Positions 1 through 64,000 of a stretch of DNA of 64,000 nt are shown piece after piece; position 1 is the stretch's first letter, and each line of letters starts with the position of its first letter. The DNA comes from Tubulanus polymorphus (taxonomy: Eukaryota > Animalia > Nemertea): assembly GCF_964204645.1 (NCBI RefSeq), contig NC_134036.1, positions 496,001 to 560,000 on the forward strand, written 5' to 3'. The notes under the pieces were generated by a model, which worked only from the letters and a program-made list of their open reading frames with translations, had not been told where the DNA came from and ran no database searches. A program made the translations under genes and the position numbers.

Positions 1-3000
1 TCTTCTCCGATCAGAACGTCGACGCCAGGGATCCGGTCCAATTGAATTTACTCTACGTTCAGGTAACTATTCACATAACGCTTTAAAATCTAGAATCTGA
101 CTTACTGTCATTTGGATATGACTTTGACTATAGTTGGACAAGTTTTGTCCTTAAGAGATCTGACTTGAGCTGAGTCTACTGTATCATCCAACTCAGATAT
201 CGCTCTCAAGTCAAAAGATCAGACTTGAGCTGAGTCTACTGTACCATCCAACTCAGATATCGCTCTCAAGTCAAAAGATCCGACTTGAGCGGAGTCTACT
301 GTACCATCCAACTCAGATATCGCTCTCAAGTCAAAAGATCCGACTTGAGCGGAGTCTACTGTACCATCCAACTCAGATATCGCTCTCAAGTCAAAAGATC
401 AGACTTGAGCGGAGTCTACTGTACCATCCAACTCAGATATCACTCTCAAGTCAAAAGATCTGACTTGAACAGAGTCTCCTGTACCATCCAACTCAGATAT
501 CACTCTCAAGTCAAAAGATCAGACTTGAGCGGAGTCTACTGTACCATCCAACTCAGATATCACTCTCAAGTCAAAAGATCTGACTTGAACAGAGTCTACT
601 GTACCATCCAACTCAGATATCACTCTCAAGTCAAAAGATCAGACTTGAGCGGAGTCTACTGTACCATCCAACTCAGATATCACTCTCAAGTCAAAAGATC
701 TGACTTGAACAGAGTCTACTGTACCATCCAACTCAGATATCACTGTCAAGTCAAAAGATCAGACTTGAGCTGAGTCTACTGTATCATCCAACTCGGATAT
801 CACTCTTAAGTCAAAAGATCTGACTTGAGCGGAGTCTACTTATCATCCAACTCAGATATCACTCTCAAGTCAAAAGATCAGACTTGAGCGGAGTCTACTG
901 CACCATCCAACTCAGATATCACTCTCAAGTCAAAAGATCAGACTTGAGCGGAGTCTACTGTATCATCCAACTCAGATATCACTTTCAAGTCAAAAGATCT
1001 GACTTGAGCAGAGTCTACTGTATCATCCAACTCAGATATCACTCTCAAGTCAAAAGATCAGACTTGAGCTGAGTCTACTGTATCATCCAACTCGGATATC
1101 ACTCTTAAGTCAAAAGATCTGACTTGAGCGGAGTCTACTTATCATCCAACTCAGATATCACTCTCAAGTCAAAAGATCAGACTTGAGCGGAGTCTACTGC
1201 ACCATCCAACTCAGATATCACTCTCAAGTCAAAAGATCTGACTTAAGCGGAGTCTACTGTACCATCCAACTCAGATATCACTCTCAAGTCAAAAGATCTG
1301 ACTTGAGCGGAGTCTACTGTACCATCCAACTCAGATATCACTCTCAAGTCAAAAGATCTGACTTGAGCGGAGTCTACTGTACCATCCAACTCAGATATCA
1401 CTCTCAAGTCAAAAGATCTGACTTGAGTGGAGTCTACTGTATCATCCAACTCAGATATCACTGTCAAGTCAAAAGATCCGACTTGAGCGGAGTTTACTGT
1501 AACATAATGGATCTGTTTTCTTGTTACAGTCTCGAGACGCCATATTGAATGGAACTCATCCAGTCACTCAAGACGAAGCCGTTAAATTCGCCGGTATTCA
1601 ATGTCAAGTTCAATTCGGGGACCACGTAGAACACAAGCACAAACCTGGATTCCTTGAGTAAGAAGCTTCATTAGAATTTACGAATGAATGTCCATACGTC
1701 GGGAAGATTTTAATTTTTGTGGTTTATTTATTTCCGCGCAGTTTGAAAGAATTTCTGCCGAAAGAATACGTGAAAATAAAAGGCGTCGAAAAAAAGATCT
1801 ACGCGGAACACAAACGATACTGTACGCTGACCGACAATGAGGCTAAAGCTAAATTCACGCAGTTTTGTCGCTCGTTGAAAACATACGGAATCACGTTCTT
1901 TCTCGTGAAGGTAAGAGATGTATCAATTTGAGATATCAATTTGAGATATCAATTTGAGTTATCAATGATTTGAGATATCAATGATTCATGTAATTGATGA
2001 TTTTTCCCTTTTCATTTGTAACAACAGGAAAAAATGAAAGGTAAAAATAAACTGGTTCCTCGATTGTTGGGTATCACTAAGGACAGCGTCGTTAGGGTCG
2101 ACGAGAAAACGAAAGAGATTTTAAAAGTTTGGCCGCTGACGACCGTGCGTCGCTGGGCCGCGTCGCCGAACAGTTTCACGCTGGATTTCGGAGATTACGC
2201 AGATTCCTATTACTCGGTACAAACTACGGAAGGCGAACCGATATCTCAACTTATAGCTGGATATATCGATATCATTCTCAAAAAGGTATTTCACCTTTCA
2301 TGTTTGAGATTTCAGAAAATATTTTTCATTTCGCGAAATAGAATTTGTGAAATAATTGTTTTTTCGTTTAGAAAAAAGCTAAGAATTATTTTGGAATTGA
2401 GGGAGATGAGGAGTCCACGATGTTGGAGGACAGCGTCTCGCCGGCAAAGTACGTACTCAATAAAAACCGCTTTAATTGACGTTGAATTTATAGTTACTGA
2501 TCATATCGTTTGATTTATTCGTTACTAGGGCGACGATTATTCAGCACCAGTCGTCTAAGATCGGGCAAGCGACGTCCGGATCGGTGGCGATACCGGCGGT
2601 GCTCCGCGCCGGGGAACCCGGGGGCGGCGGATACAGTACCGGTACGATGCAACAAGCGCAGTTCGTAACTACTAGTAACCAAGCACACAGCGTGCACGCT
2701 GCTCCCTCGGTGAGTGACAACTTAAACCTCATTCATCGTTGTCTTATTATTTATGGTGAAGTTTTTTTCGAAGAAAAAAAATTTTTTCTATTGTTACTGT
2801 TTATTTAAACTCATGTCGTCATGGTAATATATTTATACATATATATTGTTATTCTGTTGTTTCCGATTCAAAACAGATTTTACGAGTAAGTTTCCCCTGA
2901 AAATTTCACACTGCGATTGAAAATGTTTTCGTCATATACCGTGGTGTTGAGGGGTTCTCTCCCCTACCCCCAGCGCATCCGGTTTATATGACTCTCAATA

Positions 3001-6000
3001 GTTCGGTGGTGGTTCAGTCAATTTCTTGTTTCTGTTTCTGGTGTGATTTTCTCTGTTTCATGAATTTCACTTTTTTTGTCGAATTTTATGTTGAAACATT
3101 TTACAGAGAAAATCATGTTCGCAAAAAGTTCGCAAAATGTTAATTGCTAATTCTTTGTTCTCGTTTCTGCCTCGGATCCTGATTCCTGGATTCTCGGATT
3201 CTCAGTCGCTTTGTGGTCTATCAATCTTCATTTCCAGCTGAATTCCCGCGAAAATTATAATCAACGAAATCCCCTAAAAAAATTAATTCTAATAAATATT
3301 ACTTTCTAATTATGATAATTTCACCACCATTGTTTATAAATTCATTAATTCTTTCCGACCCTTTTCTGTTCTGCCCTGAAATATCGTAAAACTGGTAATT
3401 CCTGGAAAAAAAAGTGAAATAATGTACTATTTTTTTAATTGTGGAGGGTTAAGATGTTATTTTAGAACGCAATATTTGGTTTATGATGGGGGTAGCTTTA
3501 GTAGATTGCTTTGAATGTATTAAGGTCATTGTCACTCATTGTCAGTTTAGTCAGTTAGAAATTCAAATAGTTGAAAATTTGAAAATTCAGATTGATAAGT
3601 TTGTCGCTTGCAATTTTTTTCCAGGGTCAAAGTTCTCAGATTCACGGTCTCGGTAAAGCCCAGAGGGCGCTGTTAGGCACGATCGAGGATAGTATCGGAG
3701 CGATGGAAGGTGCGAGAAACGACCTTGACTCTAAAGCCGACCTTCCTCCTCTCGGTTCAGACGCTGTAAGTTATTTCACCCGATTTCTCCACGCGAGTCT
3801 CGGACTGATTATTCCGTGATAAACAATTCTCTTTGTTGTCGTTATTGTTGCTAGGCTTCTAAGAAATGGCGCGAGAACACGCTGGACGTATCCCGTCAGA
3901 AGGTCGACGCCCACCTGTCGTCTATGAATGCTGCGACTGCCCAGTTGGTGACCTTGACTGCCGGAGGTCCGGATGAGACTGACTTCACAGCAGTCGGATC
4001 AGCCGTCAAAACTATGTAAGTTTCAGCTCATTAGAATATCCAAAATTTATAATATATCAATAGTTTCATGTCACGATATAAAAATCTCAAATTCATGATA
4101 ACTTGTTTGTGATATAACTGATAAACGAAAGTGTTCTCACTGATTCTACAATCGATGATATTTCAAAGTTTATTTATCTAACAGTTTTGAGATTTCTTCA
4201 GGCTTTCGCTATTTTCAGATCAACTGACATAACAGATTACTGTTTCTTTTATACTGCATTTAGATAATTCTCAAAAACTGTTGGATAAATAAACACTGAA
4301 ATCTCATAATTGCGATATCATTCTGTGATATTTCGATATTTTGCTTTATTTAACGACGAGTTTATTATTTCTGGCAGCTCTTCGAACATGACCGAACTGT
4401 CGTCCGACGTAAGAATGCTCGCCGCGCTTCAAGAAGACGAGAAATCCGGAAATAGTTTACTGGACGCGACGCGAATCCTGTGCAGCGCGTTCTCCGACTT
4501 GTTGAAAGCGGCGCAACCCGACGGTAAAGAACCGCGACAGAATCTGTTAAACGCCGCCAGTAAAATCGGTGAGGCGAGTAACGATTTGATGAGGAACGTT
4601 CACGAGGATGAGGTCAACTATCAAGGAGAGGTCGATAAAGCGTATCAGGTATATCGGAGTCTTATTTGTTAATGTTCTGCGATATTTCACTCTTTTAGGT
4701 CATAAAATAAACCCAAAACTATGCGATTAAACTTTTTAAACCAGGGGCTACAGTTGCTGAAAAGTTGGTTAAAAGAGTTAACCAGTGGATAGTTGGCATA
4801 GTGACAATTAGAATGTCATTTTCACCATGGTATTAATCCACTGGTTATCTTTAACCAACCTTTGAGCAACTGGCTCCAGTTTTGTACAGATTTGAAGGAG
4901 AACCAAAAGCGTCTTCTGAATTTGAATGAGTGAAATATTAGCTATTTTGTAAAATTCCTCAAGTTGTTACATCAATTAAATGATTATGTGCTAGTTTTAC
5001 AATTCAGTTAAATTATGATCAGTTACTTATGACCGTCTTCTCAATGATTTCGATCATTCAGTAGAAATGCTTGTAATTTCAGGATACTTTGTTAGGTTTG
5101 GCTAAAGCTGTTGCAAACGCTACCGCCGCCCTGGTGTTGAAAGCGAAAGGCGTCGCCAGCAAATGCGAAGATCAAACTACGCAGAATAAAGTGATCAGTA
5201 ACGCCACCCAGTGCGCGTTAGCGACATCGCAACTTGTCGCGTGTACGAAAGTGGTCGCTCCGACCGTACACAGTCCCGGTTGTCAGGAGCAACTGGTAGA
5301 AGCGGCGAAGCACGTAGCTAAATCGGTAGAAGGAATCGTAAACATGGCTCAGGCCTCGTGTCAGGACGAGAAACTATTATCAGAACTAGGAGCAGCAGCG
5401 ACTGCTGTAACACGAGCGTTAAACGACCTACTTCAACATATCAAACAAGGGAATGGAAAAGTAAGATTTTTTAAACGCAATTCCACGGTTCTCAATTTGA
5501 CTTCAGGGGCCACTTGCAGAGTCGTGACTTAAGTCCAAAAGTGATCTTAAATCTTAAGACTGGTCTTAAGTTGTTAGATTGGCTATAGAACTAAGCTGGT
5601 CTTAGACCAGTCTTAAGTCTAAGCCATGACTATGCAACCGGCCCATAGGGCCAATTCAACAGTCACGGCTTAGATTCCAATTTAGTTCTATAGTCAATCT
5701 AACAAGACCATCCTTTAGATATTTCTGACCAAATATCGATATATCAATCCAAATATTGATATTTCCTTCAGTTGATATTTATTTTCGCTTCGTTTACTCT
5801 CAGGGATTCCAACAGGAAACGACGATCGACACTGTCGTCACGGCGACGGATAAATTGTTCAGTTCTATGGGCGATTCTCCGGAGATGGTTAAACAAGCTC
5901 GCGTTCTTGCACAGGCGACTTCTCAACTCGTGAACGCGATCAGAGTCCAAGCGGAAGATCACCCAGACGACGATATGCAAAAACGTCTGCTCGAAGCGGC

Positions 6001-9000
6001 AAAGATTTTAGCAGACGCGACGGCTCGCATGGTCGCCGCTGCCAAGGTCAGTGGAGGTCGAATAATTATTTAAACTGAGGAAGCACCCTGTTGGTTTAGA
6101 TGATTATCATTAAACTGTTGGTTTGAATTTGGCATTCATACCTATAACTTAATCATAAGGACAAAAATTGTTAATGTTATATTCTAGTATTTCAAATTTG
6201 ATGAATTCTTTACCGGTCAGTATTGTTGCGTTGTAGTCGTGTGCTAGTAACCCTAACGACAACGAACAGCAGACGGTTTTACGCGAGGCAGCTGAAGAAC
6301 TTCGATCAGCTACTAACACAGCTGCTGCGAACGCGCTGAAAAAACGACTGATGACCAATTTACAGTTCGCTGCGAAACAAGTGATCTCTTCGACGACTCA
6401 AATGTCGACTGCTGCGCAATCATCGGAAAGCGCGAACTCGAATCAAGCAGCCGGGCATCATCTTACGGCTCAATGTAGGGTATGTATCATATCGTCTCCT
6501 AACCACAGACGGATGGTAGCGCTATAGTTTGGACCAAATATTCCCATGTAGAAAAACCCACAAGAAGAGTAAACTCATCGATTCTAACAATCGGCCAATC
6601 ATAGAATGTATATATGAATTTTCTGTGATATTCTGTGACCATATCTCTCCAATATTCAATGTACTATTCCCCTGTTGTAGTGAATGCATTCTAATGAAAT
6701 ATGCATCTATTAATGTTTGAGGATAATTGAATTATTCTATGCTAATATTTCTAGAAACCAACTGATCCACAGTATTGTGATCAGTGTTGAAATAAGTTCA
6801 TTTTCAATGAGTCAATTCTTAACTCAAAACTTCGGAACTGAGTCTAGTTGAATAACCATCGTCAGAAATGACTCTCACCTTCCCTGCATCATCATAAACG
6901 TCTCTACTTAAGAGAATAGATTCTATTTCTGGTGTTTCCTTCGTTTAGCTCGTCACTGATCAACTGCCCGAACTGATACACGCCATTAAAGCCACTCTGA
7001 ACGATCCCGACAGTATGACATCACAATCACACCTGATCAACACGGCCGAAGAGGTTTTACAACCGGCCGGTAAAATGATCGCAGCGGCGAAGGCAGCAAT
7101 TCCAACAATAACAGACCAGGCATCGGCGATGAGTCTCGCAAACTCGTGTAATAATACAGCATCGGCTTTGGCTGAGCTGAGAACGGCAGTTAGCAAGGTA
7201 CAGTTTAATTTTACTCGGGGGCAGAATTTCAATTATTGTGATGAATATTTCACCAGTTTATCACACCCTAGTTTTAACTACGACATCTGCAATCAGTTGT
7301 ACAGTTTTAGGCTTAGACTTAAGACCCTCACTTCCATCAGTGCCTACAACACCAGGAATCAGTTGTATATAGTCTTAGGCTTAGACTTAAGACCCATCCT
7401 AGAGAACTTCAGACTAGTTTAAAGATTCAAGATCACTTTTGGATTTAAGTTAGGACTTTGTTACTGGGTTTTGGAAGCAGTTTTATGGTTGATAGTTAAA
7501 CTCATTGTAGAGTGCATTAGATTAATTCTCATTTCCAAGCTCAACTGTGCAATCAGGTTCAGATCTACCGTGTGCAATCAGGTTCAGATCTACCGTGTGC
7601 AATCAGGTTCAGATCTACTGCGTCTACTTGATCATTCCTTTTGACGCGGTTTAATTCTTCAGTTTTCTCTATTTTCAGGCTCAGGAAGCTTACGGCGCTT
7701 CGTTAGAATTGGACGCGGCTTCGAGTCAAATTCACGATTTAGAACGAGAGCTCGAGGAAATATTACAAAATATCAAGAAAAATCAACTTGTTGCGTTACC
7801 GGGCGAAACGGTAAGTTAAAAATTCAAATATTTGTTGCTCTTTTGTATTCTATGTATCGGTATTTGAATTTTCTATAATTCCCATCATCCTGAATGGCTT
7901 CGCAGAAAACCCGTTATCGCTGCTTTGCTGCTATATTTGTAAGACTCTATTTCAGGCGGAATCTTGTGCTTTGCAAGTGGGTGGAATTTCTAAAACAGTC
8001 GGGTCGTCAATGGCCCAGCTACTGACCGCCGCAACCCAGGGTAACGAGAATTACACGGGTATCGCAGCCCGCGACACGGCCCACGCTCTACGCACTCTGA
8101 CGTCTGCCGTACGCGGAGTCGCCGCTAATTCCAGCGATAAAAACCTCCAACACTCGATCGTCGTGGCAGCGCGCGAAGTGATGGGGAAATCCGTGCAACT
8201 TCTCAACGAATCGAAATCGGCCGTTAACAGTCCGAATAATCCGGAGAATAATCAGCGACTCGCGCAGGTAAACTATCAACACCAGGTGGCGCTGCATGTC
8301 TCAACTGTTGTCAATAGAATCTCTAAAACAACACCAGGGGGCGCTGCATCTCTCAACTGTTGTCAATAGAATCTCTAAAACAACACCAGGGGGCGCTGCA
8401 TCTCTCAACTGTTGTCAATAGAATCTCTAAAACAACACCAGGGGCGCTGCATCTCTCAACTGTCGTCAAGTGAATCTCTAAAAATGTTTTGTTTCTCATT
8501 ATGAACAATAGGTGGCGAAGACAGTATCGAATGCGTTGAATAACTGTGTGAATTGTTTACCGGGTCAACACGAGGTCGAGGTGGCCATTAAACAGGTGTC
8601 AACAGCGAGTCAGAAGATCACAATGGGAGAGGTATGTACTAGAGACCCGAGGCTGGTGGTGCCCATCCTTGTCTTAACCAATCCCTTAAATCATATACCC
8701 CAGCACTGGGTTTCATAGTTATGAAACCTAAATAATCCCTGGGAATATTTTGAAATTTGTCAGTTATAACCATGGTTTCTCATTGTTACTATGGTGGTTG
8801 TCACCCAGATTGAGGATTTACCCCTAGGGATAACTTTGATACTCAGTCTATGAAACCGGGCCCAGTTGTTTTATGGTGAAAATTTTTGTTCCTTCAAATA
8901 GGACCTGTATTCGTACACTCCAATCAGTTTTATAGGTGATATATTTTGTCACTTATTTCTCTGCTGCCTATTTTGATTTTTCTCTAATATTGCGTTGTTT

Positions 9001-12000
9001 TTATTCGCGCAGTATCCAAAAACTGTTAAATCGTTCACCGAGGTTCAAATGGAGTTGAATAATTCGGCGGTTAATTTGAATCAAGCCGCGTGCGAGATCG
9101 TCACTCATTCCCGCGGTACGCCGCAACAATTAGCGTCGTCGGCGACGCGATTCGGAGGTGCGTACGGTGATTTCGTTACGAGCGGTATGACAATGGCTGG
9201 CGTTACTAAGGACAACGAAGTACAAGCTCAGGTCAGTCGGCAGATTTTAAATTTAACGGTCAAAATAATTCGTTAGATGATTTTGAAAATCTGAATATCT
9301 TATTCTGATTTCGTTTATAGATCGTCACGAACTTGCGAAATACTTCGACTGTTTCTAGTAAACTGTTGTTAGCTGCTAAGGGACTCTCAGCCGACCCGAA
9401 CGCACCTAATGCTAAGAATTTACTAGCTCAGGCTGCCAGGTAATATATCGATTACATATCTTAATCCGGTTCCTCGTTTGTGGTCTGTCCTAAGCTTTAT
9501 CACATATCTTCTGGTCCGGTTTAACAGTTCCTTGGCTAGGTCTAACTCCCAGGTTGAGTCTCTCAGAGTTGAAGTTTCAGATTTTGGAACTACAGCGGAA
9601 GTTTGTCAAACTACTTTTACTGTATATCTTGATCACCCTACTCTATCCCAGGTCTATCTTATTTTCAGTTATCTTCAAGCATTATTTCCGATTATTGACA
9701 TTTTGTTATGTTTATTTCAGAGCTGTGACTGAAAGTATAAACAATCTGATAAATATCTGTACGACGTCTGCCCCGGGACAGAAGGAATGCGACAACGCTC
9801 TCAGACAAATTCAAACCATGAGAAATCTGCTGGAAAACGCAAACGAACCGGTCAGCGATAATTCTTATTTCGATTGTCTCGATGGAGTGATGGAGTGGTC
9901 CAAGGTAAGTAACAAGATGAAAGAGAGGGAGATGTAGAATTAGAGGGAGAGAGAGAGAGGAGGACAGGGAGAGAGGGGAGAGAGAGGGGAGGGAGAGGGA
10001 GAGAGTGGGAGAGAGATAGATGTAGAGGGAGAGATAGATGTAGAGGGAGAGAGAGAGAGAAGGGGACAGGGAGAGGGGAGGTAGAGGGAGAGAGAGGGAG
10101 AGGAAGAGGAGAGAGAGAGGTGACAGAAAAGTTAGAGGAAGTTGGAAGGAGTAAGGAATATATGAAGTGGCCCAAGTTAAGAATCAACAGGAGTGAAAGA
10201 GGAGAGAACAGATGAGAAAAGGGGAGACGTCAGGGACTGAGGGAGGAAGAGAGAGAAATAATGTTATTAGTTTTCACTGAATCTCAGTGATTTGAAGTTG
10301 AAACATTTATCATTGTGGTATTTATTGCAGTCTCTCGGTGAAGCTATGACTGGAATTTCAAATCACGCCAAAAAAGGAGAATTGGACCAATTTTGCGATT
10401 CGGTTAAAAAGTTTGCGTCAGCCGTCGGTGGTTTAACGGAGAACTCGGCGCAGGCGGCGTATCTCGTCGGAATATCGGACCCAGCATCGGAACCGGGTCG
10501 TGCCGGGCTCGTCGACCAATCACAGTTCGCCCGTGCGAATCAAGCCATTCAGATCGCGTGTCAGAGTTTAACAAATCCAGCCAGCTCGCAACAGGAGGTA
10601 CGTTTCATCGCTATAGTAACTAGATTTGATAGGTCAATTGCTCTAAGGCCGATATCTGAACGCCATGACACTTCATAGAGTTGAAATATTCAACTCGATT
10701 TTAAATCTTTGGTCAAACTTTATCGACTACCACTGTGGACATGGGTTCATGATTGAGCAAGCTTTGAGCAACTGACCTGTGAACTATTTCAAATGAAATC
10801 AGGTAGTTAACATTGAAAATACCACCACTACCCAACTTAGAACTATTTCAACTATTCTGCTGAAAATAACTAATGATAATTTCTATGAATCAGTAACAAA
10901 AATCATAAGAATGCATCATACGCTGACTAACTATATACTGCTGTTTGGATGTCTGTGGATGTTTGTTTGTGTTGGCTGTTTGAATGAATTATCGAATATT
11001 CTAAAAGTCTGCTTTGAAATCTAGATTCTCCGCGAATATAATTAACATATTTAATTAGTCGTCTGCTGCATGTGATAAACATAATGCGTAAAATAGAAGC
11101 AAAACACATCATCGCGTAGAGAAAAAAATGTATGATTGTATGGTTCTGATGTATCAGGCAGATTTAATGTGTTGAATGTTGAGCATGAACTGGAACCAGT
11201 AGTTCAGTTCTTGGTCTGAATTTTACATTTTCTTACAAAAATGAAGAGAGAGAACGATGAAAAAGAACTTATTTCAATTGTGGGTCGAGAACTGTAGTAC
11301 TCTGTTCACAAAACTAGTAGAACTGGGTCCAGAACTGTTGAACCGAGCCCAGAACCATGGCGCTGCACCCAGACCTGCAACTGAGCCCAGAACTGTTAAA
11401 CTGAGCCCAGAACCATGGCGCTGCACCCAGAACTGCAACTGAGCCCAGAACTGTGGAACTTAGCCCAGAACTGTTGCTCTGAGCCCAGACCTGCAACTGA
11501 GCCCAGAACTGTTAAACTGAGCCCAGAACCATGGCGCTGCACCCAGAACTGCAACTGAGCCCAGAACTGTGGAACTTAGCCCAGAACTGTTAAACTGAGC
11601 CCAGAACCATGGCGCTGCACCCAGAACTGCTACTGAGCCCAGAACTGTGGAACTAAACCCAGACCTGGGGCAGTCAGTTCATACTCTAAAGACACATAGA
11701 AGTATTTTGCCTGAAATATTAGAACTATATAATTATGTTGTTGGATTTTGCACATGCAGCAGTCGCAGCGGCTGCAGCAGCAGCAGCAGCTGCAGTAGAC
11801 TATAATATTGGTCTCTCTCTCATAACATAGATGTTGTAGTTGTTTGAAATATTTGTGTATATATATATATATAATATTCTCTGCACGTTGTTTTCTATTC
11901 TATCTACGTTGTTTATCAAGGATTTTCGCGCCATGGTAACGTACAACAATAATGTTTGTTTATAACGACGCTTCTTATTGTTGAATAATCGTTTTTTATT

Positions 12001-15000
12001 CTATTCGTATTCAAAACCTACCGAAAAAAAAACTATTCTTTCAAAATCATAGCACTTTCACTTAAGTAAGCCACGTGTTTCCTGTCCCATATCCAGTCCT
12101 TAGGATGGAATAACTTTCCTTAGAATTATGATATTAATTTATTAGTTTATTTAGACCAGAAAATATCAATTTGTGGAATATCACCTTAAACATGAAAAAT
12201 ATGTTAAAATCTATCTGAAATCGGGAGTAAACTCTGAACGTGTTATTCGAATATATTCATTCCCTGCATGGCATTTTGAATTTACATCTCTGTTGCATCA
12301 TTGTCATCATTGTTGTATTCGGTTGCTAAGTTATTGTCGTTTTGTGGTTTTGTAAAATTTAGTGGTTCATCTCTGCCCCATACCCCTGACCCATCCTGAA
12401 GCCCCTCCCCCTACTGATCCTGAAAATGGCTCCATCTCCAAAACAAATCCTAAGTTTATATTTTATATCTCTTTTTGTTGGTTATAGTTTAATTCAAGTA
12501 GAGTAGCATGGGTTAATAGCATTATCCTCTACCACCTCACTAGCGCCCCACTCCTCACCCCTCCTGCCTCACTCCACTAGAGGACTGGTCTCTACCATCA
12601 TACCTTATCAAACATCTTTTCGTCATTTTCATTGTTGGTAAATGGTTTGAATTTTGAATTTCGAAACTGAAAACGTCTTAAAAATGAATTCTGAACGACC
12701 GCTCGAAACACGTCCGTTTAAAATCTGATTGTTTTATTGCAGGTGTTGTCCGCGGCAACAGTCGTCGCTAAGCACACGTCTGCATTGTGTAATACGTGCA
12801 GAATGGCGTCTGCTAAGACGAGTAACCCGGTCGGCAAACGTCACTTCGTCCAATCAGCTAAAGATGTCGCCAACAATACCGCTAACCTAGTCCGGGCTAT
12901 AAAGGTAAATTGGGAGGAATTGAATTCTCGGAGCCAAGTTTTGACTGCTTTCTTGATATCTAAAATATTTTCATTCATTTCTATATCATGATTGAATGAA
13001 TGTTTGATATTTGTTTTCAGGATCTGGACAGTAACTTCAGTGACGAGAACAGGCAGAAATGCGCTAACGCAGCTAAACCTCTCATACAAGCCGTAGAAGA
13101 ACTGACAACGTTCGCGTCGTCCCCAGAATTTGCCAGCATTCCTGCTAGAATCAGTCCAGAAGTAAGTTTTCATCTTGTAGAGAGCTATCAAACTGTTTTC
13201 AGGTTCTGCTCAAATTTTTGGTTAAATTGCTATTTGTTTCTTCAGGTATTCAGTGAAGGCAATTATTCAAACTTGACCATTTTAAGCTTTAAGATAAAAC
13301 TGGGCCTGGGAGCAAGTTGGACAGAAATATCTAATTTCCTTAAAAAATTTTTAAGATCAACTGAATTGATGAAGAAATTAGAGTATAAATATTTGGTAAA
13401 ATTAGCCCTGATTATCAGATCGTCAAAATACATGTCTGTTTTATTGATTTCAGGCTCGACGAGCTCAAGAACCGATATTGACGTCTGGTAAAACGATGCT
13501 AGATGGCGCTTGCAACATGATTCAAGCGGCCAAACAACTGGCCGCTAATCCGAAAGACCCGCCCACATATCAACTCTACTCCAATCACAGCAAGAGTGTA
13601 TCCAGCGCTATTAAGAGTCTAGTCACGTCAATCAGGTAGGTAGCTCCGCCCATATTTATACGCTACGCGCTTCGCTTACTGGTTGCTACGGTATTCGATA
13701 TCGAACGTTCGATTGTTGCAGAGATCGCGCTCCGGGACAGAAAGAATGCGAAGAAGCCATCGATAAAATTAACGGTTGTATTCGAACGTTAGATCAAGCG
13801 TCGCTGGCCGCGATCAGTCAGAATCTTCCTCCTCGTAACGAGAATACACTTCAGGTAAATACACACACAATCTGGCGAGAGTCCTTTCAATTCTGTGGTC
13901 TGGAGAGCATAAAGAATACTTTCAAGATCTTCCACTGTCAGTTTATTCTGTCGTATCAAAGTTTTGTTACCCTAGTTCGACTTTTATTTACCAGGGCTCG
14001 GTTTCATAGACGTGGAAGAAAGATAGTCCCTGGGAACATTTTGAAATTTGTCAGTTATAACCATGGTTTCTCATTGTTACTATGGTGGTTATCACCCAAA
14101 TTGAGGATTTACCCCTAGGGATAACTTTGATACTCAGTCTATGAAACCGGGCCCAGAAGTTTCTAATCAACACCACACAGGAAAAAATTGAATTAAAACA
14201 TCTTCTAAAAATGAAGATTTTCTGCTATCCTGTCATTATAGTAACGTTTCAATTCTTAAAGTCCCAACAAAAACCCAGTACCCTTAGGATACCAGAATCC
14301 AGTACCCTTAGGATACTGTCTAAATCTAGCCCTGAATCTTGAGAGAAAAAATCTTTTCCTGGAATTAAAAATTTTGGAACCGTTGTCGTTTGCGCAGGGT
14401 TTCCAAGAGCAGATGATAAACGCGGCCCGCGAGATCATGGAGAATATCACACCGATTCAAGAAGCTGCGAAAGGCGAAAAAGGTGAAGCCGAAAAACTGG
14501 GCCACCTGGTGAGCACGATCGGAAACTATTTCGAACCGTTGTCGACGAACGCTGTCGGCACGGCGTCGAAAACAATGAACTCGAAAAATCAGATGGCAAT
14601 TCTCGACCAATCAAAAACGGTGATCGAGGCTTCGTTGCAGTTCATGTATGCGGCTAAAGAGGGTGCTGGAAACCAAAAGGTACAAAAATATTTTAAAATG
14701 GTTTCTCATTCCTGAAAATGTTCATTTGATTTGTAATAAAGGCAAAAGAACAATTTAGGCCAAACTCTTCTAACTTGGTGATACTGAGCACTTGAAAATT
14801 TCTGTGTCACTTTTCTTTTGGCCCGCAAAATACTGATCTGGTTTAGAGACACCAAAAGGGCCAATCTTTTTGAACTTGCTGATGCTGAGGTTTTTAATGT
14901 TTTAAATCAATAGGCTGTTCATACGCACAACACAATAGACGAGGCTGCTGAAAGTTTAACTGAAGTGATGAAAGATCTACTGGAAACATTAGAAGAAGCA

Positions 15001-18000
15001 GCCTCTCAGACCGGTAACGTCAGTGCTATGTTAGATAGCATCACGAAAGGAATAGCTAAGGTACGTTCTGTAAACCTTGCAGTGTTTCGTGTGATAGATC
15101 CACTGTTATCTATATCTCAAGATTTTACGGTTGATTTCGAATTTCAGGCTGATGAGAAAATGGAACCAAACGACAGCATCTCGTACGTCGATTATCAGAC
15201 AAGTATGGTTCGTTTAGCTAAACAGATAGCTAGAGCCTCGCAGGACATGGTGAGCGTTACTACATCTATACTCACTACAGTAGCCTAGTACAGTTAGTTA
15301 CATCATGATAATTTGTAGTTTGCTAATTAATCAATTAATTAGTTTAATTTTCTGAGCCAGTCAGAATCCGCCCTAATTTAAAAAACCATGCTTTAATTTT
15401 AAAGCTTCAAGCCGAACATGAATAATCTAATAATTCGTTCGCTTCTGTTTATGAAGTTGTTTGTTTAATTTGAGTGTCATGAGTGTCATTATTGAGTGTT
15501 AATATTGAGTGTTCGCTGTATGAATGATCATTGTTCATTGTATCCACGGTAACGAATGTGTCGTCGCTCATCATCATCATCATCATCATCGTTTTCATTC
15601 ATGTCGATTTGTGTCCGTAATTTAGGTCGGCAAGGCCGGGTTTGAATTCGGGGTAAGAGAACGCGTTAAATATCATTGTTGTCATGACGAACATTATCAC
15701 CGGTAGTTAGTTTCATTTTAGCGTTGCTTAGTAACCAACAATGCGTCTGTTGCTGGCGGTAGTTTTTTTAAGCATTATTGAATCTGCTTCTATTAACATA
15801 GATGTTTTTTGCGACTGTGCGAAGAACTCTTCCTGGGAAGGGTCGACGATCAGTTTGGAGTCAGTGATTATTTTCAGGTTTTTTACGCATATGAATCATG
15901 GATCGCGTATTTTCCAGTTTTAAATTCATATCACTCTATCGTCTGTTGTCATGCTTTCATTGTTTCGATGTACTAGTATTCATCAGTTATTAAGAAAACT
16001 AGCATCGCGTCGTACTGAATACTAACACAATACTCTATTATCACGTATTTACGAATACCGGTACCGTATAATATAACTGGTAGAGACTGGTATTAACCTT
16101 AGTATTTCAGAGTTAATCAACGAAACCCACAGTTGATCGTGTAATAGTTTATTATGACAATTCTGACTAAATTTCATCATCAGAGAAATAAAAAGATAAA
16201 CCAAATTTAACTTAAGTCAAAACTTCAAAACTGTCAGAATATAAACTGTTAAATCATCAATTGTGGGTTTTGCTGCTCGTTAACATTATATGATATATTT
16301 ACGATGTCAAATACAAATTGTTTATATTCATTGCACTGTAGAATTAGAAATTGTATGTTGTGAATTGTATGTTGAATGTTGTAACATCTCGATGTTGTAA
16401 AGAGTTTTTAGAGATAATGTTTCAATTTTCTTGTTTCTGATAATTTGAATTCTGTAATTCCAGGCGAGTAAGTCGATACATAGCGTCCATGAACTGGCTC
16501 CGATCGGGAACGCGATTACGCGAGATTACAGTCAATTGTGTACGGATTCGCGCGGCGCCGTGGCAGCCACTGCTAACCCCGAGGTAAGACCTAAACCCAT
16601 ACTCTATCAATGAATGACACTGAGTTGATACTGAGGGCGCCACTAACCTGGAAATCATGGAAAAATTAGTGATATTGTCTTTTCTTTTAAAAGTCAGGGA
16701 ATTTTCTTTAAAAAATACAGGGAATTCTGTAAAAAGCTAAAAATCAGGGGAAGTTATGGAAATTTGTTTAGATTTCTAGATTGTGCGTAAAATCAAACAG
16801 TTTCTGTCTATGTTTTACGTATTTGACTGCTTTAATTGATTAAATTATTAGCAGATCAACTCAGGGAAAACAACATGCTTGTCAGGGAATGGTCGGGGAA
16901 AAAGCAAGTCAATTAGAAATGGCCTCATTGTGATTTTATGCATTGTTGTTGTTGATGTTGTAGGTTGGAATGAGAATAAAATCAGCCGTTCAAGAGTTGG
17001 GTAAAGCGAGTATCGACCTGATACGCGATGCCGGAAACTTACAAGCAAATCCTACCGATAACTTCGCTCGTAAAGATCTTCACGATCATTCGAAGGTCGT
17101 CACAGACCGGGTACGTTTATTCCACATTCACACCCAGTTCCACAGTTCAGAAGTGCAGTTCCACAGTTCAGGAGCCACATTCACACCCAGTTCCACAGTT
17201 CAGGGGCACAGTTCCACAGTTCAGGGGCCAGTTGTTAAAAAGTTAATTGAAGATAATGACAAATACCATGGCAATCACTGGGGACATTTTGAAATTTGTC
17301 AGTTGAGGATACCAGTCTATGAAATCAGGCTCTTTTTCACTCATCTACTGATTACTGAGCAACACTAACCTCTAGGTTAGAATATAACTGATGGTTGATA
17401 GTCAGAGCAAATATCATCTATTTCTCTTATCTGTTTGGTTGTATCGCTTACAAACTGACCACACCTGGGAAATGGTCCCGGGCGCTTAGACTTAGAAATC
17501 ATAGTCTTGTTTTAACTGTGTGTTTCTGTTTGTTACAGGTGTCGTACGTATTAGCGGCGTTACAGGCCGGATCGCGCGGAACCCAGGCGTGTATCAACGC
17601 CGCGAGCACTGTCAGCGGTATCATCGGTGATCTGGATACCACGATCATGTTCGCTACAGCGGGAACTCTTCATTCTGAGAGTAACGAATCATTCGCTGAT
17701 CACAGGTAATACATACATTCTCATCTCACCCTTGCAGAACATCAACGTCATAATGGGATTTGTCAAATTAGGCATCATTCACCACATTGATTAGATGATG
17801 TCATAGGGAGGTATTTGGAAGTAGCCATTTTATCTGAAAGATTTATTCACCAAAGAGGATAAATGTTGAAGAAGCTATCTTTCATGGAAGCATGGCTTTG
17901 TTGATGTCATAGTGTGTATATGCCATTATAGGTAGCCATTATCACTGGGTGTTGATTATGTTTATAGGGAGAGTATACTGAAGACAGCTAAAGCTCTCGT

Positions 18001-21000
18001 TGAAGATACTAAAACTCTCGTAGCGGGAGCAGCGTCGAATCAAGAGGAACTAGCGACCGCCGCTCAGAGCGCCGTCCGTACGATCACCAGTTTATCGGAT
18101 GTGGTAAAGCGCGGCGCCGCGTCGCTCGGTTCGGATCAACCCGACGCTCAGGTCAGTATTTACTACGCGTGCTGTAAATACCGTCCGCTTCACATCACTT
18201 CTACTCTCCGTCGTATCTCGGCAACACACTTAAAGTGGTGAAGCTGTTTAATCTATCACAGTCTAATCGATCGCTTCGTTCCCCGGTCGCGCGCTATCGC
18301 CGTTAAATACTATCATAAAGATGTTGTCGTGGTAACCGTCGATATTTTGCATGCATTGTTGTATTTAGATGATTATTGATTACCATCGTATGTCTATGGA
18401 AATTGAGGGACAGGTAGGACGTCTACGTCTGAGCGCTATTAACAATCGTATCCCGTAACAACGGTTGCTATATAACGAATAGTAGTTGGAGCATGACGAC
18501 GGTTTTTCGTCTCGTTAGCGATTGAATGATAACAATAGTTCTGGATAGTTCTGAAATAGTTACGAGTAGTTTCTCTAATGTAGTTCGACTAATAGCCTGC
18601 CGTTCTAACTTTTGATTGGTTCTCAGAAGAACCAATCGAATCTATTCTCTCTGAATCTTGCTCTTGTTTATCGTAGTTTTGATTTAGTTGTTTGTATTTA
18701 TTTAAAGTTAATAGTTAGTGAAAGTTCTCGTCACCCACAAGTAAGCTTTATACCCAACCGAACACACTTTTACATGGTTCCCGCGGAACAGGGAAATTGG
18801 GAAAAACTTGGGAATTTTTTAAATAATGATTCCCAGTTTGGAAATATTTGAGAATTTGAAAGATTTCTTCAAATCAGGGAAATATTTGGGAAATTCATTT
18901 ATATTTTACGTTTCATTTGGTTGAGGAATCTTTCATCAGCAATTTCCCTCGAGAATCACCTTTATCGAACAGTCACCACTAAAATGTTGACTAGCACGAT
19001 GATACCTGTCCATTTCCATTTTGAAAAATTGAAAAATCACCCATGAAAAACTTGGGAATTTTTAATTCATGTAACCATGGGAACCATGCTTTTAGCACAC
19101 CTCGCACTACTGCACTTGTTTTTGTACGCTCCTTTAGTTCAAAAGATGTCCGAAAGGTGGCGGTCTTACCCAAGAGATCACCAGTAGTTAAATCACAATT
19201 CCATTCGCAAATTTAAGTTAAAATATGGGTAGGGTGCATGTTGGGTAAACGGTTTGATCGTTAAATTCGAATTGTAAATCGACCGCTATGGTATCATTAC
19301 TAAAACTACGCCTGGTGTTGTATTTAGGTACTACTGATAAACGCGGTGAAGGATGTGGCGTCTGCTCTCGGAGATTTGATACAAGCGACGAAGAACGCGT
19401 CAGGGAAACACGTACAGGATCCGGCGATGTCGAACCTGAAAGATTCTGCTAAGGTCAGTATTAGACGTCTCTACGAATACAACTCAAACTCCGCTCGTTT
19501 TTATTTCCATCTTTGCTTCCTTTTCATTCTTTCTATCGAGATTTCCCCCGAGTCTTTAGTGTCAGAATGATAATTAGACTGGTTTCTAGTAGGTATAATT
19601 GGACTGGTTCCGTAACCAGCTCCTGGGTTCTCCAATGGATTGGACTGGTGGTTCTGTAACAGACTGGTTCAGTTACAGATTGGACTGTGTCAGTTACAGA
19701 TTGGACTGGCTCAGTTACAGATTGGACTGGTTCAGTACAGATTGGACTGGGTCAGTTACAGATTGCACTGTGTCAGTTATAGATTGGACTGGCTCAGTTA
19801 CAGATTGGACTGGCTCAGTTACAGATTGGACTGGTTCAGTACAGATTGGACTGTGTCAGTTACAGATTGCACTGTGTCAGTTACAGATTGGACTGGCTCA
19901 GTTACAGATTGGACTGGCTCAGTTACAGATTGGACTGGTTCAGTACAGATTGGACTGTGTCAGTTACAGATTGCACTGTGTCAGTTACAGATTGGACTGG
20001 TTCAGTTACAGATTGGACTGTTTCAGTTACAGATTGGACTGGTTCTCTGTAACGGACTGGTTCCCTGTAACGGACTGGTTCTCTGTGACGGACTGGTTGC
20101 CTGTAACAGACGGGTGTTGCATGTTTATCGTTGTAGTGGGATCAGACGTTTTCTTCGCGTCAACTGTTGATCGACCGGGAGCAAGTGAGTGAAGGCTGTA
20201 TTCTGAACACAGCTTCTTAATCTGACACCGTGTCACCAGGGGGCGTCCCTCAGGGTTAACTCAGTGTTTGAGAGTAAGAGGTTTCAATGGCGGCCACAAG
20301 GGGGTGCCACCCTCGGTGTTTAGATATCTTGGAAGACATACGTCCTAAAAGACGCAAATTTTGATGCAATGAGTGTCAATTTAGTACGTTCTGTCGTCTG
20401 ACGCTACCTCACCAGAAAGGCCATGGGGGTCCGGATCCCTGAGAGTACTGAGTGACAAGTGGGTTCGAGTCCTGCTGGCTGCTTACAGTGTGCGGGTAAC
20501 ACTTCACAGGCCGCGGTCCCGTCGTGAGATTAAATGAATAATCCAGGAGGTTTCTAAGATCCAAGCAATATGAAGCCAAAAACAAACAAATCACCTGCTA
20601 AATCCACCCCTAAGGGTTCTTCGTGCGCAGGGTATATCTTTTATCAATTCAACATGTTTATAAATATTTCTTCTATTTAGAATTGACTGTATGATCTGAA
20701 TATTAAAAGGGGTGTAAGTAAAACAGGCAGCATGTGGGTAAAACTGAAAGCATTATTTATTACATCCCTTCAATCCCGCACCTTTCAGAGAGTTATTTCA
20801 TCTCCAAAGCGATGATTTAAACCGCGCTGCAACAATCCTCCCGGAATTCCGTTTCAGTTACTGATTGACATGTTTTTGGAATGTAAATGTTGCCTGTGTC
20901 TGTTCTAGGGGCTTACGACGGCGGGAGAGTGTCAGGCGGGGTACGGGGGGAGCGAGGTTTGTCAGGTGACACGGTTGAACAACGTAACTCATGCGAACCG

Positions 21001-24000
21001 GGATTGATCTAAAAAATTTAAAAAAATGAATTTTTAAAACGCGGCTTACAGCAGCTTTTTGAGACTTTAACAGACAATATTTAGATTTCGCTTTGAAACG
21101 TACGGATAATGAAACAATGCTTGCGTATCTTAACTTTGTCGTGTTCAGAATGCAACTAACACTCGTAGATTTTAGAATCAACTTATTTTCATTTAGTTAC
21201 GGTAGTTTAGAGTAATAATCATTTGCGCAATTCTAGCTACATTATTTAGTTTGTGAATCTCTTTTTGACCAATGAAGAAAATTCATTAGCGTAAAACTTT
21301 ATTATTACATCTTTGCGTGATAAATATTAGATTGTTTTTCATCGCCTAGGTGATGGTAACCAACGTAACATCATTATTGAAAACGGTAAAAACTGTCGAA
21401 GACGAAGCGGCCCGCGGAACCCGTGCATTAGAGTCGACTATCGAAGCCATCTCGCAGGAGATTAAGGTATATCGAGATTCGCTATCATTAATCTGATATT
21501 TAATATCGTGATATTGAGATATAAATGCTTGTTGTTTTTTAGAGTTTCCAGTCGTCCGATCAAACCGACCAAAAAGCTTCGGCAGAAGATTTGATACGAT
21601 ACACAAAACCGATCACTAGCGCCACCGCGCAGGCAGTCGCGGCGGCGAACTCATGTCGGCAGGCGGATATCATGGTCGCCGCTAACAACGGTCGTAAAGC
21701 TATCTGCGATTTGCTTAACGTATCAAAGGTAAGAAAATGGCAATCGCCTGAAATCACCAGTATGAATCTAGTGACCTCGATTTCTGACTAATAGTTATTG
21801 TTTTCCACCACCAGGCGGCAGCGCAAACCGCCGAATCTAAAGAAACACGACACAGAACAATACAAGCTGGACTTGAATGTGCGTTCATATACAAAGAGCT
21901 GATGGAACAGTTGAACTTGGTAAGAATATCTCCAATAGTTACTCGGAGACCAATCGTTTCAAACTGCTCACATTGTTGTCATCTCGTTTCAGACGGTATC
22001 CAAACCGAATCCCGACAACAGAGCGAAACTATCGATAATCTCGAAACGGGTCGCGACGTCGGTCCAGGAAATCATTCAAACATCGGAAGCATTGAAAGGT
22101 AATGTAGAACGGAGTATAATGAATGAGCGTGAAGGCCAGAAAGAGCGTGCCCGAAACAAACAAATTCACAATTTAAGACAAAGACTTTCGTTTCATTCGA
22201 TCATCGCTGATCATCGATGAAACAGCGCCCTCGTGTGGCCGGTGTTGATGATATAATTATTTTTACGATGTTTTTATTAAGCGTACTAGCAGGCGGGGCA
22301 CGGGCCCGGGTAAACACTACTGTTGTTTTATTCCACGGAACACACCGTGACACCGATACAGTCCGCAATGCACATCCCTACAAGTTTTAGTGAAATCCTT
22401 ATTTTAGTGTTATTCTACTATGGTACCGTGATTGCTTTTTGTGTTCTGCGTCCGATCCCTTCGTTTTTACATCCATCATGAATTTTACACATTCAAAATA
22501 ATGCAAACATCACACGGGGAGTTTTTTTGCCCCTAAACGCATGTTATGAACAGTTATGAAATGGGGTTCGCTGCATGTTGCAAGTTTACAATGAATCTTT
22601 TTGTATCGCGTTTGAGGTATTTCTGAACTGACCTGGTAGGTAACGCTTAGTTGTTAAACGACTTCTTGTAAACTGACAACGTTGAGTAAACATTGTAACT
22701 AGTATTCAGTAACTAGTATTCAGTTCCCTATTGTTGTGGCTAGTATTATGAAATGAAGTTAGATATTGCGTAATCAGTAAATGCTGTGTCTTTGTGCATG
22801 TATTCATTTCAATTTCAGCTTCATTGTTAACAACAATACAGCAGACTTCGCGCTAACCCGGTAACTTACAGTTCCGATGAATTTTTCCCGGTCAAAACAG
22901 CAATAATACATGGGCTGGGTTTCATAGACTGAGTATCGAAGTTATCCTTAGGGGTAAATCCTCAATGGGCCCGGTTTCATAGACTGAGTATCAAAGTTAT
23001 CCCTAGGGGTAAATCCTCAATGGGCCCGGTTTCGTAGACTGAGTATCAAAGTTATCCCTAGGGGTAAATCCTCAATCTGGGTGACAACCAACATAGCAAC
23101 AATGAGAAACCATGGATATAACTTGACGAATTTCAAAATATTCCCGGGGACTCTTTTTCTTCCACATCTATGAAACCCAGTCCTGGTCATTCAGAGCAAC
23201 GATTGGTAAACGTGATTATCCGAGGCCAAGCGCGCAGTCTACTGTATTATTTGCTCGTGTGGTGGATTTAACCGCTTGTGCGTTTATACGCGATAGTCTG
23301 TGTGATGTTCTCTCGTTTTATTATCATTAACTTTAGCCGCGCTGCACGAACGTTGGAATATTTGTATGTATACGAAATAAATGGGTAAAATAAAATGGTG
23401 GAACCTCGCGTGTCGAACCGATGAGCGTGCGGCCAAACATCTCCCGATCACCTTGAGAAATATTAGTTTAGTTGGTTACGGTGATACCAGTGGATGACTG
23501 ACATAGTGACACTTAGGGGTGATTGATTTATTACGTACACATTAGGGGAGGGGTCAGTGCAGTTGCGTACTGTAATGCTTCATGTATATGAAAAAATGGC
23601 CGATTTTGTGTGCAGGGACGGGGTGAAATATTCCAATTCTATGCGTACGTAATAAACGAATGATCCCTTAAAACTGTATTGTTATCACTGAATTTATCCA
23701 GCGGTTAATATCGACCAACTTTTCAGCAACTGACGCCTGAATTTCCTATTTTCATCGAGATTCCACCTTATATTTGTCAGTGTTAGTTATCTATCAGTGT
23801 TTATACATCTCTCTCGGCTTTTTGTCTGGGAAATAAATGTGATTCTACTTTTATCATGATCAGGGGGATACATATATAGATCGGTCAGGGGTTAGGGAAC
23901 GATGGTGCATGCTTCAGATTGTTATCCAATCAGAGATGATCTCTGCTGTAACACTACACCTAAATACTCGTCACACATTTACCAACAATCATCTTTCATA

Positions 24001-27000
24001 TCACAATCTAAATATTCTGTAAAGCACATACCACTCATTCAACAATACATGTCGTTAACATTTGAAAATTATTCGCTGCTATGAAATCCATACTATTCTA
24101 ATTGGTGATTGGCTTATGGATGTAGGCCTTCTACGTAAAGTGGTAGTTATTGGTGATTTATGGAAGAGAAAAAGGTTTTTTGGTTGCGGAATGTCTTAAA
24201 CTTATTTTCCATGAAAAAATTTCAAAAAGCGTTATTGAGGGAAATACTTATATGTTAGTTTTGGCAGTTTACAATCATTGCGATCGCATAATGTTATCGG
24301 ACGCTATTTTGATATGGTCTCAAAGGATGAGACTGCCTTAGTTCACCTTGTGTTTAACTGAACACCTCCGTGACAAGGGTACCACCCCTCAAGGCCGTGT
24401 CTCCTGAATCTGTGAGATAAAAACTTGTGAGCTCTATTTCGATCAAATTGATTGTGTTCAGTTGAAGCTAAGTATTTTCCATCAGATCGCGCTCAAACGT
24501 TCGAAAATTCCTTCAAACCTATACTCTATACAATACTGTATTCCTTCTCATGAATATTGATAAGCATTATGAATATTATAATGAGCTAATGAATATTAAT
24601 GATTTGTATTTTCTTCAGACAACGAGGCACCGGAGTCTAGTCTCCACGGCAAGCAGCAGGCGTCACCACTTGGTTACTCCGGTTTTCAGGCTAACCTCCT
24701 ACGATGTATGTGTTATTGTAGTCATGTAGTATTATTGTTGGGCATCACATTGTTGTGACTGTAGTGAAGCTTGTTGCTATGGTTACTGCATTGTTTCGGC
24801 GATTGTTGATAAACGTAGATTTAGGGCATGATTATATTTAACGTGGGACACTTTTCAAACGGAATGAGAATTGTGTTGTAGATTAGGAGAAAATATTTTA
24901 GATGAATTATTTGAAACCGATGATATTGGAATTATAGACAAGTTCGATGCTGGCTTCATGTGTTTGATATGCGCAGGCTTTCTGTATTTGATGAATATTG
25001 GCTTTTCGTAATAATGATGAATTCGTGTGTATTAAACAGCATGCGTTGATTGATTAAGCCGTGTCTGCGGAAAAAAAATGTTTCGAAATATTATTTAAGA
25101 GATTTACGAAGATGTAAATGAAAATTATGAAGTACAATTAAGAAGATAGTTATAAGATATTGAAAATGTTCCAGAATTCATAGATTTATGTAGGGTTGTA
25201 AAATACCAAGTTACAGTAGACTGCACTTGCCTCAGATTTCACAGGACCAGTAAATCGACTGATTGATTGAATTGTGAGGCTGTCGCGGTGACAATGTTAC
25301 ATGGTGAGGCACGCGATAATCCAAAGCAATCAACTCCTGTTTGGCAAGCGCAGTCTTAACTGTTAAATGCAGAATTTATTGTCCATGAAATATGTACTGA
25401 TGATAACGTTACTTTTTAGATTCCGAATGGATGTTCAACCGTTACGCGTCTCCGGGACAGAAAGCGCGGGCTCCACGCCCGTTTCGTGATCAACTCAATC
25501 ATCAACCTTTATCCTGCAAGTGCAACAATCACCATTTTATTTCTTTCGGTTGCTAAGCAATGGGCGAACAATGGATCTCGATGCAGTTGAGGGGGGTACA
25601 TGGCAAATGAGCATGGGAAGGGTTTCTTTGGGTTATCAACAATTATTTTGGAGCCAATTTCACAAAAATTTCTCTCATGCATTTGGTTACTTGTTTACTC
25701 GGATTTTAGATAACTTTAGAAAACGGTGTTAAGCAGGGATACATTGTTAGTCCATTGTGGATGAATAATTTGTTTTGGCCTTTGCTCTTTAGTTTTGCCT
25801 CTCATCGTCCCATGTTTCAATTTTGGTGGTTAATGATTTGACAGCATGTATTTTTAACTGCAATGATGGTTCCAGGGGTTCACCTTTCAGCAGCGCTAGC
25901 AGCAATCAAACAATTAATCCAAGATTGATTTTAATTCAGAATTATTTATTACGTTATCTTTGAAATCTGTTGAACGGACCCCTGTCTTTACATGTGACAC
26001 CTGAATTATACATCTGCAACAATCAATTCCTTTTCACGATAAATTTTGCGACGTTTAATTCAGGCTATGCTCAATAGAGGGCATAACCTAACTAATCATG
26101 GTTATGCATTGATTGATAGCACCCCCAATCCTTGGTGGTTATAGACGGTATATTTGTGGCACTATGTTCCACCACATGTTTGGTGTAACTGGTACACTAT
26201 GTTTTTTTGGTACCGACTACAGTTTATTGTAATATCTGCATGAAAAATTATTGAAAATGATTTCGAATTCTGACTAACAGCCACCATCTTTCTTTGTTCA
26301 TAAATATATACATATATTCATACGCATATTTATTTTTGTTGGTTTCTAAGCAACGGGTCGTCTTGGTCCGCTGTTTACGAAATCAACAATGAAATCAGTT
26401 ATTCATTTATTGATTGATTTTGATAGTTCTCTAGTTTGTAATCGTCGTAGTAATAATTAATTTTCGTAGATATTTCTTTAACTTGTGGTTTTAGTTTTCA
26501 GTGTAAAATGGATTATATATTCGCTAACGCCCTCTATATTCTATTCAAGACATTATCCGGTGTTGAGGCCACCATATATATTTATGTATATATATGTATA
26601 TATTCATCAAAAATCCTTCACCCTTTATACCTTATCTTTTGACCTTACCTTTTCTAACCCACACTTAACAGCTGTTCTCTACTCCTATACAATTGTTGTC
26701 TTCGCTTTCTAATTTCCCGCTAACACTCTAACCGATGGTGTCTGACGACGATTGCGTAGGTGTAGAGCAGGTCACAACGCCCCCTGTTGGGGTGGTCTGT
26801 AACTAACAATATAACTTTCTCTAACTTTGCAGCATCAGGAAATAAAGGATTCACATTTCGTTCACAAATTCTCCACACTTGCGCGCGCGTTTCTAGTTCT
26901 AGAATTGAATTCATCATTCATTTTCTTTCACCAACACATGGTTGAACACCATTTCGTGTCACGAAAAATATACTAAAGAAAAAAGATAATTGAAGGCAAC

Positions 27001-29524
27001 CTTCAGTTTCAAATACAACAATGGAAGCGGTTAAAAGCTGTTAGAAATGTCTATCTTTCTATGTCTGTCTCTGTCCTGTCCTTTAGGTCTATATCGTGGT
27101 GTATAGAAACTACTACTATTTTTACAGTTATAGAAATTTCATCTCTACTTGTTCTCCATCCCTAGATCTATTATTGTAGTCTGTAGGAACTACCTTCGTT
27201 TCGATAGAAATCTCTTAGTGGCCTCAGGTCGACCCTCAGGTCGACCCTTAGGTCTCGAACTGTTATTTAATCATCCAGTGTCTGTGCTAGTACTGTCTCA
27301 AATTCAGTTATTGTTCCTGCAGAATTGGACATCCATTTTGTCCATTTACCGATTGCCACATAATTCGTTCATGTATCCCGTATAGAAATCTACGGTTCTT
27401 CGTTTGTCCACCAGGTGGCATTTCTATCCGATGAATCCCGCCCGATAGATGGCGCTGTCTGAATCCTGATTCCAGCATGTTGCACGATATACTCATCACT
27501 CAATTATCCGTTGTTGTCATAGTGATACACCCATGTTGTAACTGTACGGTATATCAGACACACTTCCCGTTTAGCTTCTAGCGGCAGCGTATGTTTTGCA
27601 CATTTACACCACCAGGTGGCGTTTTGATTAAGTAATTTTTTTTCCGTGTACCTCGTATTTCATTGAGGTTTATGTCCAGTTTTATATCTCGTAACTTTTC
27701 CACATTTTCTGAAATAAAACATTTTCGATATATCGTACATTCTCTTTAGATATATCTCGTAACGGACGGTGAATTAATTTCGATATTTATTCTCGATATT
27801 TTTTTAGATAATGATTGGGCCGATCCGGAGGACCCGACGGTGATCGCCGAAAATGAACTGTTGGGAGCGGCGAATTCGATCGAGGCCGCGGCTAAAAAAC
27901 TATCGTTACTGAAACCACGCCCTAAAGCTAAGGTAAGCTACACCGGCGCCATCTACTGGGTAATTCTATCTAACACTGGATATCCTCCGTTAGCTGGATG
28001 GAAACTTATGATACACTGCGAGAGAAGGTGTCGGTTACTTTGAGATATGTTTGATATAATTGGTGGTTGATATTTGAGGTTCCACCATTTATCAAACATA
28101 CCGCATTGTATCCAGACTAGATTCAACAAACCGAGGAAGAAAGAAGAGTAAGAGAGAGAAGGGAAGAGGGAGAAGGAGAAGGAGATTAGAAAACTTTATT
28201 TTATATTTTATAGGAAGCTGATGAATCGCTTAATTTCGAAGATCAAATTTTAGAAGCCGCAAAGTCGATCGCGGCAGCGACTTCGGCTCTCGTTAAATCG
28301 GCGTCTATCGCACAGAAAGAACTGGTTGCCTCCGGTAAAGTGAAACCGACCTATCATAGAGAACATATGGACGACGACGGACAATGGTCTCAAGGTCTCA
28401 TATCTGCTGTAAGTGTTAGTGTTTGAAACTGCGATATATCATGTTCATGTCTTAGATATATCAACCTGTGATATATCGATATCGATCTACGAGAGATGAT
28501 GAAATATTGTTAGTTTCTCTGAGATATGTTTGATATAATTGGTGGTTGTTTTGATTTCTATCATATATCAAACATAGCGCAGAGCGGCTGACTGTCGTCA
28601 CAGCAACCAGTCACAATAAGCGGATGGACAAACGAACGGCCGATAACCTACAACCTGTGTAGACATTCAAATTAGAAAACCTCTCATATCACTGTTACTT
28701 TAAACAATCGGATCTGTTTGTATTTGCAGGCTCGTATTGTTGCCGCGGCGACGCATAGTTTATGCGAAGCGGCTAACGCGATGATTCAAGGTCACGCTAG
28801 CGAAGAAAAGATGATCTCGTCCGCTAAACAGGTCGCTAGTTCGACGGCTCAGTTATTGGTCGCTTGTAAAGTGAAGGCCGATTCGAATTCTGTTGCTATG
28901 AGACGATTACAGGTATGTAACAATGATTACAGTGGAATCTTCCTTACTCGGTATCGTTGAATTCAGGGTTTACCGGCCTCAAGTGTGTGAACTTAAATTA
29001 GATTTATTTTGAAAATTCTTTTATAGTAAATATCACCTAAGTTGGACATTGCCAATGTGGACTTATTTTCTGATTTCTTTTATTTCTGATCGATTACTCA
29101 ATTTTACTCTTCAGCAATAACTCAAAGATTAATGTTGCTAGTCCCAGTTTGCCTGAGGTTTACTGCTGTACCATTGCTACCAAATGAGGAAGAATTTTTA
29201 AGGCAGAAATTTACTAAGACAATGACTGAATAAAACTAATGATATTGTATTGTGTGTATTCAGGCTGCTGGTAATGCTGTAATGAGAGCGACTGACGCTC
29301 TGGTCAGAGCCGCGCAGGATGCTAAAGACCGATCAGATGATACAAACGTGTTGATGATAAACAAACGCATGGTCGGCGGTATGGCGCAGATTATTATGGC
29401 GCAAGAGGAGATTCTTCGCAAGGAGAAAGAACTGGAAATGGCGCGGAAAAAACTGAAAACAATTCGCACGGCGCAATATCGTCCGGAGGATGAGGAAAAC
29501 AATGCTGGAGGCAGCAATTTCTAG
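1..29524 (+). CDS. TLN: Talin, 5'-partial: FERM F2/F3, rod R1-R13, THATCH (I/LWEQ) and dimerisation helix
   Basis: Translations match talin hallmarks: DQNVDARDPVQLNLLYVQ, KGKNKLVPRLLGITK, WAASPNSFTLDFGDY, QLIAGYIDIILKK, VLSAATVVAKHTSALCN, DPEDPTVIAENELLGAA, GQWSQGLISAAR, QLLVACKVKAD. Exons, all GT-AG and frame-consistent: <1-62,1530-1657,1742-1910,2028-2285,2372-2448,2529-2709,3625-3765,3855-4015,4378-4648,5083-5460,5804-6046,6237-6479,6949-7197,7679-7810,7956-8267,8512-8631,9013-9231,9321-9439,9721-9904,10331-10597,12743-12904,13021-13161,13454-13635,13722-13854,14398-14679,14914-15060,15148-15249,16464-16583,16964-17110,17539-17705,17968-18151,19328-19453,21350-21466,21543-21728,21815-21919,21993-22098,27808-27932,28214-28408,28730-28912,29264-29524(TAG). 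Confidence 0.97.
150..1500. repeat. 60-bp tandem satellite (about 22 copies) in a talin intron
   Basis: Unit gtaccatccaactcagatatcactctcaagtcaaaagatctgacttgagcggagtctact; internal inverted repeat CTCAAGTCA/TGACTTGAG. Confidence 0.97.
2877..2885 (+). CDS. TLN: Candidate 9-nt talin microexon (ILR) in the head-rod linker
   Basis: ttccgattcaaaacag|ATTTTACGA|gtaagt; both flanking exons are phase 0; consensus donor. Confidence 0.6.
4745..4876. mobile_element. MITE family C (PIF/Harbinger-like, CAG TSD)
   Basis: Terminal inverted repeats ggctacagttgctgaaaagttggttaaa / tttaaccaacctttgagcaactggctc; CAG at 4742-4744 and 4877-4879; related copies near 23460-23737, 36095-36220, 49688-49818, 55861-56143, 59080-59190. 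Confidence 0.75.
5507..5644. mobile_element. MITE family A (about 138 bp)
   Basis: Near-identical to 41141-41278; imperfect TIR gggcc.(c/g)ttgca.agtcgtgactta / taagccatgactatgcaaccggccc. Confidence 0.8.
8276..8484. repeat. 52-bp tandem repeat x4 containing a CTCF-like motif
   Basis: Unit caacaccagggggcgctgcatctctcaactgttgtcaatagaatctctaaaa fills most of talin intron 8268-8511. Confidence 0.9.
8704..8862. mobile_element. MITE family B (PIF/Harbinger-like, CAG TSD)
   Basis: Same internal sequence as 13995-14153; CAG at 8701-8703 and 8863-8865. Confidence 0.8.
9918..10256. repeat. GA-rich polypurine low-complexity tract
   Basis: (GA)n/GGGAGA runs; similar tracts at ~42830-42920 and ~47418-47503. 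Confidence 0.9.
11318..11666. repeat. Complex minisatellite with a GAGCCCAGAACTG core
   Basis: Repeated cccagaact/cccagaaccatggcgctgca subunits. Confidence 0.85.
11921..11935 (+). CDS. TLN: Candidate 15-nt talin microexon (DFRAM)
   Basis: gttgtttatcaag|GATTTTCGCGCCATG|gtaacg; phase 0/0 between QQE and VLSAAT. Confidence 0.5.
13995..14153. mobile_element. MITE family B (PIF/Harbinger-like, CAG TSD)
   Basis: TIR ggctcggtttcatagac / gtctatgaaaccgggcc; CAG at 13992-13994 and 14154-14156. Confidence 0.85.
15626..15652 (+). CDS. TLN: Candidate 27-nt talin microexon (VGKAGFEFG)
   Basis: ccgtaatttag|GTCGGC...TTCGGG|gtaaga; phase 0/0; GC-rich island in an AT-rich intron; (CAT)n YCAY cluster just upstream. 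Confidence 0.6.
18369..18413 (+). CDS. TLN: Candidate 45-nt talin cassette exon (MIIDYHRMSMEIEGQ)
   Basis: tgcatgcattgttgtatttag|ATG...GGACAG|gtagga; phase 0/0, open frame. Confidence 0.55.
18773..19088. mobile_element. Putative MITE with CATGGTTCCC termini
   Basis: TIR catggttccc / gggaaccatg flanked by direct repeat CTTTTA on both sides; internal GGGAA repeats. Confidence 0.5.
19595..20110. repeat. 22-bp tandem minisatellite
   Basis: Unit cagttacagattggactgg(c/t)t, about 20 copies; source of the spurious ORFs at 19599-20192. Confidence 0.95.
20137..20184 (+). CDS. TLN: Candidate 48-nt talin cassette exon (WDQTFSSRQLLIDREQ)
   Basis: tgcatgtttatcgttgtag|TGG...GAGCAA|gtgagt; phase 0/0, open frame. 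Confidence 0.5.
22913..23182. mobile_element. MITE family B, reverse orientation, with the terminal ~55 bp present three times in tandem
   Basis: ggtttc(a/g)tagactgagtatc.aagttatcc.taggggtaaatcctcaat x3, then the remainder of the element. Confidence 0.8.
23516..23667. mobile_element. Tourist/Harbinger-like MITE (TTA TSD) nested in a family C copy
   Basis: TIR ggggtgattgatttattacgtacacat / atgcgtacgtaataaacgaatgatccc; TTA at 23513-23515 and 23668-23670. Confidence 0.7.
24619..24705 (+). CDS. TLN: Candidate 87-nt talin cassette exon (DNEAPESSLHGKQQASPLGYSGFQANLLR)
   Basis: ttgtattttcttcag|ACAAC...CTACGAT|gtatgt; phase 1/1 matches the flanking exon ends (22098/27808); open frame. Confidence 0.6.
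25420..25515 (+). CDS. TLN: Candidate 96-nt talin exon (xSEWMFNRYASPGQKARAPRPFRDQLNHQPLS), GC donor or alternative terminal exon
   Basis: gttactttttag|ATTCCGAATGG...; phase-1 open frame; ends either at |gcaagt (GC-AG) or reads on to TAA at 25554-25556. Confidence 0.45.
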
Positions 29525-29862
29525 AATCAACCAAACAACCTCTAGAATCAGCTCAGCAACTTCTTGAATCAACTGAGCCACTTCTAGAATCAGCTGAGCC
29601 ACTTCTAGAATCAGCTGAGTAACTTCTAGAATCAACTGAGCAACTCCTAGAATCAGCTCAGCAACTTCTTGAATCAACTGAGCCACTTGTAGCATCATCT
29701 GGGTAACTTCTAGAATCAACCAAACAACTTCTAGAATCAACTGAGCATATTCTAGAATCAGCTCAGCAACTTGTAGAATTTACAAAGAAACCTCTTGAAT
29801 TCACGATGAATCTTCCAGAATTGACGAAGCTACTTCTAGAATCAACTGAGCCACTTCTAGAG
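29510..29862. repeat. 21-bp tandem repeat starting at the talin stop codon (3'UTR)
   Basis: Unit ttctagaatcaactgagccac; the first copy contains the TAG stop. Confidence 0.9.
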
Positions 29863-31591
29863 TTAACCCTCCTCTCCTTGTCCAGCTATGTCCAACCTTT
29901 ACTCGCGGAGAAGGTCCTAATCCCCTTCTATGTCCAGCTCTCTTTACTGTAACTTACAGAACTCCACTAATTTCGTGTAAAAAGTGTACATAAGATAGTC
30001 GACTATATATCGGTGCTGTAGGCTGCTTTAAATCAATACAACATTATCGCGTGTGTGAATGAAACATTGAATATGCAAATCAGATATTACATATGTTCTT
30101 ACATAACGACTTAAGATGCAGAATTCTATTTCTGATATTAATATTGATATTAATATTATATAGATATATATCTATTCTAATGTAATCATGAGAGTTTCAG
30201 TAAGAGAATAACATATGTATTTTGTAGTGTAATTTATGCAATTAGTTCTTTGTACATTAAGCGTTAGTATGACCTGTGGTGCCACCTATATCTGCCGATA
30301 TGAACAACGATTTATGAAAAAAATTCTCAGGAATTCTCAAAATCTCTAAATTCGATTTAAAATCTCGAAAATATACTGCCGAAATAATAAATATTTCCAT
30401 GACAGTTCGGAAAAAAATGAGCGCAATATTATTTCGCTTTCTGATGACACGAGGATCAAAGCAACTTTTGCGGATATGATATCCCAGCTCCTCCCCTGCG
30501 CCCCCTATATTTAAACTTATACATATCCTAAAACTACTTAGCATGTTTAAACTATATCATTGAAATATATGAATATATATATACACATATATATCAATAA
30601 TACGTTTTAGTCTTATCATTATTAATTGACTGAACGAGATGTTTCAATAGTTTCTATGGCGATAACTCTTATCAGCATTTTTGAAGCCGATATCCGAATC
30701 ATGTATCGTAACACAGCGGTATCAGTTGTTGCCTTGGTAACTAGACGTTCATCCTTCTTGATATTTTGGTGCTATTGTTGTGAGATATTTTTCATGTTTT
30801 ATGTAAATTGTTTATTTTTTTCTCCATTATTTCTGCTTCATTATGCGCCTTCGAAACATATATTCAAATTAGAGTTGCTTTCGCTTATATTCTTTTGGCT
30901 TCGTTCCAAATCGTCTAAACACAGTGGCACCATCTGGTGGCTGATTCTAGTATGAACATATCATCAATGTTTTTATCGTTTCATTTCATATGAATCTAAA
31001 TTTCTGTTTTCCATAACACTTCGGATAGCTATATCACATTAATAGGACTATATGTGAATTGTTATATACACCGGCACCATCTATTGTACGTATTTTGTAC
31101 TAACAACATATAAGGATGATATATCACGGGCTTTCGCAAGATTATAATAAAATATGCAAATTATTGTTAATATTAAATAATCATTTGATCGATTACTAAC
31201 AAAAAGCCTTCGAAAAGCAGTATTGTCTAATATATCGTATAATATATTATTATAATATATGTATCTTACAGAAATTGAATATTATTAGAATTGAATAAAT
31301 ATCATGCTATTACGAGATATGTTCATGTTGATTTATGTTAATTATGTTCTCGTGATTAGCATTCTTTCGATTCCCATGATTGTCAATCCGTCCTCAACTT
31401 TTCAAACATGCTAACATCGCATTGTGAATGAATTTGCAGGAGTCCATTTGTAAGAAGCACGACACGAATAAGGAAGATGTTTTTATCTATAAGGAATATA
31501 TTTATTCTAATAACAATCCAAGCAAAATCAACTATTCAATTATTACAAATGATCTCATTCAGTTTCAGTCACGCGTGTATGGCGCAATAGT

Positions 31592-32942
31592 TCATTGAGC
31601 AGGATTCAGCAAACCGCTGTCCGGAGCCGAGTCCCAGATTATCTTCTGTATGTCCCTGAATTTAGGATGTTTAGCATTGCGACACAATCCCAGTATCATA
31701 CTCTCGCTCGTCGTTAGGAAGGCTCCGGCATCTTTCATTCTGTCGAACGCATATTTCCTGCAAATATAAAAATGTAGTTTAAGGCTAAACAAAAATGATA
31801 CCTTGTTTCTTCGCAGCGGCCGGGTCATTTTCGTAAAATATGATAAAATTTGTAAACAGTTCATTTCTATAGCGGCCGGGTCTGTTATGGTAAAATTGAT
31901 CACGATTTAAAAAAAGGTAGGTTAGAGTAGATAGACGGCCGGGTCAATATTTAAGCTCAGCAGAGCGGAGAAACAAGGTATCAATTATTTTAGCCTAATC
32001 TAGGTCATGCACGATTGACTTTAGCCTCGATAATGGAATCAATAACTACTTGTACATTGTCCCCAATAAACAATTAGTGTCTCATGATAACGAACTATGG
32101 TTAACACGCTACAAGGAGCTACACTGAATAACATATCTGGGAAGGGGTGAGGCTTTAGGTCCAGGTCGTGCCAATACAAACCTGTCGACTAATGATCTTG
32201 AAGATGATGCATCTACCACTATATGAACTTGATAGTTATTTTCCAGTAAATCGAGAGCAGTTTGTTGAATGCAAGCTTGAGTTTCTATACCGCATAATAT
32301 CACCTGATTGCGATCTGTATTGAAGAAAATGTTATAAAACAGTCAAAATCCTACAACATACGCTTTTCAGTTACTTTGCGCCTGCTGCAGACCTGCCCTA
32401 TGCAGTGTTACAACCTTTGTGTCGTTCAAGGAACTCTTTGATTTCAGGTGTCATCATAGAGAATTGAGTTTTTGGTATGATCTTTTCACTTTCGATGCCT
32501 AATTCCGCCACAGTGACTCCTAAACCTACAATCAAGATTTAATGTTCATCATCGTCCACGGACTGAGCCGAGCCACTTCAATCCGAATAAGCATTACACC
32601 GCAGAGGTGTACAAAAACTGTTTAAAGAATATTAAAATTCAAATCACACAGCGGAGCTATACCCATTAAATTAGGGGATTATCCGTCATCGTCACCTTAA
32701 AGGGGATTCCATATATATATATATACCAGTTGGGCTAGGGGGACTGTAATGGTGTTACCTTTTGGGTACTGTTCTGTCACTATAACAGGGATGTCAAGGT
32801 GTCTCGCAGTTCTCAATACACGGTTCGACACTTCTACAATCTGCGCAAAATACTTCACCGTCGGTCGAAACTTTTCTTGCATATCACAAAGAAATAACAA
32901 GGATTTATCCAACACAACCTTCCCAATCCTGTTAGCAGCCAT
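31592..32942 (-). CDS. ISOC2: Isochorismatase domain-containing protein 2-like (197 aa, 4 exons)
   Basis: Motifs [77 protein letters not shown]. Exons 32942-32759, 32525-32415, 32314-32182, 31757-31592. Lacks the ISOC1 N-terminal extension. AATAAA on - strand at 31501-31506. Confidence 0.9.
31783..31995. mobile_element. MITE with TAA TSD in ISOC2 intron 3
   Basis: TIR ggctaaacaaaaatgataccttgtttct / agaaacaaggtatcaattattttagcc; TAA at 31780-31782 and 31996-31998. Confidence 0.7.
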
Positions 32943-33077
32943 TTTGCCGTACCGTGCTGCCGCCCGTTAATGACGTTAAAGTCGTGAACTAATCACGCGT
33001 CGTGACGTCACTCTTCCCGCGCTCAGCGTATATCCATGTCATTCAAACGCATATGCTGATCCGCGGCAGCTGATGAG
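32943..33077. promoter_or_regulatory. Bidirectional promoter ISOC2(-)/LHFPL2(+) with palindromic CRE
   Basis: CpG-rich segment immediately upstream of the ISOC2 ATG; TGACGTCA at 33003-33010 within GTGACGTCAC; + strand donor GAG|gtgagc at 33077/33078, a likely non-coding first exon of LHFPL2. Confidence 0.5.
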
Positions 33078-33679
33078 GTGAGCGCTTTTATAGTCTTTTT
33101 TAAAATCCTAATTCAGATTCCTATTTTTTGTAACCTTTAACTTGAATTCCAACGAACAAGTGGCCACGAAGTTGCCAAGATACAGCAACAATAGAATAGC
33201 TGACCGGTTTGTATAGAAGTTGCTGAGTCAACTCGGGGACTGACCACTGTAAATGTTACCTAGAAACGGCAACAATCGAGCAGAAATCGATCCCGGAAAT
33301 TGATGCATGAATATTTTCAAAATTTGGAAAGGTCTGCCGCGCAATAGCGAGCCCGGATATCATGGCGTCCCACGTTTTGGAGAAAGACTATCATAATGTG
33401 AAGATTAGGAACTGACTCAGTAAAACGTTTCTTACATCAACAGATCAGGAAATGCGGCAACAAGCTGCAACGTTTTGTGCGAGTCAAATTTAACGAGGCG
33501 TTTAAAACGATACGTGCCGAACACCGTTTTATGGTACAGAATATACACGTATAGAATGAGAGGAAATTTCAACGCTGTAATTTACGAGAAACCTGGAAAT
33601 AATTTGTATTATGGTGAAACCCGAGTAAATGCAGCAACTACTGAGGTGGAAATAGAGGGGAGAGAGAGAGGCAGAACCA

Positions 33680-33680
33680 A

Positions 33681-33723
<43 letters not shown>
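33680..33723. repeat. (CAT)n microsatellite
   Basis: About 14 perfect CAT units. Confidence 0.95.
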
Positions 33724-34571
33724 GTCGAAATTACAGTTCTCTGATTAGCTTTTACGACCGTAATCATTAGAAAATGGGAATTATCGTGTCACTTGAGGAA
33801 TGGCGAAATCGCAGTAAATAAAGAACAACTATAGCGGAAATATTCAACCGAGGGAATTAGATCTTTGAACGGCTCGTAATGAGGAGGAGAATTTCACTTT
33901 TACTGCACTAACTGACCGCTGAATCATCAACAATACTCGACTGACCCATCATGTGGAAGTTGCTAAGATACACGCATACCAGTTTAGGAATGTTATTTGA
34001 TGCTGTTTAGTGAAAATGGTGACTCGAAAGAATGTTTCATTTTTTCACACCAAATCAATTATAGTCCGTGTTTGGCTAAGTGATTCTTCAATCATTCAAG
34101 ATGGTGGTGAGATCGAAGATGTTTGGACGCTGCAGAACGGAGTGAAGTGTATCATAAGATCTCGCATTCGATCAGATCCGTCACTTTCCACTACATCGAA
34201 CTGTCCCGCGATTGAGATTATGAAGTCAGGAGCCATCATAATACAATACAACTGACGAGTCGTAAAAGCGATTAATTATATCTGGGGTGACTGTAATAGC
34301 GACTATGACTCATCCCCGAACAGACCGGGAGAGATTTTATTGCACGGATACCCGGCGTTACTATGAACATTTGACCATATGCAATATTTGCTTTGAACAA
34401 ACTTACACATTTGGGCCGATAGTTGGTATCAATTGGGGCAATATGAAACTGAGAATGTCAGATAATGATCAGCTCTTCTGATAGGCTATTCATTTGACAA
34501 CCGTTCGCCATGACTGGTCACCGCTCAGTAGGTCACCACATTGACCAAATAAACTCTTAGACCTACAACAT

Positions 34572-34710
34572 GGTTTCGTGGTCTAGTGGTCAGCGCGCTG
34601 TCGTGGCACGCCAGGGTTCCCGGGTTCGAATCCAGCGCTCTCTGTGGCGTCTGGTAATTTTGGACAACATCCCTATCCTAACAGAACTCCGATCCGTCCG
34701 ATCCGGGCCC
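34572..34710 (+). mobile_element. tRNA-derived SINE head or tRNA pseudogene
   Basis: Pol III A-box TGGTCTAGTGG (34579-34589) and B-box GGTTCGAATCC (34623-34633) at tRNA spacing, but acceptor and anticodon stems do not pair; 3' boundary is approximate. Confidence 0.6.
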
Positions 34711-35321
34711 GAAATATTCTTTTTCATAAAAAATACTGCAGTTTCGATGTAAATAGAAACATCTTTTAGAGAATCATCTTTAGATTGACAGGGAACGATA
34801 TAGAATGCGTTTTAAGTGTCTGAACCACTCTGCTCGATAACAGTTTGTTTATGATCTAAAATACTCTTATAAACCTTGTATTACATAAACGAGATACCAG
34901 TCGGTAACCGACTCACTGGGGGAGAGAAAAAACGGCATCTCTCTCAACAGTTCGACTTCATAGAATTATAATTAGCTACCGGTATGTATAACACTATAGT
35001 GTTTACTGCGGCGTGGGAACTTCAGGAATGATGTTTCATTCTATTATCACATGATCACTACTCGTCTCTTGTATAATACTTATGTATCACAAGAAAATAC
35101 TGTATTCATAGTAAACTGAGTGGAGATATCGGTGAAGATATTTGAGATCGAGAGAGTAAAGAAATTCCTACGCATGATGTAAATTCACGGGTTAACTCGG
35201 CGCTACACTCGGTGAACTCCATCACCCCGGGACTCAGAATAATAAATAGAACAAACTTGTTCCTCTATTTTTAGGATGACTTCAAATCCGTACACATCGA
35301 GTTGAGGATCTCTAACCGATC

Positions 35322-36426
35322 ATGTGTTTCGTCGTGGTCACGTGTCGTTCGTTGCTATGGACGCTGCTGACCCTCGTATCGACGCTGGTCATTGTTGCGT
35401 CGGTGATCACGCCTCAATGGCTGATCGGTCAAGCGCGTCGCGAGAACGTTAGGTACGGAACCACCTCGCCGACGGAAACCGGAGACGATGACGGCGTTTT
35501 CAGACCGACCCTCGGGATCTACAACCGCTGCACCAGGCTGCACATGTTCAACGATTACAGTACGAAAAACTGCGCCCCCTATGTGACTAAATTCACAATG
35601 ACAGACGATGAGTTCCCGCACGTTTGGAAGGCGGTTTTAATACTGTTTTGTTTGTCCGGTTTAATGTTAACATTCACAGTAATCACGGCAATCGTGAGTT
35701 TGTGTTTCCGTTCAATGTGCAAAAAAGACATCTTCACGTTAACCGGACTTCTACAAAGTTTATCAGGTAATGACTTCAGTGACATCCCCCCTGGGCAGAG
35801 TCCAGTGAAAAGTCCAATTCTTCAAATATCAAATTTAAGCCTAGAAATTTGAGCTTGATTCAATCAGTCAACTAATTCCTGTCAAGATATTCCGAAATTA
35901 AAAACAACCGATAATTTTGTAAAATATTCATGTAATATTTTCTCATTTTGAAGGTCTATTATTGATATTGGCTCTTGTGTTGTATCCAGCTGGTTGGGGT
36001 TCGATGAGGGTCCAGAGAGTATGCGGATTAGAATCTAGTCTTTACTACATGGGTAACTGTGATTTAGGTAAGACAATACAATTATCCAGATTTGGGGCCG
36101 TCAGTTGATGCTCGAAAGTTGGTAAAAAAGAGTCGGACAGTCACAGCTTTGAGTAATTCAGTCCGATTACCCCAGGGTCACAGGAACCACAAGTTAAATT
36201 TAACCAACTTTTGGCCAACTTGTCCTTGTTGTCATAGTTCAAAAGGTCGCTCATAGATGTCGCTTTTCGTTTTGTATTTCTAGGCTGGGCGTTCTACTCG
36301 TGTATAGGGGGCACTGTGTTGGTGATAATCTGCGCGATGTTGTCTATCCAGGCTTCAGCGGCCACTTCCAGCAGAAAGGTCGAAGAACAGATCATGCAAG
36401 GACGAAATCCGATTTGCGTTTTGTGA
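35322..36426 (+). CDS. LHFPL2: LHFPL tetraspan subfamily member 2-like (233 aa)
   Basis: N-terminus [46 protein letters not shown]-terminus GRNPICVL. Coding exons 35322-35766, 35954-36067, 36284-36426. Confidence 0.92.
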
Positions 36427-36807
36427 ATTCAAAAATAAAAAACTTATAAAATCATAATAATATTTGAATTTATTGTATATGAATTAAATATGTACAAATT
36501 TAATTTGCAATTCTACGAATTCTAACAAATTGTAATCATTTAATGAATTACAATACCTTGATACAAATTCCGTCATGGGAATTTTTGTGTTTTATGTATG
36601 GATGTATTTTAACATTTTTCATGTTGACGTATTTTAGAAATTCATAGATTTTCACCCCTATAGGTGCAAGGGGTGTGAAGTATATACTGATTTTAATAAG
36701 TGTTGTGAACTGTATGGGACGTGTTCCTTTTTAAATGTTTGACATTTTGTTGCAGAAATTAATGAATAAATTTTGTCCGTGTCTCTCATGTCGAACTGTC
36801 TTCGGTT

Positions 36808-38014
36808 TTAGTGTTTATTTATGACAAAAAGGAAAACCATGATAAGGACGAGTCCGATGACCCACAAAGTGACACCGAGAGTGTAGGTAATTTTGGACCA
36901 AAGCAGGGCTTGTTTCGACGCCAGCAATGCACCGTAAGAATTCCCGATAGACCAGAGTCGCGTTACCTAAAATTGAGACAAGAGTATAGACGGTAGACTA
37001 GAACTATGGGGTCGGGTAATAGGGGGAGCACGTAGGCCCAGTTAATCAGCGTTACCTCAGCCGCCTTCATTATTGCAATAAGACCGGTAGGAAAGAAACA
37101 AAACACTGCTGATACAATAGTGAATATCATGTAATCATTAGGAGGTTTTCCTAGACCCTACAAAGTAATGGAAATATACATAGTTGAGGTAACAAATGAA
37201 AGAGGTCACTCTAATCAGTGAGATGTGGAAAGAGGTCACACTGCCCAGTAAGGAGAGACGTATATAGATGTAGTGACAATGACGTCACACCGTCCAGTAT
37301 AACTAATACTATTTTTGTATAGATGAAATCTTGTCGTGGTCAACGAAGGGAGTGACCCATATTGATATTCTCTATATATGGATATATCTTACCGGATCGT
37401 TTATAGAGACAGCCCTAGTAGGGATCTGCCTATCGTCGTATCCGATACCGTACACTGGAGCTGGTCCGCCTATAGGACTGAACGCGTCCGGTGCTGGGAT
37501 TAAATCACCAGTATTTCCTTGATAAACACCTGTAGGATATATTATAGTGAATGTAAGTAGAATTTATCATTATTGAGTCTGTTATCCTTGTTTCGAGAAT
37601 AAACCCATCAAATTGAAAGGTTTTCCAAAAGTATCATATAGAAATACTTCGGGAATATTACAAGTATGAATTGATAGTTCTGGTTTTCAAAAATTTGAAA
37701 TTTAGTTCTTGAAGAAATATCAATATGAAATTGAGAGGTTTCGAGAATAGTATAGAAAGTTGATAATTGTTTGAGAATATGATTTCAAATTGAAAGGTTC
37801 GGTTGCAATAATCGGTTTGCTGGAGTTAACATCAGGGTTTACCTTTAGGAGTTAAAAGTTGCGCGTCTCCAGAGTTTATGTAGTGTATTTGTGTCTAAGG
37901 AAATCATTGGTTTCACTTTCGTGGTTTCTTACCTTCACAATTATGTCTTTGTGCCTTTAAAGAGGTTTATTCGCGAATATGCTAGAAATCAATATAGTTC
38001 TACGTACCTGACAT
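36808..38014 (-). CDS. CD225/dispanin family (IFITM/PRRT-like) membrane protein, about 134 aa, not in ORF track
   Basis: Exons 38014-38008 (ATGTCAG|gtacgt, tentative), 37529-37393, 37157-37056, 36966-36808(TAA); all GT-AG; total 405 nt. Protein MSGVYQGNTGDLIPAPDAFSPIGGPAPVYGIGYDDRQIPTRAVSINDPGLGKPPNDYMIFTIVSAVFCFFPTGLIAIMKAAEVTRLWSIGNSYGALLASKQALLWSKITYTLGVTLWVIGLVLIMVFLFVINKH fits the CD225 pattern (P-x-DY..., FCFFPTGLIA, G...GA..AS..A, C-terminal TM helix). Confidence 0.85.
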
Positions 38015-40311
38015 ATTACTGTATTAATATCCAAACTTATGAAAAAGTGTAAAGACTTTTCTACGCAGAGTTCTATCCGTTTTCATTCTAGCCTTACATT
38101 TCCGTACTGAGCGAATATAGTTTTATCACGAATTGCTTACACTGAAAGGTTACAGAACACATATCGCTATATAGATAACAGTGCTCGTATCAAACTGTAT
38201 ATCTTACAAAACACTGCTCTTTATACTGTGCGTAATTCTCCCCCCCCCTTTTTTAGTGCCTGGCCTCAATCGATCGTGGTTTTTAGCAGTAAGCAAAAGT
38301 AAACATTTTTCAGCACTTAAGTTCGGATAAAGTAGTAAATTACACCAATGCTAGACATTGTAATGACTCATTAAGGTTTACTGCCGAAACCACCCGCGCC
38401 GTATCGGATACAAAATAAACATCGTTATCTAAAATCGTAGTTTACAAGAATCAAGTGTCACAGTGGTCCGTATTAATTGGACGCAAAAATTAATATATTT
38501 TGAGAGTAAATGTGCTAATATTTTAGTTCGCGTATATTCCGCTATCGTTATTCATTGGGGCAGCACTGAACGGTTGAGATTTAACAGAGCCTCGGCATTC
38601 TACTGTGGCATGCGAGGAATACTGATACTTTTCTAAGTTCAATTAGATTCATCAATAAAGACTAGTTTGTTTTTGATAAAAATCGTTTCAATGTTACAGC
38701 TTAATCTAAGGGTAATCTGCTTTTTAAAATGGATTTTAAGCCGCTTTTAAAAAGAACTCTTTTCTAAGCGTAATGTATTAGCACTCGGTAAAGCGCCAAA
38801 CTCACATGCCACAGAAAGAATCTCAATTAAATTGAATTTTATTTCCGATGTTTATCAGACCATAATTCATGATAATCAATATTTTACGCACAGTATTTTT
38901 CACTTTCCCCGGGTTTAAGGGACCACTAAATCTCGTGATCTCTAAAAATCTCTAGTGATGTTTGCTTGACTTTATTTCGATCAATACTATTCTTTTACTC
39001 TGGTGGCATCAAAAATACTTGAAACATCAAAAATAAAATCAAACGAATCGATATTTAAATGGGATTAAATTTCATTTATTTTTTTTTTCGATAATTTTCA
39101 TAACAACACAATTACCGGGTATATCGTAATAAAAGGGAACACAAATAAATATCAATATCGTTATCGTAACACCACCGCAGAAAAGGGGCGATAATTGTAG
39201 TAAAGACTGAGGATAAGAATGAAGAGGATGATAATAGATTAAGAGATGCGTGGTACAATGTGTGTGTGGTCCCCTTAATGCTCGATTCATTGTTTACAAC
39301 ACAAAGATTTAACTAACATTTAGATTCAGAATTATTATGCTTTTAAAATGAAACTGTGAAAATTGAAGGTTGCTAAAATCTATCGGCTTCGTTTGTTTAC
39401 CACTCGACATGAAGCAAGGACCCAAGTCCAAAAGTCCAAAACTGGTCTTAAATCTAATGACAGGTCTTAACTTGTTTGATAAATATTGTAGCCGCAGAAT
39501 GTAAATAGATAGGCTTAGACCGGTCTTAAATCTGTAAGTCATGTCTGCGTAATTGAACTATGCAGTCAGTGGCATAGTCACAAATTAAACAAGTCTTAAA
39601 GACAGTCTTAGTTGTATCGTCAATCTAAGAACTACTAATCAGCCTTATGACTCAAGACCTTAATCTATAAACTGAGCCTTGTTTTCTAAAATGGAAAAAA
39701 ACCTGTTACATGTTGTCATCATTCAGTAATCCTAAAAATCTGTGTTTATCAAAATCTCAGCATTTTTCTATCATCTATAAATCAGTGGAATGTTGTTACA
39801 CAATTCATTAAAACAATTTCACAATACGACGACAAATTCTGCGAGCATTCACCAGATAAATGCTTCTTTACATTCTTCAGTTGTTTATGATATGCATTTG
39901 AAATAATGACTAAACGTGACTAAATGACTAATAGAGCCTTGCGTATCAGACAGTAACCCTTCAGCTTCGGCAGCCGATTTTTAGTCACTTTAGTTTAAAG
40001 CTGTTTTTGACAATGACGACTAGTTTTCTTTAACGTGACCCCTCCTTTAAGTGACCATCGGCAGTCATACTCCGCCACGAGTACCCATTACGAGTACCCT
40101 TCATATGAGTAACCATTCGGATACTACTGACCTCAGGCTCATGACACTAGACTACCTCAATAGAGACAACATAGATTTTCCTAATCCAGCAAGCACTGTT
40201 AAATATGATACAAGTTAACATTTTACTTTTGCTTTAAATGATTTGACTTTAGTCAAATTTAACTAAAAACATTGGAACCAGGTCGACTGAAAGGTCATAT
40301 GACCGGCCGGA

Positions 40312-40457
40312 GTAGTCCTTAAACTGACTCAATCAAAGGATCTTATGACTGACAGGAGGAGTCCTTAAACTGACTCAATCAAAGGATCTTATGACTGACA
40401 GGAGGAGTCCTCAAACTGACTCAATCAAAGGATCTTATGACTGCCAGGAGGAGTCCT
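40312..40457. repeat. 46-bp tandem repeat x3
   Basis: agtccttaaactgactcaatcaaaggatcttatgactgacagg(a/g). Confidence 0.9.
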
Positions 40458-41140
40458 ATATACTGATCGCCCTTTTTTGACACAGAGGAAAATACAGAAT
40501 TATCAACTAATTAGAACAATAAAACATTAAAATTATTGAAATGAATTTACAATCATACAACCAATCCACAATCAATTCATAACCAATCGACAATCAATTC
40601 TGAACTTATCTACGATCATTTCTTGAAAGAAACGATTAGTAACAAGTTAACAGATTTAAATCTATCTAAATATTTTAAAAATTCGTCAAACCATTTCATA
40701 AGCCAAGAACAGATGAACAAAATCAACTCAAATCAGTCGAATTATTGATTCTGATTCTCTTGAATTATATCTAATCATTCATTCATTCATAGAATTATTT
40801 TGTATTCATCGATAAAATCACAACAGAATTTACACACTTTCAGACCATCAAAACTACACTAAAACATTGTCGATATCAGTATTAATATTATCATTATTAT
40901 TACAATTATCATAATTATCGAAATACTAGCTTTGGCAACGTGAATATTAAAATCGATTATAATTATAATATTGCATCGAAGAAAATCACCTCAGTTTAAT
41001 TTTCACACTTGTGTTACACTTCATAGTTCTGAAATTCATTTAATCCAATCAAAACCTAGTCATTTTCCAGCCGATAGGTATATAGACACTATGAGTTTAA
41101 TAACTAAGAAAGGGTTTCAATGTTTTTGCTAGGAATCCTG

Positions 41141-41278
41141 GGGCCAGTTGCACAGTCGTGACTTAAGTCAAAAAGTGGTCTTAAATCTTAAGACCGGTCT
41201 TAAGTTGTTAGATTGGCTATAGAACTTAGTTGGTCTTAGACTGGTCTTAAGTCTAAGCCATGACTATGCAACCGGCCC
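41141..41278. mobile_element. MITE family A (CTG TSD)
   Basis: CTG at 41138-41140 and 41279-41281; matches 5507-5644. Confidence 0.85.
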
Positions 41279-41281
41279 CTG

Positions 41282-41732
41282 GGCTGGGTTTCATAGATGT
41301 GGAAGAAAGAAAGTCCCTGGGAACATTTTGAAATTCATTAGTTATAACCATGGTTTCTCATTGTTACTATGGTGCTTGTCATCCAGATTGAAGATTTACC
41401 CCTAGGGATAACTTTCATACTCAGTCTATTAACCCTTTCAGTGCTGACTAATTAATACCCTATAGTGCTGAAGATAATTTGAAAATTCTGAAAATTTCCA
41501 CCCTAGTGTGTTCAATAACAGGAATACCGCTATAGTGCGTCTACACTGCCGTGCGGTGTATCGTTAGTAACTAATATTTCACAATGTTTAACAGGTGCTG
41601 CCATCTTTCAATAGAGATAATTAGTAATTACTAATTAAATCAATACACCGCAGTGTGGTGTACTAGCAAAATCCTTCACTGATTTGTACACCGCACTGCG
41701 GTGTAGACGCACTGAAAGGGTTAAACCGGGCC
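41282..41732. mobile_element. MITE family B interrupted by a piggyBac-like insertion
   Basis: Family B sequence 41282-41428 resumes at 41725 (accgggcc). Confidence 0.8.
41433..41720. mobile_element. piggyBac-type non-autonomous element (288 bp, TTAA TSD)
   Basis: TTAA|CCCTTTCAGTGC ... GCACTGAAAGGG|TTAA with a perfect 12-bp TIR; subterminal inverted repeat agtgcgtctacac...gcggtgta (~41534) vs ~41687-41713. Confidence 0.88.
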
Positions 41733-42209
41733 ATGAAGTTTCACTGGAGATATTTCTAAAGCGTGCGTAAGCATAGATTCAAAAGCATCATTATTCTATA
41801 TCATATTTAAAAAGATATGTTTTAAGTTACCGCGTTTGAAGTAGAGAATTGTGGGTTATACCTAATACATACTGTGACTAGTTTTATGTCTTAATACAGG
41901 TATCAATCTGCAGTTGACGCCCGACAAACTGAGCTTGTATTCCGGCAACCTTTCATTACCGATCGTTCCCAACTTCACCTGAGAATTTCTAATTGAAAAT
42001 ACACTACAAACACCAGATATTAGATATTTCATCAGCACACTTTCAAAAACTGATTGTCCACACTTCAAATGTGTTCAGAACTTCACCTGAGATATTTTTA
42101 ATTGAAAATGAACTTCCAACACCAGATATTAGACATTTTATCAACACACGTCAAAAACTGATCATCACTTGGTATATGGTTTGAGAGAGTGAGGGTTTCA
42201 GGCAGCGTG

Positions 42210-42372
42210 GGGGGTAGTTCCAGGCTATAGGAGGGTAGTTCCCAATCCAGACTATAGGAGGGTAGTTCCAGGCTATAGGAGGGTAGTTCCCAATCCAGAC
42301 TATAGGAGGGTAGTTCCAGGCTATAGGAGGGTAGTTCCCAATCCAGGCTATAGGAGGGGCATTCCAGGCAAT
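42210..42372. repeat. 21/27-bp minisatellite in the CPT1 3' region
   Basis: ggagggtagttcc(caatcc)ag(g/a)ctata repeated. Confidence 0.85.
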
Positions 42373-42502
42373 AATGGGGGGAGAGTGCCAGGCTGCAGAT
42401 TGATAGATGTATATAGGTCATGACTACATTCACATGTTGACACCTGAGTTGAATTCGTTCATTGAAAATGTTTTATTTTTAGAACGCACTGTAGTTTTTT
42501 GA

Positions 42503-45500
42503 TCAATGAGAATTATTCATCGTAGGTCCGTCCGTCTGCTGACTGTCCGGTTTAATCGGTCGGCCGCGCGCATCGAATCTCTGCGACTCAGGTTGATTGA
42601 ACAACAATCGAATGTCGGTTAAACTTTCAAACAATAAATCCATGAATCTGGCGGCGTTCGTCGTTTTTGCCGATTTCTTGCACGAAACGTGGAAGAAGAA
42701 ACGATGGTCGCCGGGGATCATGTACGACACGCCGTAACCGAGATCAGAGACCGGTCCGAATCCACCGCCTGGACTTATCTGTAAATATACATCATTATAC
42801 AATATGTATTATTTATACTGAAATAGGAGGGTGAGGGGAGTTTGGATGAGGGGAGAGAGGATGAGGGGAGTAAGAAGAGTTGGGATTAGGGGAGCGAGGG
42901 AGAGAGGAATCAGAGGGGAGGTCTAAAAACTAAAATTTTGACTAGCTGGAATGAATTGCTGGGTGGAGGAAAATTATTGATTTACTATACGGTTATTTTA
43001 ACGCCACTTTTTATTTCTGGGTGCTGGGGGTATGTGGGAGCTCGAGGGGGATAGATAGGTAAAGGTGCTGCTAGGTTTTCTAAGTTAAAAGGAGGTGAGA
43101 GATAGAGAGTTGAAATAGCTTAGTATAAGTAATTGCAGGACGTTGTAGGAGGTGAATCAGCATAGTATAGGTAATTGCAGAAGGTTGTAGGAGGTAGGAG
43201 GTAAAGAATGAGGTGACATACAGTCACATACCTTGTTCTGATAGTACGGTAAACTACAATCAGGCATTCCAGATATTTGTTGTTGAGGTTGTTGTGAGGT
43301 AGATAAAGTCCACGGAATCATCAACGATTCTTTCAGAAATTCACTTTCGGGTTTCGAATCCTGAAAATAAACCGGAATATGTTCAATCAAAAACTGTTTA
43401 AGAGTTGAAAACATTGAAAATGAACTAGTTCTAATCAAATTCAACTCATTTGTATAGAAGTGTTCTAACTTACGTATCCCATGCCTTTACAAACTACATA
43501 TAAAGCGAATAGATGTCGATCAATTCCTTTTCCATTCATACAATCGCGATACATATTCTGATGAAAGTCACACGCCTGTTTTAATAACTTCTTCTTTTCA
43601 TCGTCTGGAGTTTTACCGTCTGTCATAGCTCTGAAAGGGTTAATCGAATAAAATCAGTAAGTTTACAATTAGTAATACATGAGATAACATCTCTTCTCAC
43701 AGATAGACAAGGTGGCAGCCACTTCTCACCCATTTATAAATCACAAATTTAAAGTTTTCCCTGATCCCCCTGAGTGAATCGGAGACATTTCTAGATTTAA
43801 AATGTTACAATTCATTCATTTTTCATTGAATCACGTATTGATAAAGAAACACGCGGTCAATAGCTTTATCTAAATTGCCCAAGTTTTCAAGGGGTTTGGT
43901 AAAATTCATCAAATTCCCAGAGTTTTCCCAGATTTTTCTGATTCCCTGGGTTTTCTAGGTTAGTGGCGCCACCATGTAGACTCAAAACTAACTCTTTTTC
44001 AGAAGTTCTTTATCAATTATATTTTTATTCTGTAAAGCTAAACCAGTTGTTATATGTATATGAACTTACTTGACGAAAGCCACCGAATATTTCGACAGCG
44101 AACGAACTGTCTCGGTACGACCTTGAAGATACAATCGGGTCATCGAAGACTCGTAGACGAGGGCTATTTTACCCGCGTCTTTGTAATAGGCTAGTTGTAA
44201 GGCTAGTTGAATATACGCGTCGGGGCTAACCTACAATAATCAGACACAAATCATTAGAAACAATTTCAAAAACATTTATATTTTAGCTGAATTAGAGTGC
44301 CCTGTAGTTTTTTTTATCAATGATAATTTTAATGTTTTTAAATCTATTTTCTTATCTTAGGTAAAGTGAGATGAATAAGTAGATATTGCAAGAAAATAAA
44401 TGATCATTATCATTTTCATGAATTTAGGAAGTTGAAGGCGGTATTTTAATTGTAATTGTAAAACAAACCTGTATCTTTTTAACGAGGCCTTTTCCGTACG
44501 ACTTATGTTCCTTTACGCATAACATCAAATCATCATTATTCTGAAATAGGATAAAATTGTTATCAGCATTTTTCAAACCGCGACTAAATTCAGAGTCGAG
44601 TTTTTAGTCTATATTTTACCTGTACGTTCAGCGTGAAAGCATTCTCTATTTTACTCGCTAATACGCAGTTATCTGGTAAATCCCACACTAATCTCTGAGG
44701 GTTACTGCATTTAGCTTTCTGAGATACTTTATCGGGCATCAGATAACCATCTTCGGTGTATAACTTCTCCAGTAACCTTAAATTTTCATAGACAAAAAAT
44801 CTATCAGCAAAAACATTTATTTTACAGTAAACCTTGCAGTGTAAATAAATGCATGGCCAACTCTTGAGTCTAGACTATTTTGGACAAAATGAGATCATTT
44901 TCTGATTTCCTACTAAAAATATTTTCCAATCCTGAAATTGGACTTTCAGCTTGACTCAATTTTGCCACCGGTCCCAGTTCGTCCTCCCAAGTTAGGTGAG
45001 TTGTTAACTTTCACTTGCAATAATTTCAAGTATGATTGTTCATGTAACACTTACTCATTGGTCATACAGTATTCTCCGACGTGTCCCATAACCGGGGCAT
45101 CGCCCCACGAGTGTTCGCAATTAATACCGAATTTACCATCGGCGAAAAACACCAAACTGAACGACTTATCAAACCACATGTTACCTCCGTCGCCGTGTAG
45201 GAGATATTTACCGCGATCTGAGAAATGTTCGAACTTCTCATCGGACAGTACGACCTGAAAATAATACAACAATACAACCATATCAGTTACCTGGCAACGA
45301 AGTGCAACAATACCCCGGTCAGTTACCTAGCGACATTATGTAACAATACCCCAATCAGTTACCTAGCGACATTATGTAACAATACCCCAATCAGTTACCT
45401 AGCAACAATATACAACAATACAACCGTCAGTTACTCGCTAGTAACAATGTTTAAATTTGATACTTACAACGAATACAGATTTCTCGATGACGTCCAAAGC

Positions 45501-48500
45501 CTCTTTGTTCGGTCCATTTTTGAAATACGAATTACGAATTCTCGCCCAATCCGTACGAGGTAGTCCCGTTAACGCCGGTAGATGGCGCTCCGCCGTCGTT
45601 ACCGAGTCGATATCCCGTCCGGCGTTCTCGACGATCCATTCGAACTGTAACTCCATACTCTGACGAGTCAGTGGCTCCCCCTTGCTGTCAAATATGTCGA
45701 TACGATAATACAAACCCTTATATATCACAACTATATGCTGCAAGTAATAAGAGATTCGCGTTTAGATTTCTACTCAATCCTTTAGACGAAACAGTAGAGC
45801 CCTCTATTGGTGTACCTTTGAAACAGTGGTATCGTAATGTACAAGTTCATCGATATCTTCACCTGGAATTCTATGAAATGGGAAAAAAAAGATCGAGTTC
45901 ATAATTTTCATTCGGGTAATCGTGAGAATTTGAATGATTTAACCGAAGCTATTGTTGCTGCGGTTGCTGTTGGTTACCTGGTTGTTGAAAAGATGCGTTC
46001 ATACTGCCACATACACAATGGAATAGTGTTACGTATCAGTAACGGAGGAATCTGTTCGCGATCTAAATAACGCTCGAATTCTAAAAACTGTATCGTCACT
46101 AAAGCTGCCCTGTTTAAACAATAGAAATCGTTATTTCAAATTTCGAATAGATCATGAATTTCAAACGGACGCGACGTGAGTCGTAGTTTACCTTGAACAT
46201 TGTCTAATGGTCGGCTGCCAATAACAATGATCTAATACGTAATAATTACTGTTAATCGCTATCGGCGATCGACCCATTAAATACACGTATCTATCCCTGA
46301 AAATAGCGAATATCATTGAGTTAGGACAGACCGATTATCAGCTGTAGGGGGTGATAGGTATCGGTACACGTACCACCAGTCTGTCATATAGTTTTCGGCC
46401 CACCACGATTTTAACATTAATACTTTTTGTAACCGTTGACCAATCGACTTCTCAAACGCCTGAAACAAAACAAACAAACAAATATTTTCAATGATTATTT
46501 TCGTGAAATAATTCTCATTGTTTTTTTAACAGGACTCCTCTACTTAGCTAACAAGTAAAAACTCACAGTAGATATTAAAGTGTCTATTGTGTCTGGCAGT
46601 TTCGAAATTTTTACTTAACCCCAACATCAGAGAAACCAAAATGATTCAATGATGATATCACTTCAGTTTCACACTGATGAGGGGGTTAAGATAAGCCCCA
46701 AAACTGTCAGAAAATTAACTTTTAATATCAACCGTGGATTTTTCTCGTAAACTCTAGATTTGAGATAAACATCAGTCTAAAAGTCACCTCTACTCAGAGG
46801 TAACGGATCCTGAAATGATGAATTCTAACCTTTGCTTTTCGTTTGATCGTTTCCATTTTTTCGGGATCGTCTCCGTAAAGCGGTTCTAGAGATTCTAATA
46901 GTTTATCGAGCGTGCTGCGCAGAGACGGGACAGGCATTCGGGGTAGCGATGCCTGACAGCTGTACGTACTCGGGGAATATCCGCTCCACAGTCGAACGAC
47001 TAAACCCCATATTTTAGTCGATAGACACTGGTGTCGAGGTGGTTCATCTAGAAAAACATCAAAACACATTTTATCTTCAAGTATAATCTTTATAGTTTTG
47101 TTATAAAGGGCAAGTCTGAAGTCTTAAGTATTTCTTTTCACATATTCTTTAAGTATGCATACATCAAATAAAATAAAATAACTGATTCGGTAAAATGTAC
47201 AGTTGAAGGGAGTGCTCCTTTAAGGTCAATATATAACCAATGCCTGGCTCCATAAGCATAATCATAAATTCATTTAAAACTTGAATTAGCTTAGAATAAA
47301 AATCAGTTAATTTCCAATGTTCTTAGTGAAATCTTTAAGAACTGCAAAACTGGATCTTTGATCAACAGCCAGACGGTGTAGACATTTCGACAGTCAACAT
47401 GTTGAGTTTACAAGGCTGGGAGAGAAGGAGAGGGAGGAGAGGGAGGAGAGGGGTGAGAGGGAGGAGAGGGATGAGAGGGAGGAGAGGGAGGAGAGAGAGG
47501 GGGTTGTATTGTACTTACACATCCATCCTCTGTAAGCCAGTAATACTCTTAACGTATATCTCCTAACGTACATTAAAATGAGGAAAAACAGGAATCCAGC
47601 GGCAGCCGTTACAAATAATATCTGTATATAATACGGTATCCCTGCAAAAAAAATAAAACGTTTAAAATAATATCGAAAATAATGATTAAACTGTAAATTT
47701 GTATTTCCAAGTCTTTGTTACATTTTACTGAAGTCTATTTTTTTGATCCAAAGTTGATGCATTATAATTCACACTAAGTGTATGTTGTCATTGGAATAAG
47801 TCGTCACATCTATGACGATGATTTAAGCAAGTTTATATGGTCATTGTTGTTCTACAACATTTCAAGCAGAACACTTCTACCGATCTTTTGTGATAATTTA
47901 TTCGTAAAATAACCAATACTCAAAATGATAGAAATAAGTTTGTTCTTCTTGAGACTGTAGATACCTGAATGTATATGCAGGAAGTCCGCTAAACGCCACA
48001 GTTGAGCGTTAACGGGTTGAACCCACGTCCAATCACCGATTAAACACATCGACAACAATCCGACCGTTAATCCCAGATTCCAGATCGAAGTCGGCCACAT
48101 TCCGTTCCGGATTAGATTCCTACGAGAAGAGATAAAATCGTTAAGATTCTGATTTAGCGCCTAACAATCCATTATTACACAAAGAATTGTAAATGTTCTA
48201 AAAACACGAAACATCCCAGAAACAGTCGCTTGTAACAATCGGATAAACAACATTGTAACAAATGCCATTTTAGATATTCTTAGACATCTTTGGTAAACCT
48301 TGCCAGGGTTTGATCGCCTCCCGCTGAAGCTCACACCACCAATCTATATATCTTAGCCAATCAGATGCACTACATTGAGCAAGAGCGAATCCATCAGTGA
48401 AAAACAATGCTGATCGGTCAAGTTTATAGACTGGTGGCCGGTAAGCGCCAACATGTCCGCTCAAGAAATCTTGGGGGGTGTAAATACACCAATGAAGGGA

Positions 48501-50215
48501 CTGCAGCCTGAGCTTGTGTTGGTGCGAAACCCGGCGCATAGCAATCAAACCCTGGCAAGTGAGGATGCTGGTTAACTAACTTCATAACCAAATCTGATGT
48601 TACTGTAGCTCTGAGTTGAACAGCAGTTATATACGTGCCACTGCGTAACCCAATATTCTAATATATTCATTGTTTGAAATAAGCTATTATTTGCCCGGTG
48701 TTCAAACCATTCAACTATTGATTTTAGAAACTGCATTGATGGATTTCTATAATAACTTATTCTATCTAATAATGATTTCATTTCTTTTCATACAGATCAA
48801 ATGGATTCTATAATTGTTTGCAAGATATGACTCGAATTGTCATTTGGCTTCCATCTCTAAATTGAAGGTAAGGATATTCGTCAATAATTTGAAATTTTCA
48901 CGGATCTTGGTTTGTCTTGATTACTTTCATTGCGGTTCAATGTTATTTCAATGGATAATGATTATTAAGAATTCCTAGCGAAAGGGAGATATTATATGAT
49001 TAGGAAGACTTAATAGCTTAATAAAAATCAATCGACAAAAGAAATTAGATTTTAAATCAATTTGAAGAAAATTAATGAAATTAAATGAATCTTTTAAAAC
49101 AATCATTTTGAATTGAAATAACGGAGAGATATTATAAGAAGTACACGTGTACTTAATATTCATAAACGACCTATTTAAACCGATATGATTGTGGTTATCA
49201 ATGTCCAGTAAACGTAGGCGCGCGTGAAGGACTCAACTAAATCATTTATAACAATTAGAGAGAATCTAATGAGCTGAGATTGATAGACTTTTATTAGACT
49301 TTGATCTCAGAGATGCCTAATACACACAATTATAGATTAGCGGTTAGAGTATAGCAGGAATTTACTATTCAGAACTGGGTGACCTAGTGACATAATATAT
49401 AGGCCGTTCCACCGCTAACCTAGTGTTTGTATGACACAAAACATGTGACTGGTTGTGTGTAAAATATAAAACTGATTGTCACGTGCAACTGAGACATTAA
49501 ATCTTAATCCTAATCCTAATCCTAAGATTAGGTAAGCATAGCTTTCTTCTGAATCTGATCAAAATTGCATATATCAATGATAATAATATACTGATTTTAC
49601 ACTTTTAAAATGGGGTGCCCTAAAGAGTGGTCCTTACTGATCAGCTGATCCAATGGTACTTCCTCCAGCATCCTACTGATAACTCAGAGGCTGCAGTTGG
49701 TCAATAGTTGGTTAAAGATAACCAGTGGATAAATGCCATTAACAATGAAGTTTTAATCGTCACTATATGTCAACTATCAACTGGTTAACTCTAACCAACA
49801 TTTGAGCAACTGCAGCCCGTGACTGGGTCCAGACTGGGTGTGTTGTAGGGTGCACTGATGCGCAGTGGTGTATGGAATTTGACCCTACTGCCCTGCACAA
49901 GGCAGCAGGGGGTCCAGTCCAGGGAACAAGGAATTGGGAAAAATCAGCTGGACCCATCAGCAGGCCCTACCCCCTACTGAAATGGCTAATACCTCATAGA
50001 TAAAAGTCCTGATCGTCTTGTGTGATCGATCAATTTTACTGTAAATCAAATTTGTATTAATTGACGTGAGCGGAAAATCGACAGACTAACCTGGTCCGAA
50101 AGAATCGTCGTAGAATAGATTTTCTCCATTCCCTGATGAAATCTCGTCCCGGGTCGACTCCTTCTTCTAAATAATGAACCCTCGGTTCACTGGTAGCGCT
50201 TCTAGCTTCAGCCAT
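42503..50215 (-). CDS. CPT1: Carnitine O-palmitoyltransferase 1-like (about 806 aa, 16 coding exons)
   Basis: MAEA start, N-terminal TM segments, [50 protein letters not shown], catalytic [63 protein letters not shown]. Exons 50215-50091,48119-47965,47641-47519,47047-46830,46459-46374,46296-46192,46109-45978,45870-45816,45737-45468,45254-45055,44776-44620,44540-44469,44230-44070,43630-43474,43360-43232,42778-42503. Confidence 0.95.
45282..45435. repeat. 36-bp tandem repeat, about 4 copies (CPT1 intron)
   Basis: tcagttacctagcgacattatgtaacaataccccaa. Confidence 0.85.
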
Positions 50216-50329
50216 TATCGCAGCTCTCTGTATTCGACAATCCGATCACCAGTTTCAGGAGCCTGATCAAAATAGAGGCGATTTCATTGTTGTGTGGTCG
50301 AGGTCAGTGTTTACTGCGTCAGTAGTAAC

Positions 50330-50763
50330 CTGCTGGTAGCGGCTTCAGGTCTATCCCCGGTCACCGCTTTCTCGCGCCTCTAGAAAAATACAAACTCGAC
50401 AGCTGCACACACGGAACGACAGTACACTTGCCGCAGTAAGCATTGCCTTGCCAAATTAAATCAAATTTGAAATACGCTTTATTGATCGTAAATGTTCCCG
50501 AAATGCTCGGCTATTCTTAGTTACCCCCTCAAATGCCATATCGAAAAGAAATATATATAAATATTACACAATCTGGGAATATTTTCAGATTATTTCGAGG
50601 TCTAGGAATCGAGAAAATCAACTTTCTAATTTTGAAGCGGGCCTAAACCCGGAAGTAAATGCGTCCAATTCAACGCAATATAATTTTATTGACAGATTCC
50701 GGATTAAAATGAGGATGAAATAATGTCTGTTTTGATAGTTTTATCGTACACGAATATCGTAAT
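50330..50763. promoter_or_regulatory. Bidirectional promoter CPT1(-)/RALBP1(+)
   Basis: Head-to-head genes; ETS motif CCGGAAGT at 50649-50656; + strand donor AAT|gtaagt at 50763/50764 (non-coding first exon of RALBP1); - strand 5'UTR donor near 50329. Confidence 0.5.
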
Positions 50764-51240
50764 GTAAGTTTCCTATTGATTTTCTAAAATGCGGAGAGTC
50801 TGAATTTATATATGTTGACGAAGGAGCAAAGCTCAAACCCTAGCTTTGGAGGATAAAACCAGCAGTCGCAATAGGCCTATCAAAAAAGAGTGTTAGAGAT
50901 GGATGATATGCTATGCAACCCACCCAGCCAGTGCATCCCTCCCTCCTGTAGGTAAATACAGCACATGTCACAATATGATAGTGGATGGATAATACCGGTA
51001 TCTATTAGATACTGGTATCATCCATCAACTTTCATATGTGATAAGCCCCTGGCTGTCATCTGGTCACTATGCTAAACCAGGATACTTTGGGGTAAGTCAG
51101 TCATTGACACTTGACTCATTTACTGAGCTGACTTCCAGAGTCCCTGTGTCTTTAGAATATGACGACTAAAGATTTGACATTATTATTATTATTTGTGACG
51201 TGTAATTATTTTTTGCAGCTGATACGTGCAAGTTGCAGAA

Positions 51241-54200
51241 ATGAATGCGAGTATTAGTTTCGACAGTCCTGACGTTCAAAAAGAGTTCCCCGGTTTATAC
51301 ACATCATCGAGACCAGACGATCAGACTCATTGTAAGTATGGTCTATACTAGTCAGTAACTCAGTAACATGACTGTGGTTTAGTTTCACGATCGGATAGTT
51401 TCACAAACCACAAACCCATCCGATTATAAAAAGCTTACCACCAACGATTAGGTAACTAACTAGGTCTATACCTAACCCTGTCTCGTTTAGAGATCCCACT
51501 GTCAGAGAGTCCTATAGTCTAGTATCTAGCCGTTGTTCCCAGGGGAACTGGTACATCATCTGGTATTCGGACTAAGGACCTTATTGTGAAGTTACCCTAC
51601 ACTCTCTGACATGTACATCGGTACAGCGCTTGCTGGAAGCAAATCAGTAAAAGAGCTCTTATTCCTTAAGGCCTGTGTCCATGATACCACATTTTTTCAA
51701 TTTTTAGAAAATAGGAATGAAAATTCTAGGACTCGTGCCAATTCAATAAGTATTACATTTAGCCCCTTGTTAAGTGCCCCCAGGGCTCGGTTTCACAAAA
51801 AAGTTAAACTCAAATTTTTGGTGTAATTGCCACCATTGGTTACTTCATGTTTTCAATGAGGACAACAATTCAAACTTTGTTTGAAATTCTTTGAATTTCG
51901 ATTTAATTTGGTTGTTGTTCGTAGATGAAGAAAGCGAACCGGAGCGCGTGAAGAAAAAAGAACGCGACGGAAAGAAAAAAGAAAAGAAAGAGAAAAAAGA
52001 CAAAGGATACAAACAGTTTGAGGAGGAGAATTCGGACGATGAATTCACACCGGCCGTCGACGAAATCAAGTAAGTCCGAAAAATCGATTTAATTCTCCTC
52101 GACAAATTGCTTGAATTTCATGAAATGTTTATTTCCCGAATTATTTCTGTAAAATTTATTTCGTCAAAACTATTTCAATTTATTTCGTTTATTATTTGTG
52201 TTGTTTTTTTTTTTCGTGCAAAATTCATCAAAAACTAATATTTTCGTCTGTAGAAAATGTGAATCCCCATCTATAGCTACCCTATTCCACATGCCAGGGT
52301 AAGTGTTGTCGCTATGGAATCTGAGCTGTTACTGCTGCTGCTGCTGCTGCAGCTGCTGCTGCTGCTAAATGTCTCACAAATTTGCTTATCCGTTCGTTCA
52401 GTACATTAAAAGTTATCTCTCCCTTTATCAAGAAGGTGCTACGAATAATTCTGAAAATAATTGTCGAAATGATTTTTTTATCGCTTTTCGATATATCCTT
52501 ACATAATCAATAACTAAAGCTTCAGTAAAACTGACCCGCCCGTCCTCAGGTACCAGGGTATCTTTCATCAATTACAGTAAACCTCCACCTAAGGTCATTA
52601 TGGTTAGTTATTGTGATCGCTATATCAATGACTTATCCGAATGATGACTTACAGTAAGTCGTTTACCGGTAAATTTGATTGTATTTCGAATTTTTTAAAC
52701 GCTACAGTTATATTTAGTATATGAAACTCATTTTCACCCGGTGTCTTTGCTTTATTCGCTCCTGTGTCTCTCACCAGCGGCTAATGTGAAATATGTTATC
52801 AATTACGAATGTTTTGATCTCACTCAACGTTTAAAGAAAGATGTCCTAAATATTTCACCGGTGTATTTTATTTCATGTTAGCTTCACAATATTTATGTTT
52901 TTTCCGCGTCGATTTCCTCCCCTAATCATTATCTCTACGTCTATGATACTGTCATTAACCGACGAGAATTAAGAGAAATTTCATCTGAGCTCAATCAAAT
53001 ATCCCGGTCTCTGTGAGGCATCCGGTAAGCCACAAACCCCTCAGAAATGTGGAGAGATCACAATGACAAGTGCCCAGGAATGACTGGTTTGGATGGTCAA
53101 ACCCCTAATCAGGCTATCTTTGTACAATTAATTCTTTAGTTGAGTTCATCGAAAAGTTGAAGGTTCTCATAATTCATTTTTGCTCTGTTTGCATAACCTC
53201 GCCTGGAATCTGAGCGATATTTGATGACTGTATTTTCAGGAGTCCTCTGCGTTCGAAAAAGCACGGAAAACCAAGTTTCAAATTCGCGAAACCCGAAAAA
53301 TTCCAAGGCATCATGATCAAGAAGAAAGAGAAAGATCCGGAGAAGAAAGAACGCAAGAAAGATGGCGCCGGTAGTAATAATACAGGTGGCAGCAGCGGAG
53401 GAGGGGTCGGGATGAAACGATTGAAGAAGAAAAAACCAGCGACAGATTTAAATTGTAATTAACCAATCGAATCGATCGATTCAAATTAGTTATAACCGAT
53501 TAACCAGTATTTCGAATGTTTGTATATTTACAGCCAACGATTACAAACCGATATTCGGAGTCGCGTTGACGGTCGCCGTGGCAAGAAGCAGGTCACATGA
53601 CGGGATAATGTTACCGGCGATATTTCGAGAATGTATAGATTATATCGAAGAGCACGGTTAGTCTGACGCAATATCCTCTGTTAACTAAATATTTGAAATC
53701 AAGACCTTTGATGTAATACTGTAATAGGGTGGCGCCACTTACCACAATATCAGGGTATTTCTTTCCTTCAAGAAAGTGAGATTAGTCCCATGGAAACATC
53801 TTGGAGTCTACTGTATTTTTTGGGATAAATGAAATCAATTGGCGTCTGTATCTGTCTGTCTGTCTCTGTGCGTCTGTTTTTGTGCATCTGTATCTGTGCG
53901 TCTGTCTCCGTCTGTCTGTCTCTGTGCGTCTGTTTTTGTGCATCTGTATCTGTCCGTCTGTCTCCGTCCATCTGCTGAATATTTTCCGTTTTTTTTTCCA
54001 CACAGGTTTATCATGCGAAGGAATCTATCGAATATCGGGCGTAAAATCGAAGATACAATCGTTGAAAGATAGCTACAATAGAGGGCGCCCGGTGTTTCTG
54101 TACGAACACGAACCGAACATCGTCGCTAGTTTGTTAAAACTGTTTCTACGGGAACTACCAGAACCGGTACTCACCACTCAACTAATGCCGAAATTCGAAG

Positions 54201-57200
54201 AAGCTTCCAGTCAGTAAAACAATAATTTCTTCTAGATTTATTTCACAGAGTTCTAGAGAATTATTTTTATCTAGAGAATGTTTATTTGAATGTTTCTCAT
54301 TTTAAACAGCGATAAAAGATGTTCGTAAGAAAGTTGACGGGTTTAAACAGTTAATTACGGAATTACCGGAACCGAATCGTCTGCTTGTGTCGTGGATGAT
54401 CGTTCATATGACTCGTATTATACAGAGAGTAAGTTTATCATCACTCCCGATTATCACTAGGTTGCAATATCAAGACTTCAGATTAAAGACCATCATATTT
54501 TGATAGCCTATCCAACAACTGAAGGCTAATCTTAAGATTTCAGATAAAAATTTAGACTCGAGTCACAACTATGCTATTGAGCCTGGACTTGAAAAGTTGG
54601 TCTTAATTCAAAGATGATCTAAAATTGTTAGATTGGCTATAGAACCAAAATGAGCTTATACTGGTCTTAAGTTGTTAGATTGGTTATAGAACCAAAATGA
54701 GCTTAGACTGGTCTTAAGTTGTTAGATTGGTTATAGAACCAAAATGAGCTTAGATTTGTCATAAGTTGTTAGATTGACCATAGAAATAAAATGAGATTAG
54801 ACTGGTCTTTAGTGGCTAGATTGGTTATAGAACTAAGATGAGCTTAGACTGGTCTTGACTTCCCAACCCTGGATCTTGTTTTAATTCGATGAATGATTTT
54901 TTGTTTTCACAGGAGAAGGAGAATAAGATGAGTTTACAGAACGTATCGATCGTACTGAGTCCGACGATGCAGATTTCACATCGCGTTCTAAACGTCTTTT
55001 TCTCGTTCAATAAAGAATTATTCGCCGACACCGAAATCAAGAGGTCAGAAAACAATCATTAATCCTCTATAGATATTGAATACTTTAGAAACGAAATCAT
55101 CACAATCATTCATAAGAACTACTGGACCCGGTTCCACAGTTTTGGGTGAAGATTTGACTCTGAGTTGACTTATTGAAAATGAACTAATTTCAACTCCAAC
55201 TCTCGCCCAGAACTGTGGAAGCAGGGTCCTCATACATTTGCAATGATTATACGAATAACTACTCTGGATATGTGTGGAAAGTACGGTATTAGGCAAATCA
55301 GCTAAGTAGACAATACCTAAGTAGATGATAGTCTTAGACTGTAATAAGATCTTAGTCGGATGACCATAATTTTCAAGACATTTCATAGTAACTGATTACA
55401 TTAATTGGGTTATACTCCATGCTGTTTTTAGTCGATATTGGATAGAAGCAACTTGAAATATTCTGCCCAAAATGTCAGAATTATATGTATATAATTGTTC
55501 TGGTGATTGTGGGATTTTGCTCCGTACTGTTTTTAGTCTCTCGTACAATCTCAGTCTAGATAACTGACAGTATTGTTGTACTCTTCGCTATAGATACGTG
55601 CCGCCGTTGAAGCCGGCGACGTCGAGATGGTCGCTGGAATTACCGGACGCTCCGAACGCGATCGAGGAAGAACTACACAAACAGGAATCGCTACTGAATC
55701 AACTTCACAACGAAATGAGCGCCGGCAACGACGATTCGGAGATTCAGGAACAACTTTGGGAGGTCCAACGCGTCGTTACTCAACTTAAACGAAAGGTATC
55801 GTTATCTATTGTTTCTCCAGTTTCATTGAGGAATGTCGGGGAGGTCAATTTCACGAAACAGGGGGCGCTGCAGTTGCTGAAAAGTTGTTTAAAGTTAACC
55901 TGTGGATAGTTGACATAGTGACAATTAAAAGATCACAAATCAAACACATGAAGCCATTAGGATCTAGTCTATCATAGACACCTATACTGCAAGGTCGGGA
56001 AGGGGTGGTGAATTTTGAGTCCGTTGCTCAAAATGTGGTTACAGTTAACCAGTGGATAGTTGATTAAATGACAATAAAAAGTTCATTGTTACTATGGTAT
56101 TTATCCGCTGGTTATCTTTAACCAACTTTTCAGCAACGGTCCGCTGGTCTGCTAATACCAATTCTCATTTTCGATGAACTAATTAATTGACACTAAACCG
56201 AATAACTTGGCTCTCATGTGACTGTTGATGTCTATTTCTAGTTGAAATTAGCGAGAAAAGCTCAACAGCAAGCGTCGGTGAAACCGTCCCTGGCAACTGT
56301 GCCGTCGGACGGCGAAGATATCGTGTTGAATCTAGAACTACAAACTCCGAAAACCGACCAGGGTCCGTCTGTCGTCGCTACGGAAACGAAGAAAGAAAAA
56401 CCGAAAGAGGAAACAGCGGTTGAAGAACCCGAGAAGAAAGAGACGGTGGAAAAAGAGTTGGATGTTAAAAAAGAAGTGGAGATAATTAAAGAAGTGGAGG
56501 TCGTTAAAGAGGAAACTGTGGAACCGACAAAACAGACGGCGGAAGTTGTTGTCGTAGAAACTGAGGATGTTGTCGAAGAAAACAAAGTTGAAGTTGCTGC
56601 AGTTGAAGAAGAGAAGCCAAAAATAGCGGTAGAAAATCAGGAGAAACAAGACGTAAAAGTGGAGGAATCTCAGAAGATCGCCGTCGAGGAGGAAACTGAG
56701 GAAACTGAGGAGAAACAGGAATCAGTTCCTCGCGTAGAAGAGACCTGTGAAAGTAGCGATACGAAGAAACCTCAGCAGGAAATCGGTAAACATTCTTACA
56801 ATGAAATTCTCCAGATTTATCAAATGATTTATATCGGATTGTTTTTCGAAGATGCTTTCGAATTTTGTCGTTAAAGTTGAACAGGTTGAAATAACAACAG
56901 AAGTAGAACCGGCTGAAGAAACAGAAGAAGTTATCGATACGAATCAGAATCAGAGAATCGACGAAAATGAAAAACCAGACTTTTCTAAAGAGGAAGATGA
57001 AGAGTTGAAAGAGCTAGAACAACCCGAGGCTAGGAGTACTCCCGTTCAGGAGGAAATACCGCCTGTAGCGCCACCTAGAGTCTTACCAGCAGACGGAGGC
57101 GGCGAGGTGACTCCGCCTCCCTTACCTCCTCCGTCACATCCACCTCCGCAGCCGGTAACGCCCCCTCAAACGCTGGCCATCCAATCAACGACATCCGCGA

Positions 57201-59583
57201 AGAAGATCGTCGCGCCCGGGTTACAGTCTCCGCTTAAACCGGAAATACTCCACAGGAATAAAGTGAAAAATCTTAAATCACAAAGGTTTGTAAATCCTTC
57301 CATCACAGACAGGTTTCTATTGGTCTGTACCGATTCTGGAATTCCTTCCAGAATATGCTCTTCCTATACCATAATCTCGAAACCTGATAGAAGCGACCGG
57401 TAGAGAGTTCGTAATCTGTAAACCTGATAGAAGCGACCGGTAGAGAGTTCGTAATCTGTAAACCTGATAAAAGCGGCCGGTAGAGAGTTCGTAATCTGTA
57501 AACCTGATAGAAGCGGCCGGTAGAGAGTTCGTAATCTGTAAACCTGATAGAAGCGACCGGTAGAGAGTTCGTAATCTGTAAACCTGATAAAAGCGGCCGG
57601 TAGAGAGTTCGTAATCTGTAAACCTGATAGAAGCGGCCGGTAGAGAGTTCGTAATCTGTAAACCTGATAAAAGCGGCCTGTAGAGAGTTTGTAATCTGTA
57701 AACCCGATAGAAGCGGCCGGTAGAGAGTTCGTAATCTGTAAACCTGATAAAAGCGGCCTGTAGAGAGTTTGTAATCTGTAAACCTGATAGAAGCGGCCGG
57801 TAGAGAGTTTGTAATCTGTTAACCTGATAGAAGCGGCCGGTAGAGAGTTTGTAATCTGTAAACCCGATAGAAGCGGCCGGTAGAGAGTTTGTAATCTGTA
57901 AACCTGATAGAAGCGGCCGGTAGAGAGTTCGTAATCTGTAAACCTGATAGAAGCGGCCGGTAGAGAGTTCGTAATCTGTAAACCTGATAGAAGCGGCCGG
58001 TAGAGAGTTCGTAATCTGTAAACCTGATAGAAGCGGCCGGTAGAGAGTTCGTAATCTGTAAACCTGATAGAAGCGGCCGGTAGAGAGTTCGTAATCTGTA
58101 AACCTGATAGAAGCAACCAGTTGAGAATATGTAATTTGGAATTGATGTGTTCAATCAAAATCTGCTGAATATTGTTGCTTTAACCTCAGAGTGTTGATTC
58201 TTGTTTCTTATCTCGTCTTGCAGATTGAAATATCAGCACAATATTGACGAAGAGGAGGAAATGAGCGGTGATGAGGAGAGCGAAGATAGTTACGAGACCG
58301 ATCGAGATATCAGCGTTGAACATGAGAATATCGGTGAGTGTGTATAGATGATATATCTGATATTTTATATGATCATTCACATGAGTTCATATATTGCCTG
58401 TTGATCGGATTTTGGCATATTTTCAAATCCACTGACTTCATTTGAATCACCATTCTCTTTGTTGACTGAATCATTTGTTCTTCGATTGCCAGTTGTAATT
58501 AAACTTTGTTGTATTTTGTCGGCTCGTGGAGCTCTGTGTACTGCTAAAAGCTCACATGAACCACCGAGGGGTTTATTCACTTCCAATTCTTTCTCCCGGT
58601 CCACTACTGCCTTTGCTACGAGAATTATAATATGGTTTGATATTTAAATTTCTAGAACGAGATATCGATTTAACGCAACAACGTTACGAAGAAGTACAGG
58701 ACGAAGAAATGAGAGTTTTACTATTGAAGGATATGACTCTCAAACTTGAGGAAGAGGAACTGCTCGCTATTAGTAAGTTTAAAAAGAAAATCTTAATTTT
58801 TGTCGGACTCTTTGCAACTTGAAAATGATATTCTATTTTCAGGAGATGAGTTGAAGAAAAAGATCGAAACGGAACGAGACGAATTCGAACAAGTCGCTAT
58901 GGAGATCGCTGAGTTGCGTAGTATCCGTGGCGACTCGTTCGACGCAGACGACTGGACGAGTTCGGATAGTTCTTACGAGAGCGACGACGAGGAAGAACTA
59001 CAGGATATACTCGAAAATCTCATCAAAGAAAACCAACAATTAGAGGTGAATATATTCACTCCTGACAATCAGGATTATCTTTAACCAACTTTTAAACAAC
59101 TGCAGCCCCTGCCGGTTATCTTTAACTACCCTTTGAGCAACTGCAGCCCCTACTAGTTATCTTTAACCAACATTGAGCAACTGCAGCCCCTGAAGTGCAG
59201 AATAGATAATAAGACTCCACTGGTACCGGTAATCTATTCTCTATTGGGTAATACATTCAAACTGGTTGAATAATAAAACAATTTTCTATCCCCAATGTCA
59301 AAAAATCCTAAAATCTATACCAGTATTTGTCTTTACCGGTTTAAAGCTATAAAAAATGTGCCTTTCAATTTATCAGCTATTCAATCTGACCCTAGGGGGC
59401 GTTATTGTGTTTATAGATATCTGAATGTTTTCGTTTGAATTTTTTTCACGATAGAAACTGAATTCGGAATTGTGTCAGAGAATCCACGAGGAACGTCAGG
59501 CGTGTTTGACGTCGAAAGTCCAAATTCGCTTGATTCAGACCCAAACGGAGAAGTACGGAACCGGTTCGGCGAGTCTCCTGTAG
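51241..59583 (+). CDS. RALBP1: RalA-binding protein 1 (RLIP76): RhoGAP domain, Ral-binding coiled coil and long acidic/Pro-rich insert (about 913 aa)
   Basis: [15 protein letters not shown], lysine-rich [39 protein letters not shown], arginine finger [56 protein letters not shown]. Exons 51241-51331,51925-52069,53240-53454,53534-53656,54006-54209,54310-54428,54913-55043,55594-55795,56242-56785,56877-57285,58224-58333,58656-58772,58843-59045,59455-59583. Confidence 0.93.
52254..52298 (+). CDS. RALBP1: Candidate 45-nt RALBP1 cassette exon ([15 protein letters not shown])
   Basis: ttttcgtctgtag|AAAATG...GCCAGG|gtaagt; phase 2/2 matches flanking exons; (CTG)n run just downstream. Confidence 0.6.
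54620..54857. repeat. 47-bp tandem repeat x5 derived from the interior of MITE family A
   Basis: gttgttagattgg(c/t)tatagaaccaaaatgagcttagactggtcttaa matches the core of 5507-5644 and 41141-41278. Confidence 0.8.
57380..58118. repeat. 40-bp tandem satellite (about 18 copies) in a RALBP1 intron
   Basis: Unit aacctgatagaagcggccggtagagagttcgtaatctgta; source of the spurious ORFs at 57364-58158. Confidence 0.97.
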
Positions 59584-60259
59584 AGGGCGCAGCACTCTGT
59601 GCACTAGAGGATCTAATCAATCTGATTGGTGAAGAGATCAATGTTTCTTTGTCTCTGAAAATATGTGTTATTTAGTTAAATGAATATATGTGCATTTTAC
59701 CAAAAAAATTAGATTTTTTGGCGATTGTGAAAATCTATATTGTATTGCTGTGTATTTTCCAAGAATATGTGGAAAGTTTAGGCTACGAAAATGAATGGAT
59801 TTGAGTTAAATTTGAATGGAAATTGTTGTTATATTCCCCAGGCCTATACTACTCTCCCTTATTTCAAAACTCAATGTAATGTAATGTGTAATTAATTATT
59901 GTATCTTAAGTGTAAATGTTTTATATAAAGATTACATGTAAATAATAATCGCAAAATATGAATAAAAATGTGTAAACGCTTCCAAATGTTTTGTATATAG
60001 TTATTTCGTAAAAGGTTTAGTAGTCGGAATGAATAGGCTCCACTGAGGTAATTTTGAGGCGCCCCAAATATTGGAATATCTGAACCACTATTGCGGGACA
60101 ACGAATGCCTGTAAAAATACAAAACCTATAATTTCTGACTTCATTAATTATTCTGGTAATTAATGCATTAAAGTTTTCAATGTAACTAATTAATAAGTGC
60201 GCCGGATCAATTAAGCCCGCACCTCACTTGCCTAAGGAATTGTTGGTAAAATGTGCTAT

Positions 60260-60581
60260 TTAGTGCTGCCATCTAGCAGCGATAAAGTTTTCCTTCAAAA
60301 TCAACCTTGTTAATGAACGCAAAAGTCGAATTTCAGTATGATTAAATAGAATATCTTATTTTCGAACGGATTCACTTGGAATATGCGGGGAATGGTGGAA
60401 TAGATTGATCGGAGCCGTTCTAAGCCGCGCGCGCACTGAGGCCAGGACGGTGCTGCCATCTACTCGCACTAGCTAATAGACCATTGCGCATGCGCTGAGC
60501 GGAGCATTTGAAATAGACGTAGAAACACTCGCGTCGCGATCAGTCGTAAATAAACCTTCAAAAAACACATCCACCAACGAT
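60260..60581 (+). promoter_or_regulatory. Promoter of the downstream gene, with an NRF1 palindrome and CTCF-like motifs
   Basis: TGCGCATGCGC at 60485-60495; TGCTGCCATCTAGCAG (~60265) and TGCTGCCATCTACTCG (~60451); CpG-rich; donor GAT|gtaagt at 60581/60582. Confidence 0.5.
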
Positions 60582-60818
60582 GTAAGTCGAAACGGACTTC
60601 GTTTTATTCATTTTCAGGATTAGCGGATTAACGTGGCGGATTATCGGATTAATGGCGCGTCCAGAAAGCGATGCATTTAACGTTTGAAACGATAGTAAAC
60701 ATTGATCTCATTCATTGTGTGTTCGTACACAGAAAATGGCCGATTTTTGAATGAAATTTTGACATATTTAAATCGAATAAAACTGTACGCGATTTGATAA
60801 GAACTGAAGAGCAGACGG

Positions 60819-61165
60819 ATGCAGCAGAAACCGAGTGTTGATTTCGGAGGCGGCGGGATGGAAGCGGTAGCTCCGATCAGCGTGGTAACGAGGGATCTCG
60901 TAGGGTCCGGTTGTAAGACGGAACCGATGGACCTGGCGGCTTCGCATCATCAACTGAATCAGGGTTCGACTACCGATCTGACCGGTTTGAGTTCGGTGGA
61001 AAGTCATCACGAACCCGATTCGAATTACGCGCAGATGGCGCCGACGTCGCCGGGCGTTCAGTCCGAACACGGATCGGAAAAATCTACGGCGGCGGGGACC
61101 GGGACGACGGCAGGTCACAGTACGAGAGTTGATCGTATCAGGGATGGACTCGAAAATGCTATTGA
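60819..61165 (+). CDS. First coding exon of an unidentified gene, 3'-partial
   Basis: ATG-initiated, CpG-rich ORF with codon style like neighbouring exons; ends at donor ATTGA|gtaagt; contains CKTE (SUMO-like) and PMDLA (CtBP-like) motifs; no later exon recognised in the window. Confidence 0.7.
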
Positions 61166-64000
61166 GTAAGTTTTAGATTCTTTTCATTCTAAAATAACTT
61201 CTTTTTCAGTGAATAGCTGAATATATCTGACAAGGAATCCAAGATTTACGATGACCTTATTTTGTAGGATTCAATATTTCCCATCATTGTTGTCAGTTTT
61301 AGGGGAAGCCAAAACAGACGATATTCCTCAACTGTTTTTATTGCATTTTCCTGAGTTTATTTTACATTTTATTCTACAAAATGACAGTAGTTTTTATTGT
61401 AGTTTTCATAGGAATTGCCAGGTATCAGATATAGACACTTCTTGTTAAATTAGTCTAGCCATTAGTCAAAGTATGCCTCTGATTACACAGGCCCTTCTTC
61501 CTATTGTCACATTGTCTTTGGTCTTAATTTGTAAATGTTCATCCTTCTTTGTTTCTCCAGACAAAAACTCTCACCCCTAAACCACTGAAGCACTTAGGAC
61601 CTAAAAACTGTCTTATTGTCCATGATTGTAATTAGATCTTTGATTTATGACAAACAAGCCCTCAGCAGTGCACTAGGCCTCTATTGTACCACAGTAATTA
61701 GCGGTCCATTCATTTTATAGTTTGATTGTTCCCTAATTGTCCAGGTTTATTAATTATACCCAAGGCTGAACCCTTCAACTAATTTATTGATATCAATAAG
61801 TTGGCTAAATATTTCTATGATTGAAGTGGTGCTATTATCTACGAACCCTAACTCTTTATTTCACTGATTACATCCACTTTATCAGTTTGGCCAATTAAGC
61901 AAATTCTCGAATTAAGAAAAAGCAAAAATTATGATTGGTTTTAGCATTAATCCTAATAATCCCACTTGAATCAAGTTTGGCTAAAGATAGATTTTGTTAA
62001 ACATTAATATACAATGAAAGCCTGCTATAGCGTTCTGCTTGCGCGTTTGGCTAATAGATTTTAAAAGGTTTTTGTTTATTTTACCGGTCAATGTTTGGGC
62101 TATGTTCATTTGAGTCTGGTCTATGTATAGGGGACCTGATTATGGATTGTGCACCAGCAGACCCTATAGGCCTAATACATTCACCTCTACAACAATCTGA
62201 ATTCAATCCAGAATATCTGTGATAACGATTCAACTCTGATAAAATATTGCGTCATTATTGAATCGTATATCGATTTGTATTGGGTCCGCTGTGTCTAGGG
62301 TGGAGGGGGAGGGCAGGAAAGTTTGATTTCCTAAAAAGATAGAAATGTCGGTTTGATTTTTAAGAATGGTTTGATAGATAGCGAGTTAGACTTGTATTTG
62401 TACAGCTGTCCCTGAACTATGTGACCTGAGGGAAAGAACCAGTCAGGGACCGGTACACTCCGTGGTGTAACATATGGTCGGCTTGTTGTATTATTTTGAG
62501 TATTTCTCGGGGTGTATTAGACCCAGCTCTATGTCGTGTACATTACGCTTACATTGTCGGAAATATAGAAACTGCACTTGAGGATTGACAATTAAAATTG
62601 AAATGTTTTCCTGAGTTTATGATGCTACAATTTTTCGATTTTATCCTTAATTTCTTCATGATTATCGTTGCAAGGATTCATAGTGTGTTTTAATCAATTG
62701 TTAGTTAGCGGAATATTTTTCATGGATATAGAATTTTTTAAGCTTTTTTGGTTACGTTTTGTGGTAATTTCATTTCGGTCTGGCTACACGTCTTAGATGG
62801 TGTAGAAGTTTGTAGTATATACTTGAGATGCCTCGTCGACTAAACTTTATTATCCATCCTCCAAAAGTCTTAAGATTCTGTGCAATGGTATCTCGATATC
62901 TAGATGTGATGTACCTTTTCAACTTGACTGTTAATGGATAAAAAGTAATTTGAATTCAATCTGTGACTCATTTCCGTTTTAATCTCGTGCTTTGTCTCTC
63001 CTCCGGGCGGAGTAAGTTGAGTGTGCTGGAGTCTGGTGTAGGGTTTTAAAGTACTCCATGTTGTTTTATGTGAAGTTGTGTAAAGGTCATCGAGTTATTT
63101 ATATATCGAATTCAACTTTGTTTATTGGTAATGAACCTGTGCTGTTTATGAAAACATAAGCGGAAGGCACGCGCGAGCCTACTGCACTGCGCGTTCACTT
63201 ACTAGACTCTCTGGGGGTCAGATGAACTTTCTAGCAAGTCTTGGATATCTCGGCGCTTTGTTTGACGTTAACTCAGGATATCATAAATTCACCGCGGCGC
63301 GGTTCTCGCTGTTAATGAGATCTCACTATTTTATGTTCGTAAAAACAGGTCAGTTAAAATGTGAAATCGGCTTTTTTTGAAAAAATACAAAGATGGATTT
63401 AAGACATTTGAGTGACGTCTATAAACCGGACTGGACCGTGCGGTCATTGACTCTGGACCATGTGAGAGAGAGGTCATTGAGTGACCAGCTGACTTAAATA
63501 TGGATTTCTATGAGATATTGTGTTGCTCTGTTTAGTTGATAAAAAGCTTTGATAGGTCATCGCACCTGTAGGGGGGGTCAGCGCACCTGTACGTTCGGTC
63601 GCTGCGCATCAATAACAGGTGGTTTATTATACGCATCCAAACCTGTTGTTTAGAGGAATTTAAAAATGTCGTCCGTCTCTCCGCGCACACTGACTCAGTC
63701 GAGCAGTGGCGTCTATAATGAAATCTCGGTCATGGCATATATTACGCTGAACGACCCTGGATTATAGTTTGAAAGGCGCGCAATGTTTGAAATTCATGTT
63801 TTCGAGTGAAGAGATTCTCGTCGATCTTGTTGTTTATAATGAATGCGTCGCGGACGAATTTTTGAAATCGCACGGGAAAAATGGTCGATTTTTTTCGTCG
63901 GTTTGAAACGACAGGTTGTATTGTGCGTTACACAATGTTGCTTCTCTCTTGTGTCAAGTGCTGCTCTTTCTCCTCTCTTCTCCTCTCTCTCTTCTCTCTC

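Follow-up and report, generated by a model that had tools for sequence, protein, structure and literature searches.

Our analysis of the talin gene of the ribbon worm Tubulanus polymorphus supports alternative splicing inside its long introns. The main mRNA of this single talin gene would skip intron 6 whole, and a minor transcript class would include two cassette exons of that intron, A and then B, consecutively and with phase 1 kept. Intron 3 would hold a probable microexon, and the other in-frame segments of the long introns would be open by chance. We regard this account, taken as a whole, as likely. Homologous exons are already known from RefSeq models of Lineus longissimus and of molluscs, and A, B, and the probable 27-nt exon are a further case in this gene; an earlier note on this DNA, which described a hidden splicing program, was overstated in that respect.

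The talin gene and its long introns

The features found in the window (the whole stretch of 64,000 nt that was analyzed) are listed in Table 1. The closest annotated relative of the gene is the talin-1-like protein of L. longissimus (67% identity). By tblastn, residues 200 to 2556 of Lineus isoform X17 were collinear with the window in 39 pieces, with a mean identity of 67%. The order of FERM F2/F3, rod modules R1 to R13, and the dimerization helix, all collinear with X17, identifies the gene as talin. Single exons match the talin-1 chains 6r9t, 2x0c, 3dyj, 2jsw, and 1sj7 in the PDB, and the exon after intron 6 aligns to residues 2293 to 2333 of 6r9t. The coordinates of the six long introns singled out in the earlier note are correct, and all six are bounded by GT..AG; with the satellite-filled first intron set aside, no other intron of the gene reaches their length. 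Their mapping onto the neck and rod in the earlier note agrees with the solved talin-1 chains. Repeats are present in five of the six, all of which had been taken for unique sequence. A protein or transcript of the same species was sought in protein collections with a single exon, the full-length Lineus protein, and a 421-residue part, and none closer than 76% was found; introns 1 to 5 are therefore without independent transcript support.

Table 1. Features of the talin gene, its long introns, and candidate exons, in positions of the window
Feature	Position	Strand	Description
Talin gene	3..29524	+	about residue 200 (FERM F2/F3) to stop codon; 5' end upstream of window
Intron 1	2710..3624	+	915 nt, phase 0, end of neck linker; no supported alternative exon
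Intron 2	10598..12742	+	2145 nt, phase 0, R8; no supported alternative exon
Intron 3	15250..16463	+	1214 nt, phase 0, R10
Intron 4	18152..19327	+	1176 nt, phase 0, R11; no supported alternative exon
Intron 5	19454..21349	+	1896 nt, phase 0, R11; no supported alternative exon or in-frame alternative donor
Intron 6	22099..27807	+	5709 nt, phase 1, R12-R13 boundary; contains exons A and B
Cassette exon A	24619..24705	+	87 nt, phase 1-1, 29 codons, donor GTATGT, acceptor cag; the 87-nt segment of the earlier note
Cassette exon B	25420..25515	+	96 nt, phase 1-1, 32 codons, GC donor (GCAAGT), acceptor tag; SEWMF.RY motif
TGTACTGATG	25393..25402	+	upstream of exon B acceptor, branch-point-like
Intronic block after exon B donor	25516..25553	+	partly conserved with Lineus (..AA.AA.C.CCATTTT..)
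GCATG	24826..24830	+	121 nt downstream of exon A; Rbfox core pentamer (AGCAUG or GGCAUG context)
GCATG	25611..25615	+	96 nt downstream of exon B (AGCAUG or GGCAUG context)
Probable microexon	15626..15652	+	27 nt, intron 3 (R10), peptide VGKAGFEFG; the 27-nt segment of the earlier note
9-nt segment	2877-2885
15-nt segment	3002-3016 or 11921-11935
45-nt segment	18369-18413
48-nt segments	20137-20184 and 20909-20956
39-nt segment	20146-20184
96-nt AG..GT segment	11840-11935
Satellite	11281-11681		intron 2
MITE-like repeat	16070-16284		intron 3
Interspersed repeat	18769-19108		roughly 330 bp, intron 4
Tandem array	19662-20115		21-bp unit, intron 5
Two high-copy repeats	about 22786-23183 and 23383-23780		intron 6; depth spikes

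Two probable cassette exons in intron 6

We compared the contigs of an RNA-like run (X2), which comes from the same organism and study as a DNA-like run (X1), with the reference over positions 21990 to 27940. Depth in run X2 was 226 to 436 in exons versus 0 to 27 in the intron. The joint that skips the intron (22098 to 27808, GT..AG) lies in a contig of depth 428.6, and the joints from A to B (24705 to 25420, GT..AG) and from B to the next exon (25515 to 27808, GC..AG) lie together in one contig of depth 15.2; these depths come from one run with library type and tissue unrecorded and give no inclusion levels. Exon B thus has joints on both sides, but only together with exon A. The joint into exon A (22098 to 24619) was not seen in the contigs over this interval, and the contig that carries A, B, and the next exon reads unspliced into exon A from 24142 (24142 to 24618, 477 nt). 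Because the contig enters exon A unspliced, we infer the acceptor of this exon (ttcttcag) from homology and from the frame, which opens at 24603. Its acceptor score was 10.4, and the splice score of the exon as a whole (16.9) was the highest of 825 candidates. Exon A occurs once in the genome.

Both exons are conserved in Lineus. Exon A gave a collinear match of 32 bits to an annotated Lineus cassette (42989-43066 of locus L001, OU343005.1), and exon B matched the Lineus isoforms with an E value of 0.014 (tblastn). When the six introns were compared in six frames with the whole Lineus talin locus, B (41 bits) and A (32 bits) ranked at the top, and the rest reached at most 27 bits. The two matches are collinear and fall in the orthologous Lineus intron, and exon B was the sole standout match between the orthologous introns by blastn. 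Each exon is conserved at the same position while the intron around it does not align. Moreover, both have a length that is a multiple of 3 and are open in the flanking phase. We conclude that intron 6 holds two real or probable cassette exons. The TGTACTGATG element, which is identical in Lineus in the nucleotide alignment, may act as the branch point for exon B.

Together, A and B would add 61 residues to the short R12-R13 linker, right before the conserved sequence DW.DPEDPTVIAENELL at which R13, the actin-binding and dimerization module, begins. In the alignment with other species, the insert directly precedes the G[ST]DWVDP.DP motif of R13, which places it directly N-terminal of this module. 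The insert, with its conserved aromatic patch (SEWMF.RY), is probably disordered: in the AlphaFold2 model of the C terminus of Lineus isoform X1, the whole insert has a pLDDT of 25 to 44 versus about 90 for R12, and a low-confidence helix covers the SEWMF stretch. Most likely, the insert would serve as a tissue-specific linker extension or as a short docking motif, and either role would alter the presentation or the partners of the C-terminal actin-binding site.

The same exons in Lineus

The Lineus talin-1-like isoforms X1 to X17 (RefSeq XP_064644908 to XP_064644927; OU343005.1) differ by exactly the homologues of A and B. As in Tubulanus, the cassettes precede R13 at the same intron position, in phase 1 and in the same order, with protein identities of about 46% for exon A and 48% for exon B. 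Lineus also has a microexon of 9 to 11 residues at the same R10 position, (T)GCATG downstream of several cassettes, and the same long introns: the orthologues of introns 1, 2, 3, 5, and 6 measure 2.3, 2.5, 2.5, 1.4, and >16 kb versus a typical 200 to 700 nt. A, B, and the 27-nt exon would accordingly be orthologues of exons already modeled in that species. There are also differences. Lineus has four cassettes in the orthologue of intron 6 (78, 45, 57, and about 94 nt), whereas two were found here, with A joined directly to B; counterparts of the 45-nt and 57-nt cassettes were sought before and between A and B, and none were found. The donor of exon B is GT in Lineus and GC in Tubulanus. Three further Lineus features have no equivalent in Tubulanus: an alternative donor (18 nt), an alternative acceptor (9 nt), and a 21-nt cassette in an intron that the Tubulanus gene does not have. 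The Lineus exons are computational models, and we found no paper describing them.

A probable microexon in intron 3

Among 27 in-phase candidates in intron 3, the segment at 15626 to 15652 compared best with the annotated 33-nt microexon of Lineus at the same position, with which it has the core GCCGG.T.TGAAT in common. Its similarity was reached with a decoy frequency of 0.0026 and its splice score with one of 0.0027; both were reached together in 0 of 7838 decoys. The segment sits in unique sequence within the intron. Homology and splice strength make it a probable 27-nt microexon, which would add nine residues inside R10. Neural microexons of the eMIC/Srrm4 type are at most 27 nt long and have a UGC motif after the polypyrimidine tract, ahead of the acceptor. 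TGC is absent from the 25 nt before position 15626 (..gatttgtgtccgtaatttag) and likewise from those before the Lineus microexon, so this feature is lacking in both.

In-frame segments in the other long introns

The earlier note had claimed that each long intron contains at least one AG..GT-bounded segment that has a length divisible by 3, matches the flanking phase, and lacks a stop codon. Such segments do exist in each intron, and all of the listed lengths (9, 15, 27, 45, 48, 48, 87, 96, and 39 nt) can be located (Table 1), but they are no more numerous than expected by chance. Introns 1 to 6 contain 26, 78, 38, 39, 388, and 256 such segments, and dinucleotide shuffles of the same introns give 30, 78, 63, 50, 141, and 268, with at least one segment in 100% of the shuffles. 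The counts are much the same in the wrong phases and on the antisense strand. Taken alone, the rule has no discriminating power. Splice-site scores and comparison with the locus of a relative separated real exons from noise, which the multiple-of-3 rule by itself did not. Exon B falls outside the rule because of its GC donor; the 96-nt candidate of the earlier note may be exon B or another segment of that length.

We considered whether each of the six long introns has a regulated cassette exon or microexon, in which case the neck, R8, R10, R11, and the R12-R13 linker could be tuned in combination. Annotated isoforms of other animals do differ within one species at the positions of introns 2 (amphioxus and Pomacea), 3 (Lineus and Acanthaster), 5 (Lineus, by an alternative donor), and 6 (Lineus and Pomacea), and perhaps 1; since they differ there, intron length is a reasonable guide to sites of talin diversification. 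The length of five of the six orthologues in Lineus and the sense (T)GCATG enrichment described below also fit this broader program. However, the 87-nt segment of intron 6 (RNA contigs and homology) and the 27-nt segment of intron 3 (homology and splice score) are the candidates that hold up. In introns 1, 2, 4, and 5, tblastn, six-frame comparison with the Lineus locus, blastn, and splice scores turned up no candidate with homology, conservation, or strong splice sites. Nothing in intron 2 corresponds to the YYA.W..R.. and VNVQAQ microexons of molluscs. At intron 5, the Lineus isoforms differ by an alternative donor; here, no usable in-frame donor for a similar 18-nt extension follows the exon at 19328 to 19453. 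The Lineus orthologue of intron 4 is short (359 nt) and without an alternative exon, and the length of intron 4 here is partly repeat, as is part of the extra length of the long introns in general. We therefore regard a program spanning all six introns as quite unlikely and the remaining in-frame segments as open by chance.

All in-phase candidates with GT or GC donors were also compared with the inserts that other species have at the matching positions. FGGGS (3002-3016) matched only the glycine runs of gastropod linkers, and its splice sites are poor. DFRAM (11921-11935) has FRAM in common with a chiton microexon, as is expected by chance over about 15 targets. A segment of intron 4 (18969-18998) resembles an insect C-terminal peptide in 8 of 10 residues, but the match is not collinear, has an E value of 48, and is attributed to chance.

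Splicing-factor motifs

The eight TGCATG sites that the earlier note had read as Rbfox motifs are all at the positions given, and a ninth lies at 19235. These nine sense hexamers in the six long introns compare with 3.95 in local shuffles (at least 9 in 20 of 1000), and the 19 sense GCATG pentamers compare with 10.2 (19 reached in 10 of 1000); antisense TGCATG and GCATG are not enriched in these introns. Nine of the 10 sense hexamers of the talin introns fall in the long ones, which by a hand estimate make up roughly 58% of the intron length (p about 0.04). Overall, sense TGCATG is enriched about twofold (p about 0.02 to 0.04). Over the whole window and both strands, TGCATG occurs 17 times versus 25.9 expected, i.e., below expectation. 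The two other motifs that had been invoked gave no signal: ACTAAC (QKI/How) is not enriched, with 5 sense versus 6 antisense sites (window-wide, 30 versus 33 expected), and YCAY (Nova/Pasilla) occurs 224 times in sense and 225 times in antisense.

What remains of the Rbfox reading is this nominal enrichment and the pentamers downstream of A and B; the listed hexamers are all far from the validated exons, none lying closer than 700 nt. The pentamers are in AGCAUG and GGCAUG contexts, not UGCAUG, and the motif density gives a chance of about 0.2 per exon for a GCATG within 125 nt downstream. In Lineus, GCATGCATGCAT lies 58 to 62 nt downstream of its exon B, and TGCATG is found after exon B (+58/+62), exon M (+62), and the microexon (+28). 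No GCATG occurs within 300 nt of the 27-nt candidate. In mammals, TGCATG downstream of alternative microexons enhances inclusion through RBFOX (PMC4317164). Like those exons, A and B are short and in frame and are followed in the intron by the core of this motif, but only pentamers are present (+96 and +121) and the enrichment is nominal. The tested rhea (talin) event of Drosophila did not respond to loss of Rbfox1 or Bru1, its splicing being unchanged upon Rbfox1 knockdown (PMC8742874), which counts against the Rbfox reading. Enhancement of A/B inclusion by an Rbfox-type factor acting through GCAUG about 100 nt downstream is thus a plausible but tentative proposal, made from motif positions.

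Relation to other talins

Talin provides the main force-bearing connection of integrins to actin. In this one-talin animal, a conserved cassette lies exactly at the hinge before the actin-binding and dimerization module, together with a probable R10 microexon. These are concrete isoforms with which to ask how linker length or a docking motif affects actin binding, autoinhibition, and partner choice.

Mollusc talin-1-like proteins (Pomacea, Patella, Mytilus, Crassostrea, Mizuhopecten, Liolophura, and others) have an insert of 12 to 34 residues ending in ..E[IY][RE]WS[YH]... As here, it stands directly before the G[ST]DWVDP.DP motif of R13 and has an acidic-aromatic, W-containing patch; in Pomacea it is alternative within the species. 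Unlike A and B, it is mostly encoded by a 36-nt microexon. Since the MAFFT alignment does not put the mollusc E.RWSY microexon under SEWMF, the likeness beyond Lineus is one of position and composition.

Until the report of exon 17b in 2023, human TLN1 was considered to have only one isoform. This exon, an in-frame cassette of 51 nt that annotation had missed, lies after Gln665 between R1 and R2, is regulated by transforming growth factor β/SMAD3 and PCBP1, and alters mechanics and binding (PMC9997659). A and B are likewise in-frame cassettes between rod modules. Unlike exon 17b, whose function was assayed, they lie some 1,600 residues further on and are known here from sequence and RNA contigs. 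An orthologue of exon 17b was sought in the intron at 4649 to 5082, and none was found, the best in-phase candidate having a splice score of 0.3. Drosophila rhea has isoforms with distinct tissue localization and with long or short alternative C termini (PMC4805545). Both Drosophila and Tubulanus would thus be single-talin invertebrates that diversify talin by alternative RNA processing, the fly by alternative C termini and the ribbon worm by linker cassettes.

A wider reading is that the long-intron positions are ancient bilaterian hot spots of talin rod splicing, i.e., R8 (amphioxus and gastropod), R10 (ribbon worm and starfish), R11 (ribbon worm, arthropods, and crinoid), and the R12-R13 linker (molluscs and ribbon worms), with the R12-R13 cassette as a lophotrochozoan-wide, Rbfox-enhanced switch. 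We consider this unlikely. If true, the cassette with its aromatic patch would alter the regulation or the partners of the C-terminal actin-binding and dimerization module in excitable tissues, and splicing would be a route to the diversity that vertebrates obtained from two talin genes. Annotated isoforms from several phyla do vary at a small shared set of talin intron positions, a point on which our literature search found nothing.

Other origins of the A-B joints

Exons A and B could instead belong to a transcript that starts at a promoter within intron 6 and encodes a short protein of R13 and the dimerization domain. The sole contig joining A to B is indeed unspliced upstream of A and lacks the joint from the preceding exon, and short Drosophila talin isoforms with a distinct localization are on record (PMC4805545). 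Coverage in run X2 is, however, comparable (4 to 19) all along intron 6; given this similar depth, the unspliced stretch resembles background from pre-mRNA that was merged in during assembly. The frame is closed just upstream of A by a stop before 24603, yet A keeps phase 1 with the upstream exon, its acceptor is very good, and the Lineus models put the homologous exons in full-length isoforms. An internal promoter is thus very unlikely, and we favor cassette exons within the full-length mRNA.

A reading of the joints as noise in splicing or chimeric contigs, with all in-frame segments due to chance, is hardly credible: every shuffled intron satisfies the segment rule and the inclusion contig is shallow beside the skipping contig, but the joints sit exactly on GT..AG and GC..AG sites, and A and B match annotated exons of Lineus in sequence, order, phase, and position, at a talin identity of only 67% and with surrounding introns that cannot be aligned. 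Compared with the reference, the inclusion contig has 17 changed letters in its intron part and no changes in exons A and B; this contrast also speaks against noise, and we keep it as no more than suggestive because the differences are clustered.

Talin gene and its long introns

Full-length talins were retrieved with the single exon 5089-5460 as the query, and searches seeded by these proteins gave a Lineus longissimus talin-1-like protein as the nearest annotated relative; the protein collections searched yielded no protein of Tubulanus polymorphus itself. The Lineus isoform X17 (P0175) aligned with the window (C12:496001-560000 of a 268-Mb genome in 77 contigs) in 39 collinear pieces with a mean identity of 67%, and mollusc, brachiopod, and annelid talins reached 59 to 63%. 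Since X17 crosses each of the six long introns with zero residues missing, the constitutive model is complete. The intron coordinates in the earlier note were correct: all six are bounded by GT..AG, with phase 0 for introns 1 to 5 and phase 1 for intron 6. Its domain map agreed with searches of single flanking exons against solved talin-1 chains (see the table), given the domain limits of the literature. The region 5804-6046 is one unbroken exon here, and the corresponding part of the Lineus talin locus (L001, from OU343005.1; 20671-22652) has an extra 1.7-kb intron holding a 21-nt cassette (EEFTLKE). One of the two lineages has gained or lost this intron.

Features of the talin gene in the window. 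Intron domains are based on flanking exons searched against talin-1 chains; segment counts are observed numbers versus the mean in dinucleotide shuffles.
Feature	Position	Strand	Domain or host intron	Details
Talin gene	3-29524	+		~residue 200 to stop codon
Intron 1	2710-3624		Neck end, immediately before R1	26 versus 30 segments
Intron 2	10598-12742		R8	78 versus 78 segments
Intron 3	15250-16463		R10	38 versus 63 segments
Intron 4	18152-19327		R11	39 versus 50 segments
Intron 5	19454-21349		R11	388 (inflated by tandem array) versus 141 segments
Intron 6	22099-27807		R12-R13 boundary	256 versus 268 segments; following exon begins at ~residue 2293 of 6r9t
27-nt microexon candidate	15626-15652	+	Intron 3	VGKAGFEFG; acceptor tttag, donor GTAAGA
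Exon A	24619-24705		Intron 6	87 nt
Exon B	25420-25515		Intron 6	96 nt
Skip joint	22098 to 27808			GT..AG; X2 depth 428.6
A-to-B joint	24705 to 25420			GT..AG; X2 depth 15.2
B-to-next-exon joint	25515 to 27808			GC..AG; X2 depth 15.2
Satellite, 58/116 bp	11281-11681		Intron 2	Long arrays elsewhere, e.g., C6 ~22.91 Mb, C8 ~16.08 Mb, C10 ~1.28 Mb
MITE-like repeat, ~200 bp	16070-16284		Intron 3	Genomic copies match both strands
Interspersed repeat, ~330 bp	18769-19108		Intron 4	>500 first-look candidates in genome, 82-85% identical
21-bp tandem array	19662-20115		Intron 5
Two repeats	22786-23183 and 23383-23780		Intron 6	Contig depth up thousandfold

The earlier note had argued that every long intron hides an in-frame exon, as each contains a suitable segment. 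We listed exhaustively, over the six introns, all AG..GT-bounded segments of 6 to 300 nt with a length that is a multiple of 3 and an open frame in the phase of the flanks. Segments of every length that it named do occur. This criterion is uninformative, however, because 100% of the shuffles had at least one qualifying segment and the counts were similar in both wrong phases and on the antisense strand.

Two probable cassette exons in intron 6

The six introns were translated in three frames and compared with the entire Lineus locus. The clearest matches were 25416-25553, at 41 bits, and 24609-24713, at 32 bits, which keep their order within the orthologous intron; the best unrelated matches did not exceed 25 bits. 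The former was also detected by tblastn with all talin isoforms (E = 0.014) and was the sole nucleotide match standing out between the orthologous introns. In the nucleotide alignment, 30 of 32 letters are conserved at the start of exon B, TGTACTGATG is conserved ~20 nt upstream of its acceptor, and the block after its donor is partially conserved.

Four sequencing runs, from the same organism and study, contain the stretch. Run X1 looks like a DNA source. Run X2 behaves like RNA, with a depth of 226 to 436 in the flanking exons versus 0 to 27 in the intron. X2 contigs were examined over 21990-27940, and the joints in the table come, as contigs, from this one RNA-like run of unrecorded tissue. 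The A-to-B and B-to-next-exon joints share a single 700-nt contig. These joints establish the limits of exon B, with the donor GCAAGT, and the donor of exon A. The exon A acceptor (ttcttcag, directly before 24619) was assigned from homology, from the best acceptor score of the intron (10.4), and from the frame, which opens only at 24603. The same 700-nt contig is unspliced from 24142 into exon A, as would be seen if a transcript started inside intron 6 instead of using a cassette. However, unspliced coverage of similar depth is present throughout intron 6 in X2, and we therefore interpret this stretch as pre-mRNA that the assembler merged in, keeping an internal start as a rival to cassette use. 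Read as cassettes, exons A and B are both multiples of 3 and open in phase 1; by local frame reading, together they put 62 residues in place of one Asp (net, +61). The region is single copy in the genome. Over 24266-24502, 17 letters and two small insertions separate the assembly from an X2 contig of another individual, and exons A and B have no differences; the stretch looks like a divergent haplotype block.

In the alignment, the A-plus-B insert directly precedes the invariant G[ST]DWVDP.DPTVIAENELL at the start of R13. An AlphaFold2 model of the C terminus of another Lineus isoform (isoform X1) gave pLDDT values of 25 to 44 for the entire insert and ~90 for R12, with a low-confidence helix across the SEWMF stretch of the aromatic motif SEWMF.RY, which exon B carries. 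From its position and this model, we infer that the insert may be a disordered, tissue-specific linker segment bearing a docking motif. It might change actin binding, dimer geometry, or partner choice. Human TLN1 has exon 17b between R1 and R2 (PMC9997659) and a 3-nt micro-exon (PMC4317164), and fly talin isoforms differ in their C termini (PMC4805545). The literature searched contained no report of R12-R13 linker or R10 cassettes in invertebrate talins, and RefSeq models for Lineus and for molluscs already include comparable exons.

The remaining long introns

In intron 3, the 27-nt candidate ranked first of 27 in-phase candidates compared with the Lineus microexon peptide. Of 7,838 decoys taken elsewhere in the window, 0.26% matched its similarity and 0.27% its splice score, and none matched both. 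The candidate and the Lineus microexon have the core GCCGG.T.TGAAT in common and, at the donor, CGGGGTA. Judged by these comparisons, the exon is probably real.

Comparing position-matched inserts of other species with all in-phase GT/GC-donor candidates yielded nothing above the expectation for the number of tests, and no in-frame alternative donor was found after exon 19328-19453. For introns 1, 2, 4, and 5, then, sequence comparison gave the proposed hidden exons no positive evidence. Nor was there a candidate in intron 4649-5082, the orthologue of the human TLN1 exon 17b intron. At its equivalent, several fish talin-1 models have a 17- to 22-residue insert (F/S-LGKGSF...), to which nothing in the window is comparable.

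Alternative splicing at the same positions in other animals

The 16 Lineus isoforms retrieved vary in their inserts at X17 positions ~46, 842, 1801, 1884, 2132, and 2303, of which 1884, 2132, and 2303 correspond to introns 3, 5, and 6. Placing exons on the Lineus locus showed a 33-nt cassette at 1884 and, at 2132, an 18-nt alternative donor rather than a cassette. Four cassettes lie in the intron 6 orthologue, which exceeds 16 kb. Introns 1, 2, 3, and 5 likewise have long orthologues in Lineus (1.4 to 2.5 kb versus the usual 200 to 700 nt), and that of intron 4 is 359 nt. Isoforms differ within a species at the position of intron 2 in amphioxus and Pomacea, of intron 3 in Acanthaster, and of intron 6 in Pomacea; at the last, inserts of 12 to 34 residues with E[IY][RE]WS[YH] at their end occur in many mollusc models. 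None of the compared species showed isoform differences at the intron 4 position. That alternative positions coincide across phyla is a more novel lead than the cassettes themselves.

At the short intron 17706-17967 (262 nt; X17 ~2026-2030), an insert of 10 to 12 residues, A[ED]..NVT[VI]S[TS]IY, occurs in many talin fragments of marine-eukaryote catalogues, and the junction is a possible further hot spot of alternative exons. A V.(R/K)AG start is common to the amphioxus R8 insert VRAGK(T/S)STVT (P0001, P0160), the Lineus R10 microexon VVRAGMNMPAG (L001:38737-38754), and VGKAGFEFG of the window, although the rod bundles that contain them differ. The resemblance may be fortuitous or reflect a common structural need.

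Splicing-factor motifs

All eight TGCATG positions reported for the long introns were correct, and a ninth lies at 19235. Within the six introns, the sense strand has TGCATG 9 times versus 3.95 in local shuffles (at least 9 in 20 of 1,000) and GCATG 19 times versus 10.2 (10 of 1,000); on the antisense strand, both are at expectation. By a rough hand estimate, the long introns hold 9 of the 10 sense hexamers of the talin introns in ~58% of the intron length (p ~0.04). Across the whole window, TGCATG is under expectation (17 versus 25.9). Since three motifs were tried, the sense-strand TGCATG excess in the long introns is nominal; ACTAAC and YCAY, also put forward, show neither excess nor strand bias. 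Exons A and B are each followed by a GCATG, at +121 and +96 nt, respectively, and in Lineus TGCATG follows three of seven cassettes at +28, +62, and +58 nt. In mammals, TGCATG in the downstream intron is a mark of micro-exons enhanced by RBFOX (PMC4317164), and a Drosophila rhea splicing event is unresponsive to Rbfox1 loss (PMC8742874). Rbfox control of these exons is plausible but less likely than not.

Repeats in the long introns

The long introns had been described as unique sequence, which is wrong for five of the six (see the table). The both-strand matching of 16070-16284 is as for a palindromic MITE and suggests a MITE-like element. The repeat at 18769-19108 is SINE- or MITE-like in character, and 40 scored copies, on many contigs, were 81 to 85% identical. 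The two repeats in intron 6 are high-copy repeats, with a depth of up to ~24,000 in the DNA-like run versus ~23 elsewhere, and numerous contigs terminate at 22966-22970. Outside the six introns, the talin intron between exon 3-62 and the exon that begins at ~1512 is filled by a 60-bp satellite (156-1505; 22.5 copies, 94% alike), and a 21-bp tandem repeat (29513-29861; 16.6 copies, 75% alike) extends from the last talin codons into the 3' untranslated region.
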